A stretch of DNA of 49,229 nt. It comes from Clostridia bacterium (lineage in GTDB: Bacteria; Bacillota; Clostridia; Christensenellales; UBA3700). The notes beneath the pieces are model-generated. The model searched no databases and had not been told where the DNA came from. It saw nothing but the letters and a program-made list of their open reading frames with translations. Positions 1 to 49,229 of this stretch are shown piece after piece. How positions within the stretch are numbered: the first letter of the stretch is position 1; each line of letters opens with the position of its first letter. Made by a program: the position numbers and the translations under genes. The stretch lies in assembly GCA_036659935.1 (NCBI GenBank), contig JAVXBP010000003.1, positions 1 through 49,229 of the forward strand, in the 5' to 3' direction.

Positions 1-70
1 TAGTCTCCCTATGTGCCTGCGACTAAAAGTCGGCTTGACGATATTATTCGCTCATTTTCACGCCCAAAAC

Positions 71-250
71 TTACCAGTCTTCTTTGTGGGAAAGCTTTAT
101 GTCCGTGTAAAATTCTTTATAATGTTTCTTAAAAGATTCGGCATTACTGTCGAACTTGTTGGCATCGTCAAGAGAACAAAAGTCGTCAATAAGGTCTTGA
201 CAATCTTCGTCATAATGTTCGGCCATTTTCATAAGTTCATAATTTGTCAT
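71..250 (-). CDS. Small acidic hypothetical protein (59 aa), translationally coupled to hprK
   Basis: Hand-translated ORF MTNYELMKMAEHYDEDCQDLIDDFCSLDDANKFDSNAESFKKHYKEFYTDIKLSHKEDW*; its ATG overlaps the hprK TGA (ATGA); not in the supplied ORF track, whose shortest entries are 60 aa. Confidence 0.7.
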   Translation of the reverse strand: MTNYELMKMAEHYDEDCQDLIDDFCSLDDANKFDSNAESFKKHYKEFYTDIKLSHKEDW

Positions 251-1206
251 AAGTCAAAACCTACCTTTTTTTTGAGAGTGTCGATAGGGTCATAGCCAAA
301 TTCTTTCAATCGAAAATGGCGAGAGGCGACTTCGACGATAACGGCAAGATTGCGCCCTGCCATAACGGGAATGGTCATTTTTGGCAAGGACATTCCGAGA
401 ATTTCTTCGGACTGAATGTCACTGCCGAGGCGTTCTACGACAGAATCTTCCGTCAACTTTTCTAGGTGAATAATAAGGTTTATATCTTCGTTGTTGAGAA
501 CAGAACCGACGCCAAACATACTTCTGACGTCAATAATTCCGATACCTCTGACTTCCATAAGGAATTTGATATTCTCGGGCGCTTCGCCGACAAGCTCGTT
601 TTTGTAGCGTTTGATAATGACGGCGTCGTCCGCGACAAGTCTGTGACCGCGGTGAATAAGCTCAAGCGCAGTCTCACTTTTTCCCATTCCGCTATCGCCA
701 GTGAGCAGCACGCCAGTGCCGTTGATATTGAGCAATGTGCCGTGATAAATGCACGACGGCGCAAGCAATTTGTCGAGATAGTTGGCGATTTCTCCATTCA
801 AAGTCGTGGTAATCATATCCGACGACATAATTGGCACTTTGTATTTCTGCGCAAATTCCAACGCGATTGCGTTTGGTTCAATTCCACGGGAATAAATTAC
901 GCACGGAATGTGTCTCGAAAACAATCTTTCCAAAGCCGAGCGCTTTTTGAATTCTGACAATGTCTCAAAATAATAATGCTCCGCATAACCAATAATTTGC
1001 ACTCGATTGTTGCCAAAATAATTTTCAAAACCAGCCAAAAGCAAGCCTGGTCGATTGACCAAGACGGACTTTAGAACGATTGTATCTTCTTCTTTGCCAA
1101 GCAACAATTGCAAGTCGCACTCATCGCAAAACTGCTTGAGCGTAACTTGTTCGCAACGCGCGTCTTCGGCGCGGTTTTCGTCATTGTCAAAAATATTATT
1201 ATCCAT
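247..1206 (-). CDS. hprK: HPr(Ser) kinase/phosphorylase
   Basis: NRPGL..GF N-terminal motif, HG..GVLLTGDSGMGKSETALELIHRGHRLVADD Walker A signature, EVRGIGII, GRNLAVIVE. Confidence 0.97.
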   Translation of the reverse strand: MDNNIFDNDENRAEDARCEQVTLKQFCDECDLQLLLGKEEDTIVLKSVLVNRPGLLLAGFENYFGNNRVQIIGYAEHYYFETLSEFKKRSALERLFSRHIPCVIYSRGIEPNAIALEFAQKYKVPIMSSDMITTTLNGEIANYLDKLLAPSCIYHGTLLNINGTGVLLTGDSGMGKSETALELIHRGHRLVADDAVIIKRYKNELVGEAPENIKFLMEVRGIGIIDVRSMFGVGSVLNNEDINLIIHLEKLTEDSVVERLGSDIQSEEILGMSLPKMTIPVMAGRNLAVIVEVASRHFRLKEFGYDPIDTLKKKVGFDL

Positions 1207-1332
1207 TTTTTCTCCACATTAGCAAACAAAAAAATGTTTATAATGTTTGTATTGTTTTTTTTTAACAAAATTTATTATATTGATTGTTAATTTTTTAAAC
1301 GAATTTTTATTTTTTCCAAACTTTTTCAAATA

Positions 1333-1397
1333 AAAAACGCTTATATTTTTTTGTTTTTTCCATACATTTCCATATAAGAAAAACGCTTATATTTTTT
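1333..1397. repeat. Direct repeat (19 nt identical, period 46) spanning the Cof stop codon
   Basis: aaaaacgcttatatttttt at 1333-1351 and 1379-1397. Confidence 0.75.
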
Positions 1398-2214
1398 GTT
1401 CTTTCAAGCAAAATTTCTCGATAATTTGCGCAACAGCGTTGTCGTTGCAATCTTTTGCGATAAAGTCGGCGCATTCTTTTGTCTTGTCGAAAGCGTTTGC
1501 GACAGCCACGCCAAGACCGCCATAAGATATCATCGAGATATCGTTTTCCGAGTCGCCAATACAAATAATTTCTTCTCTGTCGAACCCGCATTCTTTGCAA
1601 ATTTGAGCGACAGCCTTGCCCTTGTTGATATCTTTGGGCATAAGTTCCAAAATAGTTTTGCCAGACTTTGCAAAGTCAATCTTGTCGCCAAAAAGTTTTT
1701 CGCCATTGCGAGCGATTGTTTCCGTGCCACTTTCCGTCGACAAAACAATCAATTTTGTTGGCAAAACGCCCGTTGTAGAAAAATATTCTTCCAAACTCAT
1801 ATTGAGCGGAGTATAATCAATCGCGCAAATTTTTGCAAACAAGTCAAAATATTCACTTTTGCAAGTGGTAAAACATTTGTCGTCATAATAAAAACCAACA
1901 AACGCGTCTTGGAGCGAGTCAATATATTTTGCCGCGGCAAGAGAAAGTTGGCTGTCAAAAGTGTAGCCATAGAGTTCTTTTTCGCTGGCTATATCATAAA
2001 TTCCGCCCCCTTGACGAACGATAACTTCGCCGTCAAAAAGCTCAAGCGCATTCAAATGCAGTTTTATTGAGCGGAACAACCTGCCCGTCGCGATTACAAA
2101 CTTGCCGCCATTGGCGATATATTTGTGTATCGCGCTTTTGTCTTGTTGAGAGATAGTAAAATCATCTCTGTACAAAGTGCCATCAAAGTCACAAAAAATT
2201 GCTTTATATTTCAT
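1387..2214 (-). CDS. Cof-type HAD-IIB family hydrolase
   Basis: DFDGTL motif I, ATGR motif II, NKG and GDSENDISM motifs; start moved to ATG 2214 (MKYKAIFCD). Confidence 0.93.
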   Translation of the reverse strand: MKYKAIFCDFDGTLYRDDFTISQQDKSAIHKYIANGGKFVIATGRLFRSIKLHLNALELFDGEVIVRQGGGIYDIASEKELYGYTFDSQLSLAAAKYIDSLQDAFVGFYYDDKCFTTCKSEYFDLFAKICAIDYTPLNMSLEEYFSTTGVLPTKLIVLSTESGTETIARNGEKLFGDKIDFAKSGKTILELMPKDINKGKAVAQICKECGFDREEIICIGDSENDISMISYGGLGVAVANAFDKTKECADFIAKDCNDNAVAQIIEKFCLKEQKI

Positions 2215-2220
2215 ATATCT

Positions 2221-2249
2221 ATTGTAATATATTTCTTGCCTTTTGTCAA
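2221..2249 (-). promoter_or_regulatory. Sigma-A promoter of the Cof gene, leaderless geometry
   Basis: TTGACA-17nt-TACAAT-6nt-ATG, no SD. Confidence 0.8.
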
Positions 2250-2299
2250 TCTTTGTGGAAAGCAAATAGCGGTTTTTTGATTATTCGACAATTTGCAAC

Positions 2300-4147
2300 T
2301 TAATTGTTTTGCTCTTTGTGGAAATGTTGGAAAATGTTTTTCGCCAGCTCCAGCGTTATGCCTTTGACAACGGACAATTCTTCCACGCTGGCGGTTTTGA
2401 TATTTTTTATCGAGCCAAAGTTGGACAACAAAATTTTCGCTTTGCTCTCGCCGATACCTTCGATATCCAACAAAACGCTGTGTGTTTGGCGCTTCGCCCT
2501 TTGGTCGCGGTGGAAAGTAATCGCAAACCTGTGAGCTTCGTCGCGCAATCTTTGCAAGAGTTTTATCGCGTAACTCGACTTTGAAATAAAAACTGGGTTT
2601 GGGTTGTCGGGCAAATAAATATCTTCTTCGCGCTCGGCAAGACTGACAAATTGTATGCCGTCGATATCGAATTTGCGCGCGACTTCCATAACACTGCTCA
2701 GTTGTCCCTTTCCGCCGTCGATAACAATCAAGTCAGGTCGCGACTTAAAGCTTTCGTCCATTTCGTCCTTGTCGCACATATGAGTGAGACGCCTTTTTAT
2801 CGTTTCTTGCAAGCTGGCAAAATCGTTGTTGCCGTCAACGTCTTTTATTTTGAATTTGCGATAATGTTGCCTGCGTGGCAGTCCGCTCTCGAAAACAACC
2901 ATTGAGCCGACCTTGTCCGTGCCTTGTATATGCGATATATCATAACACTCCATTCTCAACGGCATTTTTTTCATTTGCAACACTTCTTGCAACTGCATAA
3001 CCGCGCCTATGGTCATATTGTCCTCTCTTTCTTGCATCGAAAGTGACTTTGTAAGATAATCTTGCGCGTTGTTCTGAGAAATGTCGGCAAGTTGTCGCCT
3101 TACGCCTTGTTTTGGGCAAACAATATTCACCTTTGAACCTTTTTGTCCCGACAAATATTCCGTCAAAACGTCCACGTCTTCTATCTCGATTGCTGTTATA
3201 ATCTCTTGCGCAATATAACTTATTGTGTCATAATAACGCATAATAAAGTTGCTCAAAACCACTTTTTCGTCTTGAATTATATCGAAAACAATTTGTTTGT
3301 CTCCGCCGACAAGCTTGCCACCGCGAACAAACAAAACCGAAACAACTGTGTTCAAGCCGTTGGACGCGATAGAAAAAATGTCCATATCGAAATCTTTTGG
3401 CAAGGCTGTGACTTGCTTTCTGACAAGTTTGTCCAAGACGGCAAGTTGCTTTTTGTAATCAAGCGCAAGCTCATAATTTTCGTTTTCTGACGCGCAAAGC
3501 ATTTTATCTTCTAACAATTTGGTCACATTCTTATCATTGCCGTTCAAAAACGCGATGACTTCTTCAATAATTTTGCCATATTCTGCCGCGGAAATTTTGC
3601 CTACGCACGGCGCTTTGCACTTTTCCATATGATAATTGAGACATGGACGGAAAGCGCGCGGAAGCTTTGCAAAGTCGTGCTTGCAAGTTCTGAGCGGAAA
3701 GGCAAAATGAATCAAATCAAGAATATCTTTGCTCGATATCCCCTGCATATATGGTCCAAAATATCGCGCGCCGTCATTGCGCAGCTTTCTGATAACTTCT
3801 ACGCGTGGAAATTGTTGCTTGACGTCAATGCGAATAAACGGATAACTTTTGTCGTCTTTGAGCAAAATGTTGTACGGCGGTTTATGTTTTTTGATAAGAT
3901 TGTTTTCGAGAACGAGCGCCTCAATCTCATTGCGCGTGATAATATAATCAAAGTCAGCAATTTTGCTTACCATAGCCAAAACTTTGTTTGTTTTGTTGCC
4001 GAAACTGTTGAAATATTGACTAACTCTGTTTTTGAGAACTTTTGCCTTGCCAATATAAAGTATTTGCTTCTCAGCAGAATACATAATATACACACCGCTT
4101 TGCAGTGGCAAGTCCTTAAGTTTTTCTTTTATTTTCTCGAATTCCAT
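2300..4147 (-). CDS. uvrC: Excinuclease ABC subunit C
   Basis: GIY-YIG N-terminus (GVYIM..YIGKAKVLKNRVSQYF), RMECYDISH, PDLIVIDGGKGQL, LRDEAHRFA, C-terminal HhH. Confidence 0.98.
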   Translation of the reverse strand: MEFEKIKEKLKDLPLQSGVYIMYSAEKQILYIGKAKVLKNRVSQYFNSFGNKTNKVLAMVSKIADFDYIITRNEIEALVLENNLIKKHKPPYNILLKDDKSYPFIRIDVKQQFPRVEVIRKLRNDGARYFGPYMQGISSKDILDLIHFAFPLRTCKHDFAKLPRAFRPCLNYHMEKCKAPCVGKISAAEYGKIIEEVIAFLNGNDKNVTKLLEDKMLCASENENYELALDYKKQLAVLDKLVRKQVTALPKDFDMDIFSIASNGLNTVVSVLFVRGGKLVGGDKQIVFDIIQDEKVVLSNFIMRYYDTISYIAQEIITAIEIEDVDVLTEYLSGQKGSKVNIVCPKQGVRRQLADISQNNAQDYLTKSLSMQEREDNMTIGAVMQLQEVLQMKKMPLRMECYDISHIQGTDKVGSMVVFESGLPRRQHYRKFKIKDVDGNNDFASLQETIKRRLTHMCDKDEMDESFKSRPDLIVIDGGKGQLSSVMEVARKFDIDGIQFVSLAEREEDIYLPDNPNPVFISKSSYAIKLLQRLRDEAHRFAITFHRDQRAKRQTHSVLLDIEGIGESKAKILLSNFGSIKNIKTASVEELSVVKGITLELAKNIFQHFHKEQNN

Positions 4148-4153
4148 ATCTGT

Positions 4154-4182
4154 ATTATATCACAAACTTTTTTGTTTATAAA
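4154..4182 (-). promoter_or_regulatory. Extended -10 sigma-A promoter of uvrC, leaderless geometry
   Basis: TTTATA-17nt (ending TGA)-TATAAT-6nt-ATG, no SD. Confidence 0.7.
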
Positions 4183-4237
4183 GGTATATTTGCAATTTTA
4201 TTTTGGAGTTTTTTCTTTGTAATTTTTCTTGACTTTG

Positions 4238-4321
4238 CGACCGACCGCGGTCAAGCGTTTTTTGAACAATATTTCACGGTAATTTTATTGGCAAATCGAC
4301 CGACCGCATTCAAGCGTTTTT
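4238..4321. repeat. Direct repeat (23/25 nt, period 59) spanning the ArsR-gene stop codon
   Basis: cgaccgaccgcggtcaagcgttttt (4238-4262) vs cgaccgaccgcattcaagcgttttt (4297-4321). Confidence 0.85.
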
Positions 4322-4684
4322 CTTGGAATATATTCCATTTGACTTGTTCAAATTGTCCACGCCCGTCAACATAACGTCATTGACAAAAGGATTGACAATT
4401 CTATACATTATCATTCTCCCTTCTCGACGCGATTCCACAATGCCACTGTCGCGCAAAAGTTTGAGCTGATGAGAAATTGTGGTTTGATTCTGTTCCAACA
4501 AAACGCACAAATCAAGCACGCAAAGTTCCGTAACCGACAGCGCGGACAAAATTTTGAGCCTTGTGCTGTCAGAAAAGACAAAATAAAAGTTGGCAATGCC
4601 CTTCACCGCGCCATTCGGTGGCAAAAAATCTCTTATGCTTTTTTCCTGTTGCGAATTAAGCGTCAGGCACTCTTGAATATTCAT
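4310..4684 (-). CDS. ArsR/SmtB family transcriptional regulator
   Basis: FSDSTRLKILSAL..ELCVLDL..ISHQLKLLR..GIVESRREG winged-HTH signature; GAGGTG SD before ATG 4684. Confidence 0.93.
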   Translation of the reverse strand: MNIQECLTLNSQQEKSIRDFLPPNGAVKGIANFYFVFSDSTRLKILSALSVTELCVLDLCVLLEQNQTTISHQLKLLRDSGIVESRREGRMIMYRIVNPFVNDVMLTGVDNLNKSNGIYSKKNA

Positions 4685-4726
4685 ATATGCACCTCTGTTC
4701 ATTTATAGTTTTATAATATCACAGTA

Positions 4727-4753
4727 ACAAAAATTTTTTTACGGCATATTGTA
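4727..4753 (+). promoter_or_regulatory. Putative mother-cell sporulation (SigK/SigE-type) promoter
   Basis: AC-16nt-CATATTGTA matches the B. subtilis SigK consensus AC-N16-CATAnnnTA, upstream of the Cys-rich gene. Confidence 0.55.
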
Positions 4754-4787
4754 ACTATATGAGACATTTTGTCAAAGGAGGTATCAT

Positions 4788-5114
4788 ATGTCAAATTGTT
4801 TATGGATTGTATTACTGCTTCTCACTTGTGGTGGGTGCGGTGGCAACTCAAGTTGTGGGTGCGGTTGCGGAAGCTCTGCAAACACACAAACCAACGACTG
4901 CGGTTGTGGGTCTTATGAGTCAGCTTGCAACAACAGCTCTTGTGGCTGCAACAATAGCTGTGGCTGCGGAAATAACTGCGGTTGCGGTGGCGGTGGCAAC
5001 AGTATGTGGATAATTCTACTCTTGTTGCTCATGGGCGGAAACTGCGGTGGCGGTGGCGGCTGTGGTTGCGGTTGCCAACAAAACAACAACTGCGGTTGTG
5101 GTTGCGCTCGCTAA
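4788..5114 (+). CDS. Cys/Gly/Asn-rich small protein with two hydrophobic WI(V/I)LLLL segments; probable spore coat/exosporium protein
   Basis: Strong AAGGAGGT SD, 22 Cys in 108 aa in CGC repeats, SigK-like promoter, followed by a terminator. Confidence 0.75.
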   Translation: MSNCLWIVLLLLTCGGCGGNSSCGCGCGSSANTQTNDCGCGSYESACNNSSCGCNNSCGCGNNCGCGGGGNSMWIILLLLLMGGNCGGGGGCGCGCQQNNNCGCGCAR

Positions 5115-5134
5115 TCTTATTACATAATTCTAGC

Positions 5135-5162
5135 AAAAAACTCGTCCTAGGACGAGTTTTTT
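5135..5162. terminator. Bidirectional intrinsic terminator
   Basis: Perfect 28-nt palindrome aaaaaactcgtcctaggacgagtttttt between convergent genes. Confidence 0.88.
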
Positions 5163-5190
5163 CGTTTGTTTTTTTGAGTTTGAACAGCAA

Positions 5191-6588
5191 TTAAACTATT
5201 TGAATGCCCTTGCTTGGGTCAGCGATATCGCTGTCAACCTTGTGCTTGTTTGCCGCGCGGAACTTAAAGTAGTTTGTAGCAACTTCTGGGAACAAAGCGT
5301 AAGACAAAACATCTTCTTCTTGTTCGGTATATTGCTTGCATTCTTCTCTATATTTTTCCAACTCAGGTTGCAACAAGTCAGCAGGACGGCAAGTAATTCT
5401 TTCTTCGTCGCCGATAATTTGTTTGATAACAGCTGGGTCAGGCTCAGACGGAAGGTGACCATATTTGCCACGAAGAACGTCTTTTGTCTCGTTGGTAACC
5501 ATTTTGTATCTTTCGCCATTGATAACGTTGAACACTGCTTGCGTACCAACAATTTGGCTCGTTGGAGTAACAAGTGGTGGGTAGCCCATATCTTTTCTTA
5601 CATTTGGAACTTCTGCCAAAACTTGCTCATATTTGTCGAGAGCGCCAAGTTTTTTGAGCTGTCCAACAAGGTTGGAAAGCATTCCGCCCGGCACTTGATA
5701 AATCAACGCGTTAACGTCGGTTTTGAGTGACTTTTCTGTCAACCAACCGTCTTTTTTGAGTCTTTCTGCGACTTCTACAAAGTGCGCGGAAATGTCATTC
5801 AACTTTTTGATATCAAGTCCAGTCGCGTAAGGAGAATTCTCCAACGCAGCGACCATAGGCTCGGTTGCAGGTTGAGATGTGCCGTTGCCCATTGGGGTAA
5901 GCGCTGTGTCAATGATATCAACGCCAGCCTCGATAGCTTTCATATAAGTTTGGTTGCCGACACCAGATGTTTGGTGTGTGTGCAAGTGCAACAATGTTGT
6001 AGGTTTCAAAGCCTTTTTCATATCTTTGACAAGGTCATATGCGACATAAGGAAGCAAAATGCCTGCCATATCTTTGATACAAATATTGTCAGCGCCCATA
6101 TCTTCGAGCTTTTTTGCAAGCTCGACAAACTTTTCGTTTGTGTGGAAAGGACTTGTTGTATAAGAAATTGTAGCCTCGCAAATTCCGCCATATTTTTTGC
6201 AGCTTACGATTGCTTGACGCATATTCTCAGGGTCATTCAACGCGTCGAAAATTCTTATTATGTCAATTCCGTTTTTGATAGAAAGCTTTACAAACTCGTC
6301 AACAACGTCGTCGGCATAGTGCTTATATCCAAGGATATTTTGTCCACGAAGAAGCATTTGAAGCTTTGTTTTTGGCATAGCCTTGCGCAATTGGCGCAAT
6401 CTTTCCCAAGGGTCTTCATTCAAGAATCTCAGGCAAGAGTCAAAAGTTGCTCCGCCCCAACATTCCAAAGAATAGAAGCCAATGTCGTCAAGTTGTTGCG
6501 CGACAGGCAACATTTCGTCAAGTCTCATTCTAGTAGCGGCTTGCGATTGATGCGCGTCTCTCAAAATAGTTTCTGTAATTTTTACCAT
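5191..6588 (-). CDS. oadA: Oxaloacetate decarboxylase alpha / pyruvate carboxylase subunit B-type carboxyltransferase (no fused biotin domain)
   Basis: ETILRDAHQS, ECWGGATFD, LLRGQN, IKDMAG, HLHTH, QVPGGMLSNL, YPPLVTPTSQIVG. Confidence 0.93.
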   Translation of the reverse strand: MVKITETILRDAHQSQAATRMRLDEMLPVAQQLDDIGFYSLECWGGATFDSCLRFLNEDPWERLRQLRKAMPKTKLQMLLRGQNILGYKHYADDVVDEFVKLSIKNGIDIIRIFDALNDPENMRQAIVSCKKYGGICEATISYTTSPFHTNEKFVELAKKLEDMGADNICIKDMAGILLPYVAYDLVKDMKKALKPTTLLHLHTHQTSGVGNQTYMKAIEAGVDIIDTALTPMGNGTSQPATEPMVAALENSPYATGLDIKKLNDISAHFVEVAERLKKDGWLTEKSLKTDVNALIYQVPGGMLSNLVGQLKKLGALDKYEQVLAEVPNVRKDMGYPPLVTPTSQIVGTQAVFNVINGERYKMVTNETKDVLRGKYGHLPSEPDPAVIKQIIGDEERITCRPADLLQPELEKYREECKQYTEQEEDVLSYALFPEVATNYFKFRAANKHKVDSDIADPSKGIQIV

Positions 6589-6613
6589 ATTAACACCTCA
6601 TAAATTCAGTTGA

Positions 6614-8086
6614 TTAAGCGAATATTGCGAGCAATACGCCTGCTGCAACTGCCGAACCGATAACGCCAGCGACGTTTGGTCCCATTGCGTGCATAAGAAG
6701 ATAGTTGTTTGGATTTTCTTCTTGCCCGACGTTGTGAGCTATTCTCGCCGCCATAGGAACAGCGGAAACGCCCGCCGCGCCAATAAGCGGATTGATTTTG
6801 CCATGTGACAGCTTGCACATAATTTTGCCGATAAGCAAACCACCAACAGTGCCAAACGCGAAAGCGAACACACCGATAAGAATGATAAGCAACGTTTGTG
6901 TTGTCAAGAACACGTCAGCCGTAGCCTTTGTGCCGACAAGCAAGCCCAACAAGATAGTAACAATGTTGATTATCTCATTTTTTGCCGTATTTGTCAATCT
7001 TGGGACAACATTTGATTCTTTCATCAAGTTGCCGAGCATCAACATTCCAAGCAAAGGAATTGCGCTTGGCAAAATAATGCCAACAATGCCCGTTACTGCG
7101 ATTGGGAAAACGACTTTTTCGAGCTTTGATACTGGACGCAATTGCTCCATAACAACGCTTCTTTCTTTCTTTGTCGTCATCAATCTCATGATTGGCGGTT
7201 GAATAACCTTTATCAAAGCCATATACGAATATGCCGCGACCGCGATAGCAGGCAACAAGTGCGCCGCAAGTTTGGTTGTAACATAGATAGCTGTAGGACC
7301 GTCAGCGCCACCAATAATACCGATAGCGGCAGCTTCTTCGCCCGTAAAGCCAATGTTTATCGCGATAATAAATGTTACGAAAATGCCGAGTTGCGCCGCA
7401 GCGCCCATAAGCAAACTCTTTGGATTGGCTATCAACGGACCAAAGTCAGTCATAGCGCCAATGCCCAAGAATATCAACGGCGGATAAATAACCCATTCTA
7501 CGCCCTTATAGAGATAGAAGAACATTCCTTGATCCGCTACAACTTCGTGTGTAAGGTTGAGAGATTTGAGCAAGTCAACACCGCCCAAAGCGCCCACGTT
7601 TGCGATTTGTGTCTGGAAGCCGCCAATTGTATTGCGAATCGCTTCTTCGACAGCAGTGAGTTGAGCAAGATAACTGCCCGATGCGTCAACGCCAAAAATT
7701 TTGACAAGTTGATCAAGCGTGCCTGTTATCGCGACGCCTCCCGCTCCGGTCAAGAATACTCCCGACTCATTCACAATGCCAGCGCTGACCAAAGCTTGCA
7801 GCTGTTCAGCAGTGCCTTGGAAAAGCGCAGTATATCCGGCAGTGCCATACAAAATATTGTACGCGCCAGGTATATTGATAATAAACATACCAAAACCAAT
7901 AGCAAGCAGCAGGTTCGGCTCAAATTCTTTGGCTACGGCAAGATAGATCAACACGCACGCGATAAGCATCATTATCAAATTCTGCCATATCGGAGTTGTC
8001 GACGTCATAAAGCCGGTGCTTTCCCAAAGATTTTTGAGAGAATCTACCAACATATTGGACGGTAATGTGGTAAAGAAGTTTAACAT
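6614..8086 (-). CDS. oadB: Na+-translocating decarboxylase beta subunit
   Basis: FEPNLLL, PPLIFLGIGAMTDFGPLIANP, IGIIGGADGPT, AAYSYMAL, GVSAVPMAAR, HAMGPNVAGVIGSA. Confidence 0.96.
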   Translation of the reverse strand: MLNFFTTLPSNMLVDSLKNLWESTGFMTSTTPIWQNLIMMLIACVLIYLAVAKEFEPNLLLAIGFGMFIINIPGAYNILYGTAGYTALFQGTAEQLQALVSAGIVNESGVFLTGAGGVAITGTLDQLVKIFGVDASGSYLAQLTAVEEAIRNTIGGFQTQIANVGALGGVDLLKSLNLTHEVVADQGMFFYLYKGVEWVIYPPLIFLGIGAMTDFGPLIANPKSLLMGAAAQLGIFVTFIIAINIGFTGEEAAAIGIIGGADGPTAIYVTTKLAAHLLPAIAVAAYSYMALIKVIQPPIMRLMTTKKERSVVMEQLRPVSKLEKVVFPIAVTGIVGIILPSAIPLLGMLMLGNLMKESNVVPRLTNTAKNEIINIVTILLGLLVGTKATADVFLTTQTLLIILIGVFAFAFGTVGGLLIGKIMCKLSHGKINPLIGAAGVSAVPMAARIAHNVGQEENPNNYLLMHAMGPNVAGVIGSAVAAGVLLAIFA

Positions 8087-8101
8087 TTTGCCTCCAATCT
8101 A

Positions 8102-8506
8102 TTATGCAATGGTGCAAAGAACTGCGCCAGAATCGATGTTTGTTCCTACTTGAATGTTATATGTGATAACACCTGCGCTTGGCGCAACAATAGGAGTATC
8201 CATTTTCATAGCTTCGAGAATAACGATTTGTTCGCCAGCTTTGACTGTTGAGCCGTCAGCGACACAAAGCTTCTTGACAAGACCAGGCATTTGTGATTTT
8301 ACAGGCGCGCCGTTTGCAGGAGCGACATCTTTCTTTGCTACTGGAGCTGCCACTGGAGCTGCCACTGGAGCGGCAACTGGAGCGACTACTGGAGCAGCTG
8401 CTTGAGCGACTGCAGCGACAGGAGTTGCAACAACTCCGCTTGCTGATATTTCTTCTACTTCTACGGCAAAGCTTTTTCCGTTTACATTAACATTAAATTT
8501 ACGCAT
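8102..8506 (-). CDS. Biotin carboxyl carrier subunit of Na+-pumping decarboxylase
   Basis: VNVNGKSFAVEVEE N-terminus, Ala/Pro-rich linker (APVA repeats), EAMKM biotinylation motif. Confidence 0.95.
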   Translation of the reverse strand: MRKFNVNVNGKSFAVEVEEISASGVVATPVAAVAQAAAPVVAPVAAPVAAPVAAPVAKKDVAPANGAPVKSQMPGLVKKLCVADGSTVKAGEQIVILEAMKMDTPIVAPSAGVITYNIQVGTNIDSGAVLCTIA

Positions 8507-8523
8507 AATAATTTTTTCTCCTA

Positions 8524-8967
8524 TTATTTTATTTCTTTGATTGAGCGAACTCTAAATGAAAGGTTGCTCTTGTACTCTATGTTTTGAGCGTCATAGAAAG
8601 CTGTCAACGCCGCCATAATTGCCGCGACCGTTTCTTCTTCCTCATTGTTGTTGTTTTGCGATATGATTGGTTGAATTTCTTCTTGAACCTCAACGTTCGT
8701 TTGCTTTTTGCTTTCCAACTTGTTGATATAAACCATCAACAACTTCATAAGATTAATAATCAATATCAATGCGAACAGCACTACAAATACCATTCCTATG
8801 CCAAGCAAAGCGACCTGAAGCCCAAGCAAAATTCTTTGTCCAATGTCCATATTTGCGATGCCGAGTCCGTCAGGGTTGCCATAAGTCATCTCGCAACCAG
8901 TGAACACGCTCAACATACAAACAAGAACAAGAGCAAATAAAATTATTAATTTTGCTTTTTTGTTCAT
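8524..8967 (-). CDS. oadG: OadG/MmdD-family membrane anchor subunit with a lipoprotein-like signal peptide
   Basis: ALLGIGMVFVVLFALILII TM helix, EEETVAAIMAAL and FRVRSIK C-terminal motifs; GAGGTG SD before ATG 8967. Confidence 0.85.
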   Translation of the reverse strand: MNKKAKLIILFALVLVCMLSVFTGCEMTYGNPDGLGIANMDIGQRILLGLQVALLGIGMVFVVLFALILIINLMKLLMVYINKLESKKQTNVEVQEEIQPIISQNNNNEEEETVAAIMAALTAFYDAQNIEYKSNLSFRVRSIKEIK

Positions 8968-8974
8968 ATTCACC

Positions 8975-10372
8975 TCAAATTCCCAACAGCATCAAAAGCG
9001 CAGACGCCAAATAAGGTCTGAGATTTGTTGCCTCTATTACATTATCAATATATCCGTCTTTTGCCGCCAAAATTGGGTTCGCTTGCAATTGAGCGTATTG
9101 CTCGGCAAGTTTCGCGCGCATTTCGTCAGAATTGTTGTCTTTTACCAACTGGTCTTTGAGAACTGTCTCAACGGCAGTGTCGCAAGATATTGGAGAAATG
9201 ACTGCGTTTGACGTCGCCAAAGTGTAATCAAAACCAATGCCCTTGCTCATCAACGCGCTGTAAACATAACCTTCCGCATTGCCAACAGCTACGCCAATTT
9301 TTTCGATAGACGAATTTGCGATTGTAATCATCAACTTTGATGTCAACTTTGCAAAACCTTTGTATTCGCTTGCGAGGTCAGGGTTTGTGCCGAGTGAGTC
9401 AACCAAAGTGATAAGTGGCAAGTCATAGAAGTCAAGCTTGTTGATAAAGTCAATCGCTTTTTCCAAACCGTCGGCTGTCAAATATTCTTTTTCTGTCGCC
9501 AAAACGCCAACAGAAATGCCATTCAACTTCGCAAATGAACATTTAACTTCTTTTGCATAGTTCGGGCAAAATTCTACAACGCTGTCTTTGTCGCAAACGC
9601 TGTTTATTCTGTAAGTCGCGTCAACGGCGTTTTCGAGTTGTGGGTCAACGCGATTTGCGTCGTCCTCAGCTTCTTCTTCGTCCGCTGGGAAAATTATTGT
9701 CAACAACTTTGCAAGTTTCGACTTCAATTCGCTGGCATTGTCAAAACCAAAGTTCAACATATCCGTGCCCTTTTCGTATGCGGCAAAACCAAATTTGTCA
9801 CCATAGTTGATTGGGAACGACTTTGTATTTGACATATGATACATTGGAGAATTGACAGAAACAACCGCGCCCTTCGCCACAAAAGTGAAGTCAGCGTTTG
9901 CAACATAAGTCGCCATCATTCCGACCGCGTTGCCTTTGACAATGCACAAGTGTGGAACGTTTGCAGCAACTTCGTCAGCCATAGCGATGATTTGCGCATA
10001 GCCTTCCATAATGCCCGCGCCTTCGCCAATTCTTGCGCCGCAGCTGTCAACGATAGATATAAACGGTGTGCCAGACTTGATCGCGCGTTGCATAGCTTTG
10101 CAAATTTTTTCTGCGTGAGCCACGCTCAAGCTTCCTTTCAAAACTTCGGAATTTTGCGCAAACAAATGAACAGGCTTGCCACCAACAGTAGCGTAACCAG
10201 TCACAACGCCCTCGCCGAGAGCCTCAAATGCGCTCTCGAAACCTTTTCCTGTCAAAAAAGCGTCCGTCTCAACAAAACTTGCTTTGTCAATAATAGAATT
10301 GATAAATTCTTTTATTTTTGAGCTTGCCTTGTCAAGTGCTTTTGAGCAGGTTGAGAGATTTTTATTCTCCAT
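8975..10372 (-). CDS. Divergent acyl-CoA carboxyltransferase (MmdA/PccB-like)
   Basis: SFVETD, GEGVVTGYATVGG, DSCGARIGEG, LPLITLVD, AAKDGYIDNVI. Confidence 0.88.
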   Translation of the reverse strand: MENKNLSTCSKALDKASSKIKEFINSIIDKASFVETDAFLTGKGFESAFEALGEGVVTGYATVGGKPVHLFAQNSEVLKGSLSVAHAEKICKAMQRAIKSGTPFISIVDSCGARIGEGAGIMEGYAQIIAMADEVAANVPHLCIVKGNAVGMMATYVANADFTFVAKGAVVSVNSPMYHMSNTKSFPINYGDKFGFAAYEKGTDMLNFGFDNASELKSKLAKLLTIIFPADEEEAEDDANRVDPQLENAVDATYRINSVCDKDSVVEFCPNYAKEVKCSFAKLNGISVGVLATEKEYLTADGLEKAIDFINKLDFYDLPLITLVDSLGTNPDLASEYKGFAKLTSKLMITIANSSIEKIGVAVGNAEGYVYSALMSKGIGFDYTLATSNAVISPISCDTAVETVLKDQLVKDNNSDEMRAKLAEQYAQLQANPILAAKDGYIDNVIEATNLRPYLASALLMLLGI

Positions 10373-10414
10373 AGAATACCTCCATAAATATATTGAATTC
10401 TTTTTACCAATAAG

Positions 10415-10443
10415 AGTATATAACTTTGTTAAAAATTTTGCAA
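10415..10443 (-). promoter_or_regulatory. Sigma-A promoter of the decarboxylase operon with an overlapping Rex-like box
   Basis: TTGCAA-17nt-TATACT; TTGTTAA-AAAT-TTTGCAA at 10426-10443. Confidence 0.6.
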
Positions 10444-10546
10444 GAGATAAGGGGCTATTTTCTAATATTTTTTATCTATGCACGCTTATATAAGCCCGTT
10501 TGGTTTTATAAAGCTATTTTTGACACAAAATTTGCCTTTATTACAC

Positions 10547-10580
10547 AAAAAGCAGACAATCTTTTCGAAAGTCCGCTTTT
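10547..10580 (-). terminator. Intrinsic terminator after rluB
   Basis: On the minus strand aaaagcggac..gtctgctttt hairpin ending in a U-tract. Confidence 0.65.
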
Positions 10581-10595
10581 CTAATATTGTATATT

Positions 10596-11309
10596 TTATA
10601 ACTTTTTGAGATAAGTCACTTCGTCGTCACGTAGGAACCTATAAGCTCCGCGTGACAAACCGCCCAATTTTAAGTCGCCAATCGCAACTCTTTTGAGAAA
10701 AATAACTTCTTTTTCTACCATTTCGAACATTTTTCTGACTTGTCTATTTCTTCCTTCCGTTATGGTAATTTGAACCTTGGATATATTGTCGACATATTCC
10801 AACAATTTGACCTTGCTGCGGTTGGTTTTTTGACCGTCAATCTCAACGCCTTTGCGCAATTGAGCCAACTTGTTTTCTGGCATTTCGCCCTCGACTTTTG
10901 CGATATAAGTCTTTGAAACTTCGTGGCTTGGGTGTGTCAAAGCGTAAGCCAAGTCACCGTCATTTGTCAACAAAAGCATACCTTCCGTCTCATAATCGAG
11001 CCTGCCGACTGGGAAAAGCCCTGCAATTTTGAGGTCGAGAAAGTCATAAATTGTCTTTCTGCCAAGCTCGTCTTTGACCGTGGTTATGCAACCTTTCGGC
11101 TTGTAGAAAAGCACATAGCTGTAATTTGATACGGGTTTGACAATGATATCCTCACACGAGACAGTGTCGTTGTCAACGTCAACCAGCGTGCCAAGTTCCG
11201 TCACAACTTTTCCGTTTATTTTTATCTTGCCATCAGCGATAAATTGATCAGCGCCCCTGCGCGATGCAACTCCGCTTAATGCTAAATATTTGTTCAATCT
11301 TTCCTTCAT
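10596..11309 (-). CDS. rluB: rRNA pseudouridine synthase (RluB/RsuA family)
   Basis: S4 domain ERLNKYLALSGVASRR, PVGRLDYETEGMLLLTNDG, EGRNRQVRKM; start set at MKERL; synteny with dacB/scpAB. Confidence 0.92.
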   Translation of the reverse strand: MKERLNKYLALSGVASRRGADQFIADGKIKINGKVVTELGTLVDVDNDTVSCEDIIVKPVSNYSYVLFYKPKGCITTVKDELGRKTIYDFLDLKIAGLFPVGRLDYETEGMLLLTNDGDLAYALTHPSHEVSKTYIAKVEGEMPENKLAQLRKGVEIDGQKTNRSKVKLLEYVDNISKVQITITEGRNRQVRKMFEMVEKEVIFLKRVAIGDLKLGGLSRGAYRFLRDDEVTYLKKL

Positions 11310-12456
11310 TTTCGTCCAATATTCCATTTCCGACCAAATTGGCAAAAAGCAGAATAACTCCTTTGTCTTTTACTGTATTCATAGTAATAATTTTTTCGGA
11401 AAAAAGCAAGTGATTAGCGTTATAAATATAAATATAACCAATTTCTTGCCCTTTTTGGAGAGGAAAGCGTAAATTTTCGAGCGGTTTAAATTTATAACTC
11501 AAGTTCAATTTTGAACCTTTTTCTATCGGCAAGCTTATATCGTTTTTGAGCGCAATGTCCATTTTTTCTTTCTCTGTCGAGAGAGAATATAGAATTTCAT
11601 TCGCTTTTCCTATTTGCATTTCGGCGAATTTTGCAAAGCAACCTTGCATATAATTTATGCTATCTTGCCACATATCTCCGTGGTTGAGAACGACACAAAT
11701 CAACTCCATATCGCCTTGACAGCAAGAACTTACAAGGCATCTTCCAGCTTGAGTTGTATAACCAGTCTTGATACCATTTCCGCCGGGCATAAGGTTGAGC
11801 ATTTTGTTTTTGTTGACAAAAGTTTGTCTCGGACGAGTGGAATTTTCTTCTGTCGTATAACTTTTTGCGCCGACAATTTCTCGGAAAATTGAGTTTCTCA
11901 TCGCGTAAGCTGATATTTTTGCAAGCTCAAACGCCGTTGTAAAATGTTCCGAGTCGTGCAATCCGTGCGGGTTTGCAAAGCGCGTATTTGACAATTTTAA
12001 GGCTTGCGCTTTGTCATTCATCATCTTGACAAAGCCTTCCAAGTTTCCGCCCGTCGCGATTGCGAGCGCCGTCGCGGCGTCATTTCCACTGCGCAACATA
12101 AGCCCAAAAAGCAAATCTTTAATCTTCCATTTCTCATTTTCTTTGAGATAAATCGACGAGCCTTCCACTCCGACAGCCTTTCGCGGAATGAGAATTTCGC
12201 GCTCAATATCGCTGTTTTCTATCACAACAATAGCGGTCATAATTTTTGTTGTGCTCGCCATTTCCAACGGAATGTCCCTGTTTGTCGAGCACAAAACTTG
12301 TCCGCTTTTGCGTTCAATTACGCAAGATGACGACGACTTGTTGTAGAATGTCGCGGTTTCTTGCGCGCTTGTTTTTTCCTGAAAATGAAAAATATTAATT
12401 ATCAACGGTAATAAAAACCACCAATATACTTCCAAATAAGACCGTTTTATAGACAT
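11248..12456 (-). CDS. dacB: D-alanyl-D-alanine carboxypeptidase (peptidase S11, DacB-like)
   Basis: MASTTKIMT (SxxK), SGND (SxN), NPHGL, KTGYT; synteny ytfJ-dacB-rluB. Confidence 0.9.
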   Translation of the reverse strand: MSIKRSYLEVYWWFLLPLIINIFHFQEKTSAQETATFYNKSSSSCVIERKSGQVLCSTNRDIPLEMASTTKIMTAIVVIENSDIEREILIPRKAVGVEGSSIYLKENEKWKIKDLLFGLMLRSGNDAATALAIATGGNLEGFVKMMNDKAQALKLSNTRFANPHGLHDSEHFTTAFELAKISAYAMRNSIFREIVGAKSYTTEENSTRPRQTFVNKNKMLNLMPGGNGIKTGYTTQAGRCLVSSCCQGDMELICVVLNHGDMWQDSINYMQGCFAKFAEMQIGKANEILYSLSTEKEKMDIALKNDISLPIEKGSKLNLSYKFKPLENLRFPLQKGQEIGYIYIYNANHLLFSEKIITMNTVKDKGVILLFANLVGNGILDENEGKIEQIFSIKRSCIAQGR

Positions 12457-12462
12457 ATCTTC

Positions 12463-12825
12463 TTATTTTTTGCTGTTTTTGAAAAAATCTATTGACGCTG
12501 TTACCAAGTCTTTCCATTTTTCTCCCACCTCGCCTTTGTCAATTCTGAGCAACGTTTGTCTGTCGTCTCGGCACACAAGAAAGCCAATCGGCGTGATTGT
12601 CATGCCACCGCCACCACCGCCCGCAAACGGCAAAACGCTCTGCGAGCTTTCGTTCTTTTCGCTGTATTGTCCCCCACCGCTCGCAATGCCAACTGTAATC
12701 TTTGACAAGGGAAATATCATCGTTCCGTCTTGCATAGAAATCGGCTTGCCCGCAATGTTGTCGCTCTCAATAACATTCTTGAGGCTGTCAAGAGTCGACG
12801 TCATTATATCTTCCAATTTATCCAT
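12463..12825 (-). CDS. ytfJ: Sporulation protein YtfJ/GerW family
   Basis: GKPI..DGT..P.SKITVGIASGG, PFAGGGGGGMTITPIGFLV. Confidence 0.92.
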   Translation of the reverse strand: MDKLEDIMTSTLDSLKNVIESDNIAGKPISMQDGTMIFPLSKITVGIASGGGQYSEKNESSQSVLPFAGGGGGGMTITPIGFLVCRDDRQTLLRIDKGEVGEKWKDLVTASIDFFKNSKK

Positions 12826-12917
12826 AAATTCTCCTTTGCTTCAATATGAGCAATTCGACTTGACAACAATGTCGCCACTTTTTTCACCTTTTTTGACTGT
12901 CCATTGCGCCTTCCAAA

Positions 12918-13592
12918 TTATTCATTAATTCTCCTTTTCTTTAATATGCGTAAAGCGGAAAAAAATATTTGCGCAAGTCCGAACTTTATCAATATATCAA
13001 AATTAATTTTCAAATTGTTCTTTTGAGCATTTGTGTAAATATTAATATTTTTTTCTATCGGGTCAAAAAACTTGTTCGCAAGACCATTCGCAACGCCCAC
13101 CATCAATTCGGACGCGCCAAAAACAAGCCCTGTTTTCATCAAATCTTCGCTCGAGTATGCAAAATTGATATTGAGTCTATCAATCACAATTTGAGCTCGC
13201 TCAAGCTCATTTGCGAGCTCACGCAAGATTGTAAAAACATTTTCTTTGTCATTTTTGTTTTTGTTTTTATTTTTGCTATTTTGAGAATTTTCTTTTTTTC
13301 GAGCGACTTTTTTGCTGTCATTATACTTTTGCATTTTCAACTGCTTTTTCGCTTGCATTTTTTGTATAATATCAGTAAGTCGCGCAATATTTTTTTTGTT
13401 TATTTGGATATAGAATTTTCGTTTGCACTCAAAAATTTTAATCTTGAAAAGTTTAATCTTGTTCAAAATTATTATATCAACGCACAATGCCCCAAGCGAC
13501 GCGTCAAAATAGCCTTGCGCGCGCACACCGCACGCAAAGAAAATCAAAATGCATTCTGCAATTATCAAAAATATCAAAAAAAATAGCGCCAT
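12918..13592 (-). CDS. DUF2953/YtfI-like membrane-anchored protein
   Basis: N-terminal TM helix, D...TG..FG motif, position between scpB and ytfJ. Confidence 0.7.
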   Translation of the reverse strand: MALFFLIFLIIAECILIFFACGVRAQGYFDASLGALCVDIIILNKIKLFKIKIFECKRKFYIQINKKNIARLTDIIQKMQAKKQLKMQKYNDSKKVARKKENSQNSKNKNKNKNDKENVFTILRELANELERAQIVIDRLNINFAYSSEDLMKTGLVFGASELMVGVANGLANKFFDPIEKNINIYTNAQKNNLKINFDILIKFGLAQIFFSALRILKKRRINE

Positions 13593-13649
13593 ATTTCTAT
13601 GATGCGTATTTTTTCTATTTCTATTATTTTGTTGTTTATTTTTTTACTT

Positions 13650-14465
13650 CTATATCTCTATGTATTCGCTTTCTTCTTTGTCAGCGCTGTCATTTGTGTC
13701 ACTTTCTTTGTTGTCGGCGTCTTTTGTAGTATATTCCAAGGCGCTGTCGTCAACGTCAGCCGCGGCTTGGCTCTCATAGGTATCAATTTTCTCGTTCGCA
13801 AGAAAGCTTGGCACTGCGCTCGAGTCAAAGTAACCGTCGAGCTCCGCGTCTTGTTGCAATTGACTTGACGTTGGTTGGAAGTCGTCAGCCAAATCGACGT
13901 CGCGATACATACCTTCAGTTTGGACGTTGAAGTTGCCAAACTCAATCAGCCTGCGCATAACTTCGCCATAATCTGGCAATTCGTCGAGCGTTCTCAATTG
14001 GAATTTCTTGAGAAACTCGTCGGTAGTGCCATACAGCGTTGGTCTGCCGGGCGATTGCTTGAACCCACACGTCTTGATAAGGTCGCTTTTGAGCAAAACA
14101 TTGAGCGCATAATCAGGGCTCACACCTCTTATATCTTCTATCTCTGTGCGCGTAACGGGCTGTTTGTAAGCGATAATGGAAAGAACTTCCATAAGAATTT
14201 TTGACAACTCTTTTTCTTTTACTGGTTGCAAAACTTCCGCGACAATTTCGCCGTAAATAGTATTGGAACAAAATTGAACATTTTCGTCGAAAATTTCCAA
14301 AATAATTCCACTTTCTCCGCTATATTTTTTTTCTAGCTCGGCAATAACGTCATTCAACTCGCGCCTTTTGACGTCAGGTGGCAATTTTTCCATAATTTCG
14401 TCACGCGATATCGCCGTGCCAGCGGCAAAAATAATCGCTTCTGTTATCTCAAACAAGTTTTTCAT
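13650..14465 (-). CDS. scpB: SMC-Scp complex subunit ScpB with an acidic C-terminal tail
   Basis: EAIIFAAG, EVLSIIAYKQPVTRTEIEDIRGV, PGRPTLYGTTDEFLKKF. Confidence 0.96.
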   Translation of the reverse strand: MKNLFEITEAIIFAAGTAISRDEIMEKLPPDVKRRELNDVIAELEKKYSGESGIILEIFDENVQFCSNTIYGEIVAEVLQPVKEKELSKILMEVLSIIAYKQPVTRTEIEDIRGVSPDYALNVLLKSDLIKTCGFKQSPGRPTLYGTTDEFLKKFQLRTLDELPDYGEVMRRLIEFGNFNVQTEGMYRDVDLADDFQPTSSQLQQDAELDGYFDSSAVPSFLANEKIDTYESQAAADVDDSALEYTTKDADNKESDTNDSADKEESEYIEI

Positions 14466-15276
14466 TTTCTACTCCCTCAATCTTTGTCAATTCTTCCAAA
14501 TCAATATTTTCGACGTCAAATTCGTCGTTCAATTCGATATTTATATCACTGTAATCGCTCTCTTGCATAGTTTTAACAACTTGCTTTTTCATCAACTCAA
14601 GCAAGGCTTGGAAAGTTGTAATAACTTCCATTTTGTTAGAAACCGCGCCAAAAAGTTCGTTAAACTTCATCTTTTTTTGCGACAAAATGCGCGTTGTTAT
14701 ATAAGTAATTTTTTCTTCGACAGTGTGCTTGTCTTTTTGTATTTTTTTTGTCGCCATATCGCGTTCTTGCTCGTTCAATCGCATAAGCAATTGACCGTAA
14801 GTGTCAATCAGCGTGTCAAAATTGAAGCGTTTGATAACAATAATCGCGTCGTCATCAGAATAAACTGGCTTGCGATGGAAGCGATTGCGCGCTTCTCTCA
14901 ATTTCAAGACGTCGGCTTTTTCTTTGAAAAGTCCATAGATAATGATTCTTCGTCTCAACTCTTCTTCTTCGTCGCCATAATCAATTTCTTCTTCGTCGCA
15001 ATCAAATTCTTCAATCTTTGGAAGAACGTCTTTCGACTTAATTTCCAACAAAGTTGTCGCGACAGAAACAAAGTCTGACGCAATATCAATGTCAAGTTTT
15101 GTGACATTGTGCATATATTGCATATATTGACTTGTAATTTTCGACAACGGAAAAGTCAAAATATCGAATTTTCCTTCTTTTACAATCAACGTGTACAACA
15201 ATTCTATTGGACCTTCGAAGTCACCAAGATTAAATTTTAACACGTCACTTGCGTGGTATTCAAATATATCCGACAT
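14449..15276 (-). CDS. scpA: Segregation and condensation protein A (kleisin)
   Basis: FEGPIELLYTLI, LLEIKSK..LP, ITTFQALLELMK. Confidence 0.95.
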   Translation of the reverse strand: MSDIFEYHASDVLKFNLGDFEGPIELLYTLIVKEGKFDILTFPLSKITSQYMQYMHNVTKLDIDIASDFVSVATTLLEIKSKDVLPKIEEFDCDEEEIDYGDEEEELRRRIIIYGLFKEKADVLKLREARNRFHRKPVYSDDDAIIVIKRFNFDTLIDTYGQLLMRLNEQERDMATKKIQKDKHTVEEKITYITTRILSQKKMKFNELFGAVSNKMEVITTFQALLELMKKQVVKTMQESDYSDINIELNDEFDVENIDLEELTKIEGVENEKLV

Positions 15277-15284
15277 AACTCTCC

Positions 15285-16031
15285 TTAAAAAAGTGGAATT
15301 TGAAAAATTAACTCAAACAATTTGGACATTAGCGTATTAACACCGCTTATATACAAGCCAATTATATCAAGATAAGGATTGAGCATTCCTAGCAAAGAAC
15401 TTGCTATCAACACTCCAAACAAAACAAATTGACCTTTTGAATACATAAAATTAACATAGCGATTGCGCGGTTTTGCAAGCGTTTCTACAATGCGAAAGCC
15501 GTCCAAAGGATAGAGTGGCAACAAGTTGAACGCCATCAAAGTGAGATTGAAAGTTATGCTCAATTGCAGAAAACTCTTGAAAAAGAAGTTTGCATATTGC
15601 GCAAAAGTTATTGAAGTTTGCCCAACATAAATGAGCAACGACCCTTGAATGCTTTGCGTGCACGCCAAATAAATAGCCAACACGCTCGCGAACAAAATTG
15701 CGTTGAGCAAGTTCATCGTCACGCCCGCAAGCGAAACGGTAATCATACCTTTTTTGTAATTTTTGAAGTTGCGAGAGTCAATTGGCACTGGTTTTGCCCA
15801 ACCAAAGCCGACAAAAACCATGCACAGCGTGCCCATCAAGTCAAGGTGTTTGAAAGGATTGAGCGACAATCTTCCAAGGAATTTTGCCGTGTGGTCGCCA
15901 TTCCAATAAGCGACAAGCCCGTGCGCTTGCTCGTGCGTAACAATAGCAATCAAAATTGCCAACAAAAATGCAATTACTGCAATAAAGCCAAGTTGTGGTT
16001 GCATTGAAAATTGTCTTATAATTGATAACAT
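15285..16031 (-). CDS. Site-2 protease (peptidase M50) family protein
   Basis: HEQAHG, GRLSLNPFKHLD, FGWAKPVP, FNLLPLYPLDG; GGAG SD before ATG 16031. Confidence 0.93.
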   Translation of the reverse strand: MLSIIRQFSMQPQLGFIAVIAFLLAILIAIVTHEQAHGLVAYWNGDHTAKFLGRLSLNPFKHLDLMGTLCMVFVGFGWAKPVPIDSRNFKNYKKGMITVSLAGVTMNLLNAILFASVLAIYLACTQSIQGSLLIYVGQTSITFAQYANFFFKSFLQLSITFNLTLMAFNLLPLYPLDGFRIVETLAKPRNRYVNFMYSKGQFVLFGVLIASSLLGMLNPYLDIIGLYISGVNTLMSKLFELIFQIPLF

Positions 16032-16280
16032 TTGTCTCCATACAAACAGCAATTTTTAGAACAATTTGCCGTTTTTGCAATTTCGATTTTTTTCTACTAT
16101 TTTTTTAATATAATTTGCTTTTTATAGTTTCCGCAAATTTACTTTTTTTACTAGCATACTTTACTTTTGACTGCGTTTCATTATCTTTTGCAAATATATT
16201 GTACAATATTTGTGTGATATTCTCATTAAAATTGCCCTATATTTGATATTTTTGACGACAATTCAAGGGATATTCACCGA

Positions 16281-17600
16281 CTATTTCATTTCTTCCAAGA
16301 CATCATTTCTGACAAGGTCGTCATACGTTTGTGGTTTTACCGCAAAACAACTCTTCCCGTTTGCGACAAAAACAACTGGCGGAATGAGATTGCGATTGTA
16401 ATTGCTCGACATCGCATAGCAATATGCGCCCGTGGTGAAAACTGCGAGCGTGTCGCCCGTTTGCGCCTTTGGCAACATAATATCTTTGATAATTATGTCA
16501 CCGCTTTCGCAACATTTGCCTGCGACAGAGACAAGGTCGTCGCATTTTTCGCTTGCGCGGTTGGCAATCACCGCCTCATATTTCGCGTCATAGAGAGCAG
16601 GACGAATGTTGTCCGTCATGCCTCCGTCAATATTGACATACTTTTTGATATCAGGAATCTCTTTTATCGTCCCCACCGTATAGAGCGTGACGCCTGCTTC
16701 GCCAACAATGCTGCGTCCTGGCTCAATCATAAAATAAGGCTTGTCGATATGCTTTTTTTCTATCGCGTTGTTGAGCGCGGAAGTCAAAGTCTCGACATAA
16801 TCGCTATATTCTTCAACATTATATTTCGGGTCGCCCTCGCAATAATGCACGCCAAAGCCACCGCCAAAATTAAGCTCGTTGACTTTCACATTGTAATCTT
16901 GCGCAAGGTCGCGCACAAAGTCAGTCACGATGTCAACCGCCAATTCGAATGCGTTTTTGTCGAAAATTTGCGAACCAATATGACAATGCAAACCATTGAA
17001 AACAAGGTGTTTTTGCGCGATAATCTTGTCAATCGCTTGTTTTGCTTGTCCGTTTTTGACAGAAAAGCCAAATTTGCTGTCGATATTTGCTGTTTGGATA
17101 AAGCTGTGAGTATGCGCTTCGACACCGGGGTTTGTGCGAATAAGCACTTTTTGTGTCATTTTTTTGCGCGCGCAAAGCTTTTCTATCATTTCAATTTCTT
17201 GCAAGCTGTCAACAACAATCTCGCCAATATGGTTGTCGAGCGCAAGCTCAAGCTCGCTTTCTTGCTTGTTGTTGCCGTGGAAGTAGGCGTGTTCGAGACA
17301 AAAGCCAGCTTTCAACGCGGTAAAAATTTCTCCGCCGCTCACAACGTCAATATTCATATTTTCTTCTTGCATAATTTTGTATATTCGCATGCAAGAAAAA
17401 GCCTTTGATGCAAATGCAACGTTGCCGTCGCCATAAGTTTTTTTGATTGTGTTGCGGAAAGCCCTTGCCACCTTGCGAATATAATCTTCGTCCATAACAT
17501 ACAAAGGAGTGCCATATTTTTTCGCCAAATCGCAAGCGTCACACCCGCCAATTTGCAAGTGTCCAAGAGCGTTTATTCCAAGTGTATCGCGAAAGTTCAT
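16281..17600 (-). CDS. lysA: Diaminopimelate decarboxylase
   Basis: YGTPLYV, FASKAF (PLP lysine), HGNNK, HCHIGSQ, EPGRSIVG, GKCCESGD, GAYCYAMSSNYN. Confidence 0.97.
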   Translation of the reverse strand: MNFRDTLGINALGHLQIGGCDACDLAKKYGTPLYVMDEDYIRKVARAFRNTIKKTYGDGNVAFASKAFSCMRIYKIMQEENMNIDVVSGGEIFTALKAGFCLEHAYFHGNNKQESELELALDNHIGEIVVDSLQEIEMIEKLCARKKMTQKVLIRTNPGVEAHTHSFIQTANIDSKFGFSVKNGQAKQAIDKIIAQKHLVFNGLHCHIGSQIFDKNAFELAVDIVTDFVRDLAQDYNVKVNELNFGGGFGVHYCEGDPKYNVEEYSDYVETLTSALNNAIEKKHIDKPYFMIEPGRSIVGEAGVTLYTVGTIKEIPDIKKYVNIDGGMTDNIRPALYDAKYEAVIANRASEKCDDLVSVAGKCCESGDIIIKDIMLPKAQTGDTLAVFTTGAYCYAMSSNYNRNLIPPVVFVANGKSCFAVKPQTYDDLVRNDVLEEMK

Positions 17601-17641
17601 ATAAGCCTCCATATTGTATAAATTAAATTATATATAATAGA

Positions 17642-17670
17642 AGTATATCAACTTTGGACAACTTTGTCAA
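17642..17670 (-). promoter_or_regulatory. Sigma-A promoter of lysA
   Basis: TTGACA-17nt (ending TGA)-TATACT about 40 nt upstream of the ATG. Confidence 0.75.
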
Positions 17671-17727
17671 TAATTTTTGTTTGTACAACACTTTTATTGC
17701 GATATTTTTTGCATTTTTTATAGCAAA

Positions 17728-17755
17728 GCGACACAAAACTTTCATCTTGTGTCGC
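17728..17755 (-). terminator. Hairpin / putative terminator after dacF
   Basis: gcgacacaa-10nt-ttgtgtcgc 9-bp stem. Confidence 0.6.
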
Positions 17756-17777
17756 AAATTTATTTTTGTGTTTTATT

Positions 17778-18923
17778 TTACCAATAAAGCGCAATTTTTC
17801 TCAACCAATCGAGATATGTCGACTTTGGCGCGTCAATCATCGACAACAAATTGATTGTTTTTTCTCCGTCGGCGGTTGAGATAATTATCTTGCCGACAAC
17901 GTCATTTTTCGCAATTGGCGCGCGCATATTTTCGTTCATTTCAACTCTAATATCAGTCAATTTTGCGCCGTTTTTCTCGAGAATTGCCACATTTTGTTGT
18001 GGAGTAACGTCAATGGTCGCAATCGGACTGTTTCTGACAGTCAACTGGCTGTCCATTTTTTCGCCGCTTTTGTAAACAATTTTGTTTTTGTAAGTCGCAA
18101 ACGCGCTGTCAAACATTTTTGTTACCTTTGCAAATCTTGTTTTGCTGTCTTTGACACCGACAACTGTCGCGACGACCTTTAGGTCATTTCTCATTGCGCA
18201 CGCCGACAAACAAAAGCCTGCCTTGTCGGTATATCCCGTCTTTCCGCCCACGCAACCGTTGTAAAATCTTATCAACTTGTTGGTGTTTGCAAGTTGAGTA
18301 ACTCTGCCTGACGGGTGAACAAAATCTTCCAACCAAATTTTTGCAAACTGATAATATTTGTCGTGAGACATAAGCTTGCGCGTCATAATATTGACGTCTT
18401 TTGCAGTGCTGAATTGTTCTTCTGTCGACGGCAAACCAGTCGCGTTGACAAATTTTGTATTTGTCATTCCCCACGATTGGGCGCGCTCATTCATAATATT
18501 TACAAACGCATCTTGACTGCCCGCAATTTTTTCCGCCATAGCCACGCTCGCATCGTTTGCGGAAACTACAATAATTCCTTTCAACAAATCGCTGACTTTG
18601 TATTCGCTGTTTGCGTCAAGAAACATTTGACTTCCGCCCATTCCTGACGCCACGCTTGAGACAACAATTTTGTCATCGAGAGCAAACGCGCCCTTTTCTA
18701 TTTCTTCAAAAACGATATTTGCGGTCATAATCTTGACCATGCTCGCAATCTCGTGTTTACTGTTTTCGTTGTGCGCGCCAAGCACGCAACCACTGTCGAA
18801 ATCGGCGATATACTCCGAATAAGCCACTTCCGCGCCGTTTTCTTGCGCAATGCAAAAGGTAGGCAACGCAAATATTGACAGCGTCATCGCTAGAATTACA
18901 ATCAAAAAAATTGTTTTTTTCAT
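17778..18923 (-). CDS. dacF: D-alanyl-D-alanine carboxypeptidase DacF-like
   Basis: Signal peptide, IASMVKIMT, SGMGGSQMFL, SANDA, NTNKLIRFY, KTGYT; downstream of deoB as in Bacillus/Clostridium. Confidence 0.9.
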   Translation of the reverse strand: MKKTIFLIVILAMTLSIFALPTFCIAQENGAEVAYSEYIADFDSGCVLGAHNENSKHEIASMVKIMTANIVFEEIEKGAFALDDKIVVSSVASGMGGSQMFLDANSEYKVSDLLKGIIVVSANDASVAMAEKIAGSQDAFVNIMNERAQSWGMTNTKFVNATGLPSTEEQFSTAKDVNIMTRKLMSHDKYYQFAKIWLEDFVHPSGRVTQLANTNKLIRFYNGCVGGKTGYTDKAGFCLSACAMRNDLKVVATVVGVKDSKTRFAKVTKMFDSAFATYKNKIVYKSGEKMDSQLTVRNSPIATIDVTPQQNVAILEKNGAKLTDIRVEMNENMRAPIAKNDVVGKIIISTADGEKTINLLSMIDAPKSTYLDWLRKIALYW

Positions 18924-18980
18924 ACTTTCCTCACATAATTTTGTTTGTAATAGTGTAAACAACTTTTCAAATTGTATGCA

Positions 18981-19143
18981 TCAACTGTTTGTATGCGGAA
19001 AATATTCCAAAATGTAATCGTTCAAAAAGTCAAAGCCGACAATATCGCCTAGCTTATCTCTCGGTAAAGACTTCTCAATTTTTGTGCAGAAAATGTCTCA
19101 AAATGTAATCGTGCAAAAAGTCAAAGCCGACAATATCACCTAG
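18981..19143. repeat. Diverged tandem copy of the deoB 3' end (core 43/45 nt, period 91)
   Basis: 19008-19052 vs 19099-19143; the downstream copy reads LGDIVGFDFLNDYILEYFPHTNS*. Confidence 0.93.
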
Positions 19144-20196
19144 GTTTTTCGCTGCGTTTTTCGAGAATATCAACAACGGAACGCACTCTCTCGAGTGGTC
19201 GGTGCTCGGTGTCGACGGGTCGCAACCGTGGTCGGCGGTAAGAATAAGAATGTCGTCTTGCTCAAGTTGGCTTGTGATTTTATCAATGTTTTGGTCGAAC
19301 TTGTTCAAGCAATTCGCATAGCCAACGATATCGTTTCTGTGACCATATCGCATATCAAAGTCAACAAAATTTGCAAAAATAAAGCAATCGCCCTTGTTTT
19401 CTTTGACGGCTTTTGCCAAACTTTCCATCACTTGTCTATTGCCGTGCGCTGGATAATATTTTGTTATGTTTTGTCCTGCAAAAATGTCAAAAATTTTGCC
19501 AATCGCGCACACTTCGATGTTGTTTTCTATCAACTTTGACAACAAATTTGGCTTTGGCGGAATTATTCCAAAGTCTTTTCTATCTTCCGTTCGGAAAAAT
19601 TTGCCGTCGCTATCTTGCGCGAAAGGGCGAGCGATAACGCGCGCGACATTGTTTGCGCCTGTCATAATGCATCTTGCTTGCTCGCACATTGCATACAATT
19701 TTTCGATAGGAAAAAGCGAATTTGCGCACGCGACTTGCAAGACGCTGTCAGCCGACGTATACACTATCGGAAAGCCCGTCTCAAGGTGCAGTTTTCCATA
19801 CTCTTGTATTATTTCCGTACCACTTGCCGCTTTGTTGCCAAGAATGCCCTTGACTTGCCAAGCCTTGCAAAGTTGCTCGACGATATCTTGTCCAAAGCCG
19901 TTTGGATAAGTCGGATAAGGCGTTTTTGTCACAATTCCGCACATCTCAAAATGCCCCGTTATTGTATCTTTTCCGACTGATTTTTCTATCATTCTGCCGT
20001 ATGAGCAAAGTGGGTTTTCTACTTTTTGCCCGCAATCAACTCCGTTTATTCCAAACAAGCCAAACTTTGTCAAATTTGGAACGTTCAAATGCTCGCTTAT
20101 TGCGCGCAAAGTATTGCTGCCTTCGTCGCCAAAAATTGCCGCGTCGGGCGCATTGCCAATGCCCAAACTATCCAAAACTGCTAAAATAATTCTCAT
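19075..20196 (-). CDS. deoB: Phosphopentomutase
   Basis: VLDSLGIG.APDA..FGDEGSNTL, GKDTITGHFE, IVYTSADSVLQ, RVIARPF, NFVDFD..YGHRND, TADHGCDP, DHSRE. Confidence 0.97.
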   Translation of the reverse strand: MRIILAVLDSLGIGNAPDAAIFGDEGSNTLRAISEHLNVPNLTKFGLFGINGVDCGQKVENPLCSYGRMIEKSVGKDTITGHFEMCGIVTKTPYPTYPNGFGQDIVEQLCKAWQVKGILGNKAASGTEIIQEYGKLHLETGFPIVYTSADSVLQVACANSLFPIEKLYAMCEQARCIMTGANNVARVIARPFAQDSDGKFFRTEDRKDFGIIPPKPNLLSKLIENNIEVCAIGKIFDIFAGQNITKYYPAHGNRQVMESLAKAVKENKGDCFIFANFVDFDMRYGHRNDIVGYANCLNKFDQNIDKITSQLEQDDILILTADHGCDPSTPSTDHSRECVPLLIFSKNAAKNLGDIVGFDFLHDYILRHFLHKN

Positions 20197-20202
20197 ACTT
20201 CA

Positions 20203-20231
20203 ATTATACAATACCAAAGGCTTATTTGCAA
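20203..20231 (-). promoter_or_regulatory. Sigma-A promoter of deoB, leaderless geometry
   Basis: TTGCAA-17nt-TATAAT-6nt-ATG, no SD. Confidence 0.78.
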
Positions 20232-20332
20232 GAAAAATTCGAGACAACAAAAAAGCTTGCAACATATAATGCAAAATTTCTAACAATCAAATGGCAAATT
20301 GTAAGCAAAAACTTACAACAAAAATATAAAGC

Positions 20333-20360
20333 TCATACTCAAAAAAATGTTGAATATATT
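20333..20360 (+). promoter_or_regulatory. Putative SigE promoter
   Basis: TCATA-15nt-AATATATT, 5 nt before ATG 20366, no SD. Confidence 0.4.
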
Positions 20361-20365
20361 ATATT

Positions 20366-20989
20366 ATGAGAAAACGCATACTTGTAAACAAATTTCACTT
20401 CAACAAACGATATTTTTGCAGAAACTTGCTTTGCTGTCTAGAATTTCGGTGGAGCGTTTTTTTGCAAACTTTTTGTTTTTTTGCGATAGGTTTGGTCATC
20501 GGTTTTGTGATAGGCGGACAATTGGACGGCGAAACATCGTCATTTTGTCCATACGCAAACATAGGAGATTGCGAGTTTTCTTTTTTCGGCAATTTTGGCG
20601 CGCTTGCCCTGCTTATGCTTTTGCTGTTCGCGATTTGCTCGTTGAATATCGCCACAAAGTGTATGTATTTCTCTTATGTAACGGCGTGCGTATATCTCGG
20701 CTATCGTTTTGCGTTGTCAATATTGCAAGTTTTTTCTTGTTCAATTTTCCTTGGCGTATTGTCAATGGCAATTTATTTTGTTCCATTCGTTTTGCTTTTG
20801 ACCGCGACAATGAGTGTGTTGCTGTCTTTCCAATCGCAATATTGGTTGCGGACTTGCGCCCTGCAAACTTGTTGGAAAATATGGCGAAAAAACTTCTTTT
20901 TTTGCCTTGGAATTTGGCTTTTTGTGACTTGTTGCCTGCTCGTGATAGCAGTCATAATTCCACTGTTCTACAAATTCGTTTTTCTATAA
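20366..20989 (+). CDS. Multi-pass membrane protein, SpoIIM-like, Cys-rich
   Basis: About 200 aa with roughly 5 TM segments, FAIGLVIG, FFGNF and VIIPLF at SpoIIM-like positions; next to deoB-dacF, where spoIIM lies in Bacillus/Clostridium. Confidence 0.55.
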   Translation: MRKRILVNKFHFNKRYFCRNLLCCLEFRWSVFLQTFCFFAIGLVIGFVIGGQLDGETSSFCPYANIGDCEFSFFGNFGALALLMLLLFAICSLNIATKCMYFSYVTACVYLGYRFALSILQVFSCSIFLGVLSMAIYFVPFVLLLTATMSVLLSFQSQYWLRTCALQTCWKIWRKNFFFCLGIWLFVTCCLLVIAVIIPLFYKFVFL

Positions 20990-21037
20990 TATAATATTAT
21001 TTATCAAAATTTACCTTTTAAAAAGTCTATTTTATGC

Positions 21038-21074
21038 AAAAAAAGAACCGCTCACCATTACGATGCGCGGTTCT
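21038..21074 (-). terminator. Intrinsic terminator after rny (possibly bidirectional)
   Basis: agaaccgc..gcggttct stem with an adjacent A7 tract (U-tract on minus). Confidence 0.75.
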
Positions 21075-21087
21075 GTCTTTTTTCTTC

Positions 21088-21202
21088 TCGCAGCTTATTT
21101 GCATATTCTGCGTGTTTTACTTTGAAAGTGTTCGCAGTTTATTTGCATATTCTGCGTGTTCTTTTGAGGTTTTCAGAGCTTATTTTGCATACTCTGTGTG
21201 TC
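21088..21202. repeat. Three tandem ~29-nt copies (period ~43-44) of the rny terminal codons
   Basis: tcgcagcttatttgcatattctgcgtgtt (21088), tcgcagtttatttgcatattctgcgtgtt (21132), cagagcttattttgcatactctgtgtgtc (21174, the gene end). Confidence 0.9.
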
Positions 21203-22787
21203 TTACTTCTCTGATAACGTTGACCTTGATTTGACCAGGATATTCCAATTCCGCCTCAATCTTCTTTGCAATGTCTCTTGCCAAGAATGTTGTCGCAGCA
21301 TCGTCAATCTTTTCTGGTTTAACAATAACTCTGATTTCTCTGCCAGCTTGAATAGCAAAGCATTGCTCAACGCCGTCGAAAGAATTTGCGACAGCCTCAA
21401 GTTTTTCCAATCTCTTGACATAATTTTCGAGAGATTCGCGTCTTGCGCCAGGTCTTGCGCCCGATATCGCATCAGCGGTTTGGACGAGAATGGCTTCCAG
21501 CGTTGTAGCTTCCACGTCGCCGTGGTGAGCCTCAATCGCGTGAATAACTGACGGTAGCTCTTTGAATTTCTTCGCAATTTCCACGCCAATAGATACGTGC
21601 GTGCCTTCCACTTCGTGGTCGACAGCCTTTCCGATGTCGTGCAACAAACCACCGCGTTTTGCAATCTTAACGTCTGCGCCGAGCTCTGCCGCCATCATTC
21701 CAGCCAAATAGCTTACTTCCAACGAGTGGTTCAAGACATTTTGACCATAACTTGTGCGGTATTTCAATCTGCCAAGCAGTTTGATAATTTCTGGGTGCAA
21801 ACCAAAGACATTTGCGTCAAAAGCAGCGTTTTCGCCAGCTTCTTTCATTTGGTTGTCAATTTCTTTTTTCACTTTCTCGACAGTTTCTTCGATTCTTGCA
21901 GGATGAATTCTTCCGTCAGAAACCAATCTTTCGATTGTCAAACGAGCGACTTCCCTTCTCACTGGATCAAAGCCAGAAACTGTAACTACGTCAGGCGTGT
22001 CGTCGATAATCAAATCAACGCCTGTGGCATTTTCGATTGCTCGAATATTTCTGCCTACGCGACCTATCAATCTTCCTTTCATTTCTTCATTTGGAAGTGG
22101 AACTACTGAGACAGCTATGTCCGACGCGTGATCTGTCGCGCATCTTTGGATAGCCAAACCGACAATATTTTTTGCTTTTTTGTCAGCGTCCTCTTTCGCT
22201 TGCGCCTCGATCTCTTTTGCCATAACAGCAGCATCTTTCTTTGCGCTTTCCAAAAGTTCATTCATAAGAATTTGTTTTGCTTCATCTTGTGTCAAATTCG
22301 AAACTTTTTCCAACTCTTCCAACATTCTTGCGTGAGCGTTCTTAATTTCTTCTTCGAACTCATCGACTTGCTTTTCTTTTTCCTCAATTTGATGCTTTTT
22401 TTCGTCAATCAAATCTGACTTTTTGTCGATTGCAAGTTCTCTTTTTGTAAGTTGGTCTTCTCTTTGAACAAGTCTTTGTTCGTTCTTGCCAATTTCCGCG
22501 CGTCTTTCTTTCGATTCTCTTTCGAACTCAGCGCGTAATTTTTGTTGTTCTTCTTTTGCTTCTATCTTTGCTTCTTTGAGAAAGTCTTTCGAATCGCGTT
22601 GCGCGTCATCTTTGAGTTTTTTGCACTCTTGAGATACGCTTCCAATAACTCGTCTAGCTATCAACCTGTATGCGAATACACCAAGTAATATGCCAACGAC
22701 AGCCATTGCAACCGCAATGAGCGCCACGAATCCGCCATTCAACCCTTCCCCGAGAAGTAAATTTAAGCAATATGAATTACTTTTCAT
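21180..22787 (-). CDS. rny: Ribonuclease Y
   Basis: N-terminal TM, coiled coil, KH domain ([15 protein letters not shown]), HD domain (LLHDIGK), QAGREIRV; AGGAGG SD before ATG 22787. Confidence 0.97.
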
Positions 22788-22925
22788 TTTTACCCTCCTG
22801 ATATTAAATTGTAAAGTTGCATTGAATTTGTCCATTATCACAAGCGAATTGCCTTTCTTTGTGGACAAATTGATATGTATAACCATTTCTCGCATAGCAA
22901 TCAATAATAATACTTACCATTTGTT

Positions 22926-22954
22926 ATTATATATTAAAAATAAATCAATGTCAA
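22926..22954 (-). promoter_or_regulatory. Consensus sigma-A promoter of rny
   Basis: TTGACA-17nt-TATAAT, implying a 5' UTR of about 130 nt. Confidence 0.8.
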
Positions 22955-22959
22955 ATGCA

Positions 22960-23994
22960 TTACTTGCTTTCTTTGAGTTTTTCCAAAATTTTATTTTTTA
23001 TCTCGACAGCAACTTCTGGATTATCGCCCAAGTATGCGACAGTTTTGTCTCTGCCTTGTCCAATCTTCTCGTCGTTGTAACTTATCCAAGAACCGCTCTT
23101 TTTGAGAACTTCCGTCTCAACGCCCAAGTCGACAATGCAACCTGCCTGAGATATGCCCTTGCCATAAATTATGTCAAATTCGCAATTTCTGAATGGTGGC
23201 GCAACCTTGTTTTTGACAACTTTGAGTCTTGTGCGGTTGCCGATAAAGTCGTTGCCGTCTTTGATAGCGTCGCCTTTTCTGACGTCAATTCGCACGCTCG
23301 AATAGAATTTTAAAGCTTTTCCGCCCGGTGTAACTTCTGGGCTTCCGAACATAACGCCGACTTTTTCTCTCAATTGATTGATAAATATCAAACAAGTTTT
23401 TGACTTGCTGAGAATGCCCGTCAACTTGCGCAAAGCTTGCGACATAAGTCTCGCTTGCAGTCCGACAACGGTTTGTCCCATATCGCCGTCAATTTCTGCG
23501 CGAGGGGTAAGCGCCGCGACAGAGTCGATAACAATCAAGTCCATAGAATTGCTTCTTACGAGCGTTTCTGCGATGTCAAGACCTTGCTCTCCGCTATCTG
23601 GCTGAGAAACATACAACTCTTTGATATCAACGCCAAGATGCTCGGCATAGATTGGGTCGAGCGCGTGCTCGGCGTCAATAAACGCAGCTTTTCCGCCGCT
23701 TGCTTGGCAAGATGCGATAACGTGCAATGCGACAGTCGTTTTTCCCGACGACTCTGGCCCGTATATTTCGATTATTCTTCCTTTTGGAAAGCCGCCCACG
23801 CCAAGCGCGATATCAATCGGCAAAATGCCCGAACTGATAACTTCTATTGGCATAATTTCGGTGTCGCCAAGTCTCATGATAGAACCTTTGCCATATTGCT
23901 TTTCGATTTTCGCGATAGCGTCGGCGATAAGTTCTTCTTTCGTCATGTTTTTGTTGGCTTTTTCGTCTTTATCTGATTTGCTAGATTTGTCCAT
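22960..23994 (-). CDS. recA: Recombinase A
   Basis: [60 protein letters not shown]. Confidence 0.99.
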
Positions 23995-23997
23995 TTT

Positions 23998-24708
23998 TTA
24001 CCTCTTATTATTTATATTTTTTAACAACATATACAACGCAGTCTCTTTGACACAATTGCGTATATAATTTCTTGAACCCTCGAACATCACTTCTTGAGCT
24101 GTGATGCCATCTTTGTTGCCGATTGCGATAAAAGCAAGCCCCACTGGAGTGTCATATTGATCGCTTGACGGGCCAGCGCAACCGGTAGTTGAGAGAGATA
24201 GAGTGACGTTGCTGTTTTCCAACAAGCCCTGCACCATTTCTTTTGCGACAGGGGCAGAAACAATTCCATATTTTTCCAACGTCTTGAGTTTTACGTGCAA
24301 TCTTCTGACTTTCGACTCTTCCATATAAGCCACAAGCCCTTCGACAAGCACTTTGCTGCTTCCTGACACGTCAACCAAACTCGAACATATCATTCCGCCA
24401 GTAATTGACTCGGCAAGTGAGATTCTCACGCCCTTTTCCAAGGCGCGGTCAACGACGCATTGCGCCAAAGAAACGTCACTGTCGCTATAAATTTTCCCGA
24501 CGAATTTGTCGTTTATATCTTGCAATATTTTGACAAATTCACTCTCTTGCGCAGAAACATTTTCTACAACAATTCTGCCGTCAAGGCATTCTTGCGACGC
24601 GGATATAACAATTCCTTTTGTTTGCAGCGCTACAACTGCGTTTTCAAGCTCGTCACAAGTTGTGCCAAACAATTTGAAAACACAATAATTTTTACTTTCT
24701 TCAAGCAT
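23998..24708 (-). CDS. cinA: CinA C-terminal part / nicotinamide-nucleotide amidohydrolase (PncC), lacking the N-terminal MoCF-like domain
   Basis: AESITGG, YGIVSAPVAKEM, TTGCAGP, PVG; pgsA-cinA-recA synteny; the start could be 24723. Confidence 0.85.
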   Translation of the reverse strand: MLEESKNYCVFKLFGTTCDELENAVVALQTKGIVISASQECLDGRIVVENVSAQESEFVKILQDINDKFVGKIYSDSDVSLAQCVVDRALEKGVRISLAESITGGMICSSLVDVSGSSKVLVEGLVAYMEESKVRRLHVKLKTLEKYGIVSAPVAKEMVQGLLENSNVTLSLSTTGCAGPSSDQYDTPVGLAFIAIGNKDGITAQEVMFEGSRNYIRNCVKETALYMLLKNINNKR

Positions 24709-25282
24709 CTTTCTTTTCCTCATTCAAAATAGCTTTGTTGACAACAATATAATGCACGCCCGACCAAACTGTCAAAACAGTGGCGATTATCAATGTCGCA
24801 TAGCCCCAAATCATACAAATTTTGCTTACAATCTCGTTTGGAGCAGGCACAAACAAAAGCGCCGACAACGACAACATTGTGAACATTGTTTTCCATTTTC
24901 CAAGATTGTCAGCCGCCAAAACAAAATTTTTGAGCGCGGCAATTTGGCGGAAAAGCCCAATGATAAATTCTCTCGCCAAAATGATTATCGTGCATATCAT
25001 CGCGACAAATGGCGTTGGAATATAACCGCCTGCCACAACCATCAACAGCCCTGCCACAACAAGAACTTTGTCCGCGATTGGGTCAAGAAACTTGCCCAAA
25101 TTGGTGACCATGTTATACTTGCGCGCAATGTGACCGTCGAGCATATCTGTCAAAGACGCTATTATGTATATCAAACCTGTAAAAATAAACATATATTCCC
25201 ACAGCCCTTGCAAACAAAACAGCAACACGATTACCGGGATAAGCAGCAATCTTACAAACGTAATTTTTGTTGGTAAATTCAT
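24701..25282 (-). CDS. pgsA: CDP-diacylglycerol--glycerol-3-phosphate 3-phosphatidyltransferase
   Basis: MNLPTKITFVR, TDMLDGHIARKYNMVTNLGKFLDPIADK, GKWKT. Confidence 0.97.
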   Translation of the reverse strand: MNLPTKITFVRLLLIPVIVLLFCLQGLWEYMFIFTGLIYIIASLTDMLDGHIARKYNMVTNLGKFLDPIADKVLVVAGLLMVVAGGYIPTPFVAMICTIIILAREFIIGLFRQIAALKNFVLAADNLGKWKTMFTMLSLSALLFVPAPNEIVSKICMIWGYATLIIATVLTVWSGVHYIVVNKAILNEEKKDA

Positions 25283-26595
25283 AATATTTCTCCATACATG
25301 TCATTATTTTTTATTTTATTTATTTTAACCTTGTATATCTTGCCAATGTCAACTGGTTCTTTCGAGGCAAAATATATTGTAGTGTCTATCTCTGGCGCGT
25401 CGAACTGCGATCTGCCATAGAAAAGTTGCAAATCGTAGTCAATTCCTTCATAAATAACGTCGAGAGTTTGACCTACTCTTTGTCTCAATTTCTTGCTCAT
25501 AATCTTGTTTTGAATGTCGTAAAGTTCTTTTTGGCGCGCTTGTTTGACTTCTTCTGGCAACTGACCTTTGAGCCTGCTCGCAGGCGTGCCGTCCTCGCAA
25601 GAATATGCAAAAAAGCCACATCTGTAGAGATTCGCATACTCAATAAAAGCCTTCAATTCGTCGAATTCTTCTTGACCTTCTTGCGGAAAGCCAACGATAA
25701 ATGTTGAACGAATAGAAAAATCGCCAAATTTTCTTATTCTTGCGACAAGGTCATAAATTTGTTGCTTGCTTGTGCGCCTGTTCATCATCTTTAAAATTTT
25801 ATCACTAACATGTTGCAATGGAATATCAATATATTTGCAAATTTTGTCATTGCTCGCCATATACTCAAGCAATTCGTCCGTAACATTTTCTGGATAAAGA
25901 TATAGCAATCTTATCCATTTTATATCGAGCTTTGACAGCTCTTTCAACAACTCAATGAGCGCAATTTTGCCATAAATATCGCCGCCATATTTTGTCACGT
26001 CTTGCGCGACCACAATCAGCTCTGTTATGCCATAATTTTTGACAAGTTGACTTGCTTCTTGAGTGATATCTTCTATCTTCCTTGAGGTATATTTGCCCCT
26101 GATTGACGGAATCGCGCAATAAGTGCATTTGTTGTCGCAACCTTCCGCAATCTTGATATACGCGTAATGATAAGGCGTTGTAAGCACTCTTTCGCTCGAA
26201 AAATTGCGCTCGTCCTTGTCGTTTTCTATTGCAATTTTGTTGTTTTGCGCAAAAAATTCTCTCAACAATTGTGGCAACTTTTGATAACTGCCAGTGCCCA
26301 ACAAAATGTCAATTTCTGGGAAAAATTCTTTGATGTCTTGCATATATCTTTGTGGCAAACAACCGCTCACAACAAGGCATTTGCAGTTGTTGTTCTTATG
26401 TTCCGCCATTTCCAAAATTGTGTCAATCGCCTCTTGTTTTGCGCTGTCAATAAACGCGCAAGTGTTGACAACTATAATATCCGCCTCGCTCGCGTCGCCT
26501 GTCAATTGATAGCCGTCGCTCTCAAGAAAGCTCAACATATTTTCTGTATCTATTCTGTTTTTGTCACACCCAAGTGAGATTACTCCTACTTTCAT
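25279..26595 (-). CDS. rimO: Ribosomal protein S12 methylthiotransferase
   Basis: SLGCDKNRIDTE, VNTCAFIDSAKQE, radical-SAM GCDNKCTYC, DAPEID, TRAM domain. Confidence 0.97.
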   Translation of the reverse strand: MKVGVISLGCDKNRIDTENMLSFLESDGYQLTGDASEADIIVVNTCAFIDSAKQEAIDTILEMAEHKNNNCKCLVVSGCLPQRYMQDIKEFFPEIDILLGTGSYQKLPQLLREFFAQNNKIAIENDKDERNFSSERVLTTPYHYAYIKIAEGCDNKCTYCAIPSIRGKYTSRKIEDITQEASQLVKNYGITELIVVAQDVTKYGGDIYGKIALIELLKELSKLDIKWIRLLYLYPENVTDELLEYMASNDKICKYIDIPLQHVSDKILKMMNRRTSKQQIYDLVARIRKFGDFSIRSTFIVGFPQEGQEEFDELKAFIEYANLYRCGFFAYSCEDGTPASRLKGQLPEEVKQARQKELYDIQNKIMSKKLRQRVGQTLDVIYEGIDYDLQLFYGRSQFDAPEIDTTIYFASKEPVDIGKIYKVKINKIKNNDMYGEIL

Positions 26596-26633
26596 TGATT
26601 GTATTCTCCGCCTTTTTCTCTCGTTGTTTTTTG

Positions 26634-26770
26634 TTTTTTTGCGAGACTATTCCAACCTTTTTCTCTGTCGTCTCTCGCTCTTTATGATATTATTTATACT
26701 TTTATTCGTTTTTTTGCTCAATTTTTTACTTTTTTTGTGAGGCTATTCCGACTTTATTCGCTGTCATCTC
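26634..26770. repeat. Diverged tandem copy of the ftsK 3' end (34/41 nt, period 96)
   Basis: 26634-26674 vs 26730-26770; the second copy spans the ftsK stop at 26754. Confidence 0.8.
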
Positions 26771-29700
26771 CGTCGTTTTCTCTCATTTTTATTTCTTCCA
26801 CTTCTTCTTCTGACAGAGTAAACATTCTGCTTTTGCCTTCCACTTTGACATAGTGCATATCCACCAACCAATCGAAAAGTTTTGCCGCGCGCGGATAGCC
26901 GACGCCCAATTTTTTCTGGAACAAGGTGACTGAAATGTTGCTATTCCAACGCAAACAAGTTTCCAACACTTCTATACACAGCTTGTCAGGCAGTGACGAT
27001 TGGCGTTTTTCGACAGGAATTTCTTCTTCTTCCTTTTTCTTCATAATAACGCTTTCTATGTTTTCGTCATAGTAATTTTCGTTGCGTTCGCGCACTTGTT
27101 TAAGCACGGCTTTTATCTCTGGGTTGTCGATAAACGCGCACTGAATTCTGCGTGGCGACGACATATTTTCGCCGAGATAAAGCATATCGCCCATGCGCAA
27201 AAGTTTTTCCGCGCCGTACATATCGAGAATGGTTCTGCTGTCTGCCCCACTCGAAACGCTGAATGCGATTCTCGTTGGCAGGTTGGCTTTGATTGTGCCC
27301 GTGATAACGTCAACTGACGGCCTTTGCGTCGCAAGAATAAGGTGTATTCCCGCCGCGCGCGCTTTCGCAGTCAAACGCTTTATAAGGCGCTCAAATTCCT
27401 TGCCTGTCTTGGACAAAATGATATCGCCGACCTCGTCGACAACAATCAAAATATATGGCATTTTTTCTTCGCCAGCGCTCAACTCTTTGTTATATTCCGA
27501 TATTTTGCTCACGTCTTTGTCAGCAAACTTGTGATAGCGTTCTTCCATCTCGTTGACAGCCCACTCAAGCGCGTTGATAACTTGTTGATCTTCTGTAATG
27601 ATGTTTGGCAACAACAAGTGTGGAATGTCGCGATATTTGTTGAATTCGACGACTTTTGGGTCAATCAAAATCAAGCGCAATTCTTGTGGCGAATATTTGT
27701 AAAGCAAGCTGCAAATCATTGCGTTGAGACAAACTGACTTGCCCGTGCCTGACGCGCCTGCGACGAGACCGTGCGGAAAGCCCGATATATCCGAGACATA
27801 ACACGTGCCGTCGATATCTTTTCCAAGCGCAAAAAACAGCCCTTTTGCAGGGTCAACATTGTTGAATTTTGGGCTTGTAATGATAGACTTCAAGCCAACA
27901 ATTCCGCTTTTGTGGTTAGGAATTTCTATACCGCAAAAACTCTTGCCAGGTATCGGCGCTTCTAGGCGCATTTGTGGAATTTCCAACCACATTGCCATAT
28001 CGTTAGCCTTGGCGGTGACCTTGCTCAACTCGGTTGTTGTCTCGAACTCAAGTCGAGAGAATCGCGGACCTTTGACAACGTTGATAACCTTGACATCAAT
28101 GCCAAAGCTCTTCATTTTTGACTCGAAAACTTGAATTTTTTCGTCAATATTGATATCGTCGTCGACGTTTTCGACATAATCGACAAGACAGCTGAGATCA
28201 GGCGGACAATAAGGCGAAATTTTCCTTGGTGGAGCGGTCACAATCGGCTTAACAACTTGCGTATTGTTTGCGTTTTGTCCGCCAAACGATATTGTCGGCT
28301 TGCCGTCGCCAGCATTATTGATTGAATTGTTGTAAGAATTGCCATTTGAATTGCCACTCAAATTGCCGTTTGCGTTGTTGTAAGAATTCCCGTTGTTCGG
28401 CTTGTAAGAATTGTTGCCGTTGTTGGAATTGTTGTTTGCGTTGTTGTAAGAATTATTTCCATTGCTTGAATTGTTGCTCACGTTGCCATTTGCGTTGCCA
28501 TAAGAATTGTTGCCATTGTTGGTCGAGGTTTGTCCACTCTCGCGTCTCGCCAGCATCTCGCGCTTTTTTTGCTCCAACAGCGCGCGTCTTTCTTCTCTTT
28601 CCGCGAGCATTTTTTCTTCTTTTATATCATTAAGCTTGCGTTCAATATCAGCGTTTTGCTCAGGTTTTTGAGCAAGCATATCGGCAATATTTTGCATAGG
28701 TTCTGGGTTTGTCGATGTTTGGTTGTCAATCTCTCTGCTGTCATTGTCAATGTTGTCCAATTGCTCAATCTCGTCACTTTCGTCGCTTTCCGTTGCAAAA
28801 TTCTTGTTGGAAACGTCAAAATTCGATTGAAAATTTTTCTCCATTCTTTCCAAAAAACTTGCCGTCGAGGAGCTTTGTTCGTTTGCATTATCCTCGTCAA
28901 CATGGTTTATTTTGTTGAGATTTTTTTCTATTTGTTCAAGGCGATGATTGTTGCAATAAGCCTTATATTCCATTGAATTGTCGACTTCTTTTGGCTTTTC
29001 GATTGTGGCGTTGTTTGTCGACTGCGGACGAACATAAGTGGAATTTTCGCCACGCAATTTGTTTTTTATCTCTGACGCGTCGACCTTTTTGTTGCCGCGA
29101 TTTGTTGCCGCGGACGAGTCGGAATATAATATTTCCAACGCTTTTTCTCTCGCGCTGTTAATCTTGTCGTCAACGTCGCTCGGGTCGACAAGGAACTCGT
29201 CATTTCCACTCTCCCCGACGATTTGTTCGTCAAGGTCGTTGAGTTCGTTTTCGAGTGGCACGTATGATATCGGCTTGTCCGCAAACTTGCGTGATATGTT
29301 GTCAGACAATTGCTTGCCACTGATTGTGCCATTGTAAAGCTTGCGGTCGTCTTGTTCTTGCGCGCTTTCTGCCACACGCTGATTTGGCTTGCGCATAACA
29401 ACATTTTGAACATTCTTTTTGTTCTTGTTTTTTCTTCCAACCGACTTAAAATTGATATCATATTTCAATTGCGCGACAATTATCAACGCGACCACGCCCA
29501 CCAAAAGCAGCGCAAAAAGTGACATTCCCAACGCGAACAATTTCGCAAAAGGATAGAACATTACTCCGCCAAGCGCACCGCCAGCCGTGTTGTGATTGAC
29601 ATAACAAGCCTTGATATAATCGCCATAAGACAGCGCCGACAATTCTCTCGCCGTGCCAAGGTGACACATTGCGACAATCAAAAACATCATCGCGATATAC

Positions 29701-29957
29701 AGAAAAATAACTCCGCCCGAACGCGACGGACGTTGCCCAAAAATATAAAGCAAGCCTATCGCCACGCCACCAAAAGCCAAGCCATAAATAGAATAGCCAA
29801 AAGTCCCCAACAGAAAATTTTTGACATAGTCGCCAGACTTGCCAAAAACGCCGCACATAATCAACGCAAGCAAACCAAACAGCCCAAAATATATCAAGCC
29901 ATTTAGAAACTTGCTGTCATTTACCTTTTCTTTTTTTGCATTTTTCTTCTTCGACAT
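26754..29957 (-). CDS. ftsK: DNA translocase FtsK/SpoIIIE
   Basis: N-terminal TM domain, long linker, PHGLVAGASGTGKS, LILIDPK, IVVDE, RAAGIHLILATQRPSVDVITG, gamma domain QKKLGVGYPRAAKL. Confidence 0.97.
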   Translation of the reverse strand: MSKKKNAKKEKVNDSKFLNGLIYFGLFGLLALIMCGVFGKSGDYVKNFLLGTFGYSIYGLAFGGVAIGLLYIFGQRPSRSGGVIFLYIAMMFLIVAMCHLGTARELSALSYGDYIKACYVNHNTAGGALGGVMFYPFAKLFALGMSLFALLLVGVVALIIVAQLKYDINFKSVGRKNKNKKNVQNVVMRKPNQRVAESAQEQDDRKLYNGTISGKQLSDNISRKFADKPISYVPLENELNDLDEQIVGESGNDEFLVDPSDVDDKINSAREKALEILYSDSSAATNRGNKKVDASEIKNKLRGENSTYVRPQSTNNATIEKPKEVDNSMEYKAYCNNHRLEQIEKNLNKINHVDEDNANEQSSSTASFLERMEKNFQSNFDVSNKNFATESDESDEIEQLDNIDNDSREIDNQTSTNPEPMQNIADMLAQKPEQNADIERKLNDIKEEKMLAEREERRALLEQKKREMLARRESGQTSTNNGNNSYGNANGNVSNNSSNGNNSYNNANNNSNNGNNSYKPNNGNSYNNANGNLSGNSNGNSYNNSINNAGDGKPTISFGGQNANNTQVVKPIVTAPPRKISPYCPPDLSCLVDYVENVDDDINIDEKIQVFESKMKSFGIDVKVINVVKGPRFSRLEFETTTELSKVTAKANDMAMWLEIPQMRLEAPIPGKSFCGIEIPNHKSGIVGLKSIITSPKFNNVDPAKGLFFALGKDIDGTCYVSDISGFPHGLVAGASGTGKSVCLNAMICSLLYKYSPQELRLILIDPKVVEFNKYRDIPHLLLPNIITEDQQVINALEWAVNEMEERYHKFADKDVSKISEYNKELSAGEEKMPYILIVVDEVGDIILSKTGKEFERLIKRLTAKARAAGIHLILATQRPSVDVITGTIKANLPTRIAFSVSSGADSRTILDMYGAEKLLRMGDMLYLGENMSSPRRIQCAFIDNPEIKAVLKQVRERNENYYDENIESVIMKKKEEEEIPVEKRQSSLPDKLCIEVLETCLRWNSNISVTLFQKKLGVGYPRAAKLFDWLVDMHYVKVEGKSRMFTLSEEEVEEIKMRENDGDDSE
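28313..28525 (-). repeat. Asn-rich NGN(N)SY coding repeats in the FtsK linker
   Basis: taagaatt core at 28333, 28381, 28405, 28447, 28501. Confidence 0.85.
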
Positions 29958-30026
29958 TTCTTCCCCGTCACTCTTTCAAAAAATTTCCGCTTACAAAAAC
30001 GCATTTACACGCTATTGTACTATTGC

Positions 30027-30055
30027 ATTATACCATACCCAGCCGTCAATTTCAA
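30027..30055 (-). promoter_or_regulatory. Sigma-A promoter of the ftsK operon
   Basis: TTGAAA-17nt (ending TGG)-TATAAT. Confidence 0.72.
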
Positions 30056-30117
30056 TAACTAAACCTAAAATTTATTTATATTTTTAAAATATTTTATATT
30101 AATATGTTTGTAAGCGC

Positions 30118-30153
30118 AAAAAACGCGCGAATTTTGCCCCGCGCGAATTTTTT
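30118..30153 (-). terminator. Putative terminator after the M16 peptidase gene
   Basis: cgcgcg..cgcgcg self-complementary stem flanked by A/T tracts. Confidence 0.55.
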
Positions 30154-30184
30154 TACAAATTTACAATCAATTTTACAATTGAGT

Positions 30185-31447
30185 TTACTTGTTTATAATT
30201 TCCAACAAATTGCTGTCGAGTTTTTTGCCAATATAGGATATGCTTGCCTTGGATATATCGAAAGATTTGTCAATCGCCTCTTGCACTTCGGCATAACTCA
30301 ACGACTCAATTTGCTTTATTTTTTTGTCAAAGTCAAAATATTCGTTGTTGTACAAGGCGCTTTTCGCATACAATCTCATCAAAACTGACGTGCTTTCTTG
30401 CCCCAAAACATAAGTGCCTATCAATTGTTGCTTTCCGCGCGCAAACTCTTTCTGCGACAGTCCGTTCTTGCGGATATCTTTGATCAATGTTGCGGTGCTG
30501 TCCAACGCTTTCTCGACCGAGTCGGTGTTTGTGCCGATATAAAGCGTCATAATTCCGTTGTTGACATAATAAGACGGATAAGAAAAAACATTGTAAGCAA
30601 GCCCTTGCTTCTCTCTGATTTCTTGGAACATTCGCGAGCTCATTCCTCCGCCGACAATGTTGTTGACGAGCATAAGCGCCATGTCGAGCTTGCTCGAAAA
30701 CTCAATGCTTGGCATTGTGAGCGCAATGTTTGCTTGCTCGATATCTTTTATTTTTTTGACATATTTCGGATGAGTTTTGCAAATTTCGTCTTCCCACTTG
30801 CGTGTTTTGTTGATGTTAAAATTCCCTTCAAAATAAGTCTCGACCAATCTTTTTGCTTCGTCGAAAGATATGTTGCCGACGATTGAGATAACGGTATCTT
30901 TCGCGCAATAATTTTCTGCGATATAGTCGATTATTTGTTGGCGAGAAAAGTTTTTGACATTCTTTCTCGTGCCAAGAATTTCCATTCCAAGCGGATTTTT
31001 GCCAAAATAAGCTTCTGCGGACATATCGAGACACAAGTCGGAATATTCGTCTTGACTCATTGATATTTCTTCCAACACAACGCCCTTTTCTTTTTCCATT
31101 TCGCCCTCGTCAAAGGTGGAATTAAAAAGCAAGTCGCTCAAAATTTCCGCGCATTTTTCCGCTTGATTGTCCACGCTGAGCGTATAGAAACAAGTCGATT
31201 GCTTGGCAGTGTAAGCGTTTACTTGCGCGCCAATTCCGTCGATTTCTTCAACGATATTAAAGGACGAACGAGTCGTTGTCCCCTTGAAAAGCATATGCTC
31301 AATAAAGTGCGATATGCCGTTGTTTTCCGCCGTTTCGTTGCCACAGCCAGCGGCGGTCAAAATGGATACTCCCACTGACCTGACGCTCATAAGCTTTTTG
31401 TGCGCAAGTCTTAACCCGCTTGCAAAGGTATATATACAATTTTCCAT
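30185..31447 (-). CDS. M16 family zinc peptidase (MlpA/YmxG-like)
   Basis: GISHFIEHMLFKGT (HxxEH), NAYT, GGGMSSRMFQEIREKQGLAY. Confidence 0.95.
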   Translation of the reverse strand: MENCIYTFASGLRLAHKKLMSVRSVGVSILTAAGCGNETAENNGISHFIEHMLFKGTTTRSSFNIVEEIDGIGAQVNAYTAKQSTCFYTLSVDNQAEKCAEILSDLLFNSTFDEGEMEKEKGVVLEEISMSQDEYSDLCLDMSAEAYFGKNPLGMEILGTRKNVKNFSRQQIIDYIAENYCAKDTVISIVGNISFDEAKRLVETYFEGNFNINKTRKWEDEICKTHPKYVKKIKDIEQANIALTMPSIEFSSKLDMALMLVNNIVGGGMSSRMFQEIREKQGLAYNVFSYPSYYVNNGIMTLYIGTNTDSVEKALDSTATLIKDIRKNGLSQKEFARGKQQLIGTYVLGQESTSVLMRLYAKSALYNNEYFDFDKKIKQIESLSYAEVQEAIDKSFDISKASISYIGKKLDSNLLEIINK

Positions 31448-31453
31448 AATCTT

Positions 31454-31482
31454 ATTATATTCAATTGTTTACACTTTGTAAA
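31454..31482 (-). promoter_or_regulatory. Sigma-A promoter of the M16 peptidase gene, leaderless geometry
   Basis: TTTACA-17nt-TATAAT-6nt-ATG, no SD. Confidence 0.78.
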
Positions 31483-31585
31483 GAAATAAACCAACACTTT
31501 ATGACAATTCGCAGTTTTATTTGTACAATTGATATTATTTTACACTTTTTTTGACTTTCCGACGCTTTTTATGACATTGCAATCT

Positions 31586-32311
31586 TTATATCACCGCATT
31601 GTCAATAATTTGACTGACTGTCACCGCCCTGAGATTTTTTTCTTTGTAATCTTTGAGAATTTTTGGCAAGGCTTGCAGCGTGTGCGCCGTCGGGTGCATA
31701 AGAATCAAGTCGCCGCTTTCAACGTTTTTTGTAGCGCGTTGCAAGACAACGTTCCAGTCTTTGTCGCGCCAATCGACGGTGTCTTTGCTCCACATAATCA
31801 CAGGCATACGCAGTTCTTTCGCAACGGAAAGCGTTGTGTTGCCAAAGCTTCCGCTCGGTGGCGCAAACAGCTTGACATCATATCCAGCGACTTGTTTTAC
31901 AAGCTCGTTTGTGGCGACGATTTCATCTTTGTTTTGTGCGTAAGTCAACTTTTTGTGGTCCTTGTGGAAGTAGCCGTGATTGCCAATTTCGTGTCCTCCG
32001 TCGATGATTTTTTTCAAATATTCCTTGTTGTCGAGCGCCCAAGTTCCGCCGACAAAAAAGGTGCAGCGCGCGTCATTTTTCGCAAGAACTTCAAGAATTT
32101 CGTCCAAATATTCGCTCCCCCAATAGACATTTATCATCAAAGAAACTTCATTTCGCGCGGTGTTGCCCTTATAGAACGGCGAGTCATCCACCTTGTAGAC
32201 AGCCATTGACTTGTTGTAAGTCGTAAAAGTCAGCGTTCCAAGCCCGACGAGCATACAAACTATGCAAATATTCGCGATAATCGAATACCATTTTCCATTT
32301 TTCTCTCTCAT
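31586..32311 (-). CDS. Sporulation polysaccharide deacetylase family protein (YlxY/PdaB-like)
   Basis: N-terminal TM, VSLMINVYWG, TFFVGG.W, HEIGNHG..H, FAPPSGSF, DTVDW, ILMHPT; upstream of the M16 peptidase as ylxY-mlpA. Confidence 0.9.
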   Translation of the reverse strand: MREKNGKWYSIIANICIVCMLVGLGTLTFTTYNKSMAVYKVDDSPFYKGNTARNEVSLMINVYWGSEYLDEILEVLAKNDARCTFFVGGTWALDNKEYLKKIIDGGHEIGNHGYFHKDHKKLTYAQNKDEIVATNELVKQVAGYDVKLFAPPSGSFGNTTLSVAKELRMPVIMWSKDTVDWRDKDWNVVLQRATKNVESGDLILMHPTAHTLQALPKILKDYKEKNLRAVTVSQIIDNAVI

Positions 32312-32347
32312 ATCAATTCTCCGTTGCGGCTGCGGTTATTCTTCTAG

Positions 32348-32376
32348 AATATATGAGAGCGAGCCAAATAATATGA
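32348..32376 (-). promoter_or_regulatory. SigE promoter of the deacetylase gene
   Basis: TCATATT-14nt-CATATATT, close to the B. subtilis SigE consensus. Confidence 0.72.
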
Positions 32377-32428
32377 GAGACAAATTTATTCTTTGCCGTA
32401 AAAACGTGTCTTGAGCGTTACAAAATTC

Positions 32429-33985
32429 TCAAACGCTTTTTGACTTACAAAATATTTTTCTACAAATGTTTTTTGCCATTCTTGCATAACTTTTGAATTC
32501 TTTTGTCCAACACGTCGCCAACGCGAAAATTAAATTTGTCCCAACTGCGACAATCAACAGCTTCAACACAAAATATCCTGCCGAGTTCGGCAAAAAGTTT
32601 GTGAGAAAGAACATTGCCGCGGCTGTCATCGCCATAAGGAGAAAAAAGCTCAAATATTTTGCCCAATATTTTGCAAAAAACTTTTCCTTGAAGTGATATT
32701 TTGACAAGATATAAGGCTCGCGCCACAATGACGTCGCCACGCAACTTGCGAATGTGCCAACAAAAACGCCATTCAAGCCAATCACTCGCACAAGCGCGAT
32801 TGAGACGACGATATTCAGCGCGCTTTCTATCAACGGTCTCAACCTGTCCTTGACAAAAAGTCCGCTCGTATTTATAAACGCGCCCACCGCCCCCTTGGAC
32901 GAAAGCAGAAAAAAGTTGAGGCATATCCACAACACCGAGCTTGTCGGCAAGGTCAATTCGACAGACTGCCAAACGATAATAAACGGTTGGAAAAGCGCGA
33001 ACATTCCGACCGCGCAAAAGCTTGTTATCCACAAATTGAGAAACAAAATTTTGTCGAAAATTTCACTTTCTCGGCGCAAGTCTTTCGACGCAATCAGGTT
33101 GCCAATGCTCGGCATAAGGTTGGACATAATTTGAGCGACAAGCAAATTTATCGCCGCCACAATCAGCGTATAGTTCGAATATATTCCGCCCACTCCCAGC
33201 CCTACAAAGGCGGTTATTACAATTCTGTCCGTGCTCGACAGCGCGACATAGCCCACTTTGTGCAGCATCAGCGCCGACGTATCTCGCAGAATAATTTTCT
33301 TTTCTTCCTTGTCCAATTTCTCTTTTGTGGCGAAAACTTCTTTGTATTTTTTGCTGATAAAAAGTGAAAAAACATAGTTGGAAAGCAACTGAATAATTAT
33401 GCTTGCCACGAGCGTGAACAAATAATTTTTTGTCGCGAACAAAACCGCCAACATCGCCACATTTTTTGCTATGTTGCACAACATATTGAAAAGCGAAACG
33501 GTCTGACCGTGTTGGTCAACCGTCAAAAGCGATTGCTTGTAAGAAAACAAATAAGTCGACAGCGTTTGGACAAGAAACAACGAATAAATCAAATAAATAT
33601 TTACGTCGGCAGGAATTTCGCTCGCATCGTTGATAAAAAATTGCAAAAACGGCATTATCAACAGCCCAAGAGCCGCCACCACAAGCGCGACAACGCGATA
33701 AACTGTCTTGTAAAAGTTCATAATTTTGCCGACTTTTGCATTATCTTCGCTACAAACTGGCTCGTACAAGCGATAAATTATCGCCGTGCCAATGCCCAAT
33801 TCCGCCAAAGAAAGCAACCCGAGAATGTCAGTAAACAAACCGTTCAAGCCAAGATATTCCACCGACAAAACATAGAGAAATGCCGTTCTATAAGCAAAAG
33901 ACATAACGATTGAGATAATTTGATTGATTATTCCAAGCGTTGAAGCTTTCAAAGAATTTTCTATCCTTGACTTTTTGTTAAACAT
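32429..33985 (-). CDS. Polysaccharide flippase (Wzx/MOP family)
   Basis: Many TM segments, YLGLNGLF.DIL..LSLAELGIG.AI.Y.LY.P, STD..VI, YSNY, PSIGN. Confidence 0.9.
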   Translation of the reverse strand: MFNKKSRIENSLKASTLGIINQIISIVMSFAYRTAFLYVLSVEYLGLNGLFTDILGLLSLAELGIGTAIIYRLYEPVCSEDNAKVGKIMNFYKTVYRVVALVVAALGLLIMPFLQFFINDASEIPADVNIYLIYSLFLVQTLSTYLFSYKQSLLTVDQHGQTVSLFNMLCNIAKNVAMLAVLFATKNYLFTLVASIIIQLLSNYVFSLFISKKYKEVFATKEKLDKEEKKIILRDTSALMLHKVGYVALSSTDRIVITAFVGLGVGGIYSNYTLIVAAINLLVAQIMSNLMPSIGNLIASKDLRRESEIFDKILFLNLWITSFCAVGMFALFQPFIIVWQSVELTLPTSSVLWICLNFFLLSSKGAVGAFINTSGLFVKDRLRPLIESALNIVVSIALVRVIGLNGVFVGTFASCVATSLWREPYILSKYHFKEKFFAKYWAKYLSFFLLMAMTAAAMFFLTNFLPNSAGYFVLKLLIVAVGTNLIFALATCWTKEFKSYARMAKNICRKIFCKSKSV

Positions 33986-34002
33986 TTTTTCCTTGCTATT
34001 TT

Positions 34003-35250
34003 CTATTTTTTTGATATTACTTGAGCCTTTTTAATTTTTTGCAAATTTTTATTTGCCAGTTCAATATATATTTGTTCGACCATTTTTACGGTGTTTTTTA
34101 TATCATAATTTTTTATTTTTTCATTGAAAGTCGCCTTTCTGTCACACTTTTTTTCGACGATAATTTTCGCCCACTCCTGCGGTGATTGAGCGAGAGAAAG
34201 CGCAAAGCACTTGTTAGAAAAAACCCCTTCTTCCGCTATCACTCCACTGTGGAAAACATTTACGCCCGACGCTTGCGCCTCTTGCCCGACAAGGCTCAAC
34301 CCCTCGAACAGCGACGGAAAAACAAAGGCGTCCATTCCTTGCAACAGCTCGTTTACATTGTCGCGCGCGCCAAGAAACTTGACTTTGCTTTCTATTTGCA
34401 AGTCGCGAGCAAGCAATTTTATTTGGTTTTCCAACTCGCCTTTTCCGACAAGCCACAATTGCGAATTTTCTCTCAACTTGCAAACTTCCGCAAATATTTC
34501 CAAGAGAAACTTATGGTTTTTTTGACCGTCCAATCGCCCCACGTGACCGATTACAAACTCGTCGTTTGCGTTCAATTCTTGCCTGACTTTTTCTCGGGCT
34601 TTTTGGTCGAATGCAAATTTGTCCAACTCAACGCCATTGTTTATGACAAAAATTTTTTCTTTTTCAACCGCTTGCTCGCAAACTTCAAATTTGTCCAACT
34701 CAATGTTGTTTTTTATGTTCGCAATTTTTCCATTTTCCGTCGTTCGCTTTTTTGTCGCGCGCTTGCCATAGAGCCATTCTGACGCGCCGACGGAACACGC
34801 AAATCGCGTAATATTTTTCTTGGGGACAAAGGGCTTGAATATCTTGTGCAACAGCGGACGCGGAGCGTTGGAGTTGTGACTGTGCGTGATAATATTTGCA
34901 AAGCCAGCCTTGCGAAACTCTCGTACGCTCACACAAAAGCTAAAAGCGTGACAATTGTGCAAATGAACAACGTCATATTCGCGCGCAATCGCTTTCAAAA
35001 ATTCGATATTCGCGCGACTTGAGAAAAAATATTTTGTTATTTTGTTACCCTTTTTTATTTGTGGCAAAAAAAGAATTTTTCCGCCCAAAGCGCAAATTTC
35101 TTGGTCAAAATCAAACGGCCTTTTGTCCGAACAAAGAAAATCAAATTGGAATTTTTCCCTGTCAATATTGCGGAAAAGATTCATTACAAACGTCTCTTGT
35201 CCGCCACGATCCATGCTCGGAAGGCATTGCAAAACTTTTATTTTTGTCAT
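34003..35250 (-). CDS. Glycosyltransferase, GT-B/GT4 (EpsF-like)
   Basis: MDRGGQETFVMN..RNIDR, HSHNS, GHVGRL..QKNH.FL, FPSLFEGL..EAQASG. Confidence 0.92.
   Translation of the reverse strand: MTKIKVLQCLPSMDRGGQETFVMNLFRNIDREKFQFDFLCSDKRPFDFDQEICALGGKILFLPQIKKGNKITKYFFSSRANIEFLKAIAREYDVVHLHNCHAFSFCVSVREFRKAGFANIITHSHNSNAPRPLLHKIFKPFVPKKNITRFACSVGASEWLYGKRATKKRTTENGKIANIKNNIELDKFEVCEQAVEKEKIFVINNGVELDKFAFDQKAREKVRQELNANDEFVIGHVGRLDGQKNHKFLLEIFAEVCKLRENSQLWLVGKGELENQIKLLARDLQIESKVKFLGARDNVNELLQGMDAFVFPSLFEGLSLVGQEAQASGVNVFHSGVIAEEGVFSNKCFALSLAQSPQEWAKIIVEKKCDRKATFNEKIKNYDIKNTVKMVEQIYIELANKNLQKIKKAQVISKK
34614..34740 (-). repeat. In-frame 72-nt (24 aa) internal duplication
   Basis: caaatttgtccaactcaa at 34614-34631 and 34686-34703; protein NNIELDKF vs NGVELDKF. 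Confidence 0.85.
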
Positions 35251-35262
35251 TCTTTTCTCCTT

Positions 35263-36747
35263 TTATTTGCCGACGAATTCCCACAAAAAGCTTAATTCTT
35301 GCAGTTTGTCGACAAAGAAATATCCGTTGAAATATAATAGCAATCTCGCGGTCAAATATGCCGTCATAAACAAACTTGTGCATATATATGGAATTGATAT
35401 TTTGCAATCAATCGCAAGCTTGTTTTTCTTGAATATAACGGCGTCGCTCACACAATGACGGAGCTCGAAAAGTACGTTTTTCGTATTTTTCGTATTTTGC
35501 TTATTTTGCGCGCTTGCTGTTCGGCATATCCTATTTGCAAAATTTTCTTCTTTGAACTTCTGCAACATATAAGGAATTATAACCACAAAACCTAGCTCAA
35601 TGAGTATTGACATTCTTCCGAACACTATAATTTTGTAGCTTATCATTCCGACTGCAAAGCCAAGAACCATATAGATTACCGCCAACAAAACGCTGTTTTT
35701 GTCGCAAAAAGTGTGGTTGTAGACTGCGATTATCGCAAACATAGGCAAGAAATATACAAACTGCGCGACGCCAAAATTTGCGCCCAAATCTTCCAAAACA
35801 TATTGATATTTTTGCATAAACGGAATTGTCTCTATCGCGAGTGGCAAAAGCGTGAGCGCGCCAATTGTACCGACAAGAAATATCATTGCTATCAAGGAAT
35901 ATTGTTGATAATCTTGCAGTTTTGAGCTTTTGAATATCCTGAAAATTATCATCGGAACAAACATCATCAGCGAAGTATAATGAATGGAAAAAGCAATCGC
36001 GACAAACAAAATTGCAAGTGTTTTTTTGTCCTTGCAAAGAAAGTATCCCGACAGCAAACAAAGCGCCGCCGACAAATATATTCTTGTCAAATTGAACATT
36101 TGGAAATAGAATATCGACACATACATCAACACTGCAAAACCAATATTTATTTGTTGTCGCAACAAAAATATTACAACAAAATTGAGCGCGACGACAAAAA
36201 CTGATATCACCGCGACCACAACATAAGGGTTGACAAAAACCGCTTTCAAAACAATACAAATAAGCTCAAAGCCAAATTCGAGTTGCGGGTCAAGCAGGCT
36301 TTGCCACGTCACCTTGTCAATAATATTTGTATATGATTCTCTGTCCATGCCCGTCACCGCCAAAAACGCGAACAGCGCAAGCGTGAGAAAACTGAGCGAA
36401 AAAAATAAATAACTGAACTTATTTTGCGTCTCCAGCGCTTTACTTTTGCCACTCGGAGAACTACTTTTTGCATTGTTGATTTGTGGTTCTTTTGTATTGC
36501 TTTTTCCATTTTGAAAGCTATTTTTTATATTAGTTATTTGTACCTTTTTCGGTTTATTATTATCATTTTGAAAGCTATTTTTTATATTACTTATTCGTGG
36601 CTTTATTGTTATGTTTTTATCATTTTGCAAACTACTTTTTGACTTGAGCGATTGCGACAAAAATGCAAAAACAACGGCGACAACTGCCACCGCCAAATAT
36701 ATAAACAAATTGATAATATACTGACTGTTTGCAAAAATTTCTTTCAT
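35263..36747 (-). CDS. EpsG-family polysaccharide polymerase (Wzy-like)
   Basis: Multi-TM, G.D..SY, EFGF, FNLTR..L, A.SIHYTS, and position in a GT/flippase cluster. Confidence 0.82.
   Translation of the reverse strand: MKEIFANSQYIINLFIYLAVAVVAVVFAFLSQSLKSKSSLQNDKNITIKPRISNIKNSFQNDNNKPKKVQITNIKNSFQNGKSNTKEPQINNAKSSSPSGKSKALETQNKFSYLFFSLSFLTLALFAFLAVTGMDRESYTNIIDKVTWQSLLDPQLEFGFELICIVLKAVFVNPYVVVAVISVFVVALNFVVIFLLRQQINIGFAVLMYVSIFYFQMFNLTRIYLSAALCLLSGYFLCKDKKTLAILFVAIAFSIHYTSLMMFVPMIIFRIFKSSKLQDYQQYSLIAMIFLVGTIGALTLLPLAIETIPFMQKYQYVLEDLGANFGVAQFVYFLPMFAIIAVYNHTFCDKNSVLLAVIYMVLGFAVGMISYKIIVFGRMSILIELGFVVIIPYMLQKFKEENFANRICRTASAQNKQNTKNTKNVLFELRHCVSDAVIFKKNKLAIDCKISIPYICTSLFMTAYLTARLLLYFNGYFFVDKLQELSFLWEFVGK
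36420..36645 (-). repeat. Four degenerate 57-nt (19 aa) tandem units inserted after TM1 of the polymerase
   Basis: cattttgaaagctattttttatatta identical at 36507 and 36564, weaker copies at 36450 and 36621. Confidence 0.85.
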
Positions 36748-36771
36748 TTTCTCGCTTTACTTATTTACTTT

Positions 36772-37956
36772 TTATTGATTAGAAAACAACTTTTCTATGT
36801 TCTTGATTGCGTTGTCTTTTTTCCAAAACTCTTGCGCTTGCGGAATATTGCTTTTCCATTTTTCCATCATTTCTGGCTGTGAGATTGCAGTTTGCAAGCC
36901 ATAATACAACCCGTCTTCGTCGCTTGTAACAACCATTCCGACAGAATGTTCTTGGACAATTTCGAACGCGCCACTGACATTTGTTGTGACAATTGGCACA
37001 CCGCAAACTGTCGCTTCGACACAAGCCGTGTTCAAGCCTTCGTCAAAAGACGAGCACACATAGAGATTGGCGCTGGCGATATATGGATAAGGATTTCGTT
37101 GCGCGCCCCACATTGTCACACTGCTCGCGATATTGAGTTGTTCAATTTTATTTTTCAACTCGCTTTCCAACTTTCCACCGCCGACTAGCCACAAGTCGTG
37201 CTCAAAGCCATTTTCCAACAACTTTTTGTGTGTCACAAGCAATCTTTCAAGCCCCTTTTCTGGGCTCAATCGACACGCGGTAACTATCGTAAAACGCTTT
37301 TTTTCGACAGCAAATTCCTTGCTGTCGCGAATAATTTTGTCCGTGTCAAAGATATTATACACCGTCTCGACCTTTTGCGGAAAAGTCACTTGTTGCTTAT
37401 ATCTTTCCGCGAGCGATTGCGCGATTGGAATAATTTTGTCATATCTCGCGTGATATTTTTTCTCATTGTCAACAAAAATATGCATAAAAGCGTATCGAAC
37501 CGCGCTCGTGTTTGTCGAGTATGCAAGCAATTTTGTCGGCGCGCCCGCTTGATAAGCGACCTCAAAGTCATACTTTTCTTTGACCAAAATTTTGTACAAA
37601 AGTCGTTGTGGAACAAGCCCAACCAACTTTGACAGCCCCCTAAAATATTTTTTGAAAACTGAGACGAATTTTACATCTGGCGACAATTGCGCCACAAATT
37701 TTTGGTCGACCGCAAACAATGCCACAACGGTGACCTCGAACTTTTCTTTGTCAAGATTATTTGCCAAATTAAGCAAGCATTTTGCAACGCCGTCAACAAA
37801 TTGAAAATGATTTGTAACAAACAATATTTTTATTTTCTTATCATTGCAAACGCTTTCTTTTGCGCTTTTTTTTATTTTACTTTCTTGGCTTTTTTCGGCG
37901 CTTTTTTGTACACAATTTTCAACGAATTTTTCTGTGTAATTTTCTTTTTCTATCAT
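36772..37956 (-). CDS. Glycosyltransferase GT4 with a ~40-aa charged N-terminal extension
   Basis: KIKILFV..GVAKCL, RLSPEKG, NPYPYI, SSFDEGL..EA..G.PIVTTNVSG. Confidence 0.9.
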   Translation of the reverse strand: MIEKENYTEKFVENCVQKSAEKSQESKIKKSAKESVCNDKKIKILFVTNHFQFVDGVAKCLLNLANNLDKEKFEVTVVALFAVDQKFVAQLSPDVKFVSVFKKYFRGLSKLVGLVPQRLLYKILVKEKYDFEVAYQAGAPTKLLAYSTNTSAVRYAFMHIFVDNEKKYHARYDKIIPIAQSLAERYKQQVTFPQKVETVYNIFDTDKIIRDSKEFAVEKKRFTIVTACRLSPEKGLERLLVTHKKLLENGFEHDLWLVGGGKLESELKNKIEQLNIASSVTMWGAQRNPYPYIASANLYVCSSFDEGLNTACVEATVCGVPIVTTNVSGAFEIVQEHSVGMVVTSDEDGLYYGLQTAISQPEMMEKWKSNIPQAQEFWKKDNAIKNIEKLFSNQ

Positions 37957-38000
37957 TTTATTCCTTTTTTTGTTTTTTTCATATTACATCTTGTCGCTTT

Positions 38001-38807
38001 TTACTGCTTTATCTCAATCGCTTTTTTGCGTTTTTTGAGCAAAATTGAGCTTGGAACAAGCCCCACAATCAAAGGTTTGAGCGCAAACAGTTTCATTGCA
38101 AAGCCGAGTTGGAACTTTTTTGCCCACTTGAGCATATTTTTTGACAATTGGACACGGAATTTATATTTTCGCTTTTTAAAATTTGACAAGTCCTCACGAT
38201 AGTTCAACAACCTTTCTTCCAAGACAAAACCTTGATAATTTTTTTGATAGAATTTGCACCACAAGTCATAATCTTCGAGTCGAGTCACCGACTTGCTTTG
38301 ATTGTAACCGCCCACATCGACAAGCGCCGACTTGCGCATCACAACGGTCGGGTGAGCAAAATTCCTGCCCTTGTAAACATCAATCAGCGACCTTGCTCCG
38401 CCGTTGTAAGTTTGCCCGATGACCTTGTTGTCGTCGTCAATGATATATGTCAATGACGAGCAAAGGGCATATTGCGCGTTTTCGTCAAGGAATTTCGCTT
38501 GCTTTTCGAACCTATAAGCCTTTGCGATATCGTCACTGTCCATTCTGGCGATATATTCCCCGACAGATTTTTCGATGCACTTGTTGAGAGAAAACTGCAA
38601 GCCCATGTTCGTTTCGTTGCGAAAAAGCGTAATTCTCTTATCTTTTTGAGCGAATTTTTCGAGAATTTGCCAACTTCCGTCGCAAGAGCCGTCATCGCAA
38701 ATTACAAATTGGAAGTCGTCGAATGTTTGACAAAGAATTGAGTTCACTGCGTAACTCAAAAATTTTTCGTCATTAAAAACGGACATAATCACTGATATTT
38801 TGCACAT
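38001..38807 (-). CDS. Glycosyltransferase family 2
   Basis: ISVIMSVFN, ICDDGS.D, YIARMDSDD, HPTV, EDYDLW. Confidence 0.94.
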   Translation of the reverse strand: MCKISVIMSVFNDEKFLSYAVNSILCQTFDDFQFVICDDGSCDGSWQILEKFAQKDKRITLFRNETNMGLQFSLNKCIEKSVGEYIARMDSDDIAKAYRFEKQAKFLDENAQYALCSSLTYIIDDDNKVIGQTYNGGARSLIDVYKGRNFAHPTVVMRKSALVDVGGYNQSKSVTRLEDYDLWCKFYQKNYQGFVLEERLLNYREDLSNFKKRKYKFRVQLSKNMLKWAKKFQLGFAMKLFALKPLIVGLVPSSILLKKRKKAIEIKQ

Positions 38808-38847
38808 TTTGAACTACCTTTCTAGCGCTAAACATTTCTTGTTGATG

Positions 38848-38933
38848 TTTTATTTTACTTAACACTTTTAATATTTTCATATTTTTTGGGTTTCTATTTT
38901 ATTTTGCTTAACACATTTTCATTTTATATATTT
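38848..38933. repeat. AT-rich intergenic direct repeat (period 49) upstream of the polysaccharide cluster
   Basis: ttttattttacttaacac (38848) vs ttttattttgcttaacac (38897). Confidence 0.65.
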
Positions 38934-39063
38934 ACAACCATTTCAATTTTTTATTATTTTTTCTCTTATTGACGCTTTCTCTCATTGATTGTTTACTTCT
39001 ATGTTTCCATTTTTGGCGCAATTGTATACCTATCAATCGCAAAAATTTGGCTTTTTTCGACGC

Positions 39064-39094
39064 AAAAAAACCGAACAGCCAAGCGACCGTTCGG
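39064..39094 (-). terminator. Intrinsic terminator after gdhA
   Basis: ccgaac..gttcgg stem with an A7 tract (U-tract on minus). Confidence 0.75.
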
Positions 39095-39185
39095 AATGTT
39101 TTGTTTGTTAAAAATGTTTTTTAGTGTTTTAGTTTTTTTGTTTTTATTGTTTTAGTATTTTGTTTTTTAAATTTTCCATAGAAAA

Positions 39186-40550
<1,365 letters not shown>

Positions 40551-40620
40551 TCAAATATATTTTAACACAAACGCCGTCTATATACAACCATTTTGTGTTA
40601 TTTTTAAATTTTTTGCGCCA

Positions 40621-40663
40621 ATTGTTGACAATAGTTGACATATTTGTTTTGTCGGGCTAAAAT
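40621..40663 (+). promoter_or_regulatory. Sigma-A promoter of the WYL gene with possible operator repeats
   Basis: TTGACA(40635)-17nt-TAAAAT(40658); GTTGACA direct repeat 10 nt apart and TGACA-N9-TGTCG inverted repeat. Confidence 0.65.
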
Positions 40664-40690
40664 ATAAGAAAACAATGTTGGAGTTTTTCT

Positions 40691-41614
40691 ATGCAATCTT
40701 TGTCAAATTTGTTTTCTATGTTGCTTGACCTTATCAATTATCCGCAAATAACTGCGCACGAGTTGGCGAGCAAGTTGGAAGTTTCCGAGCGGTCAATCTA
40801 TCGTTATGTTGACACGCTTTCGTTTGCCCAAATTCCAATAATATGCACAAAAGGTCGCAACGGCGGAATAAAAATTGGCGACGAATTCAAGCTTTACGCT
40901 CAATTTCTCACCGCGGAAGAACGCGAATTGTTGATAACAACGCTCGCCACAATGCCACTCGGCAAGACAAGCGAAAACATCAAAAACAAACTTCTCAGCT
41001 TGGAAAAAAACAACAAATCTCGCGATATGTATCGCAGCGAACTGTTTGCCGTTGACAAAACAAGCTTTGGCAACAATGATATTATTCGCTCCAAAATGCA
41101 AGCTTTGCAAGACTCGCGCGCGAGCAAAAGGGTTATCAAAATAACCTATCACGACAGAAGCGGCAAGGTGACTGAGCGAGAAATCGAGCCTTATGTCATC
41201 GTATATGGCGACGGAATTTGGTATATTTTCGCCTGGTGCTTGACAAGAAATGAGATGAGACTTTTCAAAATATCTCGCATAACACACATTCAACAAACAG
41301 AAAAACCATTCGAAAAGCGACAATACAACACCAGTTGGGACTTGACCAATCCAAACACTTTTTCCGAGATAAATATCGTGCTCAAAGTCTTTGAGGCGGC
41401 GCGTTATGACATCGAAGAATGGCTCGGAATCGAGAGCGTCAAAAAGTCAGCCGACGGCGCGTTTTGGATAGCGCAAGGCGTTGTCAGCGACAGCGATATG
41501 ACGATAAACAAGCTTTTTTCTTATCGCGAAAACATTGAAGTTTTGTCCCCTATTTCAATCAGAGAAAAGTTGCGCAAGTCGCTTGTCAAAACATTGGATA
41601 TCTATCAAAATTGA
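40691..41614 (+). CDS. HTH-WYL(-WCX) transcriptional regulator (YafY/YobV-like)
   Basis: TAHELASKLEVSERSIYRYVDTL..IPI..GRNGG winged HTH; REIEPY, WYIFAWC..RNEMRLFKISRI WYL domain; VLSP..R. Confidence 0.93.
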   Translation: MQSLSNLFSMLLDLINYPQITAHELASKLEVSERSIYRYVDTLSFAQIPIICTKGRNGGIKIGDEFKLYAQFLTAEERELLITTLATMPLGKTSENIKNKLLSLEKNNKSRDMYRSELFAVDKTSFGNNDIIRSKMQALQDSRASKRVIKITYHDRSGKVTEREIEPYVIVYGDGIWYIFAWCLTRNEMRLFKISRITHIQQTEKPFEKRQYNTSWDLTNPNTFSEINIVLKVFEAARYDIEEWLGIESVKKSADGAFWIAQGVVSDSDMTINKLFSYRENIEVLSPISIREKLRKSLVKTLDIYQN

Positions 41615-41685
41615 TAAAATTTTGAACTATTCTATATTATATAATTTTGTATAATTTATTTGAATAATTTATTTTAAATTTTAAC

Positions 41686-41727
41686 AAAAACACGCCACTT
41701 TGCAACATATGCGCTGGCGTGTTTTTT
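41686..41727. terminator. Bidirectional intrinsic terminator
   Basis: aaaaacacgcca..tggcgtgttttt between the convergent WYL and icd genes. Confidence 0.85.
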
Positions 41728-41742
41728 ATTTTTTTGCTTTTT

Positions 41743-42948
41743 CTATATCAATTTTTCCGCTATCTTTTTGAGAAAGGCTTGCGTTTCCAACTTGTTGACG
41801 GTCACGTTTTCTTTTTTGAAAAGTCCCGCAAGGTCGCCCGTCATATAGCCTTCTCCGATTGTGTCGAGAGTTGCTTTTTCCAACTTTTCGCCAAAGGCAG
41901 TCAGCTTGTCAAGGTTGTCCAACTCGCCACGCTTTTTGAGCGCGCCACTCCAAGCAAAAATTGTCGCGACTGGGTTTGTCGAAGTTTTTTCTCCATTGCG
42001 ATATTTGTAGAAATGCTTTGTAACAGTGCCGTGCGCCGCCTCGAACTCATAGTTGCCGTCAGGAGAAACGAGCGCCGAAGTCATCATTGCAAGGCTTCCG
42101 AACGCCGTCGCGACCATATCGCTCATGACATCGCCGTCATAGTTTTTGCACGCCCAGAGCACTCCGCCGTTGCTTCTTATTATTCTTGCGACAGCGTCGT
42201 CAATCAAGGTATAGAGATAATTTATGCCTGCCTTTTCGAACTTTGCCGAATATTCTTTGTCAAAAACTTCTTGGAAAATATCCTTGAATCTGTGGTCATA
42301 AATCTTTGAAATTGTGTCTTTCGCCGCAAACCACAAGTCTTGGCGCAAGTCGAGCGCAAAATTGAAACAACTTCTCGCAAAGCTGTAAATGCTTTTGTCT
42401 GTGTTGTGCATTCCCATGACCACGCCGCCGCTTTTTGCAAAGTCAAAAATTGTTTGTTCTTGCGTGCCGTCAGCGCTTTCGATGACGAGTTTTGCCTTGC
42501 CCGATTGCGGAACATAAGCCTCGACGTCCTTGTAAATGTCGCCGTAAGCGTGTCTTGCGATTGTGATTGGGCTTGTCCATGTCGGGATATATGGCGTCAC
42601 GCCTTCGACCATTATTGGCGAGCGAAAAACCGTGCCGTCAAGAATGGCGCGAATTGTGCCGTTTGGGCTTTTCCACATTGTCGACAAATTGTATTCTGAC
42701 ATGCGCTGTTGGTTTGGAGTAATCGTCGCGCACTTTACGCCAACGCCATATTTTTTGATAGCGTTTGCGGCGAGAGTGGTGACTTCGTCTTTTGTTTTTT
42801 CCCTGTTTTCCAAACCAAGGTCATAATAATCGCTTTGCAAATCGACAAAAGGAGATATCAAAATATCTTTTATCCACTTCCAAATAATTCTTGTCATTTC
42901 GTCGCCGTCCATTTCTACGATTGGCGTTGTCATTTTAATTTTTTCCAT
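41743..42948 (-). CDS. icd: NADP-dependent isocitrate dehydrogenase (eukaryote-like homodimeric type II)
   Basis: [49 protein letters not shown]. Confidence 0.97.
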
Positions 42949-42994
42949 AGTTGCTCCGTGGTGTAATTATTCTTATTATTAACATTTTACAAGA

Positions 42995-44131
42995 TTATTT
43001 TACCATTTTAGCGCCGCATTTGCAAGCATTTGCGCTTCCTTTGTTATAATTCGAAAGAATTTGCGAATGGAATTGCGCGTGTTTGTCGCTGTCAAACTGC
43101 TTCTGCGCTTGCTCAATCAAAATGTCGCATATCGCGCCGAACGACAAGTTTTTGTCGGCGAATAAGTAATGCCCCAACGAGCCGGGAATCGTGTTCATTT
43201 CGTTGATATAAGCCGTCTCTGTCGCCTTGTCAACAAGGAAGTCGAACCTTACAACTCCGCGCATATTTGCCCCCAAATAGAGCGATTGCGCAGTGTCTTG
43301 AATCTCTTGATTGAGATTGCCCTCCAACGTCGCAGGGAAAATTCTTCCCCCTCCGCTCAACTTTCCGTTTGTGAGATATTTGTCCTCGAACGCAAGAAAT
43401 TCGTTCCATCGCAAAGGCTGTTCGAGAGATGAAACAACAACCTTATCTTTGTCAAGCACACAAGCGCAATTTATCTCGACAAAGTCGACAAGCGCCCTTT
43501 CCAAGACTATTTTGTTGCCAAAAGAAAAGGCAATTTCGACCGCTTGCGCAAGGCTTTCCATATCATTTGCGACGTCAATGCCTATTGACGAGCCTTGTCG
43601 ATTTGGCTTGACAATGATTGGGAATTTTAATTTTTTGACGCATTTTGCAAGGTTTTCGTCATTCAATTCTGCTTTTGTCAACTCGCAATATGGTAAAATT
43701 TTACACTTTTTGCTCGCAAAATATAACTGGCTGAGCGCTTTGTCCATCGCGAGCGCCGACGCGCCGATATCCGCGCTGGTGTAAGGAATTCCGATTGTAT
43801 CGAAAAAACCTTGCGCTCCGCCCCCTTCGTCGTTTTCTCCGTGCAAGCACAACAATGCGCAATCAATTTTTGCAAGCTTTTTTACTCCAAAATTGCTTGC
43901 TCGACAAATATAATCGCCGATAAAAAACACTTCAAGTTGACTTTTTTTCCACTTGATATAAGTTTTGACGTCTTGACTTTTCTTTGGCAAGAAAAAATGA
44001 TTGCCGTCAACAAAAAGCGGAAAAATTTTGTACTTTTTTTTGTTCAAATGCGTCAAAGTTTGAATTCCTGTTATTGTAGAGATATCTTTTTCACAAGATT
44101 TGCCACCATAAACCACAACGATATTTTGCAT
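42995..44131 (-). CDS. ddl: D-alanine--D-alanine ligase family protein
   Basis: GGKSCE..IS, LHG, MDK, FPIIVKPNRQGSSIGI, FEDKY, RFDFL, NEMNTIPGS; AAGGAG SD before ATG 44131. Confidence 0.92.
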   Translation of the reverse strand: MQNIVVVYGGKSCEKDISTITGIQTLTHLNKKKYKIFPLFVDGNHFFLPKKSQDVKTYIKWKKSQLEVFFIGDYICRASNFGVKKLAKIDCALLCLHGENDEGGGAQGFFDTIGIPYTSADIGASALAMDKALSQLYFASKKCKILPYCELTKAELNDENLAKCVKKLKFPIIVKPNRQGSSIGIDVANDMESLAQAVEIAFSFGNKIVLERALVDFVEINCACVLDKDKVVVSSLEQPLRWNEFLAFEDKYLTNGKLSGGGRIFPATLEGNLNQEIQDTAQSLYLGANMRGVVRFDFLVDKATETAYINEMNTIPGSLGHYLFADKNLSFGAICDILIEQAQKQFDSDKHAQFHSQILSNYNKGSANACKCGAKMVK

Positions 44132-44141
44132 ATAATCTCCT

Positions 44142-45725
44142 TTAATAGTTGTCAGGCAAGTCGTTTTGCAAGAGCAACACATCACCGCTTTTGAGCAGTG
44201 TTGCAAACAATTCTTGAGCTTTTGCAAGACTGTCCGTCAAAAATATTTTGTTTTTGTCAAAGTTTTTGCTCAAAACTCCCTTTTGTAGATTGTATGCGTT
44301 GCGCCCGATTAATATTGCAATATCTGCAATTTCTGCAATTTTTTGTCCGAGAATATAGTTTTCTTCCACTTCTTTTGCGCCCAATTCGACAAGCCCTTGC
44401 GACGCGACAATTTTTCTTCCGACAAACAAACCGAGAGTTTCCAGCGCAAGACGAGCGCCGTCGGGGTTGGAATTGTAGCCGTCGTCAATGATTGTTATGC
44501 CACTTGGCGTGCGCGAGCGTTGCAACCTGTGGTCGACTTGCGGAATTGTCGTGATTGCTTTGACGATATTTTCCCCGTCCATTCCGCAATGTCGCGCCAT
44601 CGCCACGGCGAGAATTATGTTGTCAACGTTGTGTTTCCCTATCAATTGAGTGCGCGCTGAGAAAGTTTCTCCATCGATAATCAAATCGAATTTTCCGCCG
44701 TTTTCGTCACAAATTATGTTTTTTGCGCAAATATTTTGGTCAATTCCGAGCGCAAACTTCTTACATTTTCTGCCGTAGAGAGCGTTTTTGCACCACGCGT
44801 TGTTGCAATTTATTACCGCAAAACCGTTTTCGCCAAGGCTGTCAACCAACTCAAATTTTGTCCGCGCTATGCTTTCCATATCGCCAAAAGTCGCAAGATG
44901 TTGCGCCGCGACGCCAGTAATTATACCGCAAGTTGGGTGAACAAAGTCGCAAATTTCTTTGATATCGCCGACATTGCGCGCGCCCATTTCGACAAGAAAA
45001 ATTTCCGTGTCAGACGGCATAATTTGCGCCGACTTGCAAATGCCCATTGGCGTGTTATAGTTGAAAGGAGTCGCAAAAACCTTGAACTTTGTCGCGAGAA
45101 TATGCGTCAAAATTTGCTTGACGCTCGTCTTGCCACAACTGCCAGTGATGCCGACAATTTGCAAGTTTTCTCTTGCCTTGAGCGACCGCTCGCAAGCCTT
45201 TTTGTACTTGTTTTTTATCATTTTTTCCAATGGATAATTTATCAAAAGCGACAATTGCACAAACATTTGGAAAAATATCATTACAAACGGAAAGTAAGCC
45301 AACAAAAGTGAGTTTCCTTGAATTTTTGTCGCCAAACCAAGAAAAAGCAAGGCGATATTCGCGCCAAAAACAAGCAATGCAAACGTTGTCAACAACCTTT
45401 TCATTCTGCTTGTATAAGCAATTTGTGGCTTTATTTTTTGCTTGTTGTTCGAATAAATAAAATAGCAAATCAGCCACGCCGCGAACGGCAAAGAAAAATA
45501 TTGCGCGTATGCAACTCCGAGCGTGCATACGACCATATTGCAAATATAGCCCACGCCCAACACAGCAACACCACAACAACAAATGCGAGCGAACAACTCT
45601 TTTTGTCTGCCCGCGCGCACATATTTATAACCTTCCAACTGCGCCAAATTGAACATAGGAATAGCGTAGAAAAATTCAAGAAAACTACTTGCTGTCGCGA
45701 CAATCAAAATTGTCCAAATTTGCAT
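44142..45725 (-). CDS. murF: MurF-family ligase with an N-terminal multi-TM extension
   Basis: VGITGSCGKTSVK, NYNTPMG, VEMGAR, HRLQ, IDDGYNSNPDG, GLVELG, LLQNDLPDNY; AGGAG SD before ATG 45725. Confidence 0.9.
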   Translation of the reverse strand: MQIWTILIVATASSFLEFFYAIPMFNLAQLEGYKYVRAGRQKELFARICCCGVAVLGVGYICNMVVCTLGVAYAQYFSLPFAAWLICYFIYSNNKQKIKPQIAYTSRMKRLLTTFALLVFGANIALLFLGLATKIQGNSLLLAYFPFVMIFFQMFVQLSLLINYPLEKMIKNKYKKACERSLKARENLQIVGITGSCGKTSVKQILTHILATKFKVFATPFNYNTPMGICKSAQIMPSDTEIFLVEMGARNVGDIKEICDFVHPTCGIITGVAAQHLATFGDMESIARTKFELVDSLGENGFAVINCNNAWCKNALYGRKCKKFALGIDQNICAKNIICDENGGKFDLIIDGETFSARTQLIGKHNVDNIILAVAMARHCGMDGENIVKAITTIPQVDHRLQRSRTPSGITIIDDGYNSNPDGARLALETLGLFVGRKIVASQGLVELGAKEVEENYILGQKIAEIADIAILIGRNAYNLQKGVLSKNFDKNKIFLTDSLAKAQELFATLLKSGDVLLLQNDLPDNY

Positions 45726-46401
45726 AAACACTCCTACAAAAACTTCCCAAGACAGCGATAAATTTCCACTTATCATCTATATAAGCAAAATGTCCGCCAC
45801 GCAAAACAACAATTTCGCTGTTTTTTATGCGTTTTTTTAACTTTTTTGCCATATAGAAAGGCGTTTCTTTGTCTTGTTTTCCCCAAATGATAAGAGTTGC
45901 GCAATATATCATATGCAAATATTTTTCCAAATGTTCATTTACAATATTTTTGAAAGTTGCTTTCGTCACGCTGTCAAGCGCGCGATAATCGGGCGAGCCA
46001 CACTTGGACAAGTCGCGTTTGCAAAGCTTCAGAATGGAATATTTCAACTTGCGCGCGCAATATTTCAAACCGCGTCTTGGCTTCAAACCGGCGCTGTCAA
46101 CAAGAACAATCGCCCGAGCGAGGCTCGTCGTCGCCGACAACAAAGTCGCAACCCTTCCGCCAAACGAGTGTCCGACAAAAACTGCTTTTTCTATGCCAAG
46201 TTGACAAAGCAAGTCAATTACTCCTTGCGCATAATCGTCCAGTGTCAGCGCTTTTTCTCCCACCTGCAAGCTGTGCAAGTCAACAAAAACGCACCGAAAG
46301 TCACAAAAAAAATCGGCTATCCATTCAAAACTATCAATTCCACCGCCCCAGCCGTGCAAGAATATGATATTTTCTCCTTTGCCGATTGATAAATATTGCA
46401 A
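45685..46401 (-). CDS. Alpha/beta fold hydrolase
   Basis: FLHGWG, VGHSFGG (GxSxG), LVDSAG, WG.QD.ETP, GGHFAY; TTG start with GAGGA SD. Confidence 0.92.
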   Translation of the reverse strand: MQYLSIGKGENIIFLHGWGGGIDSFEWIADFFCDFRCVFVDLHSLQVGEKALTLDDYAQGVIDLLCQLGIEKAVFVGHSFGGRVATLLSATTSLARAIVLVDSAGLKPRRGLKYCARKLKYSILKLCKRDLSKCGSPDYRALDSVTKATFKNIVNEHLEKYLHMIYCATLIIWGKQDKETPFYMAKKLKKRIKNSEIVVLRGGHFAYIDDKWKFIAVLGSFCRSVYANLDNFDCRDSK

Positions 46402-46412
46402 ATCGTCCTCAC

Positions 46413-46626
46413 TTATTGGTCGAATTTGTCAACTTTTGTATTCTTTTTATTGTCGCATTTTTTCTTACGAATTTTGCAAAAAAAATTTATTTGTCGCATT
46501 TACAAGCTTTCGTTTTCTATGTTATAGTCTAATTTTTTTCTTTTTATTTTCTATAATATCGTCTCAGTTTTTCTTACGAATTCTACAAATAAAGTTCACT
46601 TGTCGCATTTGTCAACTTTTGTTTTC
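46413..46626. repeat. Two diverged downstream copies of the rimI 3' end
   Basis: 46568-46626 (gene end) vs 46459-46517 (period 109) and 46413-46443 (26/31 nt vs 46596-46626). Confidence 0.85.
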
Positions 46627-47093
46627 CACATAATGGTCGCGTCTTCTTTGTCGGGATAGAATTGTCGTCTTTTTCCGCACTCAACAAAACCGAGTTTTTT
46701 GTACATTTCGACAGCGACGCCATTGCTTGGTCGCACTTCCAGCGTAAGATTGTCAACGCCGTTTTTTTCCGCTTGAGCGAACATATCGGTCATCAAAGCC
46801 TTGCCTACGCCCTTGTTTTGCGCGCTTTTTTTGACAGCGATATTGTTGACAAAGCCGTCCTCGAATGACTTTGCAAAGCTGTAATAGCCAACCACTTCGC
46901 CACTCTCGTCCACGCAAACTCGCTTGACGGCAAACCTGTTTTCTATCAAGCTGTCCACTGCGCAAAATGACCACGGCTCGCTAAAATTTTCTTGCTCAAT
47001 CTTGACAACCATATCAATATGTTGTGGTTGCATATCAACAATTTGCATTTTTTGTCCGTCGATAATGACGTCGAATTTTTCTTCAGTCTCCAT
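46596..47093 (-). CDS. rimI: Ribosomal protein alanine N-acetyltransferase
   Basis: IEQENFSEPWS, NIAV..QNKGVG, LTLEVRPSN..A..MYKKLGF..GKRRQFY..EDA; follows tsaB. Confidence 0.93.
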   Translation of the reverse strand: METEEKFDVIIDGQKMQIVDMQPQHIDMVVKIEQENFSEPWSFCAVDSLIENRFAVKRVCVDESGEVVGYYSFAKSFEDGFVNNIAVKKSAQNKGVGKALMTDMFAQAEKNGVDNLTLEVRPSNGVAVEMYKKLGFVECGKRRQFYPDKEDATIMWKTKVDKCDK

Positions 47094-47667
47094 CTTTTTC
47101 TCTCTCCGCTTGTGATTTTTTGAGATAGAGCGGTTCAAGTTGACCAAACTCATTTTTTGTCGCGAGAATTTGTGTCATTTCAACGAGTTTTTGTGGCGAC
47201 GACGCGCCGTTTTTGTAATAAATATTGCAGTCAAATTTTGTCAACTCTTCCGCTGTATACTCTCTCATTTGTATTATATTTTCCCAATTTTGCGCAAATT
47301 GAGCGCAATAGAAACTGTCGTGACGGCAGTCAATCGCCACAACAAAATTTTCTTCTTCTATATTATACGCCACTTCTTGGAAAGATGTGAGCGCAACGCA
47401 TTTTTTCCCGGTGGCGAAACACAAAGCTTTCATTGTTGACACGCCAATTCTTATGCCAGTGAATGACCCTGCCCCAACAACGCAACCAAAACAGTCGATG
47501 TCGCCAATCTCAAGCCCTGCCTCGCCAAGCGCCTCGTCAATATAAGGCAACAGCAAGCTGTTGTGAGTTTTGCTGCCTGTCGTGCTGACTTTCGAATATA
47601 ACTTTTCCCCGTCGCTTACCGCGACAACGAGATTTTCCGCTACGCTGTCAATTGCCAAAATTTTCAT
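47083..47667 (-). CDS. tsaB: tRNA threonylcarbamoyladenosine biosynthesis protein TsaB
   Basis: MKILAIDS, HNSLLLP, GAGSFTGIRIG, IDCR, PLYLKKSQAERE. Confidence 0.95.
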   Translation of the reverse strand: MKILAIDSVAENLVVAVSDGEKLYSKVSTTGSKTHNSLLLPYIDEALGEAGLEIGDIDCFGCVVGAGSFTGIRIGVSTMKALCFATGKKCVALTSFQEVAYNIEEENFVVAIDCRHDSFYCAQFAQNWENIIQMREYTAEELTKFDCNIYYKNGASSPQKLVEMTQILATKNEFGQLEPLYLKKSQAEREKDGD

Positions 47668-48065
47668 AATATTTCAAATTCCCTTTTGTTTTTTCCAAGT
47701 GTGGTGATATTGATAACTTTTGTGTTGGACAAATTCTCGAACTTGTTCCACTCGATTACGCACACGCCGTCTTTCGCGTTGAGATAGTCATTGAGCCCGA
47801 GCTCGAACAACTCGTCCTCGTTTTCCACCCTATACATATCAAAGTGATACAAATTGAGCCTGCCACAATAACTTTTCATAAACGTAAAAGTAGGGCTCGT
47901 CACAACTTCCGTTATGCCAAGCGCTTTCGCCAACCCTTTTGTAAAGGTCGTTTTGCCAGCGCCCAACTCGCCATTGAGCAAGATTATTTCTCCGCCCTGC
48001 AAGCCGTCAGCGACTGAGCGCGCAAGGTCAAAAGTCTCATCGACATTCTTAACAACACATTTCAT
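47664..48065 (-). CDS. tsaE: tRNA threonylcarbamoyladenosine biosynthesis ATPase TsaE
   Basis: LNGELGAGKTTFTKG, VTSPTF, YHFDMYR, VIEW; start set at ATG 48065. Confidence 0.96.
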   Translation of the reverse strand: MKCVVKNVDETFDLARSVADGLQGGEIILLNGELGAGKTTFTKGLAKALGITEVVTSPTFTFMKSYCGRLNLYHFDMYRVENEDELFELGLNDYLNAKDGVCVIEWNKFENLSNTKVINITTLGKNKREFEIL

Positions 48066-48071
48066 ACTTTG

Positions 48072-48100
48072 ATTATATATCACTTGACAAGTTTTTGCAA
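48072..48100 (-). promoter_or_regulatory. Sigma-A promoter of the tsaE operon, leaderless geometry
   Basis: TTGCAA-17nt-TATAAT-6nt-ATG, no SD. Confidence 0.78.
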
Positions 48101-48112
48101 TTACTTTATAAT
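48084..48112 (+). promoter_or_regulatory. Consensus sigma-A promoter of the riboswitch-ribU transcript
   Basis: TTGACA-17nt-TATAAT, overlapping the divergent tsaE promoter. Confidence 0.85.
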
Positions 48113-48122
48113 TAAGATACAA

Positions 48123-48250
48123 ATATTTCTTGGGGCGAGGTGAAATTCCTCATCGGTGGTACAGTCCACGAACGTTGCAAATTTTTCTGCAATGCCGAAT
48201 AGGTGAAACTCCTATACCGACAGTTACAATCTGGATGGGAAAGGAATAAT
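48123..48250 (+). ncRNA. FMN riboswitch (RFN element)
   Basis: ggggcgaggtgaaattcc..cggtggtacagtccacga..ggtgaaactcc..accgacagt..tctggatggga, upstream of a riboflavin S component. Confidence 0.95.
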
Positions 48251-48253
48251 ATT

Positions 48254-49153
48254 ATGCAAAAAACACTCTCTAGGACAAGATATCTATCTTGTGTCGCAAT
48301 TTTGTCGGCGGTCGCCACAGTTCTCATGTATTTGGAATTTTCAATTCCAATCATTCCAAGTTTTATCAAATTCGAATTTTCAGAAACACCTGCGCTGATA
48401 GCGTCCTACGCTCTCGGGCCTTTTGCAGGAGTTCTTATTTGTTTTTTCAAAAACTTGCTCCACCTTTTTGGCACGACAACCGCAGGGATAGGCGAGCTCT
48501 CCAACTTTATTCTTGGAGTTTTTCTCGTGCTGCCAGCAGGGCTGATATACAAATCGCGCAAGACGCGTGGCACGGCTTTTGTGGGCGCGCTGGTTGGCTC
48601 ATTTCTCATGGCAGGCGCAAGTATGATTACAAATTACTACGTCATCTACCCCGTCTATCAAAATTTTATGCCAATGGAAGCAATTCTTGCTGCTTACAAA
48701 GCAATTTGTCCTTTGGCTGACAACTTGTGGAAAGCGCTCGCAATTTTCAACCTGCCATTTACTTTTGTCAAAGGCATCGTCGACACAATTGTAACATTTT
48801 TGCTCTACAAATTTTTGTCGCCAATTATCAAAGGCTATCACTTGCCAAAACGGAAAAAAGCCATTGACAGCGCGACAAAAGAAAAGCAATCAAATATAAT
48901 TCACGCTCAACAAAACATAGAAAGCTCAACAAGCGCTGACAAAAATGTTTGTGACAAAACAATCGTCGCGGAAAATATTGCGGAAGTGAAAGACAGTGTT
49001 GACATAACAAATGCCGCGGATAGTATTGTTGCAAACACTGCAAAAGTTGAAAATATTACACAAACAAATAATTGCTTGCAAGCGAAAACTGTTGACAACG
49101 CTATCGAGACACCGACTGTTGGCGAAAATGGTTTTGTGCAAGAAAACAAGTAA
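48254..49153 (+). CDS. ribU: ECF transporter S component for riboflavin, with a ~100-aa C-terminal tail
   Basis: LMYLEF..P.FIKFEFSETPALI...LGP, KNLLH, GIGELSNF, NYY..P.Y, FNLPFTFVKG; FMN riboswitch upstream. Confidence 0.92.
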   Translation: MQKTLSRTRYLSCVAILSAVATVLMYLEFSIPIIPSFIKFEFSETPALIASYALGPFAGVLICFFKNLLHLFGTTTAGIGELSNFILGVFLVLPAGLIYKSRKTRGTAFVGALVGSFLMAGASMITNYYVIYPVYQNFMPMEAILAAYKAICPLADNLWKALAIFNLPFTFVKGIVDTIVTFLLYKFLSPIIKGYHLPKRKKAIDSATKEKQSNIIHAQQNIESSTSADKNVCDKTIVAENIAEVKDSVDITNAADSIVANTAKVENITQTNNCLQAKTVDNAIETPTVGENGFVQENK

Positions 49154-49156
49154 CTA

Positions 49157-49220
49157 AATGTCGCAAAAAATGCAAACTATCCCCAACAATAAGAAAATTT
49201 GTTGCGTTTTGTTGTGACAT
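49157..49220 (+). terminator. Long imperfect hairpin downstream of ribU
   Basis: aatgtcgcaa-aaaatgcaa pairs with ttgcgtttt-g-ttgtgacatt (G-U pairs); no clear U-tract. Confidence 0.35.
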
Positions 49221-49229
49221 TGCAAAAGA

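What the first reader, a model, noticed from the sequence alone, without database searches (positions are those of the whole stretch)
1333..46626. Recurrent stop-codon 'echoes': unrelated genes are each followed by diverged tandem copies of their own 3' end
Seen: Cof (period 46), ArsR (59), deoB (91), rny (3 copies, ~44), ftsK (96) and rimI (3 copies) each have one or two downstream copies of the last 4-23 codons, usually including the stop and flank. Weaker cases occur after the deacetylase (~31497-31590) and the flippase (32402-32453). The units share no sequence with each other, so this is not a dispersed repeat family. Several differences are synonymous or swap TGA/TAA, and the in-frame stop is often kept. 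Inference: the copies look like displaced 3' ends of other alleles, e.g. scars of homology-facilitated illegitimate recombination or gene-end replacement, or products of a lineage-specific short-duplication process that survive only where tolerated. I know of no named system for this pattern.
Basis: partly seen in the sequence, partly recalled or inferred. Interest (0 to 1): 0.8.

Follow-up and report, generated by a model that had tools for sequence, protein, structure and literature searches.

The report
Decaying tandem duplications past gene ends
The repeated gene tails are real, but they are one visible part of an unusually heavy load of short tandem duplications across this gut bacterium's genome, which survive wherever they do no harm, such as just past a stop codon.

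Summary
Six of the eight named echoes are real and far above chance: Cof, ArsR, deoB-like, rny, ftsK and the GNAT/rimI-like gene. I found a seventh at 12810-12953. The two "weaker" cases (deacetylase, flippase) are at chance level.

The echoes are not a stop-codon system. The genome is a 1.44 Mb Christensenellales MAG and holds 277 short tandem-duplication loci (period 20-200 nt). None appear at control offsets.
- 141 are intergenic.
- 62 lie inside genes, and 61 of those have a period divisible by three.
- 55 span a stop codon, 8 span a start, and 11 span both.

The units are unrelated to each other. Young two-copy loci carry 3-13 nt microhomology arms. Mismatches between the coding copy and the echo show no codon-position bias (48/46/63). 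Repeats cover 9-12% of every spacer class but are depleted in the ~60 nt upstream of starts.

Best reading: in-situ microhomology-mediated tandem duplication or slippage, filtered by selection. The echoes are decaying non-coding copies. The allele-end replacement idea is not supported.

Density is about 192 loci/Mb, against 0-20/Mb in five larger samples of relatives. A non-sister genus of the same family (G006) shows the same density and pattern. No cause was found: seven replication or repair families are present in all five genomes compared, and an eighth (recQ) is over cut-off in none.

The parts
1304..1405 (-). End of the Cof-type HAD hydrolase gene (1387..2265), its stop and flank, plus one downstream echo; period 44-46
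   Evidence: TRF period 44, 2.3 copies, 84% matches. 19 of 19 identical at offset 46, 1333-1351 vs 1379-1397. Pfam Hydrolase_3.
4224..4321 (-). Last 3 codons and stop of the ArsR-family gene (4310..4702) with its flank, plus one echo 59 nt downstream
   Evidence: D14: 39 nt, 79%, spacing 59; the 12 nt including the stop are identical. Pfam HTH_5.
12810..12953 (-). 100-nt-period pair spanning both the stop of ORF 12918..13592 and the ribosome-binding site and start of the YtfJ-family gene 12463..12825. The upstream copy carries a decoy start.
   Evidence: D10: 44 nt, 84%, spacing 100; score 42 vs shuffled maximum 25. One 2124-nt contig of run X1 covers 11992-12841 and 12913-14114, with a same-length diverged stretch between.
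18988..19146 (-). Last 22-23 codons of the deoB-like metalloenzyme gene (19075..20196), plus an echo 91 nt downstream
   Evidence: D5: 68 nt, 87%; score 91 vs shuffled maximum 25; the echo is found as a second protein match, 71% over residues 350-373.
21088..21208 (-). End of rny (21180..22904) plus two downstream echoes, period 42-44. The two echoes are more alike (97% over 29 nt) than either is to the coding copy.
   Evidence: period 44, 2.8 copies., D7 and D16. Sequence read.
21038..21074 (-). Terminator-like hairpin with a U-run, lying after the two rny echoes. In relatives the equivalent hairpin follows the stop within about 10-20 nt.
   Evidence: Fold of -20 kcal/mol, z = -4.35, 0 of 200 shuffles as good. 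Relatives' 3' flanks. The consensus terminator scan did not call it.
26605..26770 (-). End of ftsK (26754..29957) and flank, an echo at offset 96, and a third partial copy at offset 162
   Evidence: 26627-26674 vs 26723-26770, 81%; 31-nt match, score 32 vs shuffled maximum 30. Sequence read.
46419..46638 (-). End of the GNAT (rimI-like) gene (46596..47093) and flank, plus two echoes at offsets 109 and 183
   Evidence: D4: 82 nt, 77%, spacing 109; 25 nt at 46419-46443, score 40 vs shuffled maximum 31.
8325..8420 (-). In-frame 12-nt repeat, 6 copies, inside ORF 8102..8506. Same process, tolerated because it keeps the frame.
   Evidence: D1; class CDS.
28305..28539 (-). In-frame repeats (periods 12, 21, 24 and 42) inside ftsK
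   Evidence: D2, D3 and D8..
34614..34703 (-). In-frame 72-nt duplication inside ORF 34003..35250
   Evidence: offset 72, 18 of 18 identical.
36479..36640 (-). In-frame 57-nt repeat, 2.8 copies, inside ORF 35263..36747
   Evidence: period 57, score 191..

Best explanation
The echoes are decaying, non-functional products of ordinary in-situ tandem duplication. The likely mechanism is replication slippage or template switching between short direct repeats, known as microhomology-mediated tandem duplication. This genome carries an unusually large number of such duplications.

Duplications of about 20-200 nt arise anywhere, and selection then removes most of them.
- Inside genes, only frame-preserving ones survive.
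- In spacers they are largely neutral.
- A unit that spans a stop codon leaves the protein unchanged, because the first copy still ends the gene. The second copy stays behind as an untranslated echo and drifts.
- Units that touch the ~60 nt upstream of a start or the start itself (promoter, ribosome-binding site, start codon) are mostly purged. This produces the excess of stop-spanning over start-spanning loci.

Shown: the repeats, their genome-wide distribution, the frame rule, the microhomology arms, the lack of codon-position bias, and the lineage-specific density. Inferred: that the stop/start asymmetry is due to selection rather than targeting, and that the high load reflects a raised duplication rate.
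For: - Non-random local duplication: 557 hits at offsets 20-200 vs 0 at control offsets 1020-1200.
- 277 merged loci covering 33.7 kb: intergenic 141, CDS 62, stop 55, start 8, both 11. Random placement expects 24, 211, 16, 16 and 10. TRF loci give the same picture: 87/37/28/8/6 of 166.
- Frame rule: 61 of 62 loci inside genes have a period divisible by 3, against 48 of 141 intergenic and 12 of 55 stop-spanning loci.
- Stop-spanning loci reach a median of only 23 nt into the gene and 81 nt beyond it.
- No codon-position bias in mismatches: 48/46/63, p = 0.28. The mismatch spectrum is ordinary, with 95 of 157 transitions.
- Repeats cover 12.3%, 10.6% and 9.2% of co-directional, convergent and divergent spacers. 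Cover is 2-5% in the 0-60 nt upstream of starts against 7-10% downstream of stops, and equal (about 8%) beyond 100 nt.
- 243 of 277 units have no other copy in the genome.
- Of 15 young two-copy loci (identity >=95%), 11 carry a partial third copy of >=3 nt (3-13 nt), and the arm sequences differ between loci.
- Relatives' rny genes end in EYAK and a stop, directly followed by a terminator. Here two echoes sit between the stop and the terminator.
- Replication in another genome: G006 has 114 loci in 401 kb: intergenic 72, stop 24, CDS 14 (14 of 14 in frame), start 3, both 1.
- Published frame of reference: microhomology-mediated duplications arise de novo in bacteria and are depleted from coding regions (PMC13167724, passages read).
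Against: - No raw reads were available. The only run found (X1) is held as contigs of a related strain, so junctions and copy-number variation in the source population are unverified.
- Gene calls are my own ORF- and codon-score caller. It missed at least one real gene (20366..20989 on the plus strand), so the intergenic count is somewhat inflated and start positions are approximate.
- The microhomology evidence rests on only 15 young loci.
- Selection as the cause of the stop/start asymmetry is inferred, not shown.
- No genetic cause for the high load was found. The polA 5'-nuclease, mutS, mutL, recJ, xseA, dinB and rnhB families are present in both repeat-rich genomes and in all three repeat-poor genomes compared. 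recQ is over cut-off in none of the five.
- Both clear repeat-rich genomes are fragmented MAGs (78% and 75% complete), so a technical contribution cannot be fully excluded.
Confidence: 0.8

Rival explanations
1. The duplications arise as above, but the excess at gene 3' ends over 5' ends is mutational. Terminator hairpins, transcription-replication encounters or R-loops at gene ends would stimulate slippage there. On this reading, selection does not need to purge start-proximal events.
For: Stop-spanning loci outnumber start-spanning loci 55 to 8 and 24 to 3 in G006. In co-directional spacers of >=100 nt, 69 of 101 repeats lie nearer the stop side. The rny echoes lie next to a strong hairpin.
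Against: Divergent spacers, which have no gene ends, carry almost as much repeat as convergent ones (9.2% vs 10.6%). Cover on the two sides is equal beyond about 100 nt, and the deficit is confined to the ~60 nt upstream of starts. That pattern looks like protection of promoter and ribosome-binding-site DNA rather than targeting of terminators.
Confidence: 0.12
2. The echoes are kept because they do something in the 3' untranslated region, for example as back-up stops, extra terminator or stability elements, or binding sites for a protein or RNA.
For: Many echoes lie between the stop and the terminator and would be transcribed. 40 of 49 echoes still have a stop codon at the homologous place. 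The Borg repeat paper raises a regulatory RNA role for its intergenic repeats (10.1101/2022.05.18.492195, passages read).
Against: The identical stop is kept in 33 of 49 loci, no more than the 74% expected from average identity. The stop-to-stop swaps are explained by constraint on the functional copy alone. Units share no sequence: 243 of 277 are unique. Identity runs continuously from 100% down to the detection limit of 76%. None of the 17 closest rny loci in relatives has such a repeat.
Confidence: 0.05
3. The echoes are displaced 3' ends of other alleles, left by homology-facilitated illegitimate recombination or gene-end replacement.
For: Copies are diverged (76-100% identity). In the deoB-like echo one residue (the Y of EYF) matches relatives better than the coding copy does (RHF).
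Against: Mismatches show no third-position excess (48/46/63, p = 0.28). At another site of the same deoB-like echo the coding copy (NLG) is the one that matches relatives. The rny echoes carry a 1-nt deletion that removes the stop (sequence), and relatives end like the coding copy. Identical-looking repeats are commoner in pure spacer DNA and follow the frame rule inside genes. Young loci have microhomology arms, as expected of in-situ duplication.
Confidence: 0.03
4. Assembly artefact: strain variants were concatenated, or repeats were mis-assembled, in a fragmented MAG.
For: 155 contigs and 78% completeness. 28 of 277 loci lie within 30 nt of a contig end. The other clearly repeat-rich genome (G006) is also fragmented: 240 contigs, 75% complete.
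Against: An artefact would not respect reading frames (61 of 62 in G000, 14 of 14 in G006). It would not avoid coding DNA (62 observed vs 211 expected) or the ~60 nt upstream of starts. Strain variants would differ mainly at third codon positions, which is not seen. An independently assembled contig of a related strain in run X1 keeps the 100-nt-period pair at 12810-12953. Repeats breaking contigs is the expected consequence of real repeats.
Confidence: 0.03
5. Diversity-generating retroelement pairs: a variable repeat at the gene end with its template repeat just downstream.
For: The geometry is similar, with a diverged copy of a gene's 3' end lying close downstream.
Against: No reverse transcriptase (PF00078) was found in the genome, which is 78% complete. 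The echo base is A at 53 of 157 mismatches, against a 43% share of A among aligned bases, so there is no adenine-specific pattern. The genes involved are unrelated housekeeping genes. Most loci are not at gene ends at all.
Confidence: 0.01

Closest known systems
Microhomology-mediated tandem duplication / replication-slippage duplications (Wei et al., PNAS 2026, PMC13167724, passages read; bioRxiv 10.64898/2026.02.28.708716, abstract and outline read)
   Same: Head-to-tail duplication of a unique segment flanked by a few bases of microhomology. Units are often under 50-100 nt. The events arise de novo in bacteria, behave as mostly neutral, and are depleted from coding regions by purifying selection. 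They can seed multi-copy tandem repeats.
   Different: Here I see only fixed, mostly diverged products in one assembly, not de novo events. Density is 10-20 times that of most relatives sampled. A term search of that paper found no occurrence of 'stop codon' or 'intergenic', so the stop-versus-start asymmetry may not be described there. Its supplements were not seen.
Borg tandem repeats (bioRxiv 10.1101/2022.05.18.492195, passages read)
   Same: Pervasive, genome-specific repeats that are nearly absent from related genomes. All repeats within ORFs have unit lengths divisible by three, while only 14-38% of intergenic ones do. [quoted passage not shown] Partial repeats flank the arrays, and repeats terminate contigs.
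   Different: As analysed in that paper, Borg repeats have at least 3 units, are perfect or nearly so, and are A-rich. They sit on archaeal extrachromosomal elements, and about half lie in ORFs. Here the median is 1.9 copies at 93% identity, the loci are on a bacterial chromosome, and only 62 of 277 lie in genes.
Ehrlichia ruminantium non-coding tandem repeats (Microbe Profile PMC10710844, passage read; the primary papers of Collins 2005 and Frutos 2006 are not held)
   Same: A small bacterial genome with active expansion and contraction of tandem repeats in non-coding regions.
   Different: That genome has about 64% coding and long spacers. This one is about 86% coding, with coding fraction and spacer lengths like those of its repeat-poor relatives.
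Diversity-generating retroelement variable/template repeat pairs (definition recalled, not from a call)
   Same: A diverged copy of a gene's 3' end lies just downstream of the gene.
   Different: No reverse transcriptase was found, there is no adenine-specific mismatch pattern, and many unrelated genes and pure spacers are affected.

Membership tests
Microhomology-mediated tandem duplication products | Direct head-to-tail copies of an otherwise unique segment | tested here: met
   557 hits at offsets 20-200 vs 0 at control offsets. 243 of 277 units have no other copy in the genome.
Microhomology-mediated tandem duplication products | A short microhomology arm, seen as a partial extra copy at the end of a fresh two-copy duplication | tested here: met
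   11 of 15 young two-copy loci have arms of >=3 nt (3-13 nt). The other four have -1, -1, 1 and 2 nt. PMC13167724 gives about 1.6% as the random expectation for arms longer than 3 bp. The sample is small.
Microhomology-mediated tandem duplication products | No site-specific motif at the junctions (a generic replication error, not an enzyme with a target site) | tested here: met
   Arm and flank sequences of the 15 young loci differ from each other. Only 31 weak pairwise matches were found among the 277 units.
Microhomology-mediated tandem duplication products | Depletion from coding DNA, with survivors preserving the frame | tested here: met
   62 loci in CDS vs 211 expected, 61 of 62 divisible by 3. 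In G006, 14 of 14.
Microhomology-mediated tandem duplication products | De novo occurrence and reversion, visible as copy-number variants within a population | not testable with these tools
   Only contigs of one run with a related strain were available. There were no raw reads.
Diversity-generating retroelement | A reverse transcriptase gene in the genome or near the repeats | tested here: not met
   PF00078 gave 0 matches in G000, which is 78% complete.
Diversity-generating retroelement | Differences between the two repeats concentrated at adenines of the template copy | tested here: not met
   The echo base is A at 53 of 157 mismatches, while A makes up 43% of aligned bases.
Dispersed repeat families (REP/MITE-like) | The same unit recurs at many loci | tested here: not met
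   34 of 277 units have any other hit in the genome, and several of these are the same array split over contig ends.

The most novel reading that the evidence does not exclude
At least two non-sister lineages of one Christensenellales family (G000 and G006) may have independently become natural 'duplication-prone' bacteria. An as yet unidentified heritable change, for example in lagging-strand maturation, fork restart or the replicase, would have raised the rate of microhomology-mediated tandem duplication by ten-fold or more. That would have seeded about 10% of their spacer DNA and dozens of proteins with new repeats, without the genome-wide decay seen in Ehrlichia. The stop-codon echoes are then a by-product, and they also map where insertions are tolerated.
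Probability: 0.3. Interest if true: 0.6.

Novelty: new member of a known kind. Interest (0 to 1): 0.4.

Why it matters
- It replaces an apparently new stop-codon phenomenon with a known mutational process plus selection.
- It identifies bacterial lineages with 10-20 times more short tandem duplications than most relatives sampled. Such lineages are a natural setting for asking what controls this class of mutation in bacteria. In yeast the flap endonuclease Rad27 does (PMC13167724). Here the obvious candidate genes are all present.
- The survivors give a fine-scale map of tolerated insertions. Any frame-preserving site in some proteins, any spacer and the stop codon are open, while the ~60 nt upstream of start codons is protected.
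- In practice, such repeats break MAG assemblies (28 of 277 loci at contig ends) and can mislead gene-end annotation.

Tried and rejected
- Candidate causes of the high repeat load. The polA 5'-nuclease (PF02739), mutS, recJ, xseA, dinB, mutL and RNase HII families were found in all five genomes compared: G000 and G006 (repeat-rich), G026, G010 and G019 (repeat-poor). recQ was over cut-off in none of the five. No difference was found.
- PolA alignment over about 666 residues. In 15 of the 310 columns invariant in the three repeat-poor genomes, both repeat-rich genomes differ. By eye, the conserved acidic motifs of the 5'-nuclease domain are intact. I draw no inference from this.
- Reads. The one run found holds 27% of the sampled words and is kept as contigs of a related strain. 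It covers all 30 bins. No joint removes exactly one repeat unit. The joint 4213->4309 at the ArsR echo has unknown letters between its two sides and cannot be interpreted.
- Same-species contigs in JGI metagenomes, searched with the deoB-like protein: 69 pattern matches, none a relative.
- Papers. 'Christensenellales' plus 'tandem repeats' gave 2 papers, both on CO dehydrogenase. The phrase 'spanning the stop codon' did not occur in any of the 12 listed papers holding at least 3 of the 4 terms. The primary Ehrlichia papers are not held. Supplements were not seen.
- The ~1 kb stretch between rny and the deoB-like gene that my caller left empty holds a conserved plus-strand ORF, 20366..20989 (tblastx E = 1e-8 against G010). 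It is not gene-less.
- G004, the closest rny match (88%), could not be used. Its largest contigs have 58% GC and may belong to another organism.


Full report
WHAT THE WINDOW IS

The window is the whole of contig C3 of a 1,444,629-base, 155-contig genome. The genome is rated 78% complete with 1% contamination. The nearest public rny loci are Christensenellales / Christensenellaceae / Clostridia MAGs at 72-78% protein identity. No other genome of the same genus is held. Nearly all genes in the window lie on the minus strand.

CHECKING THE OBSERVATION

Six named echoes are real.
- Cof, 1304-1405: period 44-46.
- ArsR, 4224-4262 vs 4283-4321: spacing 59, 79%.
- deoB-like, 18988-19055 vs 19079-19146: spacing 91, 87% over 68 nt. 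A protein search also picks this echo up as a second hit, 71% over 24 residues.
- rny, 21088-21208: 2.8 copies of 44 nt.
- ftsK, 26627-26674 vs 26723-26770: offset 96, with a third partial copy.
- GNAT/rimI-like, 46419-46638: three copies at offsets 109 and 183.

I found a seventh case at 12810-12953 (spacing 100, 84%). It spans both the stop of one gene and the ribosome-binding site and start of the next.

The deacetylase and flippase cases score 17 and 19, against a shuffled 95th percentile of 21, so they are not above chance.

As a genome-wide chance control, ungapped self-alignment (+1/-2, score >=18) gives 557 hits at offsets 20-200 and 0 at offsets 1020-1200.

THE ECHOES ARE PART OF SOMETHING LARGER

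Merging the hits gives 277 loci covering 33.7 kb, which is 2.3% of the genome. I made gene calls with my own ORF- and codon-score caller: 1195 genes, 86% coding. It misses some genes, for example 20366..20989 on the plus strand.

| Class | Observed | Expected from random placement |
|---|---|---|
| Intergenic | 141 | 24 |
| Inside a gene | 62 | 211 |
| Spanning a stop | 55 | 16 |
| Spanning a start | 8 | 16 |
| Spanning both | 11 | 10 |

- Tandem Repeats Finder loci give the same picture: 87/37/28/8/6 of 166.
- Of the 62 loci inside genes, 61 have a period divisible by three. The figure is 48 of 141 for intergenic loci and 12 of 55 for stop-spanning loci.
- Stop-spanning loci reach a median of only 23 nt into the gene and 81 nt beyond it. 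They are essentially spacer repeats whose first unit overlaps the gene end.
- Repeats cover 12.3% of co-directional, 10.6% of convergent and 9.2% of divergent spacers, so they are not a 3'-end speciality.
- The difference is local. Cover is 2-5% in the 0-60 nt upstream of starts and 7-10% in the 0-60 nt downstream of stops. Both sides are about 8% beyond 100 nt.
- The 55:8 stop/start asymmetry (binomial p about 1e-9) is therefore best read as protection of promoter, ribosome-binding-site and start DNA. That reading is an inference.

HOW THE COPIES AROSE

- The units are unrelated to each other: 243 of 277 have no other hit in the genome.
- Identity between copies runs from 100% down to the detection limit of 76% (median 93%), and the median copy number is 1.9.
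- Among 15 young two-copy loci (>=95% identity), 11 end in a partial third copy of 3-13 nt. The arm sequences differ between loci. This is the arm-unit-arm-unit-arm layout of microhomology-mediated tandem duplication.
- Mismatches between coding copy and echo fall 48/46/63 on codon positions 1/2/3 out of 491/497/512 sites (p = 0.28). 95 of 157 are transitions, with no adenine bias.
- The identical stop is kept in 33 of 49 echoes, against 74% expected from average identity. The 7 stop-to-stop swaps need only constraint on the working copy.
- Relatives' rny genes end in EYAK and a stop, followed within about 10-20 nt by a terminator hairpin. Here the same ending is followed by two echoes and only then by the hairpin (-20 kcal/mol, z = -4.35). 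The echoes also carry a 1-nt deletion that destroys the stop.
- In the deoB-like pair each copy holds some states closer to relatives: NLG in the coding copy and EYF in the echo. This is what divergence of both copies after an in-situ duplication predicts.

These results argue against allele-end replacement, against a retroelement mechanism (no reverse transcriptase found) and against an assembly artefact. An artefact would not obey reading frames or avoid starts.

READS

One run (X1) holds 27% of the sampled words. It is kept as contigs and belongs to a related strain.
- It covers all 30 bins of window 1250-21240.
- One 2124-nt contig keeps the 100-nt-period pair at 12810-12953, with a same-length diverged stretch between the copies.
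- No joint removes exactly one unit.
- That strain also has 130 extra letters at 2293/2295, just past the stop of gene 2300..4147. It has a 9-nt insertion at 19147, the edge of the deoB-like unit.

This is weak independent support and no test of copy-number variation.

HOW UNUSUAL IT IS

G000 has 192 loci/Mb. The same scan on other genomes gave the following.

| Sample | Result |
|---|---|
| 17 closest rny loci, about 118 kb in all | 0 loci |
| G026, G010, G019, G037, G003 (same family, 66-100 kb each) | 10, 13, 12, 20 and 0 loci/Mb |
| G043 (same family, 14.7 kb) | 1 locus |
| G004 (same family, 100 kb of 58%-GC contigs, set aside as possibly another organism) | 7 loci |
| 20 further stretches, one each from 19 more family genomes and G004 contig C76 (3-20 kb each) | 10 loci in all; the highest is G011 with 3 in 20 kb, two of them adjacent |
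| 39 genomes from 39 other families of the order, 664 kb in all | 18 loci (27/Mb) |

- 37 of those 39 order-level samples have 0-1 loci. By comparison, the 23 20-kb windows of G000 hold 1-7 loci each.
- G006 is the exception within the family. It belongs to another genus and is also fragmented. It has 114 loci in 401 kb (284/Mb) with the same pattern: intergenic 72, stop 24, CDS 14 (14 of 14 in frame), start 3, both 1.
- A five-taxon PolA tree puts G000 with G010 and G026, and G006 with G019 (supports 0.83 and 0.97). The two repeat-rich genomes are therefore not sisters on this one marker.
- G097, in another family, has 66 loci in 420 kb (157/Mb), but 40 of them lie inside genes, 36 of those in frame. 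It has 6 stop-spanning and 0 start-spanning loci. This is a related but different picture.
- Coding fraction and spacer lengths of G000 and G006 resemble those of repeat-poor relatives. That fits a raised input of duplications better than a general relaxation of selection, but this is an inference.

CAUSE

The cause is unknown. The polA 5'-nuclease, mutS, mutL, recJ, xseA, dinB and RNase HII families are present in both repeat-rich and all three repeat-poor genomes tested. recQ is over cut-off in none. The PolA alignment shows nothing interpretable.

COMPARISON WITH WHAT IS KNOWN

- The process matches microhomology-mediated tandem duplication. It has been reported to arise de novo across bacteria, to behave mostly neutrally and to be depleted from coding regions (PMC13167724, passages read; preprint abstract and outline).
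- The genome-specific abundance recalls Borg tandem repeats. So do the divisible-by-three rule in ORFs, the first units lying within gene ends, and the repeats ending contigs. Those repeats, however, are perfect or nearly so, multi-copy and A-rich, and they sit on archaeal elements.
- Ehrlichia ruminantium shows active non-coding repeats but has only about 64% coding.
- 'Christensenellales' with 'tandem repeats' returned 2 unrelated papers. The phrase 'spanning the stop codon' was absent from the listed hits. Supplements and many subscription papers were not searchable.

VERDICT

The allele-scar reading is rejected, and the reading of a tolerated product of a lineage-specific duplication process is supported. 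This is a new, unusually dense instance of a known kind of mutation, not a new system. The open and more interesting question is why two non-sister lineages carry 10-20 times more of it than most relatives sampled.

Noticed in passing
window 4788-5114 (+), beside the divergently oriented ArsR gene 4310-4702 (-): A 108-residue ORF made almost entirely of Cys/Gly (CGCG-type) runs, with two hydrophobic segments and internal repeats (D6, D9, D11, D15 and D19). It has no NCBIfam match. The related strain in run X1 has a 6-nt in-frame insertion at 5057. It may be a metal-binding or modified peptide under ArsR control.
   Followed up: partly
window 48122-48250 (+): An FMN riboswitch (RF00050, 102 bits) upstream of the plus-strand ORF that ends at 49153. 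It was the only Rfam match in the window.
   Followed up: no
window 20366-20989 (+): A conserved ORF that looks like a membrane protein, on the strand opposite to its neighbours. My codon-score caller missed it. It is conserved in G010 (tblastx E = 1e-8), and it makes the rny 3' spacer a convergent one.
   Followed up: partly
window 2293-2295: The related strain in run X1 has 130 extra letters here, a few bases past the stop of gene 2300..4147. This may be a strain-specific echo or another insertion. The letters were not shown.
   Followed up: no
G000 contig C68:6381-6533: One 130-nt repeat unit has 19 further hits elsewhere in the genome, unlike nearly all other units. It may be a genuine dispersed element.
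   Followed up: no
G097 (another family of the order), loci L189 and L193-L212: 157 tandem-repeat loci per Mb. 40 of 66 lie inside genes (36 in frame), many with periods of 21-27 nt. This profile is rich in repeat-containing proteins and differs from G000 and G006.
   Followed up: partly
G034:C13:18869-18973: A separate 35-residue match (97% identity) to the RNase Y C-terminus, on a different contig from that genome's main rny match. It may be a contig-end duplicate or another gene-end copy.
   Followed up: no
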